A stretch of 64,000 nucleotides of DNA from Myxococcota bacterium. GTDB lineage: Bacteria > Myxococcota_A > UBA9160 > UBA6930. Below are positions 1 through 64,000 of this stretch, piece by piece. The first letter of the stretch is position 1; every line of letters begins with the position of its first letter. A program made the position numbers and the translations under genes. The notes beneath the pieces are model-generated. The model did not search any database. It saw only the letters and a list, made by a program, of their open reading frames with translations, and was not told the DNA's origin. The DNA lies in NCBI GenBank assembly GCA_965223415.1, contig OZ245002.1:1568001-1632000 (forward strand). Reading direction: 5' to 3'.

Positions 1-36
1 CCATCCGGGCGGCGGTCGCGTCCATTCAGGACGAGA

Positions 37-1509
37 TCACTCGTAGTGGAACTCCGCCCCCTTGAGGTCGATGGCGGGAATCTCGTGGCGCTCCGCCCAG
101 TAGTCCTGGGTGTGCTGCCACTCCCGCTTCGGGCCCCGCTTCGGCAGCAGGTGCATGCTTCGCATGAGGTAGTTGGGGTTGAAGTTCTCCGGGTCCATCC
201 AGGGGAGGAGCGGCATTCCCGCGTCCTCGGGCCGGAGCACGGGCTCGACGCGCTTGGCGCCGGTCTCGTCCATGTGCTGGAGCAGCCGGCAGGTGAAGTC
301 CGCGAGGAGGTCGACGCGCAACGTCCAGCTCGCCCGGAAGTAGCCGAAGATCCACAGCAGGTTCGGCACCCCGGTGAACATCATGCCGCGGTAGGTGAGG
401 GTTTGGGAGAAGTCCATGGGCTTGCCGTCGATGGCGAACTGGATGTCGCCGAGGACGCTCAGGTTGAAGCCGGTGGCGGTGACGATGATGTCCGCCTCGA
501 GCTCCTCGCCGGATTTCAGCAGGATGCCCTTCTTCGTGAAGTGCTCGATCTCGTCGGTGACCACGGACGCCTTCCCGGCGGCGATGCCCTTGAAGACGTC
601 GCCGTCCGGCACGAAGGCGATGCGCTGCTGCCAGGGCCGGTACTCCGGGGTGAAGTGCTTCTCCACGTCGTAGTCGTCCGGGAGGTACTCCCTGACCGCG
701 TTGATCAGCTCCTGCTTCATGAACTCGGGCTGGTCGACGCAGAGCTGGGTGATGGCCGCCTGGTCGTGGAGGATCTTGCGGCGCGTGATCTCGTGGATCC
801 AGGACTCGTCGATGTCCAGCACGCGGAGCTGATCGGCCAGCTCGTTCACGTTGCGCCCGGGGATGAAGTAGGTCGGCGAGCGCTGCAGCATCGTCACATG
901 GGCGGTGTCGGCTGCGATCGCGGGAACGAGGGTCGCCGCGGTCGCGCCCGAGCCGATCACGATCACGTTCTTGTCCTGGTAGTCCAGGTCCTCGGGCCAG
1001 GTCTGCGGATGGACGATCTCCCCTTCGAACTCCTCGATCCCCTCCCACTCGGGGGTGTAGCCCTCCGAGTGGCGGTAGTAGCCCTGGCACATCCACAGGA
1101 AGCGGGCCGTGAAGCGAACGGCCTCACCGGTGTCCTGCCGCTCGCCCTCGATCGTCCAGAGGTTCTCCTCGCTCGACCAGCGGGCCGAAGCGATCCGGTG
1201 CTGGTAGCGGATGTACCGGGCGAGATCGTTCTCTTCGATCACCTCGCCCATGTAGGACAGGATCTCCTCCGCCGTCGCGATGGGCGGGCCCGTCCAGGGC
1301 TTGAAGCGGTAGCCGAAGGTGTAGAGATCGCTGTCGGAGCGGATGCCCGGGTACTTGTGCATCAGCCAGGTGCCGCCGAAGCTCTCGAGCCCCTCGAGGA
1401 CCACGAAGGTCTTGTCGGGACACTGCTGGGTGAGGTGGTAGGCGGCGCCGACACCCGAGATGCCGGCCCCGACGATGAGGACGTCGAAATGCTCTGCGTT
1501 GGCGGACAC
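37..1509 (-). CDS. Flavin-containing monooxygenase (Baeyer-Villiger/EthA-like)
   Basis: GAGISG FAD motif, GGTW, YPGIRSDSD, IVHPQTW fingerprint, GSGATA NADPH motif, ATG motif. GTG start at 1509 with GGGGAG RBS. Confidence 0.9.
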   Translation of the reverse strand: MSANAEHFDVLIVGAGISGVGAAYHLTQQCPDKTFVVLEGLESFGGTWLMHKYPGIRSDSDLYTFGYRFKPWTGPPIATAEEILSYMGEVIEENDLARYIRYQHRIASARWSSEENLWTIEGERQDTGEAVRFTARFLWMCQGYYRHSEGYTPEWEGIEEFEGEIVHPQTWPEDLDYQDKNVIVIGSGATAATLVPAIAADTAHVTMLQRSPTYFIPGRNVNELADQLRVLDIDESWIHEITRRKILHDQAAITQLCVDQPEFMKQELINAVREYLPDDYDVEKHFTPEYRPWQQRIAFVPDGDVFKGIAAGKASVVTDEIEHFTKKGILLKSGEELEADIIVTATGFNLSVLGDIQFAIDGKPMDFSQTLTYRGMMFTGVPNLLWIFGYFRASWTLRVDLLADFTCRLLQHMDETGAKRVEPVLRPEDAGMPLLPWMDPENFNPNYLMRSMHLLPKRGPKREWQHTQDYWAERHEIPAIDLKGAEFHYE

Positions 1510-1639
1510 GGTACTCCCCTGTTTTGCCGATTCGTGCAGCAAGCGCTGTACCAGATGGCGCCGTCCGACGGGCGACCTTGGGCAGGGAGCCTGCGGCCCG
1601 AAGCCCCGTAGGAGGAGCGACTGGGACGATCGGCCCCAC

Positions 1640-2431
1640 TTAGCCCTCTTCGGTCGCCCCGAAGGCCGGCGCCTCCTCAATGAGGCGGACCATCCGGCGA
1701 AGTGTGTCCCGCTGGGTCTCCGCGTCGCCGGGGCGACCGACGGTCGCCCCGATGTTGAGCTTGCGGATCAGCTGCCGCGGCGGGCGGGCCGCCCCGGAGA
1801 GCGGCGGCATGACGGAGACGAGGGCGGTGGGGAAGCCGGCCTCTTCGAGGCCGCGTGCGATCAGACTCACGGTCTGATGGCAGACGGGTCACGAGGGCAC
1901 CAGTAGCGCCGCTTCCGCGCCGTCACCTCGCAGCCGCTCGACCAGCGCGGGGATCGTCTCCTGGAGCAGGGGCGCGACGTCGACGACCAGGCCCATGAGC
2001 ACGTGGGTGGTGCGGGCGACCGACCCGATCTCGCCGGCCGCCTCCATCTCGCGCAGCCGGTCCAGGGGAAGGTTGACGTTGTGGTCTTCCTCGGCGAACC
2101 GGTGGTCGTAGCCGGGATGGTGGATCTGGAGCTTTGCCGGGTCCACGTCGATCGGGATCTCCCGGACCTGCGGTGCATCGCCGCCGAAGTTCGGGATCGG
2201 CTTCATCGGCTCCTGCTCGCCGGCGATCGAATAGCCCCCGGTCGTGATCAGGGCGAAGCGGGTCTCGGCTGCGGGCTTGGCGAGGCGGGCGAAGGGATTG
2301 CCCTCGGTCCGATACCACGGGTAGCTGCCGAAGGCTTCCTTCGTCTTGCCCTGCTGGATCATGGGAAGCGCCCGGACCCTCCAGGATTCGAACGTGGGCG
2401 TCCAGCTAGCGAGGCTCGTGGTATCGGACAT
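1640..2431 (-). CDS. Selenoprotein of the glycine/betaine/D-proline reductase B (PrdB/GrdB-like) family, Sec at TGA 1889-1891
   Basis: ATG at 2431 (RBS GGGAGG) reads through ALITTGG, EEDHNVNLPLDRLREM to LLVPS-TGA-PVCHQTVSLIARGLEEAGFPT, in frame with the 1640..1870 ORF. UxxC motif plus downstream hairpin. Confidence 0.88.
1860..1878 (-). promoter_or_regulatory. Bacterial SECIS-like hairpin
   Basis: ATCAGAC-CGTGA-GTCTGAT: 7-bp stem, loop begins 17 nt after UGA, G at loop position 2. Confidence 0.75.
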
Positions 2432-2464
2432 GGGACCTCCCGATGCGTCCGAGCCCGAGCCTAG

Positions 2465-3755
2465 CAGGCTGCGGAAAAACCCCGTGCGACGGGTCGAATC
2501 GGTTGGTACAGGCATACCGGGGGGATGGAGATGCGCGGAACCGATCGAACGCAGTCCACGATGTTCAGCTACGTGTCGCCGGAGGCGCGTGTCCCCGCCG
2601 ATCATCCACTGCGCGTGACGCGGGAGATGACGAATCGCGCCCTGGTCCGGCTGGACGGGAGGTTGCGGAAGCTGTACTCGCGGACGGGTCGGCCGTCGAT
2701 TCCGCCCGAGCACCTGTTGCGGGCCCTGCTGCTGCAGGTGCTCTACTCGGTGCGAAGCGAGCGGATGCTGATGGAGCAGCTCGAGTACAACCTGCTGTTC
2801 CGCTGGTTCGTGGGGCTCGAGATGGACGACCGGGTCTGGGACGTGACGGTGTTCACGAAGAATCGGGATCGGTTGCTTCGGGGAGAGATCGCGGAGGGGT
2901 TCTTTCAGGCCGTGTTGGCGGAGGCCCGCGAGGAGGGGCTTCTGTCGGACGAGCACTTCACGGTGGACGGCACGCTGATCGAGGCATGGGCGGGGCAGAA
3001 GAGCTTTCGGCCGAAGGACGAGGACCGGGGCGGCCGCGGGGGTGGACGGAAGGCGACGGAGCGGGACTTCCACGGTGAGCGTAGGAAGAACGACACGCAC
3101 GCCTCGACGACGGACCCGGAGTCCCGGCTCTACCGCAAGGGGAAGGGGAAGGAAGCGAAGCTGTGCTTCATGGGCCACGTGGTGACGGAGAACCGGCATG
3201 GCCTGGTGGTGGCGGCCAAGACGACGCTGGCCACGGGCACGGCGGAGCGCGAGGCCTCGGTGGCGATGGTGAAGCGGGTGCCACGCGGACGGCGATCGAC
3301 GTTGGGCGGAGACAAGGGCTACGACACGGTGTCGCATGTCGAAGAGCTTCGAGAGCTGGGCGTGACCCCGCACGTTGCGCAGAACGACAAGGGCCGCCGC
3401 AGCGCGATCGATGATCGAACGACGACGCACGTGGGCTACGAGATCAGCCAGCGCAAACGCAAGGCGATCGAGCAGGTCTTCGGCTGGGGGAAGACGGTAG
3501 GCCCGATTCGCAAGGTGAAGCATCGCGGCAAGGAGCGGGTGGGCTGGATGTTCACGTTCACCCAGGCGGCCTACAACCTTGTGAGGATGAGGAACCTGCT
3601 ATGCCCCACGTAGCTTGTCGGGTCGAGTGGAGGGCCCCGTTGGCAGCGAGCCGGGCGTCAACCGGCGGCAAGGCCTCGATTCCGCGCTCCTTTCCTAGCC
3701 AAAGCGCCTCCAAGGCACCGTTCTCTGCGTACCATCGGCGTTCTTCCGCAGCCTG
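2465..3755 (+). mobile_element. IS5-family insertion sequence, 1291 bp
   Basis: Terminal inverted repeats CAGGCTGCGGAAAAAC (2465-2480) and GTTCTTCCGCAGCCTG (3740-3755), 15/16 match. Flanked by CTAG at 2461-2464 and 3756-3759. Single transposase gene. Confidence 0.93.
2525..3613 (+). CDS. IS5-family DDE transposase
   Basis: GRPSIPPEHLLRALLLQVLYSVRSERML, TVDGTLIEAWA, LGGDKGYD, RKAIEQVFGW, AAYNLVRM motifs. Confidence 0.95.
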   Translation: MEMRGTDRTQSTMFSYVSPEARVPADHPLRVTREMTNRALVRLDGRLRKLYSRTGRPSIPPEHLLRALLLQVLYSVRSERMLMEQLEYNLLFRWFVGLEMDDRVWDVTVFTKNRDRLLRGEIAEGFFQAVLAEAREEGLLSDEHFTVDGTLIEAWAGQKSFRPKDEDRGGRGGGRKATERDFHGERRKNDTHASTTDPESRLYRKGKGKEAKLCFMGHVVTENRHGLVVAAKTTLATGTAEREASVAMVKRVPRGRRSTLGGDKGYDTVSHVEELRELGVTPHVAQNDKGRRSAIDDRTTTHVGYEISQRKRKAIEQVFGWGKTVGPIRKVKHRGKERVGWMFTFTQAAYNLVRMRNLLCPT

Positions 3756-4556
3756 CTAGGGCAGATCCTGCGCCTCCACCTCGTCCACGTTCCACCAGGG
3801 GGACATGGCGAACTGGATCGCGTCCCCGAACAGGACGACGTGGCGCGGTGTGGGCTCGACCTTCCCCGCCCAGCGGGTGGTGTCCTCGATCTCGACCTTG
3901 GCCGGGTCGATCAGGGTCGTGCGGGCGTTCGCGAGGCCCGCGTCGTAGAAAGTGCGATCGCAGATGCCGTTCAGCCAGTAGATGAAGTCGTTGGCTTCGA
4001 CCCATTCGGCCGTCGCACGGATCGGCTGGCCGGCCCCGGGCTCGTGGCAGACGGACGCGAAGTGGGAGCCGTCCGCGCAGACGACCTCACTCGAGAGCGA
4101 CCCGCCCTCGAGGCCGTGACGGACCTCCCCGATCCCGGTGAAGATCGCCACCGGATCCATCGAGAATGCGTCCGCCCGGGCTTCGACGACCAGGTAGCGC
4201 GGCTTGCCGGTGGAGGGCTCCCGGACGTAGAGGGACCATTCGGCTCGCAGCCCGTTCGCCAGGCCCGAGACCCGGTAGACGTTGAGGGTGAGGCAGTGGA
4301 AGGGCTCCTCTCCCTCGATGCATCGGATCGGTGCCAGCGGGTGGGGCAGGTCGAGCTCCGCCTCGATCTGACGCTTGCCCTCGGACGTGAGCGCGAAGTT
4401 GAAGTAGACCGAAGGCGGCGAAGCCTCCACCGTGAAGTGGACCAGGGGCTTGTGCCGGCCCAGGAGGATGAGGAACGAATCGCGCAGGTAGAGCTGCGAG
4501 TAGACGAAGCGCTTGATCAGCTTGCGCAAGAGGCGTTGGGATCGGGACAGGCTCAT
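3756..4556 (-). CDS. Hypothetical protein (possibly acetoacetate-decarboxylase-like fold)
   Basis: 266-aa ORF with protein-like composition, overlapping the upstream WS/DGAT stop by 4 bp. The fold guess is weak. Confidence 0.7.
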   Translation of the reverse strand: MSLSRSQRLLRKLIKRFVYSQLYLRDSFLILLGRHKPLVHFTVEASPPSVYFNFALTSEGKRQIEAELDLPHPLAPIRCIEGEEPFHCLTLNVYRVSGLANGLRAEWSLYVREPSTGKPRYLVVEARADAFSMDPVAIFTGIGEVRHGLEGGSLSSEVVCADGSHFASVCHEPGAGQPIRATAEWVEANDFIYWLNGICDRTFYDAGLANARTTLIDPAKVEIEDTTRWAGKVEPTPRHVVLFGDAIQFAMSPWWNVDEVEAQDLP

Positions 4557-6007
4557 GCATCACCTCCGAGCGCTCGATCCAGGGATCCCGATGAGGCCTG
4601 GATCGGGACGTCCGCTTCCAGGGCGAGCTCCTCGAAGGAATCCGCCACCAACCCCGCGAAGCGCCCGAGATCGGGAACCAGGTCGTAATCGGCCGTGAAG
4701 CCCCAGAACACCTGCCCATGATAGGTCATGAGGGCGATCCCGAGCCCGATGTTCTCGAGCAGCGGGACCTTCGGGATCATCGCGAGGAGGCGGGCCCCCA
4801 GCATGTAGAGCGGGACCTGGGGGCCGGGCACGTTCGTCACGATCGTGTTGACGGGACCGGAGGCGAAGCCCGCCCCGAAGGCGAGAGCCTCCGCCGGGGC
4901 GAACTCCGTCGCCGCCATCAGCAGCTCCATCCCCATCGCCTGGCGGGATTCCTTCAGGTGGCGCGTCTCCTGCCGGATCGCTTCGAGCTGGGCCCTTCGA
5001 TCCGCCACGGCCACGGGCAGCTCCACGAACCAGCTCGAGACCCGGTTCCCGGTCTTTTCGTGCTCGTCCTTGCTGCGAAGGCTCACGGGTGTGGAAGCGC
5101 GAAAGACGATGTCGCTGAGGTCGACGCCCTCCTCGAGCAGGAGCGTGCGGAACGCTTGGGTGGCCGTGGCCAGGAATACGTCGTTGACCGTGCAATCGAG
5201 CTTGCGACGGACGGCCTTCACGTCGTCCAGGGACAGGGTCAGCCAGTCGAAGCGGCGGTGCGGGCAGAGCGGGCCGTTGATCGGCGTGTCCGAGCTCTGG
5301 CTCGCCGCCACGCCGAAGAATTCCCGCACCGCGGCGGCGCGGTCGCGGAGCTCGGCGCCCACGTCGCCCACTTCCTCGCGAAAGGCGCGCAGGCCGCGCA
5401 GCGCGCGGAGGGGCAGGCTCGTGTATCGCCAGGCCTCGTCGCGCAGGAGCTCCCGGGGCGTCGGCGCCGGCCGGGGCACCCAGCGCTTGGGCTCGTCCGG
5501 CTCGCCGTCCGGGGTGGGAGAGAGGAGGACCTGCGCCACCTCCACGCCGGCGGAGCCGTCCACCATGCAGTGGTGGGTCTTGGCGACGATCGCGAAGCGA
5601 TCGCCCGAAAGCCCCTCGATCACCCAGGCCTCCCAGAGCGGCTTTCGCCGGTCGAGGTGGTTGGCCATCAGCCGCGACGCGACCCGCTTGAGCTCGGCAT
5701 CCGTACCAGGCTGGGGCAGGCTCACGTGACGGATGTGGTAATCGAGGTCGAAGTGGGGATCGTCGACCCACACCGGGCGATTCTCGATCGGAATCCACTG
5801 GAGCTTCTGGCGATAGCGCGGAAGCTTGTGCAGCACGCCCCGGTAGCCCGCGCGGATCCGCTCGATGTCGATTCCGCCGTCGTCCCGGCGCAGGGGGCCC
5901 GCCTCGAAGATCTCGATGCCCGCAACGTGCATCGGCGTCGTCGGCGTCTCGGTGACGAGGAACGTGTTGTCCATCGCGGAGAGGCGCTCGTAGGCGTATC
6001 GGGCCAT
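4553..6007 (-). CDS. Wax ester synthase / diacylglycerol O-acyltransferase (WS/DGAT)
   Basis: ERLSAMD N-terminus, FDLDYH, PLWE, catalytic HHCMVDG, TVNDV, TNVPGP. Confidence 0.93.
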   Translation of the reverse strand: MARYAYERLSAMDNTFLVTETPTTPMHVAGIEIFEAGPLRRDDGGIDIERIRAGYRGVLHKLPRYRQKLQWIPIENRPVWVDDPHFDLDYHIRHVSLPQPGTDAELKRVASRLMANHLDRRKPLWEAWVIEGLSGDRFAIVAKTHHCMVDGSAGVEVAQVLLSPTPDGEPDEPKRWVPRPAPTPRELLRDEAWRYTSLPLRALRGLRAFREEVGDVGAELRDRAAAVREFFGVAASQSSDTPINGPLCPHRRFDWLTLSLDDVKAVRRKLDCTVNDVFLATATQAFRTLLLEEGVDLSDIVFRASTPVSLRSKDEHEKTGNRVSSWFVELPVAVADRRAQLEAIRQETRHLKESRQAMGMELLMAATEFAPAEALAFGAGFASGPVNTIVTNVPGPQVPLYMLGARLLAMIPKVPLLENIGLGIALMTYHGQVFWGFTADYDLVPDLGRFAGLVADSFEELALEADVPIQASSGSLDRALGGDA

Positions 6008-6087
6008 GGCTCCATGTTGCCTCAGGCCGCTGGGCCACGCCGCGGTGCTAGGATCGGAAAGCGGCCCGAACCGTGAGGAGGTGCAGC

Positions 6088-6657
6088 ATGGCACGCGCTC
6101 CCCGAATCAGCTTCAGCCACCTCGGGATCCACGTACACGACGTCGAGAAGATGACGGCCTTCTACACCGGCTTCATGGGCTTCTTCGAGACCGACCGCGG
6201 AACCCTCGACATGCTCCCGGGCAAGCCGCAGATCGTCTTCCTGAGCCGCGACCCGAACGAGCATCACCAGCTCGCCCTCGTGGAAGGCCGGGAGGACGGC
6301 GGCGGCACGGCGCGAGTGGTGAACCAGATCTCCTTCCACCTGGATTCGCTCGACGACCTGAAGGCCCTGGAGGCCGCCCTCGAGGAGGAGGGCATCGAGC
6401 CCCGCATGCCGATCACCCACGGCAACGAGTGGTCCCTCTACTTCGCGGACCCGGAGGGCAACGGCATCGAGTGCTTCGTGCACACGCCGTGGTACGTGCC
6501 CCAGCCGATCGTCGAGCCATTCGACATCTCGGCTCCGAGCGACGAGATCCTGCGCGAGACCGAGGCCCGCTTCAGCGGCCGCGACGGCGTCAAGCCCTAC
6601 GACCAATGGCGCCGGGATTTCGCGGAGAAGCACGGGCTCGAGTGGAACGAGAGCTGA
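6088..6657 (+). CDS. VOC/glyoxalase family protein
   Basis: SHLGIHV, EHHQLAL, HGNEWSLYFADPEGNGIE. GAGGAGG RBS. Confidence 0.88.
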   Translation: MARAPRISFSHLGIHVHDVEKMTAFYTGFMGFFETDRGTLDMLPGKPQIVFLSRDPNEHHQLALVEGREDGGGTARVVNQISFHLDSLDDLKALEAALEEEGIEPRMPITHGNEWSLYFADPEGNGIECFVHTPWYVPQPIVEPFDISAPSDEILRETEARFSGRDGVKPYDQWRRDFAEKHGLEWNES

Positions 6658-6693
6658 GGGCCGGCAGCGGATCGGCGGTGTAAGCTCGCGCTC

Positions 6694-7431
6694 ATGGCCG
6701 ATCCGATCCGCGCCTACCTCGTCGCCAACGCGCGCTACCACGACACGGACTACGCGCGCCTCCGCCTGCTCGAGCTGCTGGGCGAGTGCGAAGAGATCCG
6801 TACTCGGGTCGCCGACGGCTACTCGAACGTGGATGCCATCGCCGAATCGGACTTCCTGGTGACCTACACCTGCGACCTGCGACCCAGCCCCTCCGAGGAG
6901 GAGGCCCTGCGGGCCTTCGTCTCCTCCGGCGGGCGCTGGCTCGCCCTGCACGGAACCAACGCCTTCCTCGACTTCACGCCGAAGGGCATCGAGTGCCCCC
7001 GCAGCCACGACACCTTCATGAACACACTGGGCAGCCGCTTCCTCTCGCACCCGCCGATCCAACCTCACCTGGTGCGCGTCTCCGATCCGGAACATCCGCT
7101 GGTAAGGGGGATCGAACCCTTCGAGGCCTCCGACGAGATCTACCTGTGCGAGTACTTCGGCGAGGTGAAGCCCCTCTTGGAGACCTCCTTCACGGGAGAC
7201 TTCGGCGGCTACACCCTGGGACACTGGCCCACCGACGAGCCGCGCCTCGTCGCCTACACCCACCCGGTCGGTGAGGGCGAGGTGCTGTACATCACCCTCG
7301 GACACTGCTGCGGCCGCTACGACATGCAGCCGATCCAGGAGGTGGCGGAGGTCGTGAGGGGCTCCTGGGAGAACCGGACCTTCATCGAGCTCCTGCGACG
7401 CGGCCTGCGCTGGGCCCGGAAGGCGCTCTAG
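6694..7431 (+). CDS. ThuA-domain (class I glutamine amidotransferase-like) protein
   Basis: FVSSGGRWLALH, LGSRFLSHPP, HPLVRGI, DEIY, GEVLYITLGH. Confidence 0.85.
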   Translation: MADPIRAYLVANARYHDTDYARLRLLELLGECEEIRTRVADGYSNVDAIAESDFLVTYTCDLRPSPSEEEALRAFVSSGGRWLALHGTNAFLDFTPKGIECPRSHDTFMNTLGSRFLSHPPIQPHLVRVSDPEHPLVRGIEPFEASDEIYLCEYFGEVKPLLETSFTGDFGGYTLGHWPTDEPRLVAYTHPVGEGEVLYITLGHCCGRYDMQPIQEVAEVVRGSWENRTFIELLRRGLRWARKAL

Positions 7432-8345
7432 AGCCGGGCCTCGTCCGGCGACCAGGCCAGGGGGAAGACCCCCGGGAAGTCGCTGAGCGGCTGTCCCGTC
7501 TTCGGCCGGTGGGCGTAGAGATCGATCGGGTCCGGGATCACCTGCCCGAGCCGGTGCAGGTAGTGGACGTCGTGTCCGGCCCAGAGCGAGGCATGGGCGC
7601 GGCGCGGCCCGGGCATGGTCACGCCGCCGAGGGCCGAGTGCAGGATGTGACCGTGGAAGAGGAGCACGTCACCGGGCGCGTAGTCCCACCCGAGGATGTC
7701 GTAGGAATCGCGGTGGGCCTCGATGTCGGGCACGGCGGGCAGGCTCTTGTCCTTCACGCCGGCGAAGTAGTGCCAGTCCTCGTACGACTCGACGCCTAGC
7801 ATCGGCTCGTCCGGGACAGCGGCCTCGAGCATGGCGCGGGCTTCCGGATCGGCGTCCGGATCGCGCCCGGCGAGCGGGCTGTATGTGACGTTCCACAGGT
7901 GCGATCCGCGCACGACCTCGATGCTGATCTCGCGCGGCACGCGGTCCGGACACACCCAGGCGCGGATCAGATCGTGGCCCGCGAGGTTGTAGTAGCAGGT
8001 GTCCTGGTGCCAGGGCGTGGGCAGGATCGGACCTGCGGGCTTGTAGAAGAGCTGGTCCATGTAGAAGCGGACCGGGCTCGCGAGGACGCGGCCGACGATC
8101 TCGGCGACCGGCGACTCCTCGACGATTCGCCGCAGCGCCTCCGATCGGCGGGCGGGGAACTGATCGACACGGAGCGTGCCGAGGTTTTCGGAAAGGACGT
8201 CGGGCTGGGCGTTCGCCTCCTCGAGGCCCTCGGCCGCGAGATCGACCCACTCGTCCGAGAGGATGCCCTCGAGCAGGAGGGCCCCGTCGCGGCAGAAGGC
8301 CCGTGCCTCCTCCGGGGAGATCGGCCGCAAGGGCGCGGCTCTCAC
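7428..8345 (-). CDS. Phytanoyl-CoA dioxygenase family Fe(II)/2OG oxygenase
   Basis: TPWHQD, VRGSH, PGDVLLFHGHILH (HxD...H triad). Confidence 0.88.
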   Translation of the reverse strand: MRAAPLRPISPEEARAFCRDGALLLEGILSDEWVDLAAEGLEEANAQPDVLSENLGTLRVDQFPARRSEALRRIVEESPVAEIVGRVLASPVRFYMDQLFYKPAGPILPTPWHQDTCYYNLAGHDLIRAWVCPDRVPREISIEVVRGSHLWNVTYSPLAGRDPDADPEARAMLEAAVPDEPMLGVESYEDWHYFAGVKDKSLPAVPDIEAHRDSYDILGWDYAPGDVLLFHGHILHSALGGVTMPGPRRAHASLWAGHDVHYLHRLGQVIPDPIDLYAHRPKTGQPLSDFPGVFPLAWSPDEARL

Positions 8346-9658
8346 GCGCCGGACCGGTCCGAGGCGGCGGCGAATCCAGCCGATCCCCGGCGCCCGCCGC
8401 GACGTGCCCTACCCGCGGCGCTCCGGCGCCGGCTGCGGGCGTCTGCGGAGCGCAGCGCCGCGGCGCTGATGCGCGCGATGCGCGAATCCCCGAACGGCGT
8501 ACCGAGACCGGCGTTCACGATCAGCCCGACCGCCAGCTCCCGGCTGGGATCCGCCCAAGCGCCCGAGCCCCCGAAGCCGAAGTGGCCGAAGGCGTGGCGG
8601 GGACTGCCGATCGTCGTGAACACGCCGTGGTATCCGAGGCGCCAACGCATGTCGAACGGGATCACCGCGAGCCGGCCGGAGCCGCGCTGGCGGTGGATCG
8701 CGCGTCGGAGTGTCTTCTGGGAGAGCAGGCGAACGCCGTCGATCTCTCCCCAGCCGGCGAGCGCTGCATACATGCGGGCCAGGGAGCGTGCGGTGAACAG
8801 CCCGTTGGCCGCGGGGATGGAGGCGCGCAGCGTCTCGTCCGCGCCGAAGTCGAAGTGCTCGATGCCCCGAGGCGCCAGGGAGTCGACGATGCTCTCGACG
8901 TCGAGCTGGAGATTCAGCAGACGCGCGCCGCCCTCCAGCCCCGCCGCACTCATACGCTGGAGGGGCCTCCACACCCGGCTCGGGAGCCTGGGGATTCTCC
9001 CGCGCCGGCGCGGCCACAGGAGCTGGGCCGCGCGGTGGAGCTCCTCGGCAGGCGTTCCCACGTACATGCCGTCGAGGGCGAGGGGCTCGGCGAGCTCGTG
9101 CCGCACGAGCTCCGCGAACGAAGTGCCTGTCACCCGCTGGAGGATCTCGCCGACCAGGTAGCCGTAGGTCAGGCCGTGATAGCCGGTCCGCCTGCCCGGC
9201 GGATGCGCGGGAGGTGTCCGCTCGATCGCCCGGATCATGTAGTCCCAGTCCAGCATGCGATCCGCGTCGTCTATCATCTGTCGGATGTGGTACAGACCGG
9301 ACTGGTGGGAGAGCACGTGCCGGACGGTCACGTCCTGCTTGCCAGCCTCCGCAAACTCGGGCCAGTAGCGCGCCACCGGATCGTCGTAGTCGAGGAGCTC
9401 CCGGTCGACCATCATGTGGAGGAGCGTGGAGGCCACTCCCTTGGTGGTGGAGAAGCTCGGCGCCATGGTGTCGGCCTGCCAGGGCCGACCGTCCTCGTCG
9501 CAGACCCCGCCCCAGAGGTCGGCGACGCACTCGCCCCGGTGGTAGACGCAGACCGCCGCTCCGCCCGGCGTGCGTGCGAGCTGCTCGCGCAGCGTGCGGG
9601 CGATGCGCCCGAAGCGAGGATGAAGATGACCGTCGATCTCGGGCAGCTTGAAGGCCAT
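8342..9658 (-). CDS. Serine hydrolase, beta-lactamase class C / esterase family
   Basis: FSTTK (SxxK), YWPEF, LSHQSG, GYHGLTYG, FGHFGFGG. Confidence 0.9.
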   Translation of the reverse strand: MAFKLPEIDGHLHPRFGRIARTLREQLARTPGGAAVCVYHRGECVADLWGGVCDEDGRPWQADTMAPSFSTTKGVASTLLHMMVDRELLDYDDPVARYWPEFAEAGKQDVTVRHVLSHQSGLYHIRQMIDDADRMLDWDYMIRAIERTPPAHPPGRRTGYHGLTYGYLVGEILQRVTGTSFAELVRHELAEPLALDGMYVGTPAEELHRAAQLLWPRRRGRIPRLPSRVWRPLQRMSAAGLEGGARLLNLQLDVESIVDSLAPRGIEHFDFGADETLRASIPAANGLFTARSLARMYAALAGWGEIDGVRLLSQKTLRRAIHRQRGSGRLAVIPFDMRWRLGYHGVFTTIGSPRHAFGHFGFGGSGAWADPSRELAVGLIVNAGLGTPFGDSRIARISAAALRSADARSRRRSAAGRARRGGRRGSAGFAAASDRSGA

Positions 9659-9723
9659 GCACGGGAGAATAGGCGGTTTCCCGCGGATGGGCCTGCGCGC
9701 GCGATCGCAGAGAGCGGCCGGAG

Positions 9724-11496
9724 TCAGTGCTGGAGGGTCTCCACGTGGGACTGCAGCGTCTCGGCGGCCACCGCCCGGTCCGCGTAGCGTCGCGCCGCAC
9801 CGAAGCGCGCGGCGTGGAAAAGTGCCCCGGTCAACGCCAGCCCGGCGCCGACCACCGCGAACACGGTCGTGAGTGGAGTCGCGTTGGCGGTGTCGAAGGC
9901 GCTCGCCAGGGCGAGCGCCGAGAAACAGCCGAAGGCCGCGAGAGAGAGCACGATCGAGAGGAGCACCGCTCGGACCAGCCCCTCGCCGCGGCCTCGCAGG
10001 AGGCGGCGCAGCTCACGAGCCGAGAAGTGGTCGAGGAACCAGCCGTCCGCCTCGCTGACCGCCGCCTCGGCCTCGGGCCGCAGATGTGCTCCGGTCAGCG
10101 GATCCTGGGCGGTTCCTCCCGCCGTACGGCTGGCGATGCCGGCCCGGATCAGACCGTGGACCGCTTCGCTGATCGGATACCGCGACAGGATCAGCAGCGC
10201 CGCGACGTAGAAGATCGCCGGGAAGAGCGAGTACATGAAGCGCAGCCAAAAGAGGACGCTCTCGTTCTGGACGGCGCTCGGCACGTAGCCCACACCTGCG
10301 AGGACGGCGAGCGGCACGGTGTAGCTCGGAATCGAGACGAACTTCGGGATCAGCGCCCAGAAGCTCGTGAACTGCGCCTCCCGGCGCTTGCCGGTGCGGA
10401 GCTCGTCGTAGTCGATCACGTCCGCCGCCATCGCGGGGATCAGGAACGCCCCCGCCTGGGAGACCGTGCCGGTGAGGAAGTACACGCAGCCGGCGAAGAC
10501 GAAGTCGCCAGGACCGGCGAACCAGTAGAGCAGACTCGCGGCCACGCCGACGGAGCTGGCCAGGAGGAAGCTCGGCAGCTTCCCGAAGCGCCCGGCGATG
10601 CCCATCCACAGCGGCACGAACAGGAGACCCGAGCCCAGGTAGATCATCAGGTAGAGCCCGGTCATCCCGAGCGGATCCTGGGCGCCGAGGACGTACTGAA
10701 CGAAGTAAGGCATCAACACCGCCGGCGCCGCTCCGGGGATCGAGCTCATGATGCCGGCAAGCAGGAGGATCCGAAAGGGCCGATTGCGCAGGGCGCGGCG
10801 CACGCCGGGAATCAGTGGGTTCGGCGCGCGCTCCGAGAACTCCCGGCGCTCCGGAACCTGCCAGAGCAGGCCCGCGTTGAGGAGGACCAGGAGGACGGCG
10901 TAGCCGACCGCCATCGAGCGGAGGATCGTCCGCTCCCCCTCCAGGCCCAGGCCCGCGAGGATCGTCGGCATGAGCGCGGCGATGATCGCGCCGGCCGCCG
11001 CGAACACCGAGCGCATCCCGAACAGCCGGGAGCGCTCCCGATAGTCGTCGGCCAGCTCGGCACCGAGGGCGCTGTACGGGATCTCGACGATCGTGCTGAA
11101 CAGGAAGAAGAAGCCGAAGCTCGCGCCGAACCAGAAGGCCGCGCTCCCCGGCGAGAGGTGCTCGGGCGGCGCGAAGAGGGCGACGAAGCACAGCGCCGTC
11201 GGGACAATGGCGCCGGCGATGTACGGCTTGCGCCGCCCCCAGCGGCTGCGGGTCCGATCCGAGAGCCAGCCCATCAGGGGATCGGTCAGGGCGTCCAGGG
11301 ATCGCGCGAGCGCCGCGGCCACCGCGATGGCGCCCAGCGGAACGAGCACGACGTCGCTGTAGAAGCGGGGCATCAGCACGCCGATCGGAATCGCGAGGGA
11401 GGCTCCGGCGAAGCCGGGCGCCCCGAAGAAGAGGCGCAGGCGGAGGCTCAGGCTCGCGTGCTGGGGCGGCTCCGCCGCATTCGGACTGGTCTGCAT
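9724..11496 (-). CDS. MFS transporter, GPH (MelB-like) family, with C-terminal extension
   Basis: DALTDPLMGWLSDRTRSRWGRRKPY, PYSALGAEL, MAADVIDYDELRTGKRRE. About 12 TM segments plus 2 extra. Confidence 0.88.
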   Translation of the reverse strand: MQTSPNAAEPPQHASLSLRLRLFFGAPGFAGASLAIPIGVLMPRFYSDVVLVPLGAIAVAAALARSLDALTDPLMGWLSDRTRSRWGRRKPYIAGAIVPTALCFVALFAPPEHLSPGSAAFWFGASFGFFFLFSTIVEIPYSALGAELADDYRERSRLFGMRSVFAAAGAIIAALMPTILAGLGLEGERTILRSMAVGYAVLLVLLNAGLLWQVPERREFSERAPNPLIPGVRRALRNRPFRILLLAGIMSSIPGAAPAVLMPYFVQYVLGAQDPLGMTGLYLMIYLGSGLLFVPLWMGIAGRFGKLPSFLLASSVGVAASLLYWFAGPGDFVFAGCVYFLTGTVSQAGAFLIPAMAADVIDYDELRTGKRREAQFTSFWALIPKFVSIPSYTVPLAVLAGVGYVPSAVQNESVLFWLRFMYSLFPAIFYVAALLILSRYPISEAVHGLIRAGIASRTAGGTAQDPLTGAHLRPEAEAAVSEADGWFLDHFSARELRRLLRGRGEGLVRAVLLSIVLSLAAFGCFSALALASAFDTANATPLTTVFAVVGAGLALTGALFHAARFGAARRYADRAVAAETLQSHVETLQH

Positions 11497-11561
11497 GTCG
11501 TCTCGGAACCCGCCGCGGCCGATACTACTCGAATCCTCGGAATGCTGCTGAGGCCGCCCCG

Positions 11562-12551
11562 TCAGCCGGCCAGCAGCTCGCGGGCGCGGGCGCAGGCGAG
11601 CTCGGTCAGAGCAGGAAGCAGGGCGTACAGCTCGACCTCCGGCCGATCGTTCAGCCATCCGAGGGATGCGAGCATGCGCACGACCACGAACGTCGGCAGA
11701 AGCGCTAGATCCTCGTCTGCGATCGCCCGCTGGGACCGGTAGCCGGCGACGAGGGCGTCGCGGATGCGCTCGTAGTGCTCGCTGGTCGCGTAGTCGAAGA
11801 GCACGACGGCCATGTCGTACTGGTGCCAGCCGAAGCCGGCGTCGTCGAAGTCGATCACGTGGACCCGATCGTCCCGCACCAGCACGTTGGCGGAGCGCAG
11901 GTCGGCGTGGATCAGGCTCCAGGTCCCGCGCTCCTTGCCGTACTCTGACAGGAGGGCACGGATGCGTGCGCGCGCCTCGACGAAGACCTCCCGTTGCTCC
12001 GGGCTCGCGCCGGGGATCTCCCAGAAGCGTCCCCAGAACGGGCTCTCGCCCATGAAGCCCTCCGCGTCGAGGGAGTGACGCCGGAACGGCGGGGGTGGCT
12101 GCCACGTCGAGGCCTGGTCGTGCATGGCGGCCATCAGGCGGCCGAGCCGCTCGAAGTGGACCTCCCGGCCCGCGTCGTCCGCGGCGGCGTCGATGCTCTC
12201 CGAGAGCGGCACGCCCTCGAACCACGGGACGAGGCCCACGTGACGGGTCTCTCCGGTGCCCGCGACCTCGACGACGGCGTAGTGGTCGCCGCTGCGGGTC
12301 CACTCGGCCACGGGAGCGCCGATCCCGGCCTCGTTCAGCGCGGCGGTCCACAGGGGCTCGGATTCCAACTCCTCGAGGGTGTGGTAGCCGGGGCGGTGGA
12401 CGCGGAGCGCGAACGTTCGCCCGTCCCCCGCGTCGACCCGGAAGACCACGTTCTCGCTCCGGGAGACCTGCTCCATTCGCGCGCCGCCGAGGCCCCACTC
12501 CGGGAGCGCGTGCTCGGCCACCTCACGGATCACCTCGTCCGGATGCTCCAT
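11562..12551 (-). CDS. APH/homoserine kinase type II-like phosphotransferase
   Basis: SENVVFRV, ALRVHRPGYH, LIHADL...N, VIDFDDAGFGW. Confidence 0.88.
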   Translation of the reverse strand: MEHPDEVIREVAEHALPEWGLGGARMEQVSRSENVVFRVDAGDGRTFALRVHRPGYHTLEELESEPLWTAALNEAGIGAPVAEWTRSGDHYAVVEVAGTGETRHVGLVPWFEGVPLSESIDAAADDAGREVHFERLGRLMAAMHDQASTWQPPPPFRRHSLDAEGFMGESPFWGRFWEIPGASPEQREVFVEARARIRALLSEYGKERGTWSLIHADLRSANVLVRDDRVHVIDFDDAGFGWHQYDMAVVLFDYATSEHYERIRDALVAGYRSQRAIADEDLALLPTFVVVRMLASLGWLNDRPEVELYALLPALTELACARARELLAG

Positions 12552-12554
12552 GGC

Positions 12555-13829
12555 CTAGTAGAGCTCCCGCACGGTCTCCCGAAACGCCGCGACGAAGAGA
12601 TCGGCGTGCTCGCGCTCGAAGACCAGGGGCGGGCGCAGCTTCACAACGTTGAAGTGAGCCCCGGCGTTGCTCGTCAGGAAGCCCTTCTCCTTCAGCCGGT
12701 TCACCACGCGGATGGCGCCTTTCGGATCCGGTGTGCGAGCCTCGCGATCGCTCACCCAGTCGAGCCCGATGAACAGGCCGTGGCCTCGCGCGTCGCCCAT
12801 CGCCTCGCACTCGATCTCCCGAAGCCGATCCAGCAGGTAGCCGCCCACCTCCCCCACCCGCTCGTCGAGCTTCTCGGCCTCGACGACGTCGAGCACCGCG
12901 GCGCCGGCTGCGGCCTGGAGCGGACTGGCGGCGAAGGTGTTGAAGTAGCCGGAGCCCTTACGGAACGCATCGACCAGCGCGCCCCGCGCGACGACGCCTG
13001 CCAGGGGGAGCCCGTTGCCCATGGGCTTGCCGAGGGTCGCGATGTCGGGCACGAAGCCGCTCTTCTCGTAGCCCCACCAACGGCCGCTCCGACAGAACCC
13101 GGCCTGCACCTCGTCAGCGATGAACAGGCCCCCGGCCTCGCGAACCCTGCGTGCGGCCCGGGCCATGTAGCCTCCGGGGATCTCCGGCAGGCCCTCGTTG
13201 GCGAAAAGCGAGCAGACGAGCATGCCCGCCAGCCGAACGCCCTCGGCCTCGAAGCTCCGGATGGCGGCGTCCACGTCCTGCAGGTAGCGATCGGCCAGCT
13301 CGGCTTCCGACAGGCCTTCCTCGAGGGGCCGATAGGTCTGGGGGAAGCGAACCGCGCGGATCTCCGGATCGCTCCGCCCTCCCGCCCAGGTGAGCTTGCT
13401 GACGAGCGCCGAGTTGCCGTGATAGGCCCGGTCCGTGCAGATGATCCCCCGGCCCTTCGTGGCCAGCCGCGCCATGGCGATCGCCACCTCGTTCGCCTCG
13501 GTGCCGGTGCAGGTGAAGACGAGGCGCTCGAGGGAGGCGTCGTGCTTCGCCACCAGGCGCTCGGCGTAGTCCAGGACGCCCTCGTGCAGGTAGCGGCTGT
13601 GGACGTTGAGGGTCCCGGCCTGCTGCCGCATCGCCTCGACCACGTGGGGATTGGCGTGCCCCACGCAGGGGACGTTGTTGTACATGTCCACGTAGCGCCG
13701 GCCGTCCGCGTCGAACAAGTGGACACCCTCACCGCGGACGATGTGCAGGGGCTCCTCGTAGAAGAGCGGCGCGCCGACCCCGAGGACCCGCTCGCGACGA
13801 TCGATCAGCTCCCGGGTCGCGTCCTTCAT
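12555..13829 (-). CDS. Class III PLP enzyme (aminotransferase/phospho-lyase, AGXT2L-like)
   Basis: DMYNNVPCVGH, NVHSRYLH, TGTEANE, FIADEVQAGF, TLGKPMGNG, YFNTF, KLRPPL. Confidence 0.9.
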   Translation of the reverse strand: MKDATRELIDRRERVLGVGAPLFYEEPLHIVRGEGVHLFDADGRRYVDMYNNVPCVGHANPHVVEAMRQQAGTLNVHSRYLHEGVLDYAERLVAKHDASLERLVFTCTGTEANEVAIAMARLATKGRGIICTDRAYHGNSALVSKLTWAGGRSDPEIRAVRFPQTYRPLEEGLSEAELADRYLQDVDAAIRSFEAEGVRLAGMLVCSLFANEGLPEIPGGYMARAARRVREAGGLFIADEVQAGFCRSGRWWGYEKSGFVPDIATLGKPMGNGLPLAGVVARGALVDAFRKGSGYFNTFAASPLQAAAGAAVLDVVEAEKLDERVGEVGGYLLDRLREIECEAMGDARGHGLFIGLDWVSDREARTPDPKGAIRVVNRLKEKGFLTSNAGAHFNVVKLRPPLVFEREHADLFVAAFRETVRELY

Positions 13830-13854
13830 GCGCCTCCTCCGGCGAAGCCGCGCC

Positions 13855-15513
13855 TCAGGCCCGGTGCCGCAGCACCTTCCCAGCCCGCTCGCCCGTGTGC
13901 TCCCCGTCGCGAACGTTGACCCGGCCGTTGACCAGGGTCGCGCGGTAGCCCTTGGAGCGCTGGATGAACCGCGGCGCACCGCCGGGGAAATCGTGGACGA
14001 TCTCCGGCTGGCGCTCCGCCACCTGTTCCGGGTCGAGGACGTTCACGTCGGCCCGCATGCCGGGGGCGAGGGTGCCGCGATCGACGAGGCCGATGATCCG
14101 GGCCGGGCCCGAGGTCATGCGACGGATCGCGTCGCCGATCGTGAAGAGCCCCTCCTCACGCACCCAGTGGGAGAGCACGAAGCTCGACCAGCCCGCGTCC
14201 ATGATCTGCGAGACGTGGGCGCCTGCGTCGCCGAGGATCGGGAACATGCGTTCGCTCGCGAGGAGCTCCCGCAGCGCACGGATGTTTTGGTTGAACATCC
14301 GAAAGGTGAAGAGCGCCCTGCCCCGGCTCTCCAGCGAGAGCCGCAGGAAGGTCTCGCTCCAATGCTCACCCGCGGCATCGGCCATGGCGGCGAGGCTCTC
14401 CTCGGGAGTCCCGGTGTAGTTCGGCGTGTCGCCGTCGCCCATCCAGAAGACCTGCTCCGGAGGAGCGGAGCGCCGCGAGGTCTTGGCGTCCTCGACGAGC
14501 CGGTGACGGAAGTCCGCGTCCTCGACAGCTGCCAGCCGGCCCGCGAGGTCCTTCTCACGCAGCTCGCGCCAGCTGCGCCCGCCCACCGGGAGCATCCCCT
14601 GCAGCCCGAAAACGAAGCCCGAGCCCCGGGGCTGGGTGACCGCGCTGACGTCGAGACCTCCCTCACAGAGCGAGTCGAGGTAGGCGGCCTGGGGCGCGCC
14701 CGAGTCCGAGTTGCCGACGCCGAAGCTGAACAGTACGCGGCTGCCGGAGGTCTTGGCGATGTTGCGAATGAGCTGGGTCGTGAACTCGAACTGCTGGAAG
14801 TCGAGCACGTTCTGCATCAGGGCGCCCCGCTGGCCCACCTCCTTCGCGATCTCCAGCAGCTCCGCGGGATCGGCAAAGGTGCCGGGGACCGATCGGCCGT
14901 CGGGCAGGACGTGCGGCGGGAAGCGGTTCGTCGAGAAGCCCACCGCGCCGTCGTCCACGGCCTTGCCGACGATCTCCGCCATCTGCTGACGCTCCTCCGG
15001 CGTCGCCTGCTCCTCGACGGCGCGCTCGCCCATCACGTAGAACCGGACGGCACAGTGCCCGATGAGCCCGGCGACGTTGAGCCCGGGCCGCAGCCCCTCG
15101 ACGGCGTCGAGGTAGCCGCCGTAGTCCTCCCAGCTCCAGGGCAGGCCGCTCAGGATCGCATCCTTCGGGATGTCTTCCACCGTCTCCATCATCCCGGCCA
15201 GCAGCTCGCGATCGCTGGGCTTGCGGGGGGCGAAGGTGACGCCGCAGTTGCCGAGCATCACCGTGGTGACGCCGTGCCAGCTCACCGGAGTGCAATCCGG
15301 ATCCCAGCCGATCTGCGCGTCGAGATGGGTGTGGATGTCGACGAAGCCAGGGGTAACGAGGTGGCCCGCCGCGTCGATCTCCTCGCGGCCGGCGTCGGGG
15401 ACGCTGCCGAGGGCGGTGATCACCCCCCCGTCGATGGCCAGGTCTCCGCGCTCCGGCTCGGCGCCGGTGCCGTCGACGATCTCTCCGCCTCGAATCACGA
15501 TGTCGTGTGCCAT
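13855..15513 (-). CDS. N-acyl-D-amino acid deacylase family amidohydrolase
   Basis: IVIRGGEIVDGTG, PGFVDIHTH, HGVTTVMLGNCG, DAGAHV, DRGTLAPGMRAD. Confidence 0.9.
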   Translation of the reverse strand: MAHDIVIRGGEIVDGTGAEPERGDLAIDGGVITALGSVPDAGREEIDAAGHLVTPGFVDIHTHLDAQIGWDPDCTPVSWHGVTTVMLGNCGVTFAPRKPSDRELLAGMMETVEDIPKDAILSGLPWSWEDYGGYLDAVEGLRPGLNVAGLIGHCAVRFYVMGERAVEEQATPEERQQMAEIVGKAVDDGAVGFSTNRFPPHVLPDGRSVPGTFADPAELLEIAKEVGQRGALMQNVLDFQQFEFTTQLIRNIAKTSGSRVLFSFGVGNSDSGAPQAAYLDSLCEGGLDVSAVTQPRGSGFVFGLQGMLPVGGRSWRELREKDLAGRLAAVEDADFRHRLVEDAKTSRRSAPPEQVFWMGDGDTPNYTGTPEESLAAMADAAGEHWSETFLRLSLESRGRALFTFRMFNQNIRALRELLASERMFPILGDAGAHVSQIMDAGWSSFVLSHWVREEGLFTIGDAIRRMTSGPARIIGLVDRGTLAPGMRADVNVLDPEQVAERQPEIVHDFPGGAPRFIQRSKGYRATLVNGRVNVRDGEHTGERAGKVLRHRA

Positions 15514-15666
15514 GGTGAGCCCCCTGTCCCGCCGGGTTCGTGGGATGCGACGCGCCGCGCGCATCGGCGATCCTAGCCCGGCTTCGAGGGGCACGTGCAA
15601 GGCCGCCCGCCGACGGCTCCGCGCGCGGCTACCATCGGAGCCCATCCACCCGGAGGAACGCTCCCC

Positions 15667-16314
15667 TTGCCCTTCGACCTCGATCAGACCGACAAGCTCC
15701 TGACGACGACCCGTGCCGTTCGCAAGCGCCTCGACCTCACGCGGGACGTCCCCCGCGACGTCCTCCTCGACTGCATCCGCATCTCCCAGCAGGCCCCGAC
15801 CGGGTCGAACATGCAGGGCTGGCGTTGGCTTGTGGTGACGGACCCGGACAAGAAGAAGGGCCTGGCGGAGCTCTACGGGCGGGCCGGCCGGGACTATCTC
15901 CTCCAGGGCAAGCAGCAGGCGGAAGCCTCCGGGCACGCCCAGACGGGCCGGGTTCTCGACTCCGCCTACTACCTGGTCGAGCGCCTGCACGAGGTTCCGG
16001 TGCACGTCATCCCGTGCCTCAAGGGCTCGCTGCCGGCCGGCACACCGCCGGCGATGGCCGCGGGCTTCTTCGGCTCCATCTATCCCGCCGTCTGGAGCTT
16101 CCAGCTCGCACTGCGCTCGCGCGGCCTGGGGACGGTGCTCACGACCCTCCACTTGGCCTTCGCCGACGAAGCCGCCGAGCTGCTCGGCATTCCGGAGGGC
16201 GTCACCCAGTGCGGACTCCTGCCCGTCGCCTACACCGTCGGCGACGATTTCAAGCCCGCCGATCGCCGACCGCCCGAGCACATCACGTACTGGGATTCGT
16301 GGAAGGAGTCCTGA
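15667..16314 (+). CDS. Nitroreductase family protein
   Basis: TTTRAVRKRLD, QAPTGSNMQGW, SIYPAVWSFQLALRSRGLG. TTG start after GGAGGA. Confidence 0.88.
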   Translation: MPFDLDQTDKLLTTTRAVRKRLDLTRDVPRDVLLDCIRISQQAPTGSNMQGWRWLVVTDPDKKKGLAELYGRAGRDYLLQGKQQAEASGHAQTGRVLDSAYYLVERLHEVPVHVIPCLKGSLPAGTPPAMAAGFFGSIYPAVWSFQLALRSRGLGTVLTTLHLAFADEAAELLGIPEGVTQCGLLPVAYTVGDDFKPADRRPPEHITYWDSWKES

Positions 16315-16336
16315 GGGCGGCGGTCCGAGGGCGGCC

Positions 16337-17638
16337 GTGACCGGATCCCCGCCCCCGCTCGCCCGATTCCGCGCGGCCTATTGGTTCGGGGGGTTCAACG
16401 GGCTGACGTGGATGATCGGCCTCGGCACGCCGATGGTGCTCCTGCTGGAGCGGCTCGGCGCGTCCGCATTCCAGGTGGGGCTGGCCGGGTCCTTCGTCCT
16501 GCTCCTCTATCCGATCCAGGTGGTCGCCACCGCCCTGCTGCCCAGGTTCGGCTTCCGCCGGCAGATGGTGCTGGCATGGACGAGCCGTGCGCTCTTCCTG
16601 CTGGTACCGCTGGGCTTCGCGTGGGCCGCTCCCGCGTCGCCCGCGCCTTGGATGGCGAACGCGGTCGTCATCAGCGTCTTCGCGTTCTGCTTCTGCCGGG
16701 CCTTCGGCGTGGCGGCCCACATCCCCTGGATGGCCGCGATCCTGCCCGGGGCGCTCCGCGGGCGCTTCTTCGCGACGGACAACGCGATCACGAGCGTGGT
16801 CGGCGTGGTGACCCTGCTCTTCTGCGCGCTGCTGTTCGCGGAGCTCCCGGGCTACCAGGCGTTCGCCGCCGTCTACTGCCTCGCGGTCGTCGGCTCGACG
16901 ATGGCGGTGGTCAATCTCCTGCGGCTTCCCGCCGGGCCCGTGCCTCCCGCGTCCCCGATACGCCACATGCTGCGCGACACGGCCACGTTGACCTTGCGGC
17001 CGGGACTGTTTCGCCGCTACCTGGTCGTGGGTCTGCTCTGGCTGGTCGTCAGCCTGCCGATCCCCGTCTTCGCGGCCTACTACCTCAAGACCGAGACCGA
17101 CGTCGGCTCCAGCGAGATCCTCGCCTTCGAGGCGACGCGGTTCATCGGCCAGATCGCGAGCGCCTGGGGGATCCGCCACCGCCTGGATCGCATCTCGATC
17201 CGCCGATTCTTCCAGCTCGCGAGCCTGCTGGCGATCGTCGTGTGCGGGATCTGGCTCGTGGCGATCACGAGGGCATCGCCGCCGGTGTGGCTCTTCTGGC
17301 TCGCCTATCTCCTGTTCGGCGTGGCGATCGGCTCGTCCCAGGCCGCCCATTTCACCTACTTGCCGGAGCTCGCGCCGCCGGAACGCCAGCCGGTCACGAT
17401 CGCCATCTACGGCGCCGTGACCGGGATCCTTGGCGGCCTGTCGCCGATCGTCTGGGGTCGGGTCCTTCGCACCGGCGGCGCCACACCGGGGTTGGACCTC
17501 GAGCGCTTCGCCGGGTTCTTCCTGGTCGGGATCGGGCTGAGCCTGCTGGCGATCGTCTGGCTGCAGACCCTCCCGGACGGGCGGTCGGGTGTCAGCAGGC
17601 CGGCTCCGCGCGTTGGCAACGCCGGAGCCGCTTCCTAG
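16337..17638 (+). CDS. MFS transporter
   Basis: 433 aa, about 12 hydrophobic segments, PWMAAILPGALRGRFF. Confidence 0.8.
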   Translation: MTGSPPPLARFRAAYWFGGFNGLTWMIGLGTPMVLLLERLGASAFQVGLAGSFVLLLYPIQVVATALLPRFGFRRQMVLAWTSRALFLLVPLGFAWAAPASPAPWMANAVVISVFAFCFCRAFGVAAHIPWMAAILPGALRGRFFATDNAITSVVGVVTLLFCALLFAELPGYQAFAAVYCLAVVGSTMAVVNLLRLPAGPVPPASPIRHMLRDTATLTLRPGLFRRYLVVGLLWLVVSLPIPVFAAYYLKTETDVGSSEILAFEATRFIGQIASAWGIRHRLDRISIRRFFQLASLLAIVVCGIWLVAITRASPPVWLFWLAYLLFGVAIGSSQAAHFTYLPELAPPERQPVTIAIYGAVTGILGGLSPIVWGRVLRTGGATPGLDLERFAGFFLVGIGLSLLAIVWLQTLPDGRSGVSRPAPRVGNAGAAS

Positions 17639-17650
17639 CCTCGACCGCTC

Positions 17651-18547
17651 ATGCTGGCTCCCCCCGCCGTCGAGACCGCGATCCGCATCGAGGGACTGGT
17701 CTACGTCTACCCCGACGGCACGCGCGCCAACGAGGGGGTCGATCTCTCGCTTCGACGGGGTGAGCTCTTCTGCCTGCTCGGGCCCAACGGAGCGGGCAAG
17801 ACCACGCTGATTCGCCAGGTGACGACCGAGCTGACGCCGAGCGCGGGACGCATCGAGATCCTGGGGAGCGACGCCCACGAGAACCCGTCGGCGACCCGCC
17901 GCCGCCTCGGCGTCATTCCCCAGAACCCGGGCCTCTACGAGGCCCTCACCGTGCGCGAGCACGTCGAGCTCTTCGGCCCGCTCAAGCACCTGAGCCGGCG
18001 CGAGAGCCGCCACCAGGCCGCAGCGCTGGTCGAGGAGCTGGGCATCGCCGAGCTCGCGCGAAAGCGGGTCCGCGAGCTCTCGGGAGGCCAGCAGCGGAGG
18101 CTCCTGGTCGCGCTGGCACTGCTCGGCGATCCGGAGATCCTCATCCTGGACGAGCCGACCGTCGGGCTCGACCCGGTCGCCCGGCGACACCTGTGGGATC
18201 TGGTCCAGCGCCAACGCGAGGCGGGCAAGACCATCCTGCTCACGACCCACTACATGGACGAGGCCGAGCAGCTCGCCGATCGCATCGGCTTCATCGACGA
18301 GGGAAGGCTCGGACGTGTGGGCTCGTTGCGGGATCTCTACCAACAGCTCGGCAAGAGCGTCCGGGTCACCGAGGTCGACGAAGCGAGCGGGGAAGAGCTC
18401 GCCCCGAGCTACTTCGACACCCTGGAGCAGGCCCAGGCCTTCGTTCGCGAGCGCGGCCTCACCACCTACAACGTCGGCCGCGTCTCACTCGAGGACATCT
18501 ACCTGCGCGTCATGGGCAAGGCCCTGGCAGACGAAGAAGACGAATGA
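17651..18547 (+). CDS. ABC-2 type exporter ATP-binding protein
   Basis: GPNGAGKTT, LSGGQ, ILDEPTVGLDP, TTHY. Confidence 0.95.
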   Translation: MLAPPAVETAIRIEGLVYVYPDGTRANEGVDLSLRRGELFCLLGPNGAGKTTLIRQVTTELTPSAGRIEILGSDAHENPSATRRRLGVIPQNPGLYEALTVREHVELFGPLKHLSRRESRHQAAALVEELGIAELARKRVRELSGGQQRRLLVALALLGDPEILILDEPTVGLDPVARRHLWDLVQRQREAGKTILLTTHYMDEAEQLADRIGFIDEGRLGRVGSLRDLYQQLGKSVRVTEVDEASGEELAPSYFDTLEQAQAFVRERGLTTYNVGRVSLEDIYLRVMGKALADEEDE

Positions 18548-19278
18548 ATGCGCTCCGCCAGACGATCGCGGTGGCGCGACTGATCCTGAGCCACGAGCGC
18601 GGCAACTTCCAGTTCCAGCTCTTCAACGCGTTCGTGTACCCCGCGACGATCGCCTACATGGGGTGGATGATGGTGGGCGAGAGCCCGGAGCTGCTTCGGA
18701 CCTGGATGGCGGGCTCGGTCTGCATGGGGCTCGGGATGAGCGGCTTCGCCCAGGCCGGGTTCGGCGTCGTGACCGACCGCTTCACCGGACGCATGGGCCT
18801 GCTGCGCTGCATGCCGATCTCCCGCGGCGCCTACCTGGCGGCCCAGGTCGGCGCGGTCGTGGCCGTCTCGCTGGCGTTGGTCTGCTCGGCGCTGCTGCTC
18901 TTCGCGGCCCTGGGCGTGGCCAAGCTGAGCGCCGCCTCCTTCACGGGCGGCGTGTTGGGAGCCGTCGGCGCCGGGGCGTCGGTCGGCGCCCTGGGCGCGC
19001 TGCTGGGCTTCTGGGCGCGCGACTTCGACTCGGGCAACACGACCGTGGCGATGGCCGCCCTCGGCATGGCGCTCGTCAGCCCGGTCTTCTACGACGTCGG
19101 GGAGCTCCCGCTCCTGCTCCAACCCGTCGCCTGGCTCTCGCCCTTCACCGGCATCGCCGCCGTGCTGCGCAGTGCGGTCGACGGCAGCGCCCTTCCCCTC
19201 GGCGCGCTGGCCTGGACGCTCGCCTCCGCCTTCCTGTGGGCCGGGCTCAGCTACCGGCGGATCGAGTGGCCCTCGTGA
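18544..19278 (+). CDS. ABC-2 type exporter permease
   Basis: About 6 TM segments, SPVFY...LP..LQPVAWLSP. ATGA overlap with the ATPase gene. Confidence 0.85.
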   Translation: MNALRQTIAVARLILSHERGNFQFQLFNAFVYPATIAYMGWMMVGESPELLRTWMAGSVCMGLGMSGFAQAGFGVVTDRFTGRMGLLRCMPISRGAYLAAQVGAVVAVSLALVCSALLLFAALGVAKLSAASFTGGVLGAVGAGASVGALGALLGFWARDFDSGNTTVAMAALGMALVSPVFYDVGELPLLLQPVAWLSPFTGIAAVLRSAVDGSALPLGALAWTLASAFLWAGLSYRRIEWPS

Positions 19279-20000
19279 GCCGGGGCTCCCTGCGACCGAC
19301 CCTCGGGCTCGTGGCCGTCAACATGCGGCTCAACCGGCGCTTCTGGATCATGAACCTGTTCAACGGTGTGCTCCTGCCCGCCATCGTCCTGCTGGCGTTC
19401 GGGGGCTACATGGAGCCCGCCGAGCGCACCCGCCTGCTCATCGGCAACGTGCTGCTGGGCGTCCTCCTGCTGACGATGCGCAAGACGACCCTGAACCTCA
19501 CCTTCGACCGCGTGTTCGGCACGCGCCGGCTGCTGGCGGTAACGGGCGTGACGCGTGGCAGCTACATCGCCGCCAACGCGATCGACGCCCTTTCGATGAC
19601 CCTTGTGCCGCTGGTCGTCGTGGCCATCGCCGTGCAGTGGGCCGACGTCCCGCCCCCCGCGAGTTGGCTCTGGCTCGTGCCCTACCTCGCCGGAAGCGTG
19701 GCCTTCCTGACCCTCGCGGGCTGGCTGGCCGCCGGCGAGGGCGGCATGCCGTCCATGGCGCTCCAGGTGAACCTGGTGGTGATGTTCGCGATCTCCTTCT
19801 GTCCGCTCCTCTATCCGAGCGAGCGGGTGCCCGCGCTGATCGCACCGGTCGTTCGTTGGCTTCCGCCGAGCCTGGCCGCCGAGGGCATGGCCGCCGGCTG
19901 GGGCGGCGGGCTCGAGGTAGGCGGCCTCTTCGGTTTGGCGGTGTGGGCGGTGCTGCTGGGCGCGCTCGCCCAGCGGCGGTTCCGGTGGGAGATGGTCTAG
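19275..20000 (+). CDS. ABC-2 type exporter permease (second)
   Basis: About 6 TM segments, CPLLYPSERVP, RRFRWE C-terminus. GTGA overlap. Confidence 0.83.
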   Translation: MSRGSLRPTLGLVAVNMRLNRRFWIMNLFNGVLLPAIVLLAFGGYMEPAERTRLLIGNVLLGVLLLTMRKTTLNLTFDRVFGTRRLLAVTGVTRGSYIAANAIDALSMTLVPLVVVAIAVQWADVPPPASWLWLVPYLAGSVAFLTLAGWLAAGEGGMPSMALQVNLVVMFAISFCPLLYPSERVPALIAPVVRWLPPSLAAEGMAAGWGGGLEVGGLFGLAVWAVLLGALAQRRFRWEMV

Positions 20001-21199
20001 GGCGCCGCAGAGAGGAAGCGCGCGATCGCGTCGAAGGCGGCGAACGCCATCGCGCCGTGTTCGTCGGTCCAGGCCTCCGGCCAGCTGCTCGCCTTCGCGA
20101 TCACGAGGTCGTGTTCTGGATCCACGTAGATGAACTGTCCGTGCACGCCCTCGGCGGAGAAGGCGCCGGTGCCGATGGACCACCACTGGAACTGGTAGCC
20201 ATGCTCGGCGTAGGGCGTCTCCGCGCCCCAGCGGAGATGGGCCTCGCCCGGCACCGTCGCCCGGCGCACCCATCCCTCGGGGAGCAGCCGCTCTCCCTGC
20301 CAGACGCCGTCCTGGAGGAAGAGCAGACCCAGGCGCGCCTGGTCGCGCAGGGCCATGTTGAGGCAGCAGCCGCCCATCTCCATGCCGTCGCCGCCTTCGC
20401 GATCGAGCAGCCAGGCCGCGTCGTGCTCCATGCCGAGACGACTCCAGAGCTTCTCCTGCAGGTAGGAGGACGGGCTCCGGCCCGTCGCGCGCTGGACGAG
20501 CCAGGCGAGCACCTGGGTCTCGGCGGTGTTGTAGTTGAAGACGGTGCCGGGCTCGTGGGCGCGGGGGAAGTCGATGGCGCGCTCGTTCGCGGGCGTACGG
20601 TTCAGGAACATGGAGTCGCTCATGAAGTCGGCCACGTCGCTGCGCCCACCTGGGGTGTACACCTCGCTGAAGCGCACGCCCGAGGACATCTGCAACGCCT
20701 GGCCCACCGTCACGCCTTCGTAGCCGGTGCCCGCCACCTCCGGGAGGTAGCGATCGAGCGGGTCGTTCAGGCTCGCGATGTGGCCCTCGCCCAGGGCGAG
20801 GCCGACCAACGTCGAGGTGAACGACTTGGCCACGGACCAGGAGGTGAAGCGGGTGGTTTCGTCCGCGCCCAGGTCGTAGCGCTCGTAGACGATCTTTCCG
20901 CCGTGCACGACGACCAGGCCGGCGGTCTGGTTCTCGGTCCAGAACGTCTCGAAGTCGATGCGGCGACCGTCCAGCTCGAAGCGCAGCTCTTCCAGCGGAG
21001 CAGGCGCTCGCCCGAAGCCCGACACGGCGCCGCCGCGGCTGATCGTCCGGCTCGGGAAGAGCTCGGACATGTGCTGGAACATCCACGTCTGGTTCTCCTC
21101 CCACTGGCGCTGGCGCTCCAGGGCGAGGGGGACGCGGGCCAGGAAGCAGCCGGAGAGGAGGGCAGCGACCGGAAGCAGGGCGACGAGCGCTCGGAGCAT
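19997..21199 (-). CDS. Serine hydrolase (NylB/AmpC-like), probable lipoprotein
   Basis: SWSVAKS, FNYNT, YGYQW-like HGYQFQWW, GVHGQFIY. LSGC lipobox. Confidence 0.88.
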   Translation of the reverse strand: MLRALVALLPVAALLSGCFLARVPLALERQRQWEENQTWMFQHMSELFPSRTISRGGAVSGFGRAPAPLEELRFELDGRRIDFETFWTENQTAGLVVVHGGKIVYERYDLGADETTRFTSWSVAKSFTSTLVGLALGEGHIASLNDPLDRYLPEVAGTGYEGVTVGQALQMSSGVRFSEVYTPGGRSDVADFMSDSMFLNRTPANERAIDFPRAHEPGTVFNYNTAETQVLAWLVQRATGRSPSSYLQEKLWSRLGMEHDAAWLLDREGGDGMEMGGCCLNMALRDQARLGLLFLQDGVWQGERLLPEGWVRRATVPGEAHLRWGAETPYAEHGYQFQWWSIGTGAFSAEGVHGQFIYVDPEHDLVIAKASSWPEAWTDEHGAMAFAAFDAIARFLSAAP

Positions 21200-21286
21200 C
21201 GGAAAAGCCTAACCCGCATCGGCGGGAACGCTCGGCCGGAGGTAGCATGCGAGGCTCACCTTCCTGCCCAACACGGAAGCGAGGCC

Positions 21287-22537
21287 ATGCCCCGAGCATC
21301 CCTGTGGACGGCCGCACTCCTCGTCCTGGCCGCGTGCCACACGACAGGTCCGGAGGCGCCAGGCGAGATCGCCCGCGCGATCCACGAGCGCGTGCTGGTC
21401 CTCGACGCCCACGCGGACGTCGAGATCCCCGGGCAGCCCTCTCCGTATGTCGGCGCGGACGGTCTCTCCCAGGTCGCGCCGGCCAAGCTGCACGCGGGCG
21501 GGGTGGACGCCGTCGTCATGGCGGCCGCCGTCGGGCCCGGTCCGCGAACCGCGGAAGGCTACGCCGAAGCGCGAGCGACGGCGGATCGGGAAATCGCGGC
21601 CGTGCACGCCCTGGCCGAAGACCCGGAGAACCGGGCCGTCGTCGCCCGATCCGCCGATGAGCTGATCGTTGCGCACGCGCACCGCAAGGTGGCCCTGCTT
21701 CTAGGCTTCCAGAACGCCCGCATCCTGGGAGCCAACGTCTCCGCGCTGGACGAGCTCTACGCGGCCGGCGTCCGGGTCTTCGCCCTCACGCACATGGGCC
21801 ACAACGACTTCGCCGATTCCTCGCGCCCGCTCTTCGACGGAGCCACGGGCACCCACGAGCCGGAAGCGGAGCACGGCGGCCTCTCGGCCCTGGGCCGCGC
21901 CGCCATCGCGCGCATCAACGCGCTCGGCGGCCTCGTCGACGTGTCCCAGCTGTCGAAGCAGGCGACGTTGCAGGTCCTCGAGCTCTCGACCGCGCCGGTG
22001 ATCGCCAGCCACTCCAACGTGCGCGGCCTCACCGACGTCAGCCGCAACCTGAGCGACGAGGAGATCGATCGCATCGGGGAGACGGGAGGCGTGATCCACG
22101 TGGCCCCCTTTCGCGGCTATCTGTTCGATTCCTCGGACGAAGCCCTCGATGCAAGGATCCGCGCCGCGCGCAGGGCCGCCGGGGTCGAGGAGGACTACTA
22201 CTACCCCTTCGAGCTCTACTGGGAGATCGCCGACCCCGCGGCCCGCATGGCCTTCGTCGGCGCGATCAGCGAGCTGCTGGGCCCGGGCAGCGTCGACGCC
22301 ATGCTGAACCACCTGGATTACGTCGTCCGGCGCATCGGCGTCGACCACGTAGGTATCGGCACGGACTTCAACCACGGCAGCGGAGTGGCCGGGTTCGAGG
22401 ACGCTTCGAAGGCCCTGAACGTGACCGTCGGCTTGCTCGAGCGGGGCTACACCGAGGAAGAGATCGCGAAGATCTGGGGCGGGAACTTCCTCCGTGTCCT
22501 GCGCGCTGCGGAGCACCGACGGAGCGCCGGCGACTAG
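21287..22537 (+). CDS. Membrane dipeptidase (M19), probable lipoprotein
   Basis: LDAHAD, VDVSQ, IASHS, RNLSDE, HVGIGTDF, KIWGGNFLRV. LAAC lipobox. Confidence 0.9.
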   Translation: MPRASLWTAALLVLAACHTTGPEAPGEIARAIHERVLVLDAHADVEIPGQPSPYVGADGLSQVAPAKLHAGGVDAVVMAAAVGPGPRTAEGYAEARATADREIAAVHALAEDPENRAVVARSADELIVAHAHRKVALLLGFQNARILGANVSALDELYAAGVRVFALTHMGHNDFADSSRPLFDGATGTHEPEAEHGGLSALGRAAIARINALGGLVDVSQLSKQATLQVLELSTAPVIASHSNVRGLTDVSRNLSDEEIDRIGETGGVIHVAPFRGYLFDSSDEALDARIRAARRAAGVEEDYYYPFELYWEIADPAARMAFVGAISELLGPGSVDAMLNHLDYVVRRIGVDHVGIGTDFNHGSGVAGFEDASKALNVTVGLLERGYTEEEIAKIWGGNFLRVLRAAEHRRSAGD

Positions 22538-23040
22538 GGAAGCGGGGGCCGGTCGATCCCCAGGATCTCCCGTGTTCGCGCCACGATCTTGCCGCGGGCG
22601 AGGGCCAGGTGGACGGGAATCGAGACGAGCAGCACCCAGCTGACGACGACGTGCACACCGAGCGCCGCATCCTGGGCGGCCGCGGGAGCGCCGGGCTCCA
22701 GCCAGAGCAGCAGGCCGCTCGATGCCGCGAGCCCGGCTGCGAACAGGGTCGTCACCAGGTGGATCTTCTTCCATGTCAGGAGGGGGTCCGGCGGCCCGAG
22801 CCGGCGACGGAGATCGTCCAGCAACGCTGCGGGTGCGAGAGCTGGAATCAGCAGCAGCGAGGCCAGGTAGGCCCACCCGAAGCCGAGGTGCAGCTCCAGG
22901 ATCTGATGGCCGTAGCCGCCCACCAGCCAGCCGCGAGCCTCCGGGTACGAGATGAGCAGGCCCGTACCGAGGAGCGCGACGGTGGTGAGCGCATTGGCGG
23001 CGTGGAGGGCGCGACGGGCCGCGCGGAGGATGCCGCTCAA
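22534..23040 (-). CDS. Four-helix cytochrome b-like membrane protein
   Basis: Four hydrophobic helices with His residues (LHAAN, ELHLG, KIHLV, GVHVV, PVHL). Overlaps the upstream chaperone gene by 4 bp. Confidence 0.65.
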   Translation of the reverse strand: MSGILRAARRALHAANALTTVALLGTGLLISYPEARGWLVGGYGHQILELHLGFGWAYLASLLLIPALAPAALLDDLRRRLGPPDPLLTWKKIHLVTTLFAAGLAASSGLLLWLEPGAPAAAQDAALGVHVVVSWVLLVSIPVHLALARGKIVARTREILGIDRPPLP

Positions 23041-23669
23041 TCCCCGCGCGTCTCGACGAGCAGCGCGTTCAGGCTCCGGAAGAGCTCCGAGAAGAAGCGG
23101 GGAGGGCCGTTCGCCTCCATCACGCCGCGAACCTGTGGCACGAAGCGTCCCGGATGACGCGCGACGAAGTCGCGCCGTGCCCGCTGGTAGGCCCCGGCGT
23201 CGAGCCCGGCCTGGAGCGCCTCCGCCTCGCGGAACGTCAGGTAGTGCAGGAACTCGAGCTCGGCCACCAGGTGATCCGGCAGCTCATGACGCTCCGGGTC
23301 CAGGGAGAGACCGAAGTGGTGGTAGAAGCGCAGCACCTCTTCCATCGTCTTCATCCGGTCCTTCGCCCAGAGCCCTTCGTGTAGGGGGCAGGGCGGACCG
23401 GACGTCCCGACGTCGAAGAGGCGGGTGTACTCGACAGCGAGGTCGTCCCGTTCGAGACCGTCGCGCAGGGCGTCGACGTCCAGCGCGGGCACCACCAGCT
23501 CGCCGAGCGTCGCCGCCAGCGCCTCGGCCAGGCGGCCCTCCCGGATGTCCTCCAGCAACAGGCCTTCGGGGTAGCCGAGTGCCCCCGCGAGCAGGGCGAA
23601 GGCCCGGCTGCGCCGGGCGGCCCGCCGTTCGCCCTCGCCAGCCAGGCCTTCGAGGTGGCCGTCCATCAT
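23037..23669 (-). CDS. Molybdoenzyme maturation chaperone (TorD/NarJ/EbdD-like, delta subunit)
   Basis: EYTRLFDVG, PCPLHEG, RFYHHFGL, ELPDHLVAELEFLHYL. Confidence 0.9.
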   Translation of the reverse strand: MMDGHLEGLAGEGERRAARRSRAFALLAGALGYPEGLLLEDIREGRLAEALAATLGELVVPALDVDALRDGLERDDLAVEYTRLFDVGTSGPPCPLHEGLWAKDRMKTMEEVLRFYHHFGLSLDPERHELPDHLVAELEFLHYLTFREAEALQAGLDAGAYQRARRDFVARHPGRFVPQVRGVMEANGPPRFFSELFRSLNALLVETRGD

Positions 23670-26538
23670 GCGAGGACCACGTCGACCCGGGTGTCGCGAT
23701 CCGTGTGGCTCGGCTGCATGGCGATCCCCATCGGCCGCATGTGGAACTGTCCGCCTGCCAGCTCGACCGGGTTGAGTGGCGAGGGGATCAGGTTCTGGAA
23801 GCCCTTCTGGCCCTTGAACTGGAAGTTCTCCCAGGCGTGGTAGACGATCACCTCGCCCGGCCGCACCGACGGCGCCACTTTGGCGATGATCTCGAAGGCG
23901 TCGAGATCGTTGAACACCTTCACGCGATCGCCGTCCGCGATGCCGCGCGCCTCGGCGTCTTCGGCACTCATCCACATGGCGGGCTCTCCGCGCTGGAGCT
24001 GGAGCATGAGCTTGTCGTCACGCCACGCCGAGTGGATGCTCCAGCGGGTGTGGCCCCCACTGAGGATCAGCGGATGGTTGCCGCCCGCCATCGGCGGCTC
24101 CTTGTGCGTCGGGAGCTGCTCGCCCAGCTCCACGTAGAGCTCCTGGTCGAGATGGAACTGCATCCGGCGCGAGAGGGTCGGATATGGCTTCTTGTCCACG
24201 ACGTGGTAGGTGAGCGGGGTGATCGTGTCGTCGGGCGGCACGTCGGCCTGGGTGCCGATCGAGCCCAGGCTGTTGCCGAGGCTGGTGAAGCGCGCCCAGC
24301 CCTTCTTCTTGAGCGCGTCCCAGGAAACGCCTTCCAGGTTGGTGGACTGCTCGATGATCCGGGCCGCCACCTTCTCGTCGTCGGTGTGGCCGTAGGTTCC
24401 GCCGGAGGAGAAGGATTCGTAGAGGCCCTCGAAGGAACGGGGGAGGCCGTTGCGATCCTCGAAGTTCGTGACGCCTCGCGCAGCAGCGGCCTTGTCCACC
24501 GCCTCGGCGAGGCGCGAGAAGATCTCCCAGTCGGACTTGGCTTCGTAGAAGCTCGTCGCCTTCTCGCCCGCGTGGATGAACGGCATCAGCGGCGTCACCC
24601 ACTTGTGCTCGCTCCGCTCGTACCAGGCGGCGGCCGGCAGCACGAAGTCCGACCAGAGCCCGGTGGACGTCATCCGCCAGTCGATCGTGACCATGGTCCG
24701 CAGCTTCGGCCAGAGGTGCTCGAGCACCAGCGGGTAGCTTCGGATGCGCCGTAGCGGGTTGCTGACGAGCGAGAACATCACCCGAGGGTCGTTGCCGGGC
24801 TTGGGCCAGACGTACTGCCAACCCTTGTCGAGGGATTCCTGGAGAACTTCCTTGATCGGCCGCTTCAGGTGGGGATCCCACTCCTGGAGCCGCTCGCTCG
24901 CATGGATCAGGCCACCGTGGATGTACCAGAACATGGCACCGGAGGTCTGGTTGCCCGATTCGAAGCTCGCCCGGCTCTGCTCGTAGACGATCATCTCGTC
25001 GGTGAAGCCTTTGAGCTTGAGGCGCGCCTCGTCGACCAGGCGCATGGAGCCCACCAACGCCTGGATCGGACGACCCATGGCCTCGATGATGAAACTCTCG
25101 AGGCCGTCCTGGGTGAGGAAGGGGAAGCCGACGAAGCCGCTGCCCTTCTTGCCGTAGTTGCCCGTGAGGGCGTAGACCAGCGCCTGGGTCCGCTCGGTGA
25201 GGTTGCCGTGGTAGGCCTTGCTGAAGTTGCTGGTGGTGACCATGCACGCCGACTTCGCCTCGGCGAAGCGGCGGGCCAGCTCCCGGATCATCCCGGGAGG
25301 CGTTCCGCACAGCTTCGAAGCCTCCTCGGGCCCGTAGCTCGCCAGATGCTCGCGCAACCGCGCGTAGACGGTTCGCACCGCGACGCGCTTGCCATCGTGG
25401 AGGGTCACCTCGCTCGCGCCTTCCAGCTCCGGCCGGAGATCGCCGAGCTCGAGGGTGCGGCGCGGCGCCGGCACGGCCCCGCGCTCGGTGTCGAGGAGGT
25501 AGAGCTCCTCCTCGTCCCCACCCCGCTCCATGTCCGAGCCCCGCAGGAAGAGCCCTGTGTCCTCACGCACGAGCAGGGGGAGATCGGTCTGCTCGGTGAC
25601 GAACTCCCGATCGACGAGACCGTCTTCCACCAGCACCTGGCAGATCCCGAGCCCCAGTGCCGCATCGCCCCCCGGCTTCACGGGAACCCACAGGTCCGCA
25701 TGGATCGAGGAGGGATTGAAGTCCGGCGTGATGCAGACGATCTGGGCGCCGTTGTAGCGGGCCTCGGTCAGGAAGTGGGCGTTGGGGATCTGGGTGTAGT
25801 AGGGGTTCGACCCCCAGCAGACGATCATGTCCGAGAAGAAGTAGTCGTCGGCCGAGCGCTCGAAGAGGATCTTGCCGAAGGTCTCCCCGACGCCCCGGTG
25901 CCCGTCGCCGATCTCGGTGTTCATGTCGAGGCTGGTGGAATCGAGCAGGACCGCGAGCCGCGCCTGCCCCGCGGTCTGGGTGCCCGTGGTGATGCCCGGG
26001 CCCTGGTCCCAGATGATCCGGTCGGTTCCCTCCTCGACGACGGTCGTGACCATCGACTCGGCGATCTCGCCCAGGGCCTCGTCCCAGGAGACCCGCTTCC
26101 AGCGGCCCGAGCCCCGCTCGCCGGCGCGCTTCAGCGGGTAGCGGACGCGGGCCGGATCGTACATGCGCTCGCTGAAGCACGCGCCCTTCTGGCAGCCCCG
26201 CGGATTGAAGTCCGGGACGTCCGGGCGGATCTGCGGGTAGTCCGCTGCCTGCTCCTCCCGCCACACGAGGCCGTCCTTGACGTAGACGTTCCAGGCACAG
26301 TGAGCCTGGTACCAGCAGTTCACCCAGTGGCTACTGCGCACGACCTTGTCCCACGCCCAGCGCTCGCGGTAGACGTCCCGCCAATCGCCGTACTCCGGCG
26401 GTGCGGGCACTCCCTCGGGCAGCATCTCGGGCGGCGCCTCCTCCCGGCAGCTCAGGCTGCCGAGCCCGAGGGTGAGGGTGGCCCCGCCGGCCAGAGCGGC
26501 CTGCAGGAACTCACGGCGGTCGAGGAAGAGGTCGCGGC

Positions 26539-26542
<4 letters not shown>
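23666..26542 (-). CDS. DMSO reductase family type II alpha subunit, ethylbenzene/steroid C25 dehydrogenase-like
   Basis: Tat motif DRREFL. FS0 motif SHWVNCWYQAHC...NPRGCQKG. VWREEQAA. EIGD with probable Asp Mo ligand. HTRWSIHS C-terminal domain. Confidence 0.92.
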
Positions 26543-27563
<1,021 letters not shown>

Positions 27564-27567
<4 letters not shown>

Positions 27568-28241
27568 GCGCCGCTCCCGCCGGGCGGCAGCGCGTCGAGA
27601 TCGAGTGCCCGCCACTCGAAGCCCGAGACTGCCTTGATGCCGGCCCGCTCGCCGTTTCCGCCTTCCCACACCGCGACGCCGAAGCCGATGCTTCCGCCGG
27701 GGGAGAGCTGGACCACCGGTTCCGTTCCCTCCGACCGGAGGGCGCGTGCGATCACGACGTGCCAACGCCCGCTCTGCCAGGAGCCCCGGGCCCGGACCCG
27801 CTCGCCGCCCAGGGTGCGCGAGGTCCCGAGGCCCTCGGCGACGACGTCACGCCCACCTTCGCCGTCGGCCCGCCAGTACCATGCGTTCACCGCCTGGCCC
27901 GGCGCCCCCATCGTCACGAGCGGCGCTCCCTCGGCCACGGGGAACGCCACCGCCGCGGCGTCGGCGAAACGATCGTTGTCGTCCACGGTCCGGCTCTCGC
28001 TCGGGTCGGCCCACTCGAGGCGGAGCGCCAGGTGGCGACCCTCGTGGAGCGCGGCCAGGTCCACACCACCGACCGCGCCGATCGTCTTCCCGGCCCAGGC
28101 GGCGCGGATGGCGCCGGTGGGCTGGAGCCCGAGAGGTGTGCCTTCGAGCTTCAGGTGCTCGCGCGCCTGCTTCTTCCAGGCGCCGGCGTGTGGATCGAGC
28201 AGCTCCTCGATCCCGACCCCGGCCAGGTAGCTCGCCCGCAC
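27564..28241 (-). CDS. Heme b gamma subunit (EbdC-like)
   Basis: LRLEWADP, FADAAAVAFP, VTMG (Met ligand), VNAWYW, AVWEG.NGERAGIK (Lys ligand). GTG start after GAGGAGG. Confidence 0.88.
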
Positions 28242-28453
28242 CGCATCCTCCTCGGTGCCCCGTCCCGAGGCCTGCCAGGAACGTGCCACTCGAGCGGGCC
28301 GGTGCCGTCGCCCGACGTCACAGGCTGGGACTGCAGGGGGCAGACCGGCTTTCGCTGGGGCAGCGGGCCGCAGTCTGCAGAAGCTGCATCTTCGGGTGGG
28401 AACTCGCCAAGGAAACTGCGACAGTGGAATCGTGCCAGAGGGAGAGCGCGGCC

Positions 28454-29032
28454 ATGGACATCGATCCCGCGATCCGGACCCCGGAGGACGTCGAGGTCCT
28501 CATCTACTCCTACTACCGCGACGCGGAGATGCACGGGTCGAACCTGCTCCTGCGTCTGATGCGCGTACTCAAGGATCCACAGTCCCAGGTGAACCTCACC
28601 CGTCACCTGGCGGACGAGGCCCGCCACGCATGGATCTGGACGAGGCGGATCCGCGAGCTCGGCCGGGCGCCGATCTCGGTGAACGACGGCTACCAGGTTC
28701 GCATGGGCCGGCGGGCGGGCATGACCCGCGACCCGCTGAACCTCCTGGCGCTCACCTACGTCGCCGAGAACCGCGCCGTTGCCCGCTACGAGGAGCACCT
28801 GAAGCGGCCGGACGTCGCGGATGAGACCGGGGAGGTGCTACGGGTCGTGACCGGCGACGAGTTCTGGCACATCAAGTGGGTCCACGAGAAGGCCTTGGAG
28901 CTCGCGGAAGAGGCGGGCGGTAGGGAGCTCGCCGACCAGGCCATCGCGCGATACCAGGAGATCGACCGCGCGGTCCTGGCCGAGCTCGCCGAGTTCGAGG
29001 AGGCGCTCGAGAAGCGCGCGGCGGCGGCCTAG
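28454..29032 (+). CDS. Ferritin-like diiron protein
   Basis: E...DEARH and E...DEFWH paired ExxH motifs. GGAGAG RBS. Confidence 0.8.
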   Translation: MDIDPAIRTPEDVEVLIYSYYRDAEMHGSNLLLRLMRVLKDPQSQVNLTRHLADEARHAWIWTRRIRELGRAPISVNDGYQVRMGRRAGMTRDPLNLLALTYVAENRAVARYEEHLKRPDVADETGEVLRVVTGDEFWHIKWVHEKALELAEEAGGRELADQAIARYQEIDRAVLAELAEFEEALEKRAAAA

Positions 29033-29034
29033 GC

Positions 29035-30330
29035 CTAGCGGGTCTCGAAGTAGTCGAGCAGCGCGCCGCCCTCGCGCAGCTGCTCGCGGAGGATCTGGGG
29101 GTCGACGGCGCCCACGTCGCCGCCCTTCTCCAGCGCGAGCGCGGCCGCTCGCCCCGCGGCCTCGCCCACGGCCATGCAGGCCGGGATCTCCTTCGTCGCG
29201 TGGTGGACGCGGTGGTCGACCGAGATGATGCGCCCCGCGGCCAGGAGGTTGGTGCGCTCGCGGGGCAGAAGACAGCGATAGGGGATGGCGTAGACCGCGT
29301 CGTACTTGGTCCAGTGCCCGGTCACGCAGATGGCGTCCTCGGCCGGCAGGTCCATCTCATTCCGCGTGAGGACGTGCCGGCCCACCAGCCGGCGGCTCTC
29401 GGTGATGCCGAGCTGCGTGGCGATGTTGCAGAGGTGCGCGTTCCGCATCTCGGGCACGTTCTCTCGCAGCTGCTCGAACTCCTCCATCACCATGCGCCGG
29501 CACTCGACCTCGGCGAAGGTGAGGTCTCGGGGGTCGGTAGCGTCGATCTTGCGCTCGATGCGCGCCGCCGAGCCCCAGGGCAGGAGGAGCACGCCCTCGT
29601 TCGGCGTGCGGAACCAGCCGGGCCCCTTCATGGCGCCGGCCAGCACCGCGTCGACGTCGTTCACCCCGCCCACGCGGAACCAGAGCCAGGGGTGCACGCG
29701 CTCCAGCTCCGTCTCGCATCCCGCCGAGGCGAGCAGGTCGGCGTCCCCGGTCGCATCGATCACCACGTCGGCGAGGATCGCGTGGCGACCGGCCTTGGAC
29801 TGGAAGCACACGCCGCGGACGCGATCCCCTTCGACGAGGGAGTCGGCGCCCCACATGTGGAAGAGCAGCCGGACGCCCGCCTCCCGGACCAGCTCCGAGA
29901 GCACGAAGCGGAGCTGCTCCGGGTCGTAGGCGACCGCGTAGCGCACGCGATGATGGGCCTTCGCGCCGCCCCAGATGAGCCCCCAGCGGAAGTAGCGCGC
30001 CACCAGCTCCGGCTCGTCACTGCCCCACTCCGCCGGCGGCGGATGGAAGGCGTGCCCGTCCGCGACCATGCGGCGGGTGATCTCCTCGCAGAGCCCGCCG
30101 ATCACCGGCTGGCCGCGTCCGTCGTCGAGGGTCAGGAGCAGCGCGATCAGCCCGCCGGTAGCGAGCCCTCCGAGCGACCCGTAGCGCTCGACCAGGGTGA
30201 CCTCGGCTCCCGCGCGAGCGGCGGCCACGGCGGCGCAGACCCCCGCACTCCCGCCGCCGACCACCAGCACCTCGGTGCGGGCGAGCACGGGAGTGTCGCG
30301 TGCGGGCTCGTGGATCGTCTCGGTCGGCAC
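29035..30330 (-). CDS. FAD-dependent oxidoreductase
   Basis: VLVVGGGSAG, LGGLATGG, IDATGDAD, ESRRLVG, IPYRCLLP, AAGR, GEAAG. Confidence 0.88.
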   Translation of the reverse strand: MPTETIHEPARDTPVLARTEVLVVGGGSAGVCAAVAAARAGAEVTLVERYGSLGGLATGGLIALLLTLDDGRGQPVIGGLCEEITRRMVADGHAFHPPPAEWGSDEPELVARYFRWGLIWGGAKAHHRVRYAVAYDPEQLRFVLSELVREAGVRLLFHMWGADSLVEGDRVRGVCFQSKAGRHAILADVVIDATGDADLLASAGCETELERVHPWLWFRVGGVNDVDAVLAGAMKGPGWFRTPNEGVLLLPWGSAARIERKIDATDPRDLTFAEVECRRMVMEEFEQLRENVPEMRNAHLCNIATQLGITESRRLVGRHVLTRNEMDLPAEDAICVTGHWTKYDAVYAIPYRCLLPRERTNLLAAGRIISVDHRVHHATKEIPACMAVGEAAGRAAALALEKGGDVGAVDPQILREQLREGGALLDYFETR

Positions 30331-30741
30331 CCTGTGTTGCTAACCCCGTTCCAGGCGGACCGCAACGTGCGGCGAACACGGGTGAGGCCCGACGGCATCG
30401 TCTCCTGGCGCAGCGACCAGCATCCGGCGGCTTGGCTCAGCCAGGTGTGCGGAGCGTAGTTCGCGGCGACGGAAAGACGGCGATGGGCGCCGTCCTAGTG
30501 CGATCATCGCCGGCACCGCCCTGCACCCTGGTGAACCTGCGCGGCACCGGGGGCTGGACGCTTCGGGGCGTGGTGTGGGGCCTCGCGATCCTGGGCATCG
30601 CGCTTCAGGCGGCCCTCCCCCAGCTTGCCCAACGCCTTTCTCCTGCGTCCTCGGCTACGTGAACCCGGCGGTTCCGTGAGCGCCTGATCGCGCGAGACCC
30701 GGGCGGATCCGGGCGACAGGGCGCCGTATACTCGCGACCCC

Positions 30742-31797
30742 ATGTCCTGGCGCGTGCTCCAGTGGTCCACCGGAAACGTCGGGCGAGCCAGCCTGCGGGC
30801 CGTGCTCGCCCATCCCGAGCTGGAGCTGGCCGGCGTCTTCGCCCACGGCGCCGAGAAGAACGGAGTCGACGTGGGCGCGCTCCTGCGTCGGGACGACGTC
30901 GGCATCTCCGTCACGAACGACCTCGACGAGGCCCTGGCCCTCGATGTCGACTGCGTTCTCCACATGCCGCTGCCGTCCCAGCGCTACGGCGACGCCCCCG
31001 GCCGGGACCTGGACGACCTCTGCCGGTTGCTGAGCCGGGGCCGGAACGTCGTAACCACCGTCGGCTACGTCTACCCGCGCGCCTACGGAGACGACGTCGT
31101 CGAACGCCTCGAGGCCGCCTGCGCCGAGGGCGGCGTCTCCCTACACGGGACGGGAACCAACCCAGGCTGGCTGGCGGAGCTCCTGCCCCTCGTCCTGACG
31201 GGCCTCTCCGAACGCATCGACCGGATCCGCGTGCTCGAGTCGACGGACTTCTCGTTCTACCCGTCACGGGACGTCATCTTCGAAATGATGGGGCTCGGCA
31301 CCCCGCCCGAGCAGTTCGAGGCGAGCTCCGAGCGCTACGTCGACTGGCTCTCGGGGCTCTTCCGCGAGAGCTTGTGGATGCTGTCCGACGGCCTGGCCCT
31401 GGATCTCGAGGAGGAGACGCGCTCGGTCGAGCTGGTCGTCGCCGACGAGGCCTTCGAGATCGCGGCCGGTCGCGTCGAGGCGGGCACGATCGCGGCGCAG
31501 CGCTTCCGTTGGACGGGCAACCGGGACGGGAAGGAGCGCATCGTGCTCGAGGCCGTCTACCGGGCCAACGGAGAGGTCGCGCCGGAGTGGGCCGCGCCCG
31601 GCTGCAAGGTCGAGATCGAGGGACGCCCGCGCCTGAACCTGGACCTCGGCGAAGGCTGGGTCTCCAACGCGCTGGCGGCCACGGCCATGCACGCGGTGCA
31701 CGCTGTGGCCCCGGTCTGCCGGGCGGAGCCGGGCATCCGCACCTTTCTGGATCTGCCGCTGATCGTCGGGCGGCATGCCTTCCGCGGAGCGAAGTGA
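30742..31797 (+). CDS. Dihydrodipicolinate-reductase-like / 2,4-diaminopentanoate dehydrogenase family NAD(P) oxidoreductase
   Basis: RVLQWSTGNVG, GRNVVT, HGTGTNPGW, C-terminal AEPGIRTFLDLP. Confidence 0.82.
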   Translation: MSWRVLQWSTGNVGRASLRAVLAHPELELAGVFAHGAEKNGVDVGALLRRDDVGISVTNDLDEALALDVDCVLHMPLPSQRYGDAPGRDLDDLCRLLSRGRNVVTTVGYVYPRAYGDDVVERLEAACAEGGVSLHGTGTNPGWLAELLPLVLTGLSERIDRIRVLESTDFSFYPSRDVIFEMMGLGTPPEQFEASSERYVDWLSGLFRESLWMLSDGLALDLEEETRSVELVVADEAFEIAAGRVEAGTIAAQRFRWTGNRDGKERIVLEAVYRANGEVAPEWAAPGCKVEIEGRPRLNLDLGEGWVSNALAATAMHAVHAVAPVCRAEPGIRTFLDLPLIVGRHAFRGAK

Positions 31798-32810
31798 GCG
31801 CCCCGTCGCCGCTGCACGCGTTTCCCCGCGTCGGTCTGGCCCAACTGCCGACGGCGGTCGAGCCCCTTCCGCGCCTCTCGGCCGAGCTGCCGGGCCCGGA
31901 GGTCTGGGTCAAGCGGGACGACTGCACGGGCCTCGGCATGGGCGGAAACAAGGTCCGCAAGCTCGAGTACCTGCTGGGGCAGGCGTTGGTCGACGGCGTG
32001 GATACGGTGATCACGGTGGGCGGCGTGCAATCGAACCACGCCCGGCAGACCGCCGCCGCCGCGGCGCGGCTGGGTTTGCGCTGCGAGCTCGTACTGCCCC
32101 GGGTGGTGCCGCGCGACGGCGTCGACTACGAGCACGGCGGCAACGTCCTGCTCGACGAGCTGTTCGGGGCCCGGGTCCATGTCGTCGACGACGAGACCGC
32201 CGCCGCCCGGACGATCCAGCAGCTGGTGCAGGCCGCCAGCGAGCGGGGAGACAGGGCGGTGGTCCACCCTCCCGGCGGATCGACTGCGATCGGGGCCCTC
32301 GGCTACGTGCACGCCGCCATGGAGCTCGCGGAGCAGATCGGCGTTGGTCGACCTCCTTTCGAACGCATCTACCTCGCCGTCGGAACCGGAGGCACGCTGG
32401 CCGGGCTGCTCTGCGGCCTGCAGCTCGCCGGCAGGGAGATCCCGGTGCGAGGCGTCTGCGTCGCGCGACCGGCGGCGGAGCAACGGGACGCCGTGATGGC
32501 CCTGGCTGCCGAGACGAGCGCGTTGCTGGGCCGGTCTCCGCCGGACGCGGAGGCGCTCGATCTGGACGACGGGCATCTGGGCGACGGCTACGGCGTGCCG
32601 AGCGCCGCCGGGAGGGAGGCGATCGGGCGCTGTGCCCGCAACGAAGGGCTGCTCCTGGATCCGGTCTACACGTCCAAGGCGATGGCCGCGCTGCTCGCCG
32701 ATGCGGAGCGCGGCACGCTCGGGAGCGGACCGGTCCTTTTCTGGCACACCGGCGGCGCGCCGGCCCTCTTCGCCTACCGGGATGAGCTGAGCCCGGCCCG
32801 CCCGGGCTAG
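31794..32810 (+). CDS. D-cysteine desulfhydrase / ACC deaminase family PLP enzyme
   Basis: WVKRDDCTG.GMGGNKVRKLEY, QSNHARQTAA, GTGGT, LDPVYTSKA, FWHTGG. Confidence 0.92.
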   Translation: MSAPSPLHAFPRVGLAQLPTAVEPLPRLSAELPGPEVWVKRDDCTGLGMGGNKVRKLEYLLGQALVDGVDTVITVGGVQSNHARQTAAAAARLGLRCELVLPRVVPRDGVDYEHGGNVLLDELFGARVHVVDDETAAARTIQQLVQAASERGDRAVVHPPGGSTAIGALGYVHAAMELAEQIGVGRPPFERIYLAVGTGGTLAGLLCGLQLAGREIPVRGVCVARPAAEQRDAVMALAAETSALLGRSPPDAEALDLDDGHLGDGYGVPSAAGREAIGRCARNEGLLLDPVYTSKAMAALLADAERGTLGSGPVLFWHTGGAPALFAYRDELSPARPG

Positions 32811-32845
32811 ACTGATCCACAACAGCCCTCGCCACGGAGGCACCC

Positions 32846-33469
32846 ATGCGAAGGATTCCCTTCTACTTCGACTACGCCTGACCCTGGGCCTACTTCGGCA
32901 GTTGCCGAATCGATGCGTACTTCGAGGACCTGGACGTCGAGCTCGACTTCCGACCGGTCCAGCTCCGCAAGCTGATCGAGCTGCCCGAGGGCCAGGACAA
33001 GCCGGCGCCGCGAGCGAAGCTGGGGCCGCGCAAGCAGGCCGACTACGAGGCCAACGTCCGGCACTGGTCGGATCTCTGCGGCGCTCCGATCTCGCCCGAC
33101 GCCCGCACCTACATGAAGAGCGACACGAGCCTGGCCCTGCGCGCCGCCCTGGTGGCCAAGGACGCGGGGCGCTTCCGGGAGTTCCATGATCCCATGTACC
33201 GCTCCCGTTGGGCGGAGCCCACGGATCCCTCGGACCCGACCCATGTCCACGCGCTCCTCGACCGGGCGGGGCTCGATCCGGACGCGGCGTTGGCCCGGGC
33301 CGAGTCGGAAGAGCTGGTGGCACGCCTCGACCTTGACACGAAGGAAGCGATCGAACGCGGATTGTTCGGCGTACCCACGATCTTCGTGGGCGACGAGATG
33401 TTCTTCGGCAACGACCGCTTCGAGCTCGTTCGGCACTACCTGACGAAGGCGGAAGAGCGCTCGCGATGA
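32846..33469 (+). CDS. DsbA / GST-kappa (HCCA isomerase)-like selenoprotein, Sec at TGA 32879-32881
   Basis: ATG at 32846 after GGAGG reads MRRIPFYFDYA-TGA-PWAYFG and stays open, in frame with the 33113..33469 ORF (GLFGVPTIFVGDEMFFGNDR). Confidence 0.87.
32894..32909 (+). promoter_or_regulatory. Bacterial SECIS-like hairpin
   Basis: TTCGGC-AGTT-GCCGAA: loop begins 18 nt after UGA, G at loop position 2. Confidence 0.72.
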
Positions 33470-33488
33470 GCTGAGCGTGCGGCCCGCC

Positions 33489-34640
33489 TCATCCTCCGGC
33501 GGGCGGGTGCTGGACGGTCTCGCTCGCGGGTGCCGGCCCGTGCCCGCGCAGCCGATGGTCGAGCACGGCTCGCACGCGCTCGATGATCTCCGGCCGGATG
33601 AAATCGCCGTGGCCGCCGCTCTCCACGGTCAAGAGCGCCGTCGGCACCCCGGCTTCGCGCAGGGTCCGGTCGAGGTTCACGGAGTGGGCGTAGGGAACCA
33701 GCGGGTCCTCGGTTCCGTGGACGAAGTAGAAGGGCGGGTCGTCCGCATCGACGTGGTGGATGGGCGACGCGCTGCGCGCGGCCGAAGCGACCTCCGCGCC
33801 GCGACCGCCGAGGAAGGCATCGCGTCGCGCGGATCCGCCGGTCGATTCCGGCGCGGCGGCCAGGAGATCGGTCGAGCCGAAGAACGGGATGGCGCACTGG
33901 ACGTCGGAGGATTCCGAGGCGTTCGGACCGAGCGTGCCGGCATGCTCGGCGCTCCCGTTGGTGGTGCCGATCAGCGCCGTCAGGTGTCCGCCCGCGGAGG
34001 CCCCCATCACGCAGATCCGGGCCGCGTCGAGGCCGTAGCGTTCGGCGTTGGCGCGGATCCATCGAATTCCGGCCTTCAGGTCGTGGAGCGGAGCCGGGTA
34101 CGTCACCTCGCCGCTCAAGCGGTAGCCGATCGCGACGGCGGCGTAGTGGCCGGACGCGACGTGGGGAACGACCTGGGGCCTCGCCATCAACCGGCTGCCC
34201 ATGCTCCAGCCGCCGCCGTGCACGTAGGCGATCACCGGCAGGCCCCCCTCGGCCGCGCGGGTCTTCGGGAGGAGCAGATCGAGCTGCTGGCGATGGTGCG
34301 CGGTCCCGGCGTAGGGGATGTTCTCGATCAGCTCGATGGTCGCCGGCAGGGCGCCGAAGCGGCCGCCGGGCTCGTTCAGGAATGCGATGTACTCCTCGGC
34401 GTCGAGGCTACCGTCCCGATTCCGGTCGCCGATCCGCAGGTAGGGAGCCAGAGCGGCGGGCGCCTCGTCGAGCCCCACGCGACCGTCTCCGTTCGCGTCC
34501 ATCGCCGCGAACGCCGCCTGCTGGCGCGCCCGCTCCGCGGCGAGCGAGGCTGCCTCCGCAGCCGATCCGGAGGCGAAGAGGAGGACAGCCCAGGCCAGCA
34601 GGGGGGAGACGATTCGAGTGGATCGAGTAGCGATTGTCAT
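33489..34640 (-). CDS. Secreted alpha/beta hydrolase (HSL/BD-FAE-like esterase) with EF-hands
   Basis: Signal peptide, DANGDGRV and DRNRDGSLDAEE EF-hands, HGGGW, GASAG, HGTED, H. Confidence 0.88.
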   Translation of the reverse strand: MTIATRSTRIVSPLLAWAVLLFASGSAAEAASLAAERARQQAAFAAMDANGDGRVGLDEAPAALAPYLRIGDRNRDGSLDAEEYIAFLNEPGGRFGALPATIELIENIPYAGTAHHRQQLDLLLPKTRAAEGGLPVIAYVHGGGWSMGSRLMARPQVVPHVASGHYAAVAIGYRLSGEVTYPAPLHDLKAGIRWIRANAERYGLDAARICVMGASAGGHLTALIGTTNGSAEHAGTLGPNASESSDVQCAIPFFGSTDLLAAAPESTGGSARRDAFLGGRGAEVASAARSASPIHHVDADDPPFYFVHGTEDPLVPYAHSVNLDRTLREAGVPTALLTVESGGHGDFIRPEIIERVRAVLDHRLRGHGPAPASETVQHPPAGG

Positions 34641-34742
34641 GGAAGTCGAGCTCCTTCTTCCTCGTGGGCGAGGCGGCGCCAACGGCCGAGGTCCTTGCCG
34701 CCACTACGCTAGCCTCCGCCAGCTACCGCAGAGGATTCCACG

Positions 34743-36437
34743 ATGATTCTCCTGAATCCCCGCCATCCGGGCCACGAAGGCGACGACGCGCGAACCCGCG
34801 AGCTGATGCGCCAGACCGTGGAGTTCTTCGAGACCAAGGGCAAGAAGCGCCTGCTCGAGGACTACTACGATCGCGGCTGGTACGCCGATTTCCTCGAGTA
34901 CGCGAAGGATCACCGACTCCTCGCCACGATGTGCACGCCCGAGGGCGAGGGCGCCGACGACGCGCGTTGGGACACCTGGCGGGTCTGCCAGTTCGCCGAG
35001 ATCCTGGGCTTCTACGGCCTTCAGTACTGGTACACCTGGCAAGTCTCGGTGCTCGGGCTCGGACCGATCTGGATGAGCCCGAACGAAGCCGTCCGCAAGC
35101 GCACCTCCCGGGCCCTGGAAGACGGCGGCATCTTCGCCTTCGGCCTGTCCGAGAAGACACACGGCGCCGACATCTACTCGACGGACATGGTGCTGACGAA
35201 GGACGGCGACGGCTGGAGGGCCAACGGCCGAAAGTACTACATCGGCAACGGCAACGAAGCGGCGATCGTCTCGACCTTCGGTCGCTTCGACGGCGGCGAC
35301 GAGTACGTGTTCTTCGCCTCCGACCCGAGGCACGAGAGCTACCAGCTGGTGAAGAACGTGGTCGCCAGCCAGAACTACGTGTCCGAATTCGAGCTGCGCG
35401 ACTACCCGGTCGGCGAAGCCGACATCCTGCACCGCGGCCGCGACGCCTGGAACGCGGCGCTCAACACCGTCAACATCGGCAAGTACAACCTCGGCTGGGC
35501 CTCGATCGGCATCTGTACCCACGCGCTCTACGAGGCGATCACCCACGCGAACAACCGGGTTCTCTATGGCAGTCCGGTGACCGACATGTCGCACGTCCGC
35601 AACATGTTCGTCGACGCCTACTGCCGATTGGTCTCGATGAAACTCTTCGCACTGCGCGCCGCCGACTACATGCGCGTCGCCTCCCGCGAAGACCGCCGCT
35701 ATCTGCTCTTCAACCCGATGGTGAAGATGAAGGTCACCACCCAGGGCGAAGACGTAATCAACCTGTTGTGGGACGCCATCGCCGCCAAGGGCTTCGAGAA
35801 GGACACCTACTTCGGCCAGGCCGCCATCGACATCCGCGCCCTACCGAAGCTCGAGGGCACGGTGCACGTGAACATCGCGCTGATCGTGAAGTTCATGGCG
35901 AACTACTTCTTCAACCCGGGCGAGCATGCGGAGGTGGAGCGCCAGGACCAGCCGCGCAACGACGGCTTCCTCTTCGACCAGGGGGGCGCCGGCGGCCTCG
36001 GCCAGATCCAGTTCCACGACTACCGGAAGGTCTTCGACGAGTTCGCGCGCATCCCCAACGTCGCGCTCTTCGCCGAGCAGGCCGACGCCTTTCGCGAGCT
36101 GCTCGCCAGCGACCCGCCCGGCCCCGACCAGATGAAGGACGTCGATTTCCTGCTGGCGGGCGGCAACCTGTTCGCGATGGTCGTCTACGCCCAGCTCATC
36201 CTCGAGAACGCCGGGATCTACGGTCTGGACGACGACCTGGTCGGCCAGATCTTCGACTTCATGATCCGCGACACCGCGCAGCACGCGCTCCACCTCTCGC
36301 TCCAGGCGAGCAGCACCGAGAAGCAGATGGCCCAGTGCCAGAAGATGCTGCGCAGGCCGGTCGCCGATCCGGCTCGCTACGACCGGGTGTGGCAGAGTGT
36401 CCGGGCGTTGGACGGCGCCTACGAGATGAATCCGTAG
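34743..36437 (+). CDS. Acyl-CoA dehydrogenase family protein
   Basis: FAFGLSEKTHGAD, NGRKYYIGNG, LNTVNIGK, AAKGFE, LPKLEGT. Confidence 0.9.
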   Translation: MILLNPRHPGHEGDDARTRELMRQTVEFFETKGKKRLLEDYYDRGWYADFLEYAKDHRLLATMCTPEGEGADDARWDTWRVCQFAEILGFYGLQYWYTWQVSVLGLGPIWMSPNEAVRKRTSRALEDGGIFAFGLSEKTHGADIYSTDMVLTKDGDGWRANGRKYYIGNGNEAAIVSTFGRFDGGDEYVFFASDPRHESYQLVKNVVASQNYVSEFELRDYPVGEADILHRGRDAWNAALNTVNIGKYNLGWASIGICTHALYEAITHANNRVLYGSPVTDMSHVRNMFVDAYCRLVSMKLFALRAADYMRVASREDRRYLLFNPMVKMKVTTQGEDVINLLWDAIAAKGFEKDTYFGQAAIDIRALPKLEGTVHVNIALIVKFMANYFFNPGEHAEVERQDQPRNDGFLFDQGGAGGLGQIQFHDYRKVFDEFARIPNVALFAEQADAFRELLASDPPGPDQMKDVDFLLAGGNLFAMVVYAQLILENAGIYGLDDDLVGQIFDFMIRDTAQHALHLSLQASSTEKQMAQCQKMLRRPVADPARYDRVWQSVRALDGAYEMNP

Positions 36438-36452
36438 GGCGGCAGCCGGGAC

Positions 36453-36594
36453 CTACTTCTCGACGTAGCGCACGAGCAGCTCCGTCACTTCGTCGACGAA
36501 AGCGGGAGTTGGCCAGCCGCTCGGGCTCGTCGAGCGCGGTGTCGGTGCCGTGGATCACGGCCTCGAGGGCGCGCATCGCGACGAAGCTCGCCAT
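36453..36594 (-). pseudogene. Frameshifted C-terminal remnant, TetR-like
   Basis: MASFVAMRALEAVIHG...EPERLA, then one extra base, then PAFVDEVTELLVRYVEK*. No HTH domain. Confidence 0.5.
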
Positions 36595-36616
36595 CGGTGG
36601 CGTTCCTCTTCGGGGT

Positions 36617-36946
36617 CTGCTCACGATCCGAGAGCTCGAACGCTCGCTGCGCTTCCACGGCGCCCTCGGCTACCGCGAGGTCACGGGCTATTCGCCGACG
36701 GACCACGAAGGCGAGGGCCTCCACTTCCTCGTGCGACCCGGCTTCTCGGACATCCTGACGCTGCGCGTCGGCGGCCCGCCCGGCGTCGACCACTTCGGCT
36801 TCTTCATGAGGGACGCGTCGACACTCGACTCAGCCATCGAGGAGCTCGAGAAGGCGGGCGGACCCTTCCTCGAGAAAGACGAGTTGGCGCCGGGCGTGTG
36901 GTCGGCGTTCCTCGCGGACCCGGACGGCTACAAGATCCAGATCTGA
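36617..36946 (+). pseudogene. VOC family gene lacking a clear start
   Basis: IRELERSLRF, GVDHFGF, FLADPDGYKIQI. The N-terminal His motif and an RBS/start are not evident. Confidence 0.6.
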
Positions 36947-37018
36947 GCGGCCGACAGCGCGGCATCACCGGGTGCCCACGATCAGCGGCGCCTCGGCAGC
37001 CCGGGAAACGGAGGCTGC

Positions 37019-37095
37019 TGGCGCGCCCGGCACGACTCGAACGTGCGACCTCCAGGTCCGCAACCTGGCGCTCTATCCAACTGAGCTACGGGCGC
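37019..37095 (-). tRNA. tRNA-Arg (anticodon GCG)
   Basis: GCGCCCG acceptor stem, TAGCTCAGTTGGATAGAGC D-arm, CCAGG-TTGCGGA-CCTGG anticodon arm, GTTCGA T-loop, encoded CCA. Confidence 0.95.
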
Positions 37096-37141
37096 TCTCA
37101 GAGCGGGGCGCGAATCCTAGCGAACCCTGCTCGGGAAGCCT

Positions 37142-37229
<88 letters not shown>

Positions 37230-37280
37230 GGGCGCTCGCGTGGGCTGAATTCGCGAGCGATCACATGCACTTGGGGGATC

Positions 37281-37370
<90 letters not shown>

Positions 37371-37479
37371 GGTCCGCCGCGCTCCGCGACGGGAGGCGTA
37401 GGATACCGGCTCCCAGGGCCCCGGAAACCCCCGGGGACGCTCTGCCGGGAACTGTTAAGAGAGGTTCCTGGCACCTTTC

Positions 37480-38016
37480 TTAACGGATGTCGCGGTCGAG
37501 GACGGTCTTGCGTTCGTCGCGGCGGGCGTTCTCGATGGCCTTGTCGCAGGCGGTGCGGATGAGGTCGGAGAGGGGGGCGAGGACGCGGTCGGAGGTGTTC
37601 ATGCCAGAGCGGGCCTTGATGTAGTCCTTGAGGCGGCTGGCGATGACGAGGACCTCTCGCGGGACGTTGGCGGCGGGGGGCGGGCTCGGCGCGGCCTGGG
37701 CGGGCTGGCTGGGGGCGACGCGGCGGCGGGGCTCGCGCTTGGCGCTCCGCTCCCGCTCGGCCGCGGGCTTCGGCGCGGGCTCGCTCTCGGCGGCCTGCTG
37801 GCGCCGCCACTCGGCGGCGCCGGGGCTCTTCTTCTCCTCGGCCCAGGCCTCCCGGTGGTTCATCGTCGGCAGGTGGGCGTCCCAGCAGTCGACGGAGCAG
37901 AACACGAAGGCCGTGTTGCGGCGGTTGCAGGTGGAGACGTTGCAAACGTAGTAGGCGGTCTCGAACGGGATGGGCTCCCGGCAGGAGCTGCAGCGGCGCC
38001 AGGCCTCGTCGCTCAT
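37480..38016 (-). CDS. Bacterial histone-fold protein with N-terminal Cys/His zinc finger (ZZ-histone type)
   Basis: C-terminal EVLVIASRLKDYIKARSGMNTSD...LSDLIRTACDKAIENARRDERKTVLDRDI matches the pattern of the Bdellovibrio Bd0055 histone fold, with the RKT...RD loop. N-terminal CxxC, Cx4C, Cx3C, H, H. AAGGAGG RBS. Confidence 0.85.
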   Translation of the reverse strand: MSDEAWRRCSSCREPIPFETAYYVCNVSTCNRRNTAFVFCSVDCWDAHLPTMNHREAWAEEKKSPGAAEWRRQQAAESEPAPKPAAERERSAKREPRRRVAPSQPAQAAPSPPPAANVPREVLVIASRLKDYIKARSGMNTSDRVLAPLSDLIRTACDKAIENARRDERKTVLDRDIR

Positions 38017-38026
38017 GGGTCCTCCT

Positions 38027-41000
38027 TCAGCGGGTCTCTTCGAACACCCCGGCCAGGCGCTGGAGCACGATCTCCTCGGTCCGGGAGACCGTGCGCAGGC
38101 CCACCACGCCGCCGGCGGCCTGGGCGACGCCCCGCGCGCGCACGAGCACGGTCTCCTGGAGGCGCAGGCGGCCCTCCACGCTGAGCTGGGGAAGGAGCGC
38201 CTCGACGTAGCCGCGCCAGGCCTGGAAGAGGCGGTCCTCCGGCGGGCCGGCCAGCCACTCGGAGAGGAGCTGCAGGCTCTGGCCGTCGCGCTCGAGGCCC
38301 AGGCTCCCGGCGGCCTCCAGGATGGCAGAGCGCTCCTTGTCGTCGAGCTGGCCGTCGGCCCACGCCACCTGCACGAGGGGAATCAGGGCGAGGGCGCGCA
38401 GGGTTTGGTCGTGGATGCCGAGGGACGCGAGGGACGCCTGCAGCGAGGCGTCGCCCAGCTCGACGTCGCCCGCGAGCACGTGCTCGCTCCAGCGGACCTC
38501 GCGGCGGGCGAAGGCCTCGCCGAGCTGCTGGCCGCGAGTGTGCAGGGCAAGGCGCGACGCGAGCAGCTCGTTCGTGTTCTGGAATAGCACCGTGGCGATG
38601 CGCGGGTAGCGAAGGGCCAGGTGACTCATCGCCTCCTGGGAGAGGCGCAGGAGCCGCGCGTCCTCGACCACCTCCGCGTTCAGCGCGTGCTCGCCGTGGA
38701 AGAGGCCCGCCTCGCCGACCGTGTCGCCCCGGTCGTGGAGCGAGGCGATCAGGTTGCGGTCGCCGGCGTCGACCCAGCTGCGCACGGCGCCGCCGATCAC
38801 GACGTACATGCCCTGGGCCGGCTCGCCGGCGTGGAAGAGGGCGCGCCCTGCCGGCGCCTCCACCAGCGTCCCCATCAGCGCGACGATGCGGGCCTGGCCC
38901 GCCCGCAGCCCCTGGAAGAGGCCGATGGTCCGGCGCGGGTCGTCACCGAGGTCGAGGCTCACGAGGTCCCAGAGCGTGACGATGCGCATGCGCGCGCAGA
39001 GCGCCGGCGTGAACGTCACGTCGGTGAGCCAGGCGAAGGCCAGAGCGAAGGCGGCCAGCACGCCGATCTCCCGCTGGGTGGAGAGATCGCTCACCAGCAG
39101 GCACAGGAAGCCGGCGCAGAGCGCCATGGTCGTCACGGTGACTGGCGGGCCCACGGCGGCCAGGGTCGCGGCCGTGGCCTTCTCCTCGTCGCCCAGGCGC
39201 TTGGCATCGCGGATGAAGCGGGCGAAGTAGTGGATGGTGTCGTCGACGGCGATGCCCAGCACCATCGGCGCGATCAGGCTCGTGCCCGGCGAGAGGCTGA
39301 CGCCGGTCCAGCCGAGGGCACCGAAGTAGACGGCTACCGGCACGGCGTTGGGGAGCAATGCCACCAGGCCGACACGCAGGGAGACGAAGAGCGCCGCCAG
39401 CACCACGTAGATGATCCCGAAGGCCGCCAGCACCGAGATCGTCTGCCCGCGGATGATCTGGTCGAGGGCGTCGCTGATGATGACGGAGGTCCCGGTCACC
39501 CGCGCGTCGATCGAATCGGGCAGCTCGGCCAGGCGCGTGGCGATCCGCCCGGTCAACGCCGTGACGTCGTCCGAGTCGATCACCTTGGCGCGAACGCGAA
39601 CGACAGTCCGTTGATAGGCGACGTCCACCAGGTTGCGCAGCTCCCGGCTCTCGCCGAAGAGCAGGATTTGGCTCACCAGGCGCTGGCGCTCGGGGAGCGC
39701 GAAGTACTCCGGATCGTTCTCGTGGAAGCCGCGGTTCAGGAGCTTCAGGTGGTCGACCAGGGAGGTCGTCTCGCCCACGGCGGGATCGGCGGAGAGCCAG
39801 GCCTGGAGCTCCTCGATCTCGCGCAGGTGCTCCGGCTTCTTGAAGGTGTCGCGGGTCTCGCCCTCGAGCACGATCAGGAGCGGGTTCGCGCCGCCGAGAC
39901 GATCGTTCACCGCTTCGTAGTGGAGCCGTACCTCGGAATCCGGCGGGAACTTGCGGATCTGGTCGGAGCCCACGCGGATGGAGCCCGCCCCGACGAGCGC
40001 CAGCACCAGCGCCGCTGCGAAGCCGCCGAAGATCCACGGCCGCTGGCGCACGGCGAAGTGGGCGACCCGTGTCGCGATGCCCTCGGCCCGGCCCGTCGCC
40101 GGCGGATGCCGGCGCGGAAGGGGCAGGAAGGCCAGCACCGCCGGCGTGAGGGTGAGGGAGGCCAGCACCGTGCATCCGACGCCCAGCACCGAGAGCACGC
40201 CGAACTCGCGCACCGCCGGGAGGGGGGAGAGGATCAGCGTGGCGAACCCGATCGCGGTGGTGAGGCCGGTCAGCAGCACCGGGAGCTGCACCTGGCCCGT
40301 GGCCGCGGCGGCGCGGACCGCCGGCCGCTCCCCCTCCACCTCGTAGTACTCGCTCACGACGTGGATGGCGTAGGAGAGCCCGAGCGTCGTGAGCAGCGCG
40401 GGCACGAGGACGGTGACGGCGTTCAGCACGTGGCCGGTCGCCACCATCAGGCCCAGGGCCCACACCACCGCCACGGCCACCGTCACGAGGGGCACCAGGA
40501 CGCCGCGCACGGTGCGGAAGGCCAGCACCAGCACGAGGGACATGGCGCCGAGGATCAGGCTCGGCAGCAGGAAGGTCTCGCGCACCAGGACCCGGGCGTT
40601 GGCGACGCCGAAGTGGGGGCCGCCGGTCAGCCAGATCTGGGCGTCGCCGGCCTCCGCGTGGGCGATCTCGAGGAGGCGGTCGCTCACGCCGCGCTCGCCG
40701 TACTCCCGGCTGTCGAGGGGCGCCAGGGTGAGGAGCAGGGCGGTGGCGCTCTCGTCGCGGGCCACCAGGCTGCCCGCCGTGAAGGGGTTGCCCATCACGG
40801 CGTCGCGGACGGCGGCGAGCCCCGCCTCGTCCTCGGGAATCGCCCGCACGAAGGGGCCGATCTCGATCCCCTCCTCGGTGCCCACCACGTCGACGGCGTT
40901 GGTCAGCGAGGTGACGCTGCGGATCTCCTCCAGCTCCGCCAGCCTGCGCGTGATGCGATCGATGCGCTGCAGCGAGTCGGTCGTGAAGAGCGCGTCCGGG

Positions 41001-41230
41001 GCGAAGCCCAGCACCAGGCTCTCGTCGCTGCCGAAGCGGCGTCGGGCCTCGGCGAGGAAGGTGCGCGCCTCGCTGTCCTCGGGAAGCAGGCTCTCGATCG
41101 AGGGCTCGATGTGGAGCCGGGAGCGCCCGTCCTCGAGATCCACGAGCGCGGCCAGGGCGAGCAGGGTCGCGACCACGACACCCGCGAGCACCCAGGCGGC
41201 GTGGTGCTCGATGGCCGCACGCAGGCGCAC
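38027..41230 (-). CDS. MMPL/RND-family transporter with C-terminal cNMP-binding and TerB-like domains
   Basis: Two MMPL repeats (LTTAIGF, GIAVDDTIH), then LFHAGEP..GMYVVIGG.V...GDTVGE, then LVQVAWADGQLDDKER. Confidence 0.88.
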   Translation of the reverse strand: MRLRAAIEHHAAWVLAGVVVATLLALAALVDLEDGRSRLHIEPSIESLLPEDSEARTFLAEARRRFGSDESLVLGFAPDALFTTDSLQRIDRITRRLAELEEIRSVTSLTNAVDVVGTEEGIEIGPFVRAIPEDEAGLAAVRDAVMGNPFTAGSLVARDESATALLLTLAPLDSREYGERGVSDRLLEIAHAEAGDAQIWLTGGPHFGVANARVLVRETFLLPSLILGAMSLVLVLAFRTVRGVLVPLVTVAVAVVWALGLMVATGHVLNAVTVLVPALLTTLGLSYAIHVVSEYYEVEGERPAVRAAAATGQVQLPVLLTGLTTAIGFATLILSPLPAVREFGVLSVLGVGCTVLASLTLTPAVLAFLPLPRRHPPATGRAEGIATRVAHFAVRQRPWIFGGFAAALVLALVGAGSIRVGSDQIRKFPPDSEVRLHYEAVNDRLGGANPLLIVLEGETRDTFKKPEHLREIEELQAWLSADPAVGETTSLVDHLKLLNRGFHENDPEYFALPERQRLVSQILLFGESRELRNLVDVAYQRTVVRVRAKVIDSDDVTALTGRIATRLAELPDSIDARVTGTSVIISDALDQIIRGQTISVLAAFGIIYVVLAALFVSLRVGLVALLPNAVPVAVYFGALGWTGVSLSPGTSLIAPMVLGIAVDDTIHYFARFIRDAKRLGDEEKATAATLAAVGPPVTVTTMALCAGFLCLLVSDLSTQREIGVLAAFALAFAWLTDVTFTPALCARMRIVTLWDLVSLDLGDDPRRTIGLFQGLRAGQARIVALMGTLVEAPAGRALFHAGEPAQGMYVVIGGAVRSWVDAGDRNLIASLHDRGDTVGEAGLFHGEHALNAEVVEDARLLRLSQEAMSHLALRYPRIATVLFQNTNELLASRLALHTRGQQLGEAFARREVRWSEHVLAGDVELGDASLQASLASLGIHDQTLRALALIPLVQVAWADGQLDDKERSAILEAAGSLGLERDGQSLQLLSEWLAGPPEDRLFQAWRGYVEALLPQLSVEGRLRLQETVLVRARGVAQAAGGVVGLRTVSRTEEIVLQRLAGVFEETR

Positions 41231-41234
41231 GTGC

Positions 41235-42023
41235 TCAGTCCACCGAGCGTCCGAGAGTGGAGATCTCGAAGATGCGGCGTCGGATCTTCTTGTCGACCTC
41301 GAGGGCGGTCACCTCCAGGGTCGTGGTCGAGCCAGCCAGCAGGTCCTCCATCACGAGCCGACTCGGGATGCGCACGCCGTCCTGCTCGATCAGGGACGAC
41401 AGGTCCGCCCGCATCACCTTCCGCAGCTGACCGCCGGGCTCGAACATTTCGCTCTTGGCGGGGACGCAGGTCCCCTGGGAGACGTAGGTCACGACCCGCT
41501 CGTAGGCCGATCCGTCTTCCGGCTTCTTCGTCTGGGCGAAGGCGTCCATCGCGACGCCGTCCACGTCCGTGGCGGGAAGTCGCTCGGTGGCGCCCGCCAT
41601 CGCCAGGCCCTGGAGCTGCTGGAAGTCCTCGTAGGTGAAGTCACTCCCGAAGAGCGAGCCGGACACGGTATGGGAGGTGATCCGCCGGCTCTTCTGCAGC
41701 TCCGGCGAGTAGAGGAAGAGATCGGTGCCGTCGTCCCGCTCGATCAGGAGCACCGCGGAGCCGCGCACGTCTTCCGGACTCAAGACCTGGATACGCGCGC
41801 GGGAACGCTTCTCCTTGAAACGGTTCCACCAGATCTTCGCCTTGAGCTCACGGCTGGAGCCCCCGCGGTCCTGGGTGCGCAGCGTTACTTCCTGGACGCT
41901 GCTCTTCTCCGGGAAATTGGCGCGGACGCAATCGGCGAGGGCCTCGATGCCCTCCTCGGCGGCGAGGGCGGGGCTGGAGCCGAGGAACACGACAAGGAGC
42001 AGGGCGGAGGGGGTGCGGAGCAT
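41235..42023 (-). CDS. Outer-membrane lipoprotein-sorting (LolA-like) protein
   Basis: Signal peptide, SPEDVRGSAVL, LYSPELQKSRRI, LFGSDFTYEDF. Typical MMPL partner. Confidence 0.85.
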   Translation of the reverse strand: MLRTPSALLLVVFLGSSPALAAEEGIEALADCVRANFPEKSSVQEVTLRTQDRGGSSRELKAKIWWNRFKEKRSRARIQVLSPEDVRGSAVLLIERDDGTDLFLYSPELQKSRRITSHTVSGSLFGSDFTYEDFQQLQGLAMAGATERLPATDVDGVAMDAFAQTKKPEDGSAYERVVTYVSQGTCVPAKSEMFEPGGQLRKVMRADLSSLIEQDGVRIPSRLVMEDLLAGSTTTLEVTALEVDKKIRRRIFEISTLGRSVD

Positions 42024-42295
42024 GCCCGGGAGGGTAGGCCCGCTGGTACCCCGCGCTCAACCCGAGCGGGTCTGCTCCCATTCTTCAAGCTCCAACACGG
42101 CGATGACGTCCGGGAGAGAAGGCACGCCGAACCGCCTCGCATGCAGAAGGCGGGCGCCAGCGACGACGGATGCCAGGCCGGAGGAATGGAAGCCGCGGCT
42201 ACGAGGCCAACGAGCGCGAAAGCTGCTGGTCGCCCTGCGGCGCTGCTAGGCGGGCCGAACGGCGGGGGAACCGCCGAGCCCGGCGGCGGACGCGG

Positions 42296-42380
<85 letters not shown>

Positions 42381-42797
42381 GGGGGAGAAGGGTAGCAAGG
42401 GCGGTCAGTTGCAGAGGCGCCGCAAACACCCCGCGGGTGTGACGTCGCTTGTTGCTGCTCCTGCCTCTCGCGTATCGTGTACAGACGGCGCTTCCGTACA
42501 TGGCTACAAGCCAAGCTCCTGACGAATCGCTGCGACTCGAATAGGTCCTGGAGGGGGAGTGAGTGAGCCCCGGTGGTTCCCGAGTAGCTGAGAGGCCGCC
42601 CAGACGATCTGCAGAGGTTGTGCGCCGCGCTGACGAAGCCGGCGCTCCACCCCATCGATCTGCGGCCAACTCCATCTGGGGCATGAGCCAAGGCTGGCTC
42701 GCTCCGATCGCCGTTCCTGCATCGGAGGTCTGCCCGCTCATGCGGTGGATCGGCGGGATGAACCGCATGCAGCGGCGCCTCCGGGGAGGGGAGTGAC

Positions 42798-43377
42798 ATG
42801 ACGAAGTCGAAGTGGACCTGGGCGATCCTGGCCGGGATCTGGACCGCCTTCTTCAGCTGGTACACCTCCTTCGGAGGGCCGCTCACCGACGAGGAGGTCG
42901 CGCACTACATGGAGCTCATGGCGCAGGGGGAGCCTGCGCCCCGGGCCGAGGGACTCGCGAGCATGCGGAAGTGGATGGAAGACGCCCCTGCAGATCGAAG
43001 GGGTCGAGCCGGGGGAGACCAGCGAGGAGGTGCAGGCGAAGTACATGGAGTACATGACCCCGCTGCTGTTCAAGCGCGCGTGCCACCCGGTGTTCTGGGG
43101 CCGCGCGGCCAACACGGCGATGGACCTGATGAACGCCGACGGGATGGAGACCTGGTCCGCGGCCGCGGGCATGCGCTATCGCAGCCGCCGCGACCTGCTC
43201 GAGATCGCGATGAACCCCGAGTTCGCGGGACGCCACGAATTCAAGGTCGCCTCGTTGGCGAAGACGATCGCGTTCCCCATCGATCCCTGGTTCCAGCTGG
43301 GCGATCCCAGGCTCGTGCTCGGCATGCTCTTGGGGCTGATCGGATGCGCGGTTTCCTGGTGGGCCGCCGCCCGCTGA
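42798..43377 (+). pseudogene. Frameshifted membrane-anchored hypothetical protein
   Basis: MTKSKWTWAIL...RKWMED continues as PLQIEGVEPGETSEEVQAKYMEY... in the +1 frame from about 42985. Confidence 0.65.
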
Positions 43378-43559
43378 CGCGTCGTCAGCGCGGGTCCTCG
43401 TCGTCCTCGTAGCCACCTGCCTGGTGGTCGGCCTCGGGCTGTGGCTCGGCGGGGCGCGATCGCTGGTGGTGCAGGTCGCCCACCGGATGGCCGAGCCCGC
43501 AGCGCTGGAGCCGCCCGCGGACATCGAGGTCCGACGGGAGCGTGGAGCTTCATGACGGC

Positions 43560-43862
43560 CTACGGTGCCTGCTTGACGTGGATGTCGTTCACCTTCCACG
43601 CGCCGCCGATCTCGCGCCAGACGGTGCCGATGACGGCTTCCTGCGCGTCCGTGCCGACGTGGAGGTCGACGGGATGGTCCTCGCCTTCCGGGGCCAGCAG
43701 CTTTGCCTCCTTGCGGATCACGGCGCCTTGCGGTTGCTGGCCCTGTCCGAGGGCCATCGCCTTCTGCATGCCTTCGGGTGTGAACGTGGCCATCAACCCG
43801 GCCATGTTCTGGGCGATGAGGTCTTCGATGAACTGGTTGGCAGCTTCCTGGAGGTCGGCCAT
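43560..43862 (-). CDS. Small hypothetical protein (NTF2/DUF4878-like shape)
   Basis: 100 aa, AAGGAG RBS, helix followed by beta strands ending WREIGGAWKVNDI. Confidence 0.7.
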   Translation of the reverse strand: MADLQEAANQFIEDLIAQNMAGLMATFTPEGMQKAMALGQGQQPQGAVIRKEAKLLAPEGEDHPVDLHVGTDAQEAVIGTVWREIGGAWKVNDIHVKQAP

Positions 43863-43889
43863 GGGGGGCTCCTTCTCGGGGTCGGGTTC

Positions 43890-45527
43890 CTAGTTCGGGT
43901 AGTAGACGAACTCGTCGTCGGGCGACTCGGGCTGGTTCAGATGCTTGTCGATCGAGATCGCGGTCGCCGCGCGTGACGGCCAGCGCGGCGGGGCCTGCTC
44001 GGCGAGGTGCCCAGCGAGGATCGCGTCGAGCTCGGCCACCTTGTCGTGCCGTTCCCCGGCGAGGTTCCGCTGCTCGGTCGGGTCGGTGTTCAGGTCGAAG
44101 AGCCACACGAGCTCGTCGTTCGGTCCGCTGCGCTGCAGCTTCCAGCCCTGGTGCCGCACGACGCGGTAGTGGTCCTGCGTCCAGAAGAGCGTCTCGTGCG
44201 GAGTGCCCTCCGCTTCGCCGCGGACGTAGGGCAGCAGGTCGACGCCGTCCACCTTGCGGTCGCCCGGGATCTCCGCGCCCGCGGCGGCCGCCGCCGTGGC
44301 GAAGATGTCGAAGTGATGGACCGCTTCGCCGTAGCGCCGCCCGGGCGCGACGCGCGCGGGCCAACGCAGCATGTACGGCACGTGGATGCCGCCTTCGAAG
44401 ATCTTGCGCTTGCGTTCGTCGCTCCAGTCCGCGCTGATCTCTGCGATGTACTCCTGCACATCGGGGTACAGACAGGTGGGGTGCGGGAAGTCGGTTTCGA
44501 ACATCACGTTGTCCTCGCCGACCACATCGATCAGCGCCGTCGGTGCGATCCTCTCGAACCAGAAGCACCCCCAGAAATGGTCGCGGAAGTACTCGCTGGG
44601 CTCCTTCTGCAACGGCTGCTCCTGCTGGGAGCCGGTCTCATGCCATTCATAGTCGAGCGCTTCGAGCACGAAGGGGATCCAGCCGATGCCGCTCTCGACG
44701 GAGACGCACTTCAGGTTGGGGCAGCGGTCGAACACGCCGCTGTAGATCATGTTCGCGATCACACGCGAGTTCTCGATGAAGAGCGCCGCGCTGCCGAGCG
44801 CGAGCCTGCGGCGCATGCCGTTGCTGGCCCAGGCCGCACGACCGAACATGTTGAACGAGGTCTCGCTGGCCCCGATGTGGAAATTGATCGGCATGTCGGC
44901 GGCGTCTGCCGCTTCCCAGAAGGGAAGCCAGGCGGGATCACCGAGGTCGGGCAGCCCGACGCTGTCGGGGTCGCTGCACATCACGATTCCGCGCAGACCC
45001 ATCTGCTTCGCGCGCTCGAGCTCGGCGACGCTCTGCTCGATGTTCCACCACGGCATGAGCGCCATCGGAAGCAGACGGTCGTTCGAGTCGGCCTGGATCT
45101 CGGCCATTGCCTCGTTGTAGATCTGGGCGCACGAGAGCCGCAGCCCTGCATCCTCGACCTTCATGAAGTTCTGGCTGCCGAAGCCGGCGACGTTCGGGTA
45201 GAGGATCTGCGCGTACAGCCCGGACTGGTCCATCACCTCGACGCGCGCCTTCATGTCGTACGACGCGAGGTGCACGTCCTCGATCTGCCAGCCGAAGAAC
45301 TCGGTCCCTCGTGACTTCGAGCCGTCACGGGCGATCACGCTCGTCGGGATGGCGGTCTGAAGCTGGATGTCACCATCGACGATCCAGGCGCGCTCGGCGC
45401 CCGTGCCCTTCACCTGAGGGACACGGTCCTTGAGCGAAGCTGGGGCTCGAGCCGTCCAGAGGTCGTGCGGTTCGGTGATGTGGGCATCGACGTCGATGAC
45501 CGAGAGATCGCTTGCGACTGCAGCCAT
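43890..45527 (-). CDS. Chimeric ORF: amidohydrolase_2 family enzyme fused in frame to the C-terminal part of a sulfatase
   Basis: IDVDAH, NFHIG, VESGIGW, FETDFPH, RKIF, followed directly by EGGIHVPYMLRWP, DIFATA, VDGVDLLP, WKL, LFDLNTDPTEQRNLA. Confidence 0.8.
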   Translation of the reverse strand: MAAVASDLSVIDVDAHITEPHDLWTARAPASLKDRVPQVKGTGAERAWIVDGDIQLQTAIPTSVIARDGSKSRGTEFFGWQIEDVHLASYDMKARVEVMDQSGLYAQILYPNVAGFGSQNFMKVEDAGLRLSCAQIYNEAMAEIQADSNDRLLPMALMPWWNIEQSVAELERAKQMGLRGIVMCSDPDSVGLPDLGDPAWLPFWEAADAADMPINFHIGASETSFNMFGRAAWASNGMRRRLALGSAALFIENSRVIANMIYSGVFDRCPNLKCVSVESGIGWIPFVLEALDYEWHETGSQQEQPLQKEPSEYFRDHFWGCFWFERIAPTALIDVVGEDNVMFETDFPHPTCLYPDVQEYIAEISADWSDERKRKIFEGGIHVPYMLRWPARVAPGRRYGEAVHHFDIFATAAAAAGAEIPGDRKVDGVDLLPYVRGEAEGTPHETLFWTQDHYRVVRHQGWKLQRSGPNDELVWLFDLNTDPTEQRNLAGERHDKVAELDAILAGHLAEQAPPRWPSRAATAISIDKHLNQPESPDDEFVYYPN

Positions 45528-45729
45528 GGGGTCCTCGAATGACTCGCGGGCGCGAAGGCGCCGCCTCTCGGATGGTACCCCGTCCCCTCGACCAGCCAGC
45601 CAGGAGAAGCTCATGGGCAGCCTGACCGACGGGATCCATGGAGGCCGTCGCGAGCGTCGCCAGACCTGCCAGCGGGCCCGGGCGTTGCGGGATGCTACCG
45701 CTACGTGGTGACGGCGCCGCGCACAGCGC

Positions 45730-47400
45730 CTATCGGAAAACGACCGGAGGCCGATGGGGAAGGTCAGCTGGCGGGACGCGATGATGGCCGGTGGCCGGTC
45801 CCACCCCCTTCATCTTGCGGGCCACGCGCTCGGCGACCATGACGCAGCCGAGGTAGGTGTTGCCGGCCGGGATCGTCGGCATCACCGATGCATCGGCGAC
45901 GCGCAGGTTGGGGATGCCGTGCACCCGACAGTCGGCATCGAGGACCGGGCCCATCGGACAGGTGCCGACCATGTGGCCATAGCTCATCGTGTTACGCTCG
46001 AGCGCGGTGGCGATCGCGTCCTCCGCCCCGAGATCGTGGGGGAACAGGGGCTGCGCCTCCAACGCCAGGTAGGCGGCGGAGCGTTCCCAGGCCGCGAGCT
46101 GGTCGAAGGCGTGGCGCAGCCGCTGGGGTGCGTCTTCCGGAAGCGGCGGGGCCACGACCGTGGGGCCGGCCTCGGGCGTGCTACCCAGCCTGATGCTGCC
46201 GCGACCGCTCGAGCGCAGCAGGAAGACGGCGAGCACGAACATGGTGGACGCGGCGGTTGGCGTGGCCAGGAACTTCATGGCACCCCACGAGGCCCTCCAT
46301 CCCGGGTTGGTGCTCTCGTTCCTGGATCGCGCCATGAAGCGCAGCTTCTCCTTGAAGGTGAGAGGATTCTCCTCGGGGTCATGGACCGAGATGGGCATCA
46401 GGTGGTAGTCGACGTCCTTCCCGTTCGACGCGCCGACGAGAACGATCTGTGCGGGCCCGGCGATGCCACCCCGCGGCCCGTCGTGGCGGTAGGGAATGCC
46501 GGCACCGAGGTGATCGCTCATCGTCGACCCCACCGGAAGATCGGTATGAACGGGGATGCCGTGCTCCGCGAGGTGCTCCTTCGGCCCGACCCCGGATCGA
46601 AGCAGCATCGTCGGGGACCAGAGCGCCCCGGCCGCGATCACCACTTCGTCCGCCTCGATCTCCTCACCGCTCGTCAGCACCACACCCTTCGCGCGTCCAG
46701 CCTCGATCTCGATCGTCGCGACCTCGGCGTTCGTCCGGATCGCGAGATTGTCGCGCGTGCGCACCTCGGAGCGGAGGTAGGCGAGACTCGTCGAGACCCG
46801 CCGCACCTGCTCGTCGATCGTCACCGGGAAGATTCCGATGCCCGGAAGCTCGCTCGGATCGTTGATGTCGGCTGAGGCCGGCTGGCCAGCCTCGATCATC
46901 CCGTCGTAGAACGCGGCCTGGCTGCGGCTGATCTCGTCCTTGCGCCATCGGCGGACAGGCAGCGGCCCGTCGCCCCCGTGGATCGGCGAGGCGCCGAAGT
47001 CCATATCCCGCTCTGCCGCCATGAACGTGCTCTTGACGTCGTCCCAGCCCCAACCGTCGAGGCCGGCATCGGCCCAGGCGTCGTAGTCGGCCGGCTGTCC
47101 GCGCAGTGTCGCCAACCCGTTGACCGCGGAGGTCCCGCCCAGGAGGCGCCCCTGGACCATCGAGATCGGGCCCGTCTCCGTGGCCATCGCCGTGGGTACG
47201 AGGTGCTCCTCCACGTCCGTCCAGTTCCGGGAGGCACGGCGAGGCTCGAGGACGGCCTCGTCGTACGCATCGTGATCGGGGCCCGCCTCCAGCAGCGTCA
47301 CCGAGTGGTTGGCGTCTTCGCTGAGCCGCGCCGCGAGCACGCAGCCCGAGGTCCCTCCACCAACGACGACGATGTGCCGCTTCCGATCGGCCGTCTCCAT
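45730..47400 (-). CDS. GMC oxidoreductase (choline dehydrogenase/MftG-like)
   Basis: VGGGTSG, LLEAG, GRLLGGTSAVN, SPTMLLRSGVG, HMVGTCPMG, VADASVMP...NT. Confidence 0.92.
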   Translation of the reverse strand: METADRKRHIVVVGGGTSGCVLAARLSEDANHSVTLLEAGPDHDAYDEAVLEPRRASRNWTDVEEHLVPTAMATETGPISMVQGRLLGGTSAVNGLATLRGQPADYDAWADAGLDGWGWDDVKSTFMAAERDMDFGASPIHGGDGPLPVRRWRKDEISRSQAAFYDGMIEAGQPASADINDPSELPGIGIFPVTIDEQVRRVSTSLAYLRSEVRTRDNLAIRTNAEVATIEIEAGRAKGVVLTSGEEIEADEVVIAAGALWSPTMLLRSGVGPKEHLAEHGIPVHTDLPVGSTMSDHLGAGIPYRHDGPRGGIAGPAQIVLVGASNGKDVDYHLMPISVHDPEENPLTFKEKLRFMARSRNESTNPGWRASWGAMKFLATPTAASTMFVLAVFLLRSSGRGSIRLGSTPEAGPTVVAPPLPEDAPQRLRHAFDQLAAWERSAAYLALEAQPLFPHDLGAEDAIATALERNTMSYGHMVGTCPMGPVLDADCRVHGIPNLRVADASVMPTIPAGNTYLGCVMVAERVARKMKGVGPATGHHRVPPADLPHRPPVVFR

Positions 47401-47688
47401 GCCATGGCCTCCTGCCGGTGGCGTCGTGCGCCCCCAGCAGCCTACCTCACCGACGCCCCACGCGAGGGTGCCGTCGGTCAGGGCAACAGCACGGCAAGGC
47501 ACTGGCGGAACCCGCGCTCCTCGTCGCTGCGGACGTCGCGGGTCCCATCGACTAGCACCAGGCCCTCCTCGTGCCGCTGGAAGCCTGCTTGCGCGATCAT
47601 CCCTACCGGCTGGGCGGCCACCCCTCGGCGGCCGACGACTCCTCACTCCTCTCGTCCGGGTTTCGCCGGGCGGGTACGGCGGAAGGGG

Positions 47689-47937
47689 TACTCCCAGGCG
47701 TTCGACCTCAACGCCGTGGGCGGGATGGCCGGCGTGCCCCTGGCCCCAGGCTGGACGCACACCAGCGAGCTGCTGACTTCGCCCTTCGTCCTCAATACGC
47801 CCGGCGGCGTCGCCAGCGTGCTCGCGCCCGGTGGCGGCCCCTCGGCCTGGCAGAAGATCGTCGTGCCGGAACCGGCCCTCGTCGCGCTCGCGCTGGCCGC
47901 AGGGTTCGCCTCAGCGCGTCGGCGAGCACGCAGCTAG
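47689..47937 (+). pseudogene. C-terminal remnant of a PEP-CTERM protein
   Basis: VPEP, a hydrophobic helix, then RRRARS*. No start or signal peptide in frame. Confidence 0.6.
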
Positions 47938-49196
47938 CCGGGCTTCGACTCCGAAATTTCGTAGCGCACCTGCAGGTGCTTCAGGCCCGGCACCAGGTTG
48001 GACGCGACGCGCTGCGGCTCGCTCGCCAGCTCGATCGATTCGATGCGCGGGATCAGCTCGCTGTAGAGCGCACCGGTCGTCATCCGCGCCAGGTTCGAGC
48101 CGATGCAGAAGTGCTCACCGATGCCGAAGCCGAGATGGGGGTTCTTCTTGCGGTCGACCCGAAACGCATGCGGCTCGTCGAAGACCTCTTCGTCCCGGTT
48201 CGCCGACGCGTAGAAGAGCACGATCGCGTCGCCGGCCTTGATCGTCTTGCCTCGTAGCTCGTAGTCAACCTGGGCGGTACGCACCATCGTGTTCACCGGC
48301 GTCACGTACCGGATGATCTCGTTGACGGCCTGCTTCTCGATCGAGAGGTCGGCTTTCCAGTTGGCGATCTGTTCCGGGTTCTCGATGAGCGCACGGAGCC
48401 CACCGCCAATTCCTCCGCGCGTGGTCTCGTGCCCCGCGGTGAAGGTGATCAGGAAGTAGCCGAGCGTGTCGCCGGGGCTCATCGGCTCGCCGTCGACGGT
48501 GGCGTTGGCGATCACGCTCGAGAGGTCGTCGGTCGGGTTCGCGCGGCGATCCTCGATGATGCCCGAGAAGAACTGGAACATCTCCAGGCCGAGTTCCATC
48601 ATCCGCGTCTTGCGGTCCGGGTCACGCTGGAACTCGGGATCCGCGCTCCCGAAGAGCTCGTTCGTCAGCTTCAGGATCAGCGGCTCGTCGGACTCGGGCA
48701 TGCCCAGGATCCGGCAGATGATCTTCAGCGGGTGGATGTTCGCGACGTCCGTGATGAAGTCGCACTCGTCGCGCGCCGCCATCTCGTCGATCAGTCCCTT
48801 CGCGGTCTCGTCGATTGCCGGCTTCAGCTTCTTGATCACGTTCGGCGTGAACGCGTGGGCCGCGACCTTCCGGAGCTTGCGATGGTCGTCGCCATCCATC
48901 TGGATGATCGTGCGCATCGTCCCCATGAAGCCGCCCTCGCCCTGCATTCGCTCCGCCTCGAGCTCCTGCTCGAGCGGGTTGATCACCATACGCGGGTGGT
49001 TCGTGAACTTCTCGGGCTGCTTCGAGATCTCGATGACGTCGGCGTGCTTCGTCACCGCCCAGAAGGGCCTCCACCCGGGGAGGTCGAACCTGTGAAGCGG
49101 GTCGTTCGCCCGAAGCTCGTTCCAGATGTCGTGCGGGTAGCCGTGCTCGGCGTAGGCCGACGGCTCCACCAGCCTGAGTCCGTCCAATTCGTTCAT
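47934..49196 (-). CDS. Cytochrome P450
   Basis: AGHETT I-helix, EIIR ExxR, SANRDE, HLGFGIGEHFCIG heme motif. Confidence 0.95.
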   Translation of the reverse strand: MNELDGLRLVEPSAYAEHGYPHDIWNELRANDPLHRFDLPGWRPFWAVTKHADVIEISKQPEKFTNHPRMVINPLEQELEAERMQGEGGFMGTMRTIIQMDGDDHRKLRKVAAHAFTPNVIKKLKPAIDETAKGLIDEMAARDECDFITDVANIHPLKIICRILGMPESDEPLILKLTNELFGSADPEFQRDPDRKTRMMELGLEMFQFFSGIIEDRRANPTDDLSSVIANATVDGEPMSPGDTLGYFLITFTAGHETTRGGIGGGLRALIENPEQIANWKADLSIEKQAVNEIIRYVTPVNTMVRTAQVDYELRGKTIKAGDAIVLFYASANRDEEVFDEPHAFRVDRKKNPHLGFGIGEHFCIGSNLARMTTGALYSELIPRIESIELASEPQRVASNLVPGLKHLQVRYEISESKPG

Positions 49197-49197
49197 C

Positions 49198-49854
49198 TCA
49201 TCCTCCGGCGGGTCGCGCTCCGGCCGTACCCGGGCTCGTTTGGGGAAACAGGTGCTCGAAGTAGTCGAGCAGGAAACGGGTCTGGCGCCGCAACGCGTCC
49301 GGTGCGAGCGGGTCGGTGCCGCTCGTCTCGCGGAGCAGAGCCGCGAGTGCGAAGTGACCGAACACGACCTGCAGGATCGATGCGGTCAGCAGCGGCAGTT
49401 CCTCGTCGGGCCACTCGTCGGCGCCCGGTCCGCCGCGCACCATCTCGGTCATCCGCTCGATCAGCGGGCCGATCCAGGTACGCGCCAGGTGGGCGAGGAA
49501 GGGCCCCTCGCTGATCGCCTCGACGTAGATCAGTCGCGAGAGTGACGGGTGCGCAGCGAGGTGATGAAGCAGATCCTCGATCAGCCTCGCGAGGTCGGCC
49601 TCCGGGCGATCGCGGTCGATCGCGTCGAGCACCCCGGCGACGGGCTGGAGTCCGCGGTCGAGCACGGCCTGGTAGAGCGCGGTCTTGCTCGGGAAGTAGA
49701 TGTAGAGCGTCGCCGGGCTCACGCCGGCGGCGAGCGCGATCTCGCGCACCCGGGTCCCGGTCAGCCCGCGCTTCGCGAACTGCTCCTCGGCGGCATCCAG
49801 GATCCGAGCTTCGGTGGCTTCGGATTGGCTCGTGGCGACGGCGGCCTGCGACAC
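49198..49854 (-). CDS. TetR/AcrR family regulator
   Basis: RILDAAEEQF...VREIALAAGVSPATLYIYFPSK HTH. GGGAGGG RBS. Confidence 0.93.
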   Translation of the reverse strand: MSQAAVATSQSEATEARILDAAEEQFAKRGLTGTRVREIALAAGVSPATLYIYFPSKTALYQAVLDRGLQPVAGVLDAIDRDRPEADLARLIEDLLHHLAAHPSLSRLIYVEAISEGPFLAHLARTWIGPLIERMTEMVRGGPGADEWPDEELPLLTASILQVVFGHFALAALLRETSGTDPLAPDALRRQTRFLLDYFEHLFPQTSPGTAGARPAGG

Positions 49855-49877
49855 CTGCAGGGCCCTCCCGACATGAA

Positions 49878-49891
49878 TGAACGTTTGTTCA
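49878..49891. promoter_or_regulatory. Candidate TetR operator palindrome
   Basis: TGAAC-GTTT-GTTCA in an AT-rich patch about 25-40 bp upstream of the tetR start. Confidence 0.5.
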
Positions 49892-50202
49892 CATATATCG
49901 TGGAGGTCTTGGGAATGCCAGCCCCATGAGCCTGCTCAGCTCGGTGGGTCGATCCTGATGGGTGACGACCGGGCCCGTTCGCGAATCGTCGCCGGCACGC
50001 GCGGATCCAGCAGGATGCCCAGACGAATAGCGTCGGGTCGGCCATCGCCTCGAGACCGTGAGCACCATCGATCTCCCCGTCGACGACGCGCAGGAGGCCG
50101 AACGCCGCTCGGCGCCTTCGGTTGCGGTTCCGATTCGATCCAGAACGGCGCCGCTGAGGACGCATGCTCGGAGCATCCTGGCTGCGATACCCTCCGACAC
50201 CC

Positions 50203-50919
50203 ATGATCCAGCTGTACGCCCTGCCCCCGGCCTTCGGTCTGCGCAACACGGGACCCTTCGCGCTCAAGTGCGAGATGGCCCTCGTCCACCTCGGGGTCGA
50301 CTTCGAGATCGTTCACGAAGGCGACCCCAGGAAGGGCCCCAAGGGCAAGATGCCCTTCTTGAAGGACGGCGACGCGGTGATCGCCGACTCGGAGCTGATC
50401 CTTCAGCACCTCGACGCCCGAACGAACGGGGGCCTCTACGGGAAGCTGAGCGATGCGCAGCAGGCCGACGGCGTGGCCTTCTCGCGGCTCGCAGAGGAGC
50501 ATCTCTACTGGATCGGGGTAGCCAGCCGCTGGCTCGACGATGATTGGTTCCCTCACATCGCTCGCGGCTTCTTCGGCACGATGCCCATGCCCGTGCGCTG
50601 GATCGCACCCCGCCTGGCTCGCCGCGAGGTGCGACGGACCTACCATCTGCAGGGCCTGGGCCGGCACACCCTCGACGAGCAGAAGGGTTTTGCCCGCCGC
50701 GATCTCGACGCGATCGCCCGCAAGGTCGGCGAGAGACCTTTCCTGCTCGGCGACGAGGTGAACGCCCATGATTTCGCCGTCGCCGCGCTCATTGCAGGCT
50801 TCCTCGACAACCAGCCTGCCACCTGGGCGTCCGCCGTCATCCGCGAGTTCCCGACCGTGGTCGACTACGTGGAACGCGTGCAGGCGACGGTCGGCGTCTA
50901 CGCAAGGGCGAAGTCCTAG
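50203..50919 (+). CDS. Glutathione S-transferase, metaxin/FAX-like
   Basis: GPFALK.E, GPKGKMPF, IADSELI, EEHLYW, PFLLGDE...D. Confidence 0.9.
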   Translation: MIQLYALPPAFGLRNTGPFALKCEMALVHLGVDFEIVHEGDPRKGPKGKMPFLKDGDAVIADSELILQHLDARTNGGLYGKLSDAQQADGVAFSRLAEEHLYWIGVASRWLDDDWFPHIARGFFGTMPMPVRWIAPRLARREVRRTYHLQGLGRHTLDEQKGFARRDLDAIARKVGERPFLLGDEVNAHDFAVAALIAGFLDNQPATWASAVIREFPTVVDYVERVQATVGVYARAKS

Positions 50920-51049
50920 CCGGCGCCACCGCTGTTCGCATGAAGATCCTCGCAGGGCTCTTCCTGATACGGGTGGTGCCCCTGTTGCAGCACCTCTGAA
51001 CAGGCTTTGCGCGGAACGGCGGCCGGCTGCCTCGGTCCTGGATCGTGCG

Positions 51050-51928
51050 TCAGCGCTCTCGCGCGCGGGCGCGTTCCAGGATCCGCGGTGCAGCGAGGTC
51101 CGCGCACACGGCCTCGAGCTCGTCGTCCCGGACGCCTCGCCACTCGAGGTCGTCGAGCGACTCCTCGAGCGGCACATCGGTGACGAGCGTCGCGAGCTTC
51201 TTGAACAACATCGCGTCGTCGCGCTCCGCGGCCAGTGTCTCCGCCAGGCGCGCCGCGCCCCGTACCTTCACGTCCCATTCGGCTGCGTCGTCGGGGATCG
51301 ACTCGATGGAGCCGTAGCGATCGAGCAGGAGTGCAGTGCTCTTCTCGCCGAAGCCGCGCAGGCCGGGGATTCCGTCGGCGGCGTCGCCCACCAGCCCGAG
51401 GAAATCGGGGATGGCCGAGGGCGGAACGCCGCGTCGCTCCCGTACGGCCTTCTCATCGATGACCTTGCGACGGATCGTGTCGACCTGCACCACCTGCTGA
51501 CCGCGCACGCTCTGGCCGAGATCCTTGTCGGGGCTCATGATGCGCACCTGCTGGACATCGTCCGCCCAGCGCGCGGCCGCGGTGGCCAGCGCGTCGTCGG
51601 CCTCCCAGCGATCCATGCGCCATACCGTCAACCCGAGCGCATGGGCGGCGAGCTCCACCAGGTCGAACTGGGCCTTGAGCGCCTCTTCCATGCCCTCGCC
51701 CGTCTTGTAGCCATCGAAGAGATCGTTGCGGAAGGACTCGACGGGGTTGTCGAAGGCGGCCGCCAGGTGGGTGGCTCCTTCTTCGGGGCTGTCCAGCAGG
51801 TTCAGCATCGAGCTCATGAAGCCGACGGTGGCCTTGACGTCGCTGCCATCGGCGGCCGTGTGGTCCGGCCTCTTGGAGTAGTGGGCGCGAAACAGCTCGA
51901 AGGTGCCGTCGACGATGTGAAGGCGCAT
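51050..51928 (-). CDS. 5'-3' exonuclease / flap endonuclease
   Basis: IVDGTFELFR, EADD, SPDKD, LVGDAADGIPG..GFGEK H3TH motif. Confidence 0.92.
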   Translation of the reverse strand: MRLHIVDGTFELFRAHYSKRPDHTAADGSDVKATVGFMSSMLNLLDSPEEGATHLAAAFDNPVESFRNDLFDGYKTGEGMEEALKAQFDLVELAAHALGLTVWRMDRWEADDALATAAARWADDVQQVRIMSPDKDLGQSVRGQQVVQVDTIRRKVIDEKAVRERRGVPPSAIPDFLGLVGDAADGIPGLRGFGEKSTALLLDRYGSIESIPDDAAEWDVKVRGAARLAETLAAERDDAMLFKKLATLVTDVPLEESLDDLEWRGVRDDELEAVCADLAAPRILERARARER

Positions 51929-51988
51929 GGCGTGACGAAAGGGTAGCGACCGGCCCGAAGGCACCGCACGCCGCGGTATCGTCCCGTC

Positions 51989-53224
51989 ATGGCTACGTCT
52001 TCGGGCTCGACCTTTGCGGCGCTCGCCGTGCGCGACTTCCGCATCCTGTGGGTCGGGACCTGGCTCTCGTTCACCGCCTTCTTCATGTCGACGGTGGTGA
52101 ACAGCGTCGTGGCCTTCGAGCTCGAAGGTCTCAACACCTCGGTGGGTTGGGTGGTGTTCGCACAAGGGATCACCATGATGACCCTGTCGCCCATCGGCGG
52201 GGCGGTAGCCGATCGTCTGCCCAAGCGACGCGTGGTGGCGCTCGGACTGGTCGTCACGGGCAGCATCTTCTTGACGGTCTCGGCGCTCGTGGCCTTCGAG
52301 CGCATCGCAGTCGTGTTCCTCGCGATGGGCTCACTGGTGATGGGCGCCACCTTCTCGTTTCAGGGACCCGCGCGACAGGCGCTGGTGGTCGACCTGGTAC
52401 CGACGCCGCTACGCCCGAACGCGATCGCGCTCGCGACCGTGGCGAACACGGGGAGCCGCGTCTTCGGGCCGGCGCTGGCGGGCCTGTTCCTCGTTGCGGG
52501 CGGCGCGGGGCCGGGCGTCGCCTACGCGTGGATGGCCGGCCTGTACTTTCTCTCGGCTGCGCTGCTGATCCTCCTCCCGAAGTCCCGCATTCCGGAGAAC
52601 GCCGAGCAGCGCGGTCTCTTCGACGACGTGGCGATCGGGCTGCGTTACGTCGCCCACACCCCGCGCCTGCGGCTCCTGCTCCTGTTCTACACGCTCGTCA
52701 TCATGGCTGGCTTTCCGCACATCACGTTGCTGCCCGGGCTGCTCGAGAATCAGCTCGGACGGGAGGCCTCGGAGGTGAGCCTGCTCTTCGCATCATCCGC
52801 AGTGAGCGCGCTGGCATCGAGCCTCGTCGCTGCGCGCCTCGCGGATTCCCGCCGAGGACTTACGTACTTCGCGGGCTCGGGCCTGCTGTTCGCGCTGTCC
52901 GTGCTCGGCCTGGGAGCGGTGCCCAGCTTCGCTTGGGCGTTCGTGGCGATGTTCGCGGTAGGGCTCGGGAGCGGCGCCTTTCAGACGCTGGGCTCCGCCG
53001 TGGCGGTGCAGGAGGCAGAGCCCCAGTACGTGGGCCGGGTGCTCTCGCTCACCATGTTGGCGTTTGCGGGCTTCGGGCTGGTGGGGCTGCCGGTGGGCTT
53101 GATCGCGGATCACGTGGGCGAGCGGGAGACGATGATCGGAATGGGGCTCGTGGTGCTCGGCCTGATCGGCATGCTGGCGGTGGGGTCGACTCGGGTACCG
53201 GCACGGGCGCCGCGGAGCTCCTGA
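51989..53224 (+). CDS. MFS transporter (EntS/MFS_3-like)
   Basis: FAALAVRDFRILW, GGAVADRLPKR, PARQA, about 12 TM segments. Confidence 0.88.
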   Translation: MATSSGSTFAALAVRDFRILWVGTWLSFTAFFMSTVVNSVVAFELEGLNTSVGWVVFAQGITMMTLSPIGGAVADRLPKRRVVALGLVVTGSIFLTVSALVAFERIAVVFLAMGSLVMGATFSFQGPARQALVVDLVPTPLRPNAIALATVANTGSRVFGPALAGLFLVAGGAGPGVAYAWMAGLYFLSAALLILLPKSRIPENAEQRGLFDDVAIGLRYVAHTPRLRLLLLFYTLVIMAGFPHITLLPGLLENQLGREASEVSLLFASSAVSALASSLVAARLADSRRGLTYFAGSGLLFALSVLGLGAVPSFAWAFVAMFAVGLGSGAFQTLGSAVAVQEAEPQYVGRVLSLTMLAFAGFGLVGLPVGLIADHVGERETMIGMGLVVLGLIGMLAVGSTRVPARAPRSS

Positions 53225-53356
53225 CGCGGCGGAGAGGACCGATGCTCCGGTGGAATCACGGGACTTCCGTCCCGTTCTCCAGCTACGTCGAGTGCGAGAT
53301 CGAGATCCTCGCCGATTCACGAGTGCCGAGGGGGACATGTGATTGTCGTGCGGGCT

Positions 53357-54109
53357 TCAGTCCAGGTGTTGCCTCAGCGCGGCCAGCACCACCTCCGGCC
53401 CCGAGCGCCGCTGGTAGTTCTCCGACTGGTCCATCCACAGGACCTTGCCCTCGGCATCGACGAGGAGCGAGGTCGGGACCGGCAGCGCTTCCGCGTCGTC
53501 GCCCGGCGGCGCCGAGTGCGCCAGCAGGTTTCGCAGCCCGAAGGCGTCGGTGACGACCAGGTCCGGGTCCGAGATCATGACGGCCTGCAGGCCGTGGGCA
53601 CCGCGGCCCTCGCGGATCTCCTCCGGATGGTCGGTGCTGACGGTGAGCACCTGCACGTTCCGCTTGTCGAACTCGGGCCGGAGCTCTTCCCATCGCCGCA
53701 ACTCGGCGACACAGTAGGGTCACCAGTGGGCGCGGAAGAACTTGATCAGGACGGGCTTTCCGCGCAGGTCCGCCGAGTCGAAGATTTCGCCGCGATCGTC
53801 CGGGCCCGTGAAGTGCGGAAGCGTATCGCCGACCTGGATCGAGCCGGCGGCGACTTCCTGCGCACTGATCGCGACCGTGAACGGGAGGAAGCCTCCGATC
53901 ACCATGGCGCCGACGCCCGCGATCGCGCCGTACCAGTTTACGCCCCGGAAGAACGAGAACAGGCCGAGCAGCGCTGCCGACACCCACGTGACGACGAACA
54001 GCGTCCGGTTCACGGGGAGGTCGACGGCGCGGGCCTGGGAGAACCACAGGACGGTACAGCCAAACGCCAGGACGAGAGCTCCGAGTGCGATCTTGCTTCC
54101 GGTCTTCAT
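53357..54109 (-). CDS. Membrane-anchored peroxiredoxin-like (AhpC/TSA) selenoprotein, Sec at TGA 53720-53722
   Basis: Three N-terminal hydrophobic segments, IQVGDTLPHF, GKPVLIKFFRAHW-TGA-PYCVAELRRW, in frame with the 53357..53701 ORF (VSTD, SDPDL, PTSLLVD.EGKV). Confidence 0.9.
53692..53710 (-). promoter_or_regulatory. Bacterial SECIS-like hairpin
   Basis: (G)TCGCCG-AGTTG-CGGCGA(T): loop begins 16 nt after UGA, G at loop position 2. Confidence 0.75.
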
Positions 54110-54134
54110 GCAAACCCTCCGAGGGTCGGATACT

Positions 54135-56453
54135 CTAGCTGGACTCCGCCGCCCCGGCAGCGCGGAGCGCGTCGACCGTTCCATCGATGGTGAGGAGCTC
54201 GGGCAGGAGGACGGCTTCCGCGCCCGGGTCGGCCGGGTAGACGAGGTACATCGGCACGCCCGCGCGCCCCCAGGCGGCCAGGGCCTGACCGATCTCCTCG
54301 TCGGGAAGGGTGAAGTCGGCCGTGAAGGTGGCGAAGTTCCAGGTCTCGAGCTCGGCTTGGACCGCGTCGCTGGCCAGGACCGCCGTCTCGTTCACCTGGC
54401 ACGTGATGCACCAGTCGGCCGTGAAGTCGACGAAGACCGGCCGGCCGGCGGCGCGCTCCCGGCCGATGGCCGCCGCGTCGTAGACCTCCCAGGCGTCGAC
54501 GCCCTCCGGCCCGGCGACCGCCCCGGTCGGCGTCGCCGGAGCCGGGTCGAGCGGGAGGAAGGCGAGGGCGCCTGCCACGATGAAGGCGGTGCCGACGGCG
54601 ACCGCGCGCGCGGGTCCCACGCGTCCCGTGGCCTGGAGGCTTCCGAAGATCCAGAGCAGGAACGCGATGCCCACGAGGGCGGCCAGCAGGAGCGCCACGG
54701 CGTCCACGCCGACCGTGCGTCCCATCAGCCAGAGCAGCCAGACGACGGTGGCCAGCAGGGCGAAACCGAGGCCCGCCCGCACGCGCAACATCCAGGCGCC
54801 CGGCCGGGGAATGAAGCGGGCCCAGCCGGGGACGAGAGTGACGAGGACGAAAGGCAGAGCCAGGCCGACCCCGATCGCGGCGAAGATCGTGAAGATGACG
54901 GCGGGCGGGCTCGCGAAGGCGAAGCCGACGGCGGTTCCGAGGAAGGGCGCCGTGCACGGGGTGGCGACGGCGACGGCGAGCGCGCCCTCGAAGAAGCTCC
55001 GCCGGCGAGCGGGCGCGGCTTCCGGTGCCGCGACACCGGGCCCCGCCGCCTGCCAGGTCACTTCGAAGACGCCGAAGAGGTTCAGGGCGAAGACGACCAG
55101 CAACGTTCCGATGGCCGCCACGAAGACGGGCTCCTGGAACTGGAAGCCCCAGCCGACCGAGGCGCCCGCCGCGCGCAGTGCCACGACGCCGGCGGCGAGC
55201 GCCAGCATGGAACCCAGGACACCACCCAGGTACGCGAGGCCGTGCTGGACGACGCGTCCGCGCCCCTCGTGGGCGAGCTCGGCGACGGCGAAGACCTTGA
55301 GCGCGAGGACGGGCAGCACGCACGGCATCAGGTTCAGGATGAGCCCGCCGAGCAATGCGAGGAGGAGGGCACGGACGATCGGGAGGCCGCCTCCAGTCGC
55401 AGTGGTGGCGGCGGTCGGATGGCCGTCGTCTCCCGCGGCCGACACCAGCGGGTCGACGATGGCGAAGTCGTCGACGTTGGCGGGCGTGATCGCGGCCCCT
55501 GGCGGCGCGAAGACGAGGGGAAGGTCGACGGCCAAATGAGCGACCTGTCCCTCCCGGGCGAGGGGCAGGACGCCACGGAGCCGAGCGACGCCATCCTGGG
55601 CGTCCTGGGCGAAGCGGCCCGAGAGCACCACCGAGAACCCGGAGCCGTCCGTGGACGGCGCGGGCCCGAGGCCCAGTGGCGCGAACCGGGCTCCCTTCGC
55701 CGGATCCGGAACGAAGGCCGCTTCGACGCGATCGGGCGAGAGCTTCCAGGGCTGGCAGTCCGCGGTCTCGGCCTCGCAGGAGGTGACGTCGAGCGCGACC
55801 TGGAACGCATCCCCGGGACGCACGGGCGTATGGGACGTCCGCGCCTCGGCCCGGATGCCGAGCGCCTCGGGCGGCTGCGGGACCCGCGCGGCCGCGAGCG
55901 CAAAGCGATGGCGCACCGACGAGGGCGGTGGTGCAGCGCCGGCCACGACGGGCACGCTCCGCATCAGCCGGATGCCGCCCTTGATGCACTGCACCTTGCA
56001 GGCGACGAACCTCGTCTCGACCTCGAGCCGCCAGGTGTCCCGGGCCGTCGGCGCGACCACGGCGTCGCTCGCCAGGAGCACGTCGCCGTCGTACCCGTAG
56101 GTGGTGAGGACGTCGGCCTCGCGATAGGCGCGCGGCGCCGGCCAGTGCGTCGGGCCGATCTCAGCGTTCGGGCTCTGCCAGTCGAGCTCGGTCGCGGCGC
56201 CCGAATCCCCGGGATGACGCCAGTAGATGTGCCAGCCCGGGGCCATGGTGAACAGCACCCCGACGCGGACGGTCTCGCCGGGCCGGACGCCGGCGGCATC
56301 GACGAGGAGCTCGGCGGCAACGCGCGCCTCGCCCTGGTCGGTCGCGCCCTCACCTCGGGCCTCCGCGGCGCCCCAGGCCGGGTGGGCGCTCGTCAGCAGG
56401 AACGCGAGCACGAGTGCGGCGCGCCAAATCCCCGCGTGGGTTGCGCTCGGCAT
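54135..56453 (-). CDS. dsbD: Thiol:disulfide interchange protein DsbD (ScsB-like)
   Basis: GWHIYWRHPGDSG and ACKVQC N-domain, NLMPCVLP and ATPCTAP TM cysteines, FTADWCITC thioredoxin domain. Confidence 0.92.
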   Translation of the reverse strand: MPSATHAGIWRAALVLAFLLTSAHPAWGAAEARGEGATDQGEARVAAELLVDAAGVRPGETVRVGVLFTMAPGWHIYWRHPGDSGAATELDWQSPNAEIGPTHWPAPRAYREADVLTTYGYDGDVLLASDAVVAPTARDTWRLEVETRFVACKVQCIKGGIRLMRSVPVVAGAAPPPSSVRHRFALAAARVPQPPEALGIRAEARTSHTPVRPGDAFQVALDVTSCEAETADCQPWKLSPDRVEAAFVPDPAKGARFAPLGLGPAPSTDGSGFSVVLSGRFAQDAQDGVARLRGVLPLAREGQVAHLAVDLPLVFAPPGAAITPANVDDFAIVDPLVSAAGDDGHPTAATTATGGGLPIVRALLLALLGGLILNLMPCVLPVLALKVFAVAELAHEGRGRVVQHGLAYLGGVLGSMLALAAGVVALRAAGASVGWGFQFQEPVFVAAIGTLLVVFALNLFGVFEVTWQAAGPGVAAPEAAPARRRSFFEGALAVAVATPCTAPFLGTAVGFAFASPPAVIFTIFAAIGVGLALPFVLVTLVPGWARFIPRPGAWMLRVRAGLGFALLATVVWLLWLMGRTVGVDAVALLLAALVGIAFLLWIFGSLQATGRVGPARAVAVGTAFIVAGALAFLPLDPAPATPTGAVAGPEGVDAWEVYDAAAIGRERAAGRPVFVDFTADWCITCQVNETAVLASDAVQAELETWNFATFTADFTLPDEEIGQALAAWGRAGVPMYLVYPADPGAEAVLLPELLTIDGTVDALRAAGAAESS

Positions 56454-56762
56454 GGCATGAACCCTTCCTTCGGGCGATTCCTGTGACCCGGGGGCGCATC
56501 CGGCTCGGGAGAGCTTGTTGTCGGCATATGCTATGCCATTAGTGAGGGATGGCAAGGCTGACCGTCACCGTTGCGCCGAAGAAGGCGGGGCCGGGACTTC
56601 GTCGGTGCCGTCGAGCGACCCGAGTCACGCGGCCTGGGAAGCGGCTTCGGCCAGCCGAGCGCGCCGGACCTCGAGTCCCGATTCGGGGACTCCGCGGTGA
56701 CCCGATCCCGCGCGGCTAGTCCGACAGACCCGGCCCAACTCGTCCTGCGCACCAGAACTCGA

Positions 56763-58559
56763 TCAGATGCTCGCCCGCCGATGGAGCCGTGCATACGCGC
56801 CCTCGGCCGCGAGCAGTTCGTCGTGCGTGCCTTCCTCGGCGATGCCCTCGTCGGCTAGCACGATAATCCGCTTCGCGTGCCTCACCGTCGAGAGCCGATG
56901 CGCGATGACCAGGGTCGTGCGTTCGCGCGCGAGCTGCAGCAGGGACTCGTGGACGGCCTCCTCGCTCTCGCTGTCCAATGCGCTTGTAGCCTCGTCGAAG
57001 ATCAGGACGGGCGGATCCTTCAGGAAGACACGGGCGATGCTCAAGCGCTGCTTCTGTCCGCCCGAGAGCTTGACCCCCCGCTCACCGATGTCGGTGTCGT
57101 AGCCGCGTGGCAAGGCCGTGATGAACTCGTGGGCGTGCGCGCGCATGGCGGCTTCCACGATCTCGTCCCGTCCGGCGTCGGGACGGCCGTAGCCGAGATT
57201 CTCGGCGACGGTGCCCGCGAACAGGTAGACGTCCTGCTGGACCACCCCGATGCTGCGGCGCAACGCTTCGAGGCGGATGCGGCGGACGTCGATGGCGTCG
57301 AGCAGCACTGCGCCTTCGGTCACTTCGTAGAAACGCGGGATCAGCGAACACAGCGTCGTCTTGCCGGCGCCCGACGGCCCCACGAGGGCCACGAACTCCC
57401 CGGGCTCGATCTCGAGCGTCAGATTCCGGACGACCCAGGCCGTGCCATCGGAGTAGCGGAAGCTCGCGTTGTGGAAGCCGATGCGCCCCCGGACCCGGGA
57501 CGGCACGATCGCGTCCGGATGATCGGACAGGTCGGGCTCGACCTCGAGCATCTCCATGAAGCGATCGAAGCCCGTGATCCCTTCCTGAAACGAGCGCGCG
57601 AAGTTCGCGAACCGCTTGATCGGATCGACGAGGACCGCCACGCAGAGCAGAAAGGTGACCAGGTCGGCCAGGTCGAGCGAGTCGTGTGCGATGGCTACGG
57701 CGCCGAGAACGATCACCGCGATCGTAATGAGCTGCGCGAAGGCCTCCATGCCGCCGGAGAACCACGCCTCACTGCGATACCCGTCGCTACGACTCGCGAG
57801 GAAGCGCTCGTTGTCGTACGCGAAGCGCGAGCTCTCGAGCTCTTCGTTCGTGAAGGACTTCGCGACGCGGATGCCGGCGAGCGAGTCCTCGATCCGCTCG
57901 TTGATGTCGCCGATGCGGTCCTTCGTGCGGCGTAGTGCCCGATTCATGCGGCGGTTGAAGTACAGCGCGTAGGGAAGCATGGCGGCCAGGATGGCCGCCA
58001 CGACGAGCGTCAACCCCACGTCGATCCATGCCAGGATGGCCATCACCCCAGACAGCTTGAAGAACGCGATCGCGAGGTCTTCCGGTCCGTGGTGGTAGAG
58101 CTCGGCAAGCGAGAGCGGGTCATTCGTGATTCGGGTCATGAGCTGACCCGTGCGCTGCTGGTCGTAGAAGCGAAACGAGAGCTTCTGGTAGTGCTCGAAG
58201 AGCTCGCGGCGCATGTCGCGCTCCATCCTCGCGCCCATCACGTGGCCCCGGCAGTCCACGAACCAGCTGCACAGCGCCTGGATCGCGACGAGCGCAAGCA
58301 TGACTCCGCCCAGGAGCCAGATCTCGCTGAGCAGCTCGGACGCAGGCTCTCCGCTCAGCAGCCGCTTGGTCACGTGGTTGGCACAGAGCGGCAGCAACAA
58401 CGCGGCAGCCGCCACGACGAACGCACAAGCGAGATCGGCGGCCAGCAGACTGCGGTAGGGCCGGTAGTAGGAGAGGAACTTCTTGAGCCGCGAGCCTGCG
58501 GCTAGGGTCGGGCTACCGGCGGCTGCATGTACCGGGGCCTCGAGAGTTTGAGACTGCAT
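56763..58559 (-). CDS. ABC transporter, fused permease/ATPase (MsbA-like exporter)
   Basis: TM domain followed by GPSGAGKTT, LSGGQKQR, FDEATSALD, IAHRLST. Confidence 0.95.
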   Translation of the reverse strand: MQSQTLEAPVHAAAGSPTLAAGSRLKKFLSYYRPYRSLLAADLACAFVVAAAALLLPLCANHVTKRLLSGEPASELLSEIWLLGGVMLALVAIQALCSWFVDCRGHVMGARMERDMRRELFEHYQKLSFRFYDQQRTGQLMTRITNDPLSLAELYHHGPEDLAIAFFKLSGVMAILAWIDVGLTLVVAAILAAMLPYALYFNRRMNRALRRTKDRIGDINERIEDSLAGIRVAKSFTNEELESSRFAYDNERFLASRSDGYRSEAWFSGGMEAFAQLITIAVIVLGAVAIAHDSLDLADLVTFLLCVAVLVDPIKRFANFARSFQEGITGFDRFMEMLEVEPDLSDHPDAIVPSRVRGRIGFHNASFRYSDGTAWVVRNLTLEIEPGEFVALVGPSGAGKTTLCSLIPRFYEVTEGAVLLDAIDVRRIRLEALRRSIGVVQQDVYLFAGTVAENLGYGRPDAGRDEIVEAAMRAHAHEFITALPRGYDTDIGERGVKLSGGQKQRLSIARVFLKDPPVLIFDEATSALDSESEEAVHESLLQLARERTTLVIAHRLSTVRHAKRIIVLADEGIAEEGTHDELLAAEGAYARLHRRASI

Positions 58560-58916
58560 GGAACGTCATGTCCTCGTGATCGGTGCACGAATCCCGGGCT
58601 CTCTGGCTGGACATCGACGTTGTCATTGTGCTCTCCCTCGGGGATCCGATGGCGTTCGGATGGTAGGTCCGCGCCCGATCCAGCGTCAACTTCGAGGCGC
58701 CTGCGATCCTGGGCACCGCTCTGGGGCGCCCCCGACGCACCGTACCCGACGAAGAATGCGTGGTAGACCAGCGCGAGAACGAGGCGGCGAAGCGGGAACG
58801 GAGTCGCGCGGTGGCCCAGGCATGCCCCCCGGCCTTCTCGCTGGCATACTGGGCGCCGAGATCCTCGCGGATGCACCCTCGAGCGCCCCCCACTCCGCGA
58901 GACGAAGGAGGACGCC

Positions 58917-60413
58917 ATGACCGAGCCCGCCCGGAGAAGAAGGACGGGGCAGCTCGCCCTCGCTGCGTGGCTCGCCGCCTGCCCGCTCGCCTTCGTGGGG
59001 CTGGGCGGTTTCCTTGGGGAATCCCTCGAGGGGGTGGACCGGGCGATGATCCCGAAGCTCCTGCCCGCGCTGGCCGTCCTCGCGGTGCTCGTCGCGGGGG
59101 TGATCACGGTTCAGTGGGCCCGCCAACTCGGGCCGCCGGCAGGCGCCGAGAAGCCTACAGGCCTGGAGCGCCGCCGCCTCCTGGCCGGCTCGGCCGCCCT
59201 GGCAGGCGGTGCGATCGGCGTCGTCGCCTCCGTCCTCGCGCGGCTCTTCGGCTGGATGACGGTGACCGGGCCCAACATCGGCCCCGCCGTCGAGCAGACC
59301 GCCCCGAACCGCCGGACGGAATGGGAGGGTTCGCGGATCCAGCGCTATCGGCGGCTCGGGCGGACGGACACCCGGGTCTCGGACATCGCGTTGGGCACGA
59401 CCCAGCTCTTCCGCAACGCCGACCCGGTCTCGGTCATGCGTTCGGCGCTCGACCGCGGCGTCAACTACATCGACACCTCGCCCGACTACGCCGGCTCCGA
59501 GGCCGAGAAAGCCATCGGCGAGGCGATCCGCGGCCGCCGGGACGGGCTCTTCCTGGCGACCAAGTGGTGCACGACCGAGGGGCACGTGCGCCAGGGCGCC
59601 CCCGTCGCGACCTACGTGGAGAGCATCGAGGGGAGCCTGCGGCGGCTCGGCACCGACCACGTGGACCTCGTCCACGTGCACTCCTGCGACTCGGTCGAGC
59701 GGCTGCTCGACCCGAACCTCCACGAGGCCTTCGACCGGCTGAAGCAGCAGGGCAAGGTGCGTTTCATGGGCGTGTCGACCCATACGCCCAACCTCGAGGA
59801 GGTGGCGAACGCGGCCCTCGAGAGCGACCGCTTCGACGTGATGATGCTCGCCTACCATCACGGTGCCTGGCCCCGGCTCGCCGACATCGTCGATCGCGCG
59901 CACGCCCAGGACGTGGGCCTCGTGGCCATGAAGACGCTGAAGGGCGCCAAGCACCAGGGCCTCGCGGAGATGCGGCCCGAGGCGGACGCCTACAGTCAGG
60001 CCGCCTTCAAGTGGGTACTCGCGAACCCGAGCGTCTCCTGCCTCGTCGTGTCCTTCTTCGAGCACCAGCACGTGGACGAGTACCTCTACGCCTCGGGCGC
60101 CGCGCTCACCCCCGCCGACACCGCTGTGCTCGAGAAGTACGACCGGCTGATCGCCGGAACGCACTGCTTCCAGCACTGCGGCGCGTGCCTGGACGCCTGC
60201 CCGGAAGGGCTCGCCATCCACGACGTCCTGCGTCACCGCATGTACTTCGAGGACTACGGCGACCAGAAGCAGGCCATGCAGCTCTACGCGAAGCTCTCGC
60301 CCCAGGCCGACGTCTGCACGGGCTGTGCGGCCCCTTGCGCGAGCACCTGCCCCCACGGCGTGCCGATCGCGGAGCGAACGGCCGGGGCCCACGAGCTGCT
60401 CACGCTCGCCTGA
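58917..60413 (+). CDS. Aldo/keto reductase with C-terminal Fe-S dicluster and N-terminal membrane segments
   Basis: YRRLGRT, GVNYIDTSPDY, LATK, SLRRLGTDHVDL, CFQHCGACLDACP and CTGCAAPCASTCP. AAGGAGG RBS. Confidence 0.9.
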   Translation: MTEPARRRRTGQLALAAWLAACPLAFVGLGGFLGESLEGVDRAMIPKLLPALAVLAVLVAGVITVQWARQLGPPAGAEKPTGLERRRLLAGSAALAGGAIGVVASVLARLFGWMTVTGPNIGPAVEQTAPNRRTEWEGSRIQRYRRLGRTDTRVSDIALGTTQLFRNADPVSVMRSALDRGVNYIDTSPDYAGSEAEKAIGEAIRGRRDGLFLATKWCTTEGHVRQGAPVATYVESIEGSLRRLGTDHVDLVHVHSCDSVERLLDPNLHEAFDRLKQQGKVRFMGVSTHTPNLEEVANAALESDRFDVMMLAYHHGAWPRLADIVDRAHAQDVGLVAMKTLKGAKHQGLAEMRPEADAYSQAAFKWVLANPSVSCLVVSFFEHQHVDEYLYASGAALTPADTAVLEKYDRLIAGTHCFQHCGACLDACPEGLAIHDVLRHRMYFEDYGDQKQAMQLYAKLSPQADVCTGCAAPCASTCPHGVPIAERTAGAHELLTLA

Positions 60414-60477
60414 CACAGGCCCGCCGACCGTCCCGGAATCCCGGCGCCCGATCGGGTTGGATTGCCTGGTCCGGATG

Positions 60478-61197
60478 CTAGGCCAGGATCAGCCGCTTGC
60501 AGGAGGGGCATGGCGTCCAGGAGCCCGGGCCCTCGGCCTTGATGCGGCTCACCTCCACCACGGGCAGCACCACGCGACAGGTGCCGCAGGTGTTCTCGAC
60601 GAGGTGGCTCATCACCAAGCCGCCCAGCCGTGCGAGACCTCGCTGCTTCTCGTAGTCCTTCAGCAAGGCGTCGCCGACTTCTGGCGTGACCAGCTTGCGG
60701 GCGTCGGCGAGACGCGCGAGCTCGCCGTCGATGCGCCCCTCTTGGGTCGCGATCTCGGCCCGCAGGGCCTCGCAGTCGCCCTCGAGTCCGGCGCGCAGCG
60801 CGTCGATCTCGGCCATCTCGGCTTCGTGCTGCTCGCCGCATTCCATGATCTCGAGCTCGCGCTCCTCCCTCTCGGCCTGGCGCGTCCTCCAGGAGGCGGA
60901 CTCGGCCTGCAGGGCCTCGAGGTCCTTCGCCGCGGTGACGCGACCGGAGTAGAGATCGTCTTCGAGCGCCTTGGCGCGGGCCGCCAGGTCCGCGACCTCC
61001 GCCGCGACCGTGCTCTCTTCCTGCGTCAGCGCCGCGCGTCGGGCCTCGGCCTCGGCGCGGCGGAGGAGGAGTGCCCGGTCTTCGTCGCCCCTGGCCTCGA
61101 GGCGGGCCCGTTCGGGGAGCCCTGCGCGTTCGTCCCGCAGCCGATCCGCCTCCGAGTCGAGGCCCTGGAGCGTGAGCACCGGATGGAGCGTGGGCAT
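60478..61197 (-). CDS. Coiled-coil protein with C4 zinc ribbon (CT398/DUF164-like)
   Basis: LQGLD start, long coiled coil, CGTCRV...CPSCKRLI. Confidence 0.88.
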   Translation of the reverse strand: MPTLHPVLTLQGLDSEADRLRDERAGLPERARLEARGDEDRALLLRRAEAEARRAALTQEESTVAAEVADLAARAKALEDDLYSGRVTAAKDLEALQAESASWRTRQAEREERELEIMECGEQHEAEMAEIDALRAGLEGDCEALRAEIATQEGRIDGELARLADARKLVTPEVGDALLKDYEKQRGLARLGGLVMSHLVENTCGTCRVVLPVVEVSRIKAEGPGSWTPCPSCKRLILA

Positions 61198-61221
61198 GGC
61201 GGGGAGCGTAGGCCAGGGGTG

Positions 61222-61256
61222 GGGAGAGGCGGAGCCCGGAGGCTGCCGCCTCTCCC
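61222..61256 (-). terminator. Stable hairpin 3' of the RRM gene (terminator or stabiliser)
   Basis: GGGAGAGGCGG...CCGCCTCTCCC 11-bp stem. No U-tract. Confidence 0.45.
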
Positions 61257-61262
61257 TGGGAG

Positions 61263-61541
61263 CTAGCGGTTGTAGCCACCGCCGCCGCCACCGCGGCGGT
61301 CCTGGGCTTCGTTCACGCGCAGGGGACGACCCCCCATGTCGCTGCCGTCGAGGGCGCGGATCGCGTCGTTCGCGGCGCTCTCCTCGCTCATCTCGACGAA
61401 CGCGAAGCCGCGTGCCCGCCCCGTCTCGCGGTCGGTGATGACCGCGACGGAGTCGATGCTCCCGTGACGACCGAACAGGTCGCGAAGCTCCTGCTCGGTG
61501 GCGGAGAAGGGAAGGTTGCCGACGTAGATCTTCTTGCTCAA
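61263..61541 (-). CDS. RNA-recognition-motif (RRM) RNA-binding protein
   Basis: IYVGNL (RNP2), RGFAFVEM (RNP1), Gly-rich tail. TTG start after GAGGA. Confidence 0.93.
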   Translation of the reverse strand: MSKKIYVGNLPFSATEQELRDLFGRHGSIDSVAVITDRETGRARGFAFVEMSEESAANDAIRALDGSDMGGRPLRVNEAQDRRGGGGGGYNR

Positions 61542-61900
61542 TGCATGGTCCTCGTGACTCGCGCAGATCGCGCGGCCACGGATCGCTCCGGTCGCGGGTC
61601 CGGACGATCCGGACGGGTTCCCGTCGCGTGGGTGAGCCCCGGGGATCCGGGCCTCGAGGGGATTCGACGGGAAACAGTGGCTGGCCAGGGCCGAGCCAAG
61701 GGAACCGATCGGAGGCCTCTCAACGACGGAGGCTAACAAGTGTTCCGGATCCGGCCCGGGGAGCCGGAAGCCCCCGGGAACTCAGGCGATTTCCGTCAGC
61801 CCTCGGCCGATGACCAGCCCGAAGCCCTGAGGCCCTCGGGCCTGGGCGCCCGCTCAAGACCTGCCTCCGGCGGTTCGATGCGCTGCTCGGGGAGGCCGCG

Positions 61901-64000
61901 ATGCTTCGATTCACCCGATCTCGGCGCCTGCTCTTGCCTGCGAGCCTCTACCTGGTGCTCGCAACGGCCGGCCTGACGTTTGCGCACCAGGCGGGAGCCC
62001 AGCGCTCGAGTGACGGTGGCGACGACAAGCCGGCGATGGAATGGGTCGCGGACCTGAAATCCCCGACCCCGGGAACCCGCACCCGCGCCACGATCGCCCT
62101 GGCCAAGCTCGAGCCCACCCCGCCCGAGGTGGTCGCCGGGGTCGCCGCACTCCTCGAGCAGGAGAGCTGGTCCGTCCGCGCCCAGGCGCTGATGGTGCTG
62201 GGGAACCTCGGCCCAGAGGCCTCGAGTGCGTTGCCGAGGATCCTGGACGCTCTCCACGACGAGAACGAGCACGTCCGTCGCTCGGCCGCGGGCGCGCTGC
62301 CCAAGGTCCCGGCGCGGACCCACGAGACGCGGCTCGCGCTGGTGGAGATCCTCGCGGCCGAGAACCGCTACCTGCGCACCCAGGCAGGCTACGCCCTGGC
62401 TGCCGTGGGCGACGAGGCGGGAGACGTTGCGCCGGAGCTTGCTCGTCTCGTGACGGGCGACGATCGCCTGGTACGCGAAACGGCCGTCAACGTGCTCGCG
62501 AAGCTTCCCCCCGACGCGGTGGTGCCCGTCCTCATCCCGCTGCTGACCCACGAGGACCGCTCCGTCCGTCAGGGGGCGGCAGGAACGCTGGGCTCCTTCG
62601 GACCGGCGGCGCGGGCCGCAGTCCCGACCCTGGTCGGATTGCTCGACGAGTACCCACACCACCTGATGGCGGTTCACACGCTGGGTCGCATCGGTCCCGG
62701 TGCGAAGGAGTCGATTCCCGCGCTCCTGGCACTCTTCGACAGATCGGATCCCAGCCGCCAGCTGCGGATCGCAGCCGCCCAGGCGCTAGGCGGGATCGGT
62801 CCCGAGCCGCGCGAGGTGCTGCCCCTCTTCCGCGACGAGCTGGCAGCGCAGGAGCTCTCGGAAGCGACCGGGCGCTATCGCACGACGCTCGCTGCGGCGA
62901 TTCTCGAGATGAGCGGTCCCGACGACCCGGCCATCCGGTCCTATGTGAAGCGCCTCGGGCGCGCGGGGAGCAGCTGGATTCCGATGACCCGGGTGGAAGC
63001 GGTCAAAGCCCTCGCCGCCCTCGGTCCCGCAGCGAGCCCGGCGGTGGACTCGCTGCGCTCCTCGCTGCGCGAGGATCGCGAGCCGAAGATCCGCGGCCTC
63101 GCCGCGGAGGCGCTGGGTGGGATCGGCGCAGCGGCGCGCCCGGCCCTGCCGGACCTTCTCGAGGCTCGGACAGACGACGACGAGGAGTACGTCCGCAAGC
63201 GGGCCGACGCCGCCATCGCCAGGATCGAGGCCCGCGGCACCGAGACGGCCCCTCCGGCAGCGGCGGCGAAGTCGACGCCCGGGGCCGAGCGCGCGGAGCG
63301 GCAGAAGGAGATCGCCGCCGACATCGCCGCGCTCGGCGCTTCGGGATCGCGTCAGACGCGAGCCGCCCTCCGGCTGCTCGAGCGCGCTCCCGAGAGCCTT
63401 CCCGCCCTGCACAGGGCCGTACTCTCGCCGGATACCGACGAGGCGGCCCGGGGCCGCCTGATCGCGCTGCTCCTCGACCTCGGCGATCCCCGCTCGGTGG
63501 ACGTCCTCCTCCAGGCGGTGCGGGCCCATCCGCAGGAGCGCGGGCTCCGCATCGACGTCCTGCGTGCGCTGGGCGAGCTGCCCCCGACCGAGGCCTCGTT
63601 CGAGTTCGCGAGACGTACGCTCGTCGACGCCCAGGAGATCCCGCGCGCCAAGCGCCAGGCGCTCCTCTACTTCGCCATGCAGCGCGACGAGCGTGGGCGC
63701 GAGTGGGCTGAGCGCTTCCGGAACAGTCCCGACCTCGACTTGCGTGCGGCCTCGCTCTACCTGGCCGCGTCGATCGGAGACACGACCGCCCTGGAGCCCG
63801 CTACGACGCTCCTTCGCGAGCAGCCGCGATCCTCGATCCGCTACGGCTTGCTGCTGGCCCTGACGGAATTGGTGGATCCGGCGGAGCTCGTGCGGCGCGT
63901 CGAGCCGGAGCAACGGCACGGCGACGCGTACGACAGCGCACTGCGCATCGCGAAGCTGCGGTCCGCCGCGCCGAACGAGCGCGTGGCATTGGCTCGCGAG
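61901..64000 (+). CDS. Secreted HEAT-repeat (PBS lyase-like) protein, runs off the window
   Basis: ATG at 61901 after GGAGG, signal peptide, repeated VR..AA..LG.IGP.A..AVP.L units. Absent from the ORF track because no stop lies within the window. Confidence 0.85.
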   Translation, partial: MLRFTRSRRLLLPASLYLVLATAGLTFAHQAGAQRSSDGGDDKPAMEWVADLKSPTPGTRTRATIALAKLEPTPPEVVAGVAALLEQESWSVRAQALMVLGNLGPEASSALPRILDALHDENEHVRRSAAGALPKVPARTHETRLALVEILAAENRYLRTQAGYALAAVGDEAGDVAPELARLVTGDDRLVRETAVNVLAKLPPDAVVPVLIPLLTHEDRSVRQGAAGTLGSFGPAARAAVPTLVGLLDEYPHHLMAVHTLGRIGPGAKESIPALLALFDRSDPSRQLRIAAAQALGGIGPEPREVLPLFRDELAAQELSEATGRYRTTLAAAILEMSGPDDPAIRSYVKRLGRAGSSWIPMTRVEAVKALAALGPAASPAVDSLRSSLREDREPKIRGLAAEALGGIGAAARPALPDLLEARTDDDEEYVRKRADAAIARIEARGTETAPPAAAAKSTPGAERAERQKEIAADIAALGASGSRQTRAALRLLERAPESLPALHRAVLSPDTDEAARGRLIALLLDLGDPRSVDVLLQAVRAHPQERGLRIDVLRALGELPPTEASFEFARRTLVDAQEIPRAKRQALLYFAMQRDERGREWAERFRNSPDLDLRAASLYLAASIGDTTALEPATTLLREQPRSSIRYGLLLALTELVDPAELVRRVEPEQRHGDAYDSALRIAKLRSAAPNERVALARE

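What the first reader, a model, noticed from the sequence alone, without database searches (positions are those of the whole stretch)
1640..54109. Three unlinked genes share a hidden UGA-recoding signature, pointing to a selenoprotein-rich genome
Seen: TGA at 1889 (-), 32879 (+) and 53720 (-) each falls exactly at a redox Cys position. Each is followed by CCC and by a 6-7 bp hairpin whose loop begins 16-18 nt downstream with G then U at loop positions 2-3 (CGUGA, AGUU, AGUUG). Each frame stays open to a complete protein. Known: this fits the bacterial SECIS model read by SelB. Inference: three in 64 kb suggests a large selenoproteome that standard gene callers miss, with a tight lineage-specific SECIS.
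Basis: partly seen in the sequence, partly recalled or inferred. Interest (0 to 1): 0.8.

Follow-up and report, generated by a model that had tools for sequence, protein, structure and literature searches.

The report
Selenoprotein-rich bacterium, standard UGA recoding
Three genes in this window each carry a UGA 'stop' codon that is most likely read as selenocysteine by the ordinary bacterial machinery, which the genome encodes in full; they are 3 of 19 such predicted genes, all from already known families, so the finding is real but largely ordinary.

Summary
The three in-frame TGAs, the CCC codons and the hairpins are present as described. The genome (5.83 Mb, 97% complete) encodes selA, selB, selD and tRNA-Sec. 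Relatives keep TGA and hairpin together, with covariation in one family and frozen rare codons in another; Cys orthologs lose the hairpin. All three genes are very likely selenoproteins of catalogued families: PrdB/GrdB-like, DsbA-like form 2, Prx-like UxxC.

CCC is only the Pro codon after the active-site residue: 7 of 19 sites have it and orthologs use CCG/CCT/CCA. The hairpin follows the protein family, not the lineage, and fits the published bacterial SECIS model.

My genome scan finds 19 Sec genes, not the ~270 that this window's density implies. That is 'selenoprotein-rich' (threshold 6) but far below the records (39-63). The set matches the known marine-metagenome selenoproteome and lacks Sec-FdhA and Sec-SelD. 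The genome has three haem-copper oxidase genes. Four PrdB-like genes have no detected PrdA/GrdA partner. This scan already reported several of the other Sec genes singly, elsewhere in this genome.

The parts
1640..2431 (-). PrdB/GrdB-like predicted selenoprotein gene, 263 aa, U181 in a U-P-V-C (UxxC) motif; no PrdA/GrdE or GrdA partner detected
   Evidence: PF07355; TIGR04483 118.9 bits, below its cut-off of 300; start
1889..1891 (-). in-frame TGA, predicted Sec codon
   Evidence: TGA at the aligned position in 20 of 20 fetched loci, own locus included
1860..1878 (-). bSECIS hairpin, 7-bp stem, loop CGUGA
   Evidence: z -2.83; 133 of 133 cells paired, 2 of 7 pairs with changes on both sides
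32846..33469 (+). DsbA-like form 2 (DxxUP) predicted selenoprotein gene, GST-kappa/HCCA-isomerase family, 207 aa, U12
   Evidence: (PF01323)
32879..32881 (+). in-frame TGA, predicted Sec codon
   Evidence: TGA in one ortholog and TGC in two orthologs at 56-57% identity
32894..32909 (+). bSECIS hairpin, 6-bp stem, loop AGUU
   Evidence: kept with a U-A to C-G change in the TGA ortholog L096, lost in the TGC orthologs L097 and L098
53357..54109 (-). Prx-like (AhpC/TSA) UxxC predicted selenoprotein gene with a hydrophobic N-terminal region, 250 aa, U130
   Evidence: (PF00578); the membrane anchor is judged by eye from the sequence
53720..53722 (-). in-frame TGA, predicted Sec codon
   Evidence: TGA in 19 of 20 fetched loci, own locus included; the one TGC lies in G027, where selA was not found
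53691..53711 (-). bSECIS hairpin, 6 Watson-Crick pairs (8 with G-U), loop AGUUG
   Evidence: stem codons invariant in 14 of 14 close family members, rare codons included; coverage peak in metagenome contigs
54135..56555 (-). DsbD-like thiol:disulfide interchange gene directly upstream of the Prx-like gene; possible electron donor (inferred)
   Evidence: PF11412, PF02683, PF13899; adjacent also in L024, not seen in most other relatives

Best explanation
Each of the three in-frame UGA codons is most likely read as selenocysteine by the standard bacterial route, and the three genes belong to a set of 19 predicted thiol-redox selenoprotein genes in a genome that encodes SelA, SelB, SelD and tRNA-Sec. 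Inferred from the established pathway: SelD makes selenophosphate, SelA converts Ser-tRNA-Sec to Sec-tRNA-Sec, and SelB binds the hairpin whose loop G lies about 18-26 nt after the UGA and delivers the tRNA. The hairpin is built inside the coding sequence by synonymous codon choice, separately in each protein family; the CCC is the Pro codon of the active-site motif. Likely roles, all untested: the Prx-like protein is a membrane-anchored selenol/thiol reductase fed by the adjacent DsbD-like protein; the DsbA-like protein is a glutathione-dependent GST-kappa-type enzyme whose catalytic Ser went to Cys and then Sec; the PrdB-like protein is a stand-alone UxxC reductase working outside the proline/glycine reductase complex.
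For: Machinery. selA E 2e-131, selB above cut-off with the C-terminal model positions 537-581 matched, selD above cut-off, tRNA-Sec 69.4 bits with anticodon UCA. selA is found in 28 of 31 genomes, own included. TGA conservation. 58 of 58 PrdB-like matches in 22 of 31 genomes carry one TGA; 19 of 20 fetched Prx-like loci have TGA at the site. Sec/Cys pairing. 100 of the 120 best database homologs of the DsbA-like protein have Cys there, and the other 20 start downstream of the site. RNA-level selection. The PrdB-like stem is paired in 133 of 133 cells with 12 double changes, and 0 of 500 shuffles reach its covariation score. The Prx-like stem keeps CGA (5% of Arg codons) in 14 of 14 sequences and TTG/TTA (3% of Leu codons) in 14 of 14, while flanking codons vary. 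Families. All three are in Table 1 of PMC13188914.
Against: No 75Se or proteomic data; Sec insertion is not shown directly. Hairpins 2 and 3 are no more stable than shuffles. G011 carries TGA genes although selA was not found in it (85% complete). A loose hairpin filter passes as many TAG as TGA sites (130 against 107), so calls rest on the family match. The count of 19 is a minimum: unknown families or short genes may be missed. The dsbD linkage was seen in only one other relative. The functions are inferred from fold family only.
Confidence: 0.93

Rival explanations
1. The lineage uses its own tight recoding signature, UGA-CCC plus a short GU-loop hairpin, and has a very large hidden selenoproteome.
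For: The signature is specific: 5 of its 6 genome-wide matches are Sec genes. CCC is the commonest +1 codon (24 of 41 TGA loci). The loops of the three window sites are alike.
Against: The signature recovers only 5 of 19 sites. The CCC share is not above Pro codon usage (p=0.11). Orthologs use CCG 12, CCT 4 and CCA 1 of 41. Loop position ranges over 18-26 nt and 3 of 19 loops have GG instead of GU. De novo scans plus nine family searches give 19 genes (34, 49-52, 69-73).
Confidence: 0.06
2. The TGAs are nonsense mutations or sequencing errors in pseudogenes.
For: The genome holds real nonsense alleles. A PQQ glucose-dehydrogenase-like gene has TGA at a Cys position plus a second TAG (C1:3601433 and 3601958), and C1:4911221 has TGA where its paralog has Trp.
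Against: The same TGA recurs in homologs from other genera and families at 25-93% identity. A contig of run X2 matches 53700-54200 with no difference (X2 may be the source study).
Confidence: 0.01
3. UGA is reassigned genome-wide (to Trp or Gly), or is read as Cys by a suppressor-like tRNA.
For: Cys homologs exist for the sites tested, so Cys would be functional.
Against: TGA ends 2657 of 4415 long coding frames. The only UCA-anticodon tRNA found is tRNA-Sec, and tRNA-Trp(CCA) is present. Read-through sites are confined to redox positions with hairpins.
Confidence: 0.01

Closest known systems
Bacterial Sec insertion system with the bSECIS consensus (Zhang and Gladyshev model, as given in PMC13188914 Fig. 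2A legend)
   Same: SelA/SelB/SelD/tRNA-Sec present; 3-9 nt loop with G then G/U in the first two loop positions; 4-16 bp stem; 16-37 nt spacing.
   Different: Nothing essential. SelD is the Cys (CxxC) form fused to an FAD oxidoreductase, a fusion described as common in ocean samples (PMC2398784).
Global Ocean Sampling marine selenoproteome (PMC2398784, Table 2)
   Same: Same dominant families: SelW-like, AhpD-like, UGSC, Prx TxxU, PrdB, Prx-like UxxC, ArsC, GPx, deiodinase-like, DsbA.
   Different: There the families came from unlinked reads; here 19 genes sit in one near-complete genome that lacks Sec-SelD and Sec-FdhA.
Selenoprotein-rich bacteria: Syntrophobacter fumaroxidans (39 genes, PMC5029168), Olavius Delta-1 symbiont (57) and a Methylomirabilota MAG (63) (PMC13188914)
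   Same: Meets the 'selenoprotein-rich' definition (6 or more genes).
   Different: Far fewer genes (19). No anaerobic-respiration selenoenzymes were found. The genome has three haem-copper oxidase subunit I genes, whereas 78.3% of selenoprotein-rich species were anaerobes in PMC5029168.
D-proline reductase PrdB (TIGR04483) / GrdB family (PF07355)
   Same: GRDB domain, UxxC motif, similar length.
   Different: Scores 82-152 bits against a cut-off of 300; four paralogs; PrdA/GrdE not found in 31 genomes and GrdA not found in 13 (no positive control rang).
DsbA-like protein form 2 (PF01323, DxxUP) and HCCA isomerase / GST kappa (PDB 2imd, 1yzx)
   Same: D-Y-A-U-P motif; PF01323; E 1.7e-15 to HCCA isomerase.
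   Different: Sec stands where the solved enzymes have Ser. No activity has been tested for the Sec form in the papers I read.
Prx-like thiol:disulfide oxidoreductase selenoproteins (PF00578, UxxC)
   Same: AhpC-TSA domain with W-U-P-Y-C.
   Different: Hydrophobic N-terminal region of about 85 aa; below the cut-off of every NCBIfam model hit.

Membership tests
Bacterial Sec-decoding trait | selA, selB, selD and tRNA-Sec(UCA) in the genome | tested here: met
Bacterial Sec-decoding trait | In-frame UGA aligned with Cys in homologs and conserved as UGA in other organisms | tested here: met
   no Cys homolog was seen among the PrdB-like matches (58 of 58 carry a TGA)
bSECIS consensus | [quoted passage not shown] | tested here: met
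bSECIS consensus | Structure conserved by covariation or synonymous-site constraint | tested here: met
   related sequences are not independent
Bacterial Sec-decoding trait | Selenium present in the protein products | not testable with these tools
   needs 75Se labelling or mass spectrometry
Selenoprotein-rich organism | At least six selenoprotein genes (PMC5029168) | tested here: met
   19 predicted genes, each with a Pfam or NCBIfam match spanning the TGA
   5 of 19 sites match; CCC not enriched over Pro usage
D-proline reductase PrdB equivalog (TIGR04483) | Score above the curated cut-off of 300 bits | tested here: not met
   118.9 bits for the 240-aa form, which lacks the first 23 residues; paralogs 82-152 bits
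D-proline / glycine reductase complex | Partner proprotein PrdA/GrdE (PF09338) and GrdA (PF04723) | tested here: inconclusive
   0 of 31 and 0 of 13 genomes, but no control genome rang
GrdB/PrdB-like domain family (PF07355) | Pfam match above cut-off, with UxxC | tested here: met
   34.9 bits against 22
DsbA-like selenoprotein form 2 | PF01323 with DxxUP motif | tested here: met
Prx-like UxxC selenoprotein | PF00578 with UxxC motif | tested here: met

The most novel reading that the evidence does not exclude
This order of Myxococcota-like bacteria is an overlooked oxygen-respiring, selenoprotein-rich lineage and a main carrier of the marine selenoproteome known so far mostly from unlinked ocean reads. 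It keeps Sec decoding with no Sec-FdhA or Sec-SelD, and its PrdB-like selenoproteins (58 in 22 of 31 genomes, no partner subunit found) are a stand-alone reductase class with an undescribed substrate.
Probability: 0.35. Interest if true: 0.55.

Novelty: new member of a known kind. Interest (0 to 1): 0.3.

Why it matters
The mechanism and all families are known, so the value is in annotation and distribution. Table-11 gene calling cuts 19 redox genes here, among them 7 of the 13 AhpC/TSA domains above cut-off. The genome also places the marine-type selenoprotein set in one near-complete genome with haem-copper oxidases, against the view that oxygen-using bacteria rarely keep selenoproteins (PMC13188914). 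It offers concrete targets for the open question of what partner-less PrdB-like selenoproteins do.

Tried and rejected
Candidates rejected as Sec sites. C1:+3601433 (PQQ dehydrogenase-like; TGA at a Cys position, but a second nonsense codon 175 codons on: pseudogene). C1:+4911221 and +1065526 (paralogs have Trp and mostly Tyr). C1:+446315 (no family hit). C1:-1040201 and +4292672 (read by eye as natural gene ends). C1:+2685230 (its Cys matches are to similar neighbouring frames; judged a shadow frame by eye, not tested further) and C1:+1660124 (fetched, not examined).

Family searches that added no new TGA site in this genome: molybdopterin oxidoreductases 0 of 13, thioredoxin 0 of 7 (50), glutaredoxin 0 of 7 (51), rhodanese 0 of 4 (52), DUF3179 0 of 3 (71), OsmC 0 of 1 (73). 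CMD, AhpD, DSBA and AhpC-TSA returned only sites already found (49, 72, 70, 69). MsrA, GST, MoeB, DsrE, HesB, UshA-like and most other listed families were not searched by profile. The outputs were cut, so part of their low-ranked TGA rows was not seen.

No conserved gene neighbour was found for the PrdB-like genes in 24 loci. No solved relative of the PrdB-like protein was found (best E 0.097). The AlphaFold job for it never finished, so there is no fold evidence.

Small-share sequencing runs were not used to name a habitat. The RNA contigs laid are short pieces from related organisms and do not show expression of this gene.

Paper searches: 'Myxococcota' + 'selenoprotein' gave 4 unrelated papers. 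In the 15 rows listed none held a lineage term. One search listed 12 of 18 lineage papers, which I saw as listings only. One search gave 2 papers on other organisms. Subscription journals, and the groundwater MAG survey cited as ref. 66 of PMC13188914, were not seen and may already cover this lineage.
Full report
OBSERVATION. The window is C1:1568001-1632000 of a single-contig genome of 5.83 Mb, 71% GC, 97% complete. The TGAs at 1889-1891 (-), 32879-32881 (+) and 53720-53722 (-) are each followed by CCC and by a hairpin with loop CGUGA, AGUU or AGUUG after 17, 18 and 16 nt. Read with TGA=U they give a GrdB/PrdB-like protein (PSUPVC), a DSBA-family protein (DYAUPW) and an AhpC/TSA protein (HWUPYC); each Pfam match spans the TGA. 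The first gene starts at 2431, with a GGAGG ribosome site and a Met conserved in 4 of 4 close orthologs. TGA is otherwise the main stop codon, ending 2657 of 4415 long coding frames.

MACHINERY. selA (C1:1917446), selB (C1:1703912, C-terminal model positions also matched), selD (C1:562702) and tRNA-Sec with anticodon UCA (C1:4487765-4487863) are all present and unlinked. SelD has Cys (CGGC) and is fused to an N-terminal FAD oxidoreductase (read). selA is found in 28 of 31 genomes of the genus, family and order, own included. The closest records for the PrdB-like gene (66-85% identity) are MAGs titled Myxococcota, Deltaproteobacteria, Proteobacteria and Gammaproteobacteria bacterium, so the lineage is probably Myxococcota-like. 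The class label UBA9160 is my recalled guess and comes from no call on this genome.

ARE THE TGAs SEC CODONS? PrdB-like family: all 58 matches, in 22 of 31 genomes, hold one TGA. In the 20 loci fetched (own included) it sits at the aligned site with a hairpin. The 7-bp stem is paired in 133 of 133 cells with 12 double changes, and 0 of 500 shuffles reach its covariation score; 3 of 7 pairs never vary and kin are not independent.

Prx-like family: 19 of the 20 loci fetched have TGA and a hairpin. The exception has TGC and no hairpin, and lies in G027 (99% complete), where selA was not found. In the 14 closest members (41-100% identity) stem codons +4 to +6 and +8 to +10 are invariant, with CGA and TTG/TTA, which make up 5% and 3% of their amino acids' codons in this genome; flanking codons vary. 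In metagenome contigs coverage peaks on 53672-53733, the UGA-hairpin stretch.

DsbA-like family: of 20 loci fetched, 2 have TGA with the hairpin (one U-A to C-G change), 2 have TGC without it, and 16 distant ones have Ser; 4 of the 18 non-TGA loci gave only weak hairpins. Of the 120 best database homologs, 100 have Cys at the site and 20 begin after it. I infer that these 20 are Sec genes cut by gene callers; their DNA was not checked.

Against: only hairpin 1 is more stable than shuffles, and G011 (85% complete) has TGA genes although selA was not found in it.

THE SIGNATURE. CCC is the Pro that follows the active-site residue. Among the 19 sites the next codon is CCC 7, CCG 4 and non-Pro 8; CCC is 40% of Pro codons (p=0.11). 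Among 41 TGA loci it is CCC 24, CCG 12, CCT 4, CCA 1. Loop G positions run from 18 to 26 nt, 16 sites have GU and 3 have GG. This is the general bSECIS model as given in PMC13188914. Hairpin sequence follows the protein family across genera, so it is family-specific, not lineage-specific.

SIZE OF THE SELENOPROTEOME. I scored all 89,701 TGAs for coding potential, hairpins, redox motifs and paralog Cys pairs, then checked candidates against NCBIfam and Pfam. Nineteen pass, given as C1 positions of the TGA. Prx/AhpC-TSA, 7: 49082, 1053986, 1320935, 1621722, 1678428, 2980801, 4271195. PrdB-like, 4: 1347835, 1569891, 3014780, 5107979. AhpD-related NF041238, 2: 547232, 5147093. One each: SelW-like 2043513, GPx 1013294, deiodinase-like 4448273, ArsC-like NF041106 5698669, UGSC NF041046 1118117, DsbA-like 1600879.

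Profile searches for ten families found no further TGA site. The loose hairpin filter alone is not specific (TAG 130, TGA 107), final calls were made by eye plus family match, and many listed families were not searched, so 19 is a minimum. The window's density would imply about 273; three sites within 52 kb occur somewhere in the genome in 17% of random placements of 19 sites. None of 13 molybdopterin oxidoreductase matches has an internal stop. Three haem-copper oxidase subunit I genes are present, which suggests oxygen respiration; subtype was not determined and one could be an NO reductase.

HOW IT LIKELY WORKS. Shown: the sequences, the machinery genes, conservation and covariation. Inferred from the established pathway: SelB binds the hairpin and delivers Sec-tRNA. 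Inferred from family: thiol/selenol redox roles. The Prx-like gene lies 26 nt downstream of a DsbD-like gene, which could supply electrons; the link was seen in one other relative. The DsbA-like protein aligns its Sec with a Ser of HCCA isomerase 2imd; that this Ser activates glutathione is recalled knowledge. The four PrdB-like proteins score far below the PrdB equivalog cut-off and have no conserved neighbour. PrdA/GrdE and GrdA were not found in 31 and 13 genomes, without a positive control. I read them as stand-alone reductases of unknown substrate.

COMPARISON WITH WHAT IS KNOWN. PMC13188914 (parts 1-4 of 10 read, plus passages) lists all these families, including DsbA-like form 2 (DxxUP), and gives 57 and 63 genes as the records. 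PMC5029168 (passages) defines selenoprotein-rich as six or more genes, gives 39 for S. fumaroxidans, and reports 78.3% of rich species as anaerobes. PMC2398784 (passages and Discussion) shows the same family set and the Ndh-SelD fusion in ocean reads. PMC12013277 (passages) found 298 genes in 20 test genomes, 195 of them correctly annotated, so both 19 genes and mis-annotation are ordinary. No supplements were read. My searches found no paper on selenoproteins of this lineage, within the library's limits. Earlier notes of this scan report several of the other Sec genes one by one; I had found them before reading the notes.

VERDICT. A real and well-supported set of selenoprotein genes read by the standard system: a new member of a known kind. 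The CCC and lineage-specific SECIS ideas are not supported. Remaining interest lies in the lineage and in the partner-less PrdB-like proteins. Interest 0.3.

Noticed in passing
window 2525-3613 (+): IS transposase (DUF772 + DDE_Tnp_1) about 95 nt upstream of the PrdB-like start codon on the opposite strand; a near-identical copy lies elsewhere in the genome.
   Followed up: no
G000:C1:3600983-3602000 (L070): PQQ glucose-dehydrogenase-like pseudogene with TGA at a Cys position and a second TAG; a trap for Sec/Cys-pair searches.
   Followed up: yes
G000:C1:561202-565110 (L010): SelD is the Cys (CGGC) form fused to an N-terminal FAD/NAD oxidoreductase, like the Ndh-SelD fusions of ocean samples.
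   Followed up: partly
G000:C1:1052.6-1054.4 kb (L062:238-1392, -): 385-aa UxxC Prx-like predicted selenoprotein with an unassigned N-terminal region and a hydrophobic C-terminus; only residues 124-196 match Pfam.
   Followed up: no
G000:C1:3014327-3015481 (L061:628-1782, +): PrdB-like predicted selenoprotein with a C-terminal extension of about 160 aa that matched no family.
   Followed up: no
L079, L080, L085, L088: PrdB-like relatives with a U-P-L-D-H motif: Sec kept, second Cys of UxxC replaced by Asp, which hints at a variant mechanism.
   Followed up: no
L078 (G009:C36): In this relative a PrdB-like Sec gene and a Prx-like Sec gene lie side by side.
   Followed up: no
G000:C1:4481396-4481490 (-): Second tRNA-Ser(GCT) call by ARAGORN 6 kb from selC; it lacks tRNA motifs on inspection and is probably a false call.
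   Followed up: partly
window 37019-37370 and 42294-42380 (-): tRNA cluster Arg(GCG), Ser(GGA), Ser(GCT), plus tRNA-Ser(TGA).
   Followed up: no
window 23666-26554 (-): 962-aa molybdopterin oxidoreductase without an internal TGA; one of 13 such matches in the genome.
   Followed up: no

Follow-up and report, generated by a model that had tools for sequence, protein, structure and literature searches.

A ZZ histone gene beside an MMPL operon and tRNA genes: a predicted HBb-like histone fold joined to a conserved two-zinc head

The gene described here lies on the minus strand at 37480..38016 of the window, the 64-kb stretch of DNA that was analyzed, and encodes a protein of 178 aa; these coordinates include the stop codon. 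The open reading frame (ORF) can be divided into three parts: an N-terminal zinc domain with eight metal ligands, which we call the head, a linker rich in Arg, Pro, and Ala, and a C-terminal histone fold. Upstream on the same strand is a gene for an MMPL/RND-type transporter fused to a cyclic-nucleotide-binding domain (38027..41230, minus strand; Pfam MMPL, E = 5.1e-39, and cNMP_binding, E = 6.6e-14), which is itself preceded, across a 4-nt gap, by a LolA-like gene (41235..42023, minus strand; Pfam LolA_like, E = 9.3e-34), the first gene of the apparent operon. The TGA of the MMPL gene (38027-38029) and the ATG of the histone gene (at 38016) are separated by 10 nt, reading AGGAGGACCC on the coding strand, and a Shine-Dalgarno sequence, AGGAGG, is found within this gap (38021..38026, minus strand), 4 nt 5′ of the histone ATG. 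Downstream, starting 109 nt beyond the histone stop codon, ARAGORN and Rfam identified three minus-strand tRNA genes: tRNA-Ser(gct) at 37281-37370, tRNA-Ser(gga) at 37142-37229, and tRNA-Arg(gcg) at 37019-37095. The 10-bp coupling to the MMPL gene and the adjoining tRNA cluster were both recorded in an initial annotation of this DNA, and both were borne out.

Gene picking based on GC3 favored an antisense frame (37625-37951, plus strand) because the real gene uses the same third codon position; we rejected that frame since protein-level homology fixes the minus strand as coding. The ORF is real rather than a chance frame: searching at E ≤ 1e-3 recovered 2679 relatives (90% clustering), and 638 clusters were counted at 50% identity; the closest relatives (P0002-P0007) are 64–74% identical. 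The 64-kb window contains no second copy of the histone fold or of the head, and neither a compositional island nor a meaningful repeat was found around the gene. The repeats detected there are the tRNA-Ser paralogues. A scan of 36900-42600 returned no promoter matches and no terminator-like sites on the minus strand; two terminator-like matches on the plus strand fell inside the ORF.

The initial annotation had called the MMPL and tRNA neighbors unexplained. They are present, but they are specific to this lineage. MMPL adjoins the histone gene in only one of the 80 best related loci (L001), and tRNAs lie directly downstream in only one of the 60 of these loci that were scanned, again L001, so the arrangement is not a syntenic feature of the homologues. 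L001 has in common with the window the order LolA-like, MMPL, ZZ histone, tRNA-Ser(gct), tRNA-Ser(gga), with a histone 61% identical to ours and a gap of 15 nt between MMPL and histone genes. When the window's MMPL, LolA-like, acyl-CoA dehydrogenase, and esterase proteins were compared by tblastn with the 80 loci, MMPL and LolA-like were found in the same position only in L001; L004 and L016 each contain distant matches of the MMPL type at other places in the locus. Clustering of neighbors across the 80 loci, using stop-to-stop ORFs and alignment coordinates, yielded no family present in more than 13 loci, and the family found in 13 was never within 500 nt of the histone gene. Clusters 1 to 3 of that analysis were shadow frames of the histone gene itself. 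Of 67 high-GC loci, 17 have, by heuristic gene calls, a further gene on the same strand whose end lies no more than 40 nt upstream of the histone gene. These genes are mutually unrelated: they encode a periplasmic binding protein, a GST, a molybdopterin oxidoreductase, a carboxyl transferase, an FKBP, ArgJ, three trypsin-like proteins, a bicarbonate transporter, two Band 7 proteins, and four proteins without a Pfam match.

Being lineage-specific, the MMPL and tRNA neighbors are uninformative about the function of the family. One could still propose that, in the lineage of the window, the histone specifically regulates or partners the LolA-like/MMPL(cNMP) transporter operon, being co-translated with the transporter and tying envelope lipid transport to DNA. 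The short gaps between the three genes, the AGGAGG within the second gap, the lack of a minus-strand terminator-like site across 36900-42600, and the retention of the gene order in L001 would all suit such a role. We nevertheless consider it very improbable, because the MMPL gene is missing from this position in nearly all of the 80 loci, because close upstream genes elsewhere are unrelated to one another, and because nothing in the protein is peculiar to its lineage: it is a typical ZZ histone, a member of an already described family.

The definition of the ZZ histones is due to Schwab et al. (2024, Nat Commun 15:7950; PMC11390915). The label "ZZ histone" occurs 528 times in a published data file, and we counted the group in at least 543 species genomes, the majority from Myxococcota and Bdellovibrionota; among our 80 best loci, 50 belong to Myxococcota and 11 to Bdellovibrionota. 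The initial annotation had spoken of zinc-finger histones as a proposed category with little functional characterization, which agrees with what we found: the category is that of Schwab et al., and a literature search found no experimental study of any ZZ histone. According to that paper, the ZZ histone of Bdellovibrio bacteriovorus has low expression, and a second histone is present in just 50% of the genomes that carry a ZZ histone (PMC11390915). In B. bacteriovorus strain HD100, we take the ZZ histone to be probably Bd3044.

The C-terminal part of the protein (residues 120-178; 37483..37659, minus strand) is predicted to adopt a histone fold whose alpha-3 helix is truncated. Residues 120-177 matched Bdellovibrio HBb/Bd0055 (8cmp, 8fvx) in a single-sequence phmmer search (E = 1.1e-8), and the family profile matched the same protein at E = 7.6e-16. 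When the full-length model was submitted to Foldseek, HBb chains took the top five places (TM 0.81–0.85 on the target, rmsd 1.3–1.5 Å, 46% identity; for 9ezz, TM 0.85 on the target, rmsd 1.3 Å, and 46% identity). HBb is the best match of this part by sequence as well as by fold, in agreement with the likeness to Bd0055 that had first been noted. The RKTVxxRD loop of the three-helix C-terminal pattern, also noted at that stage, is present as R169-K-T171-V-L-D-R175-D176 and includes the RxTxxxxD motif (R169, T171, and D176). The protein ends two residues past the clamp Asp, and alpha-3 is only one turn long in the model. Features of nucleosomal histones are lacking: alpha-3 is truncated, Pfam returned no histone match (PF00808 included) for the 178-aa protein, and NCBIfam archaea_histone (NF043032) scored 20.1 bits against a cut-off of 50, so that neither database gave an assignment above cut-off. 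Across the family, PF00808 produced weak matches in 17 of 45 members, the best at E = 0.0044.

The residues through which HBb contacts DNA are T8, S9, K10, K12, K16, N22, T23, S24, A25, K52, T53, and R57 (PMC11317129). Their equivalents in the present protein are A126, S127, R128, K130, K134, N140, T141, S142, D143, K170, T171, and R175: nine of the 12 positions are identical, one carries a conservative change, and two differ (T8 to A and A25 to D). The R51-D58 clamp of HBb, together with D49, is likewise kept, as R169, D176, and D167. Seven of the contact and clamp positions, K130, T141, S142, R169, T171, R175, and D176, are invariant in 45 aligned sequences.

Structure prediction pointed to a handshake homodimer, with an ipSAE of 0.89 versus 0.00 for the best control and a partner pLDDT of at least 90; three runs shared at least 98% of contacts. 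In the predicted pair, L1 residues 139-142 of one copy contact L2 residues 171-173 of the other. The mark used by the dimer tool was reached by 20 of 30 solved same-chain pairs and by one of 23 single chains, and the high score may merely mirror likeness to the solved HBb dimers. Among the 269 relatives examined, 13 have a single head ahead of two histone folds in tandem, as would be expected if the histone fold works as a pair.

A histone fold need not imply DNA binding, and Schwab et al. caution that not every histone-fold protein need organize genomes (PMC11390915). The fold might serve only as a dimerization scaffold, for instance for a zinc or redox sensor or for an adaptor that contacts protein alone, and the Cys-rich head and the low expression in B. 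bacteriovorus would be compatible with this. We think it improbable: the degree of identity at the HBb contact positions is high, the invariant contact and clamp residues are hard to explain without DNA contact, and the linkers of 193 of 231 family members are net positive.

In the present protein this linker spans residues 80-119 (37660..37779, minus strand), includes the sequence REPRRRV, and is probably flexible, with pLDDT values of 51–73 across residues 81-130. The description of it as basic and Pro/Ala-rich was correct: its 40 residues comprise 11 Pro, 10 Ala, and 8 Arg/Lys, with a net charge of +5. Family linkers (n = 231) have a median length of 31 aa, and 78 of them contain RRI. Between linker and head, the models place a helix packed behind the head (residues 67-79; 37780..37818, minus strand), assigned to residues 67-78 in the full-length model and to 64-75 of the fragment model. 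This helix is poorly conserved, with a mean pairwise identity of 30% versus 66% for the head.

The head itself (residues 6-66; 37819..38001, minus strand) is a two-zinc, ZZ-like domain whose ligands are C9, C12, C25, C30, C40, C44, H48, and H54. All eight are invariant, both in an alignment of 45 sequences and in one of 48. Their spacing, C-x2-C-x12-C-x4-C-x9-C-x3-C-x3-H-x5-H, is exact in all of the 80 best related loci, which upholds the N-terminal CxxC/Cx4C/Cx3C/H/H finger of the initial annotation, and in 226 of the 262 proteins that match a profile of the head; among the 12 listed of the other 36, most are missing the N-terminus and the loop is shorter in a few. Following Schwab et al. (PMC11390915), we pair the ligands as a C4 site (C9/C12/C40/C44) and a C2H2 site (C25/C30/H48/H54). 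An AF2 model of residues 4-79 has a pLDDT of 88.3 and shows an extra beta-strand and a helix past the last His.

By mean pairwise identity, head and histone fold are equally conserved (66.3% and 66.0%). A search of longer proteins (313–2000 aa; weak evidence) with residues 1-80 found the head only once, in P0269. We did not accept P0269 as a second architecture since its tail looks frameshifted. Head-only proteins, which make up 30 of the 269 relatives, end in linker or in text that looks out of frame and were taken to be truncated or frameshifted ORFs. In the ESM Atlas, the head recovered only unnamed Myxococcota clusters of 69–78 aa, which are probably fragments of the ZZ-histone family. The nearest named clusters there scored 0.86 and are no more than a lead.

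With the head alone as the query, ranks 1 to 29 of a Foldseek search against the PDB were all ZZ domains (p62, HERC2, PRT1, KCMF1, ZSWIM2, and BIG), the best at E = 0.045 with a probability of 0.97 and a TM of 0.45 on the query and 0.62 on the target. The similarity is weak: these matches have TM values of 0.45–0.62, rmsd values of 3.5–5 Å, and E ≥ 0.045, so that no match in the PDB reached E ≤ 0.001, and a viral fold library gave nothing at that threshold either. The full-length model placed the p62 ZZ domain at rank 10. At the sequence level, Pfam ZZ (PF00569) did not match the 178-aa protein at E ≤ 10 and matched none of 45 family members at E ≤ 1, and the head profile found no PDB sequence at E ≤ 10. 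The models thus suggest a likeness to eukaryotic ZZ domains at the level of fold only, and a weak one. The ZZ label of the initial annotation holds as the name of the category of Schwab et al., whereas its implication of a shared domain is backed by a faint structural resemblance and by no Pfam match.

Conserved charges in the head point in more than one direction. Conserved basic residues occupy positions 7 (96%), 8 (85%), 13 (98%), 32 (85%), 33 (75%), 34 (78%), and 55 (99%). The columns at the zinc knuckles are Ser at 10 (90%), within knuckle 1, and Asn-Arg-Lys-Arg-Thr at 31-35, beyond knuckle 2, and acidic residues are absent from the family at positions 10-11 and 31-34 and reach 1% at position 35. 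Acidic residues are conserved at positions 46, 56, and 61; given these and a net charge of −1 for residues 1-66 of the present protein, nucleic-acid binding by the head is not obvious. Most cross-brace zinc domains bind protein, and we take the pocket residues of p62 to lie beside what are the zinc knuckles in this family. That the head could recognize a partner protein by its free N-terminus or by a short peptide, with the histone dimer then anchoring this partner to DNA and the protein acting as an adaptor in place of making a second DNA contact, is a reading we hold to be unlikely while giving it some weight. The fold matches that rank highest for the head are peptide-binding ZZ domains, that of p62 binds N-terminal arginine (PMC6197226), and Schwab et al. 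raise the idea for H3-like tails (PMC11390915). However, the p62 groove is formed by D129, N132, D147, and D149 (PMC6197226), in the presumed place of which the family has the Ser and Asn-Arg-Lys-Arg-Thr columns; Schwab et al. also report that the pocket residues of the eukaryotic domain lack conservation (PMC11390915). The presence of a second histone in only half of the genomes with a ZZ histone and the failure of Pfam ZZ to match the family also speak against it, as does the lack of any conserved neighboring gene in the 80 loci that might hint at a partner.

We propose that the ZZ histone is a small chromatin-type DNA-binding dimer that carries its zinc head as a second contact module, probably for nucleic acid, and we assign this reading a probability of roughly 0.6. 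Two copies would pair through the C-terminal fold with its truncated alpha-3, in the handshake known from HBb. Ser, Thr, Lys, and Arg residues in the paired L1/L2 loops and at the beginning of alpha-1 would grip the backbone at the minor groove, as they do in HBb. From the shared grip residues we infer that the dimer binds DNA without sequence preference and bends it. The disordered, positively charged linker may add DNA affinity in the manner of a histone tail, and each subunit would hold its two-zinc cross-brace head on this flexible tether. The columns next to the knuckles, being basic and not acidic, incline us toward an anionic partner for the head, of which another segment of nucleic acid is the most probable; a protein N-terminus, as in eukaryotic ZZ domains, appears less likely as the ligand. 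The low expression in B. bacteriovorus suggests a specialized architectural or regulatory role over bulk packaging.

A more specific form of this proposal, which we offer as a speculation and think rather doubtful, is that the head reads no peptides and is instead a ZZ-like fold whose groove has been switched from acidic to basic and grips an anionic ligand, likeliest a second DNA or RNA segment, so that two tethered heads and a bending core would loop or bridge DNA. If that were true, head-mediated looping or bridging would be a mode not previously described for histone-fold proteins with a zinc domain, and proteins in which a single head precedes a tandem pair of folds would represent a single-arm version of the bridging device.

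Bacterial histones have been recognized only recently, and HBb and HLp are, to our knowledge, the only ones with a known DNA-bound structure. ZZ histones form a large and widespread subgroup of them. The present copy by itself adds no new biology; the comparisons across the family narrow the questions that can be asked, in that the head proves to be as constrained as the histone fold. Taken together, this constraint, the single occurrence of the head in the search of longer proteins, the lack of a conserved neighbor, and the basic knuckle columns suggest that the ligand of the head is not encoded next door.

Compared with known systems, the head has the same eight ligands as eukaryotic ZZ domains (p62/SQSTM1, HERC2, p300, ZZZ3, PRT1, and KCMF1; PF00569), in the order Cys2, Cys2, Cys2, His2. 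It differs from them in having no sequence-level match and in the modeled beta-strand and helix after the last His, which they lack; their N-terminus-binding acidic groove is not conserved, according to Schwab et al. (PMC11390915). The face-to-face histones HLp (Leptospira perolatii) and archaeal HTkC (9qt0, 9f2c) share the truncated alpha-3 (Foldseek TM 0.88 on the target, 24–31% identity; profile E = 6e-9 and 4.3e-7) and form tetramers that wrap or bridge DNA; unlike the present protein, they have no zinc domain. HBb/Bd0055 (8cmp, 8fvx, 9ezz, 9f0e) is much closer, its fold being 46% identical over 58 residues (rmsd 1.3 Å), with the DNA-contact residues, the R-D clamp, the one-turn alpha-3, and the handshake dimer (predicted here) in common. 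HBb consists of the fold alone, in about 60 aa, whereas the 178-aa protein has 119 additional N-terminal residues of head and linker, for which reason we file it under the ZZ histones and not under the bacterial dimers. HBb is also highly expressed and probably essential, while for the ZZ family expression is low in the single organism examined (PMC11390915). The ZZ histones of that paper (PMC11390915; example D0LYE7 of Haliangium ochraceum) have the same order of two-zinc domain (C4 and C2H2), linker, and histone fold, the same fold resembling that of the bacterial dimers with its truncated alpha-3 and RxTxxxxD, and the same taxa, Myxococcota and Bdellovibrionota. The fourth Cys of the C4 site is placed two residues past the third in the legend of Schwab et al. 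(PMC11390915) and lies four residues past it in every sequence we examined. Nothing of substance otherwise sets the present protein apart from the ZZ histones; what is particular to this copy is its lineage-specific place in a LolA-like/MMPL operon beside tRNA genes.

The ORF at 37480..38016 on the minus strand (178 residues) begins with an ATG located 10 nt past the stop codon of the preceding same-strand gene, which encodes an MMPL/RND-type transporter (MMPL). The 10-nt gap reads AGGAGGACCC, with a Shine-Dalgarno sequence 4 nt ahead of the ATG, and the C-terminal 59 residues of the protein finish in RKTVLDRDIR. The features named in the initial annotation (zinc ligands, linker, histone motif, the gap to the MMPL gene and adjoining tRNAs) are all present in the sequence, and its reading of the protein as a bacterial histone with an N-terminal zinc finger proved correct. 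The arrangement is exactly that by which ZZ histones are defined in the accessible text of Schwab et al. 2024 (PMC11390915), and we consider the identification as a ZZ histone nearly certain. ZZ histones are listed by Hu et al. 2025 (PMC12701072) as one of five truncated-alpha-3-helix histone subfamilies. Our literature searches brought up no experimental work on any ZZ histone. According to Schwab et al. (PMC11390915), just half of the genomes encoding a ZZ histone have a second histone as well, and Bdellovibrio bacteriovorus expresses its ZZ histone at a very low level. Hocher et al. 2023 (PMC10627809) describe Bd3044 as the second histone-fold protein of that species, longer and less abundant; we infer that Bd3044 is its ZZ histone.

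The gene is real and conserved, and its product is typical of a published, very common family. Of 2961 candidates from a word-indexed search, 2679 were relatives at E ≤ 1e-3, the top ones being 74% identical to our protein; almost all were without names, and two carried the source name “histone H3/H4.” In an exhaustive search of 50%-identity representatives, 638 clusters passed E ≤ 1e-3, of which 399 also passed 1e-10 and 67 passed 1e-30. Among species-representative genomes, a relative was encoded in at least 543 of at least 601 pattern matches. Of the best 80 loci, 50 were labeled Myxococcota, 11 Bdellovibrionota, 8 Pseudomonadota (mainly metagenome bins under legacy labels), 3 Binatota and 2 Spirochaetota, with no phylum given for 6. 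The 64-kb window, with a G+C content of 69.4%, contains a single copy. A 108-codon antisense ORF inside the histone gene (37625-37951, plus strand; GC3 0.98) was rejected as a gene and regarded as a shadow frame; since it has its third codon position in common with the histone gene, it misleads composition-based gene picking.

Most of the 269 family proteins that we compared (218) consist of one zinc domain (head) and one histone fold, while 13 have one head and two tandem folds, six have two folds and are headless, 30 are heads alone, one is a single fold and one has a partly duplicated head. The one-head, two-fold form (P0010, P0037, P0121, P0123, P0126, P0129, P0133, P0142, P0145, P0147, P0155, P0160 and P0163) amounts to a pseudodimer within one chain that carries only a single head. 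Three of the headless two-fold proteins (P0205, P0212 and P0266) start with Met. The word “doublet” is absent from the main text of Schwab et al. 2024, reference list aside, and from the searchable text of its supplement. The sequences with a head alone seem to be truncated or frameshifted, and a search of longer proteins with the head gave a single, frameshift-like match; the head thus appears practically confined to histone folds. In one locus (L042), an 82-aa ORF at 3700-3948 on the plus strand, 1.8 kb downstream of the ZZ-histone gene, ends in ...RAEGRKTVLDRDF (profile E 1.3e-4) and resembles the remnant of a histone-fold C-terminus.

The predicted N-terminal zinc finger is borne out by eight ligands within residues 1-54 (C9, C12, C25, C30, C40, C44, H48 and H54), all invariant in two alignments of the family. 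Their exact spacing, C-x2-C-x12-C-x4-C-x9-C-x3-C-x3-H-x5-H, is kept in 80/80 loci, and 226 of 262 family proteins with a head match share it. Among the remaining 36, the 12 that we inspected are mostly missing the N-terminus, with a shortened loop in a few. Head variants P0258, P0191 and P0177 have fewer residues between Cys 4 and Cys 5 and lack an Asn-Arg-Lys-Arg-Thr stretch. Head and histone fold are equally conserved (mean pairwise identity 66.3% and 66.0%); the helix after the head is poorly conserved (30%).

Likeness of the finger to the ZZ type was weak in fold and absent in sequence. None of 45 family members matched Pfam ZZ at E ≤ 1 (weak matches were to the VAL1-N, C1_2 and VATC fingers), and a head profile retrieved no PDB sequence at E ≤ 10; at the sequence level, the head has no known match. 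In contrast, the best PDB fold matches of the head model (residues 4-79; pLDDT 88.3, pTM 0.74) are all eukaryotic ZZ domains (p62, HERC2, PRT1, KCMF1 and BIG), with MYND fingers lower in the list, although the top match reached E 0.045 (TM 0.45 on query, 0.62 on target) and none E ≤ 0.001. Schwab et al. (PMC11390915) describe the head as structurally similar to the ZZ domains of HERC2, p300 and ZZZ3. “ZZ-like” seems a fair structural label for the modeled domain, short of membership in the eukaryotic ZZ family.

In the family columns, the residue inside the first zinc knuckle is Ser in 90% of members, the second knuckle is followed by Asn-Arg-Lys-Arg-Thr, positions 10-11 and 31-34 hold no acidic residue, and positions 7, 8, 13 and 55 are also conserved as basic. 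These knuckle-adjacent columns may correspond to the p62 pocket positions, going by where the pocket residues of p62 sit relative to its zinc ligands. The p62 pocket is acidic, being lined by D129, N132, D147 and D149 (PMC6197226), and eukaryotic ZZ pocket residues are reported as non-conserved in ZZ histones (PMC11390915). We lean toward an anionic ligand for the head, for example nucleic acid, over a protein N-terminus.

The joining linker is basic and Pro/Ala-rich, as had been proposed: residues 80-119 are rich in Pro, Ala and Arg, with a net charge of +5. Across 231 family members, linker length has a median of 31 residues (range 0-83), composition is 19% Ala, 18% Pro, 12.5% Arg and 11% Ser, and net charge is positive in 193. 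An Arg-Arg-Ile/Val stretch recurs (RRI in 78/231; REPRRRV in our protein).

The coupling to the MMPL gene and the adjacent tRNAs, singled out in the initial annotation, are present here but in hardly any of the homologous loci compared. The histone gene is the third of three tightly packed same-strand genes (LolA-like, MMPL, histone). The 1067-aa MMPL protein (38027-41230, minus strand) has a C-terminal cyclic-nucleotide-binding domain (residues 790-873), a fusion that recurs in the closest genome (L001 4748-7942, plus strand), and a weak DUF533/TerB-like stretch. Genes for tRNAs Ser-gct (37281-37370), Ser-gga (37142-37229) and Arg-gcg lie on the strand of the histone gene, beginning 109 nt past its stop codon; with tRNA-Ser(tga) upstream (42294-42380, minus strand), three tRNA-Ser genes bracket the group. 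Apart from repeats arising from the sequence that these tRNA-Ser genes share, the region has no notable direct repeats. A search of the gene group's strand for terminator-like sites found none. When homologous loci were compared, L001 alone kept the gene order, with a histone 61% identical to ours. MMPL adjoins the histone gene in 1/80 loci, only one of 60 loci scanned for tRNAs has them directly downstream of it, and no gene family neighbors it in more than 13/80. By heuristic gene calling, a same-strand gene ends ≤40 nt upstream in 17 of 67 high-GC loci, and these 17 belong to mutually unrelated Pfam families; the upstream gene is kept within sub-lineages and unrelated across the family. It encodes a trypsin-like protease in L046, L071 and L074, two of them labeled Kofleriaceae, and an SPFH/Band 7 protein in L069 and L079. 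Given the single MMPL locus among 80 and the otherwise varying neighbors, we consider the coupling a local accident or at most a lineage-specific arrangement. Elsewhere, the window encodes a DUF772/DDE transposase (2465-3610, plus strand), a protein of 172 aa bearing an RRM_1 RNA-recognition motif of eukaryotic type (61266-61781, minus strand; E 4.7e-23) and a HEAT-repeat protein running off the window end (61814-64000, plus strand).

The proposed likeness of the C-terminus to Bd0055 (HBb), the B. bacteriovorus histone of solved structure, was confirmed. Residues 120-177 matched HBb at E 1.1e-8 in a single-sequence search, and a profile of 45 family members did so at 7.6e-16, also reaching Leptospira HLp (6e-9) and archaeal HTkC (4.3e-7). 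A Pfam search of the 178-aa protein gave nothing above cut-off, NCBIfam archaea_histone scored 20.1 bits (cut-off 50), and PF00808 was weakly matched by 17/45 family members. In the AlphaFold2 model (mean pLDDT 83.3; 86-95 across the histone fold), the five top PDB fold matches are HBb chains (TM 0.81-0.85 on target, rmsd 1.3-1.5 Å, 46% identity). Two copies of residues 116-178 were predicted to form a homodimer, in which loop L1 lies against the L2 loop of the partner copy (ipSAE 0.89 vs. 0.00 for the best control; ≥98% of contacts agreeing between runs; pLDDT ≥90), by a tool whose mark was reached by 20/30 solved same-chain pairs and 1/23 single chains. Since HBb dimers have already been solved, which the prediction may mirror, we read it as likeness and not as independent proof.

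We propose that an HBb-like dimer of the ZZ histone would bind and bend DNA, that its basic tail, the linker, would help DNA binding, and that the two tethered zinc heads per dimer would serve as a second contact module. When the sequence was aligned to HBb and compared with the contact list in the accessible text of the HBb paper (PMC11317129), nine of 12 DNA-contact positions were identical (S127, K130, K134, N140, T141, S142, K170, T171 and R175), and DNA binding by the ZZ histone is likely on this basis. One further contact is conservatively changed (K10 of HBb to R128), whereas two differ (T8 to A126 and A25 to D143). Seven contact or clamp positions are invariant among 45 aligned family sequences, and the HBb clamp, R51-D58 with D49, corresponds to R169-D176 with D167 in our protein.
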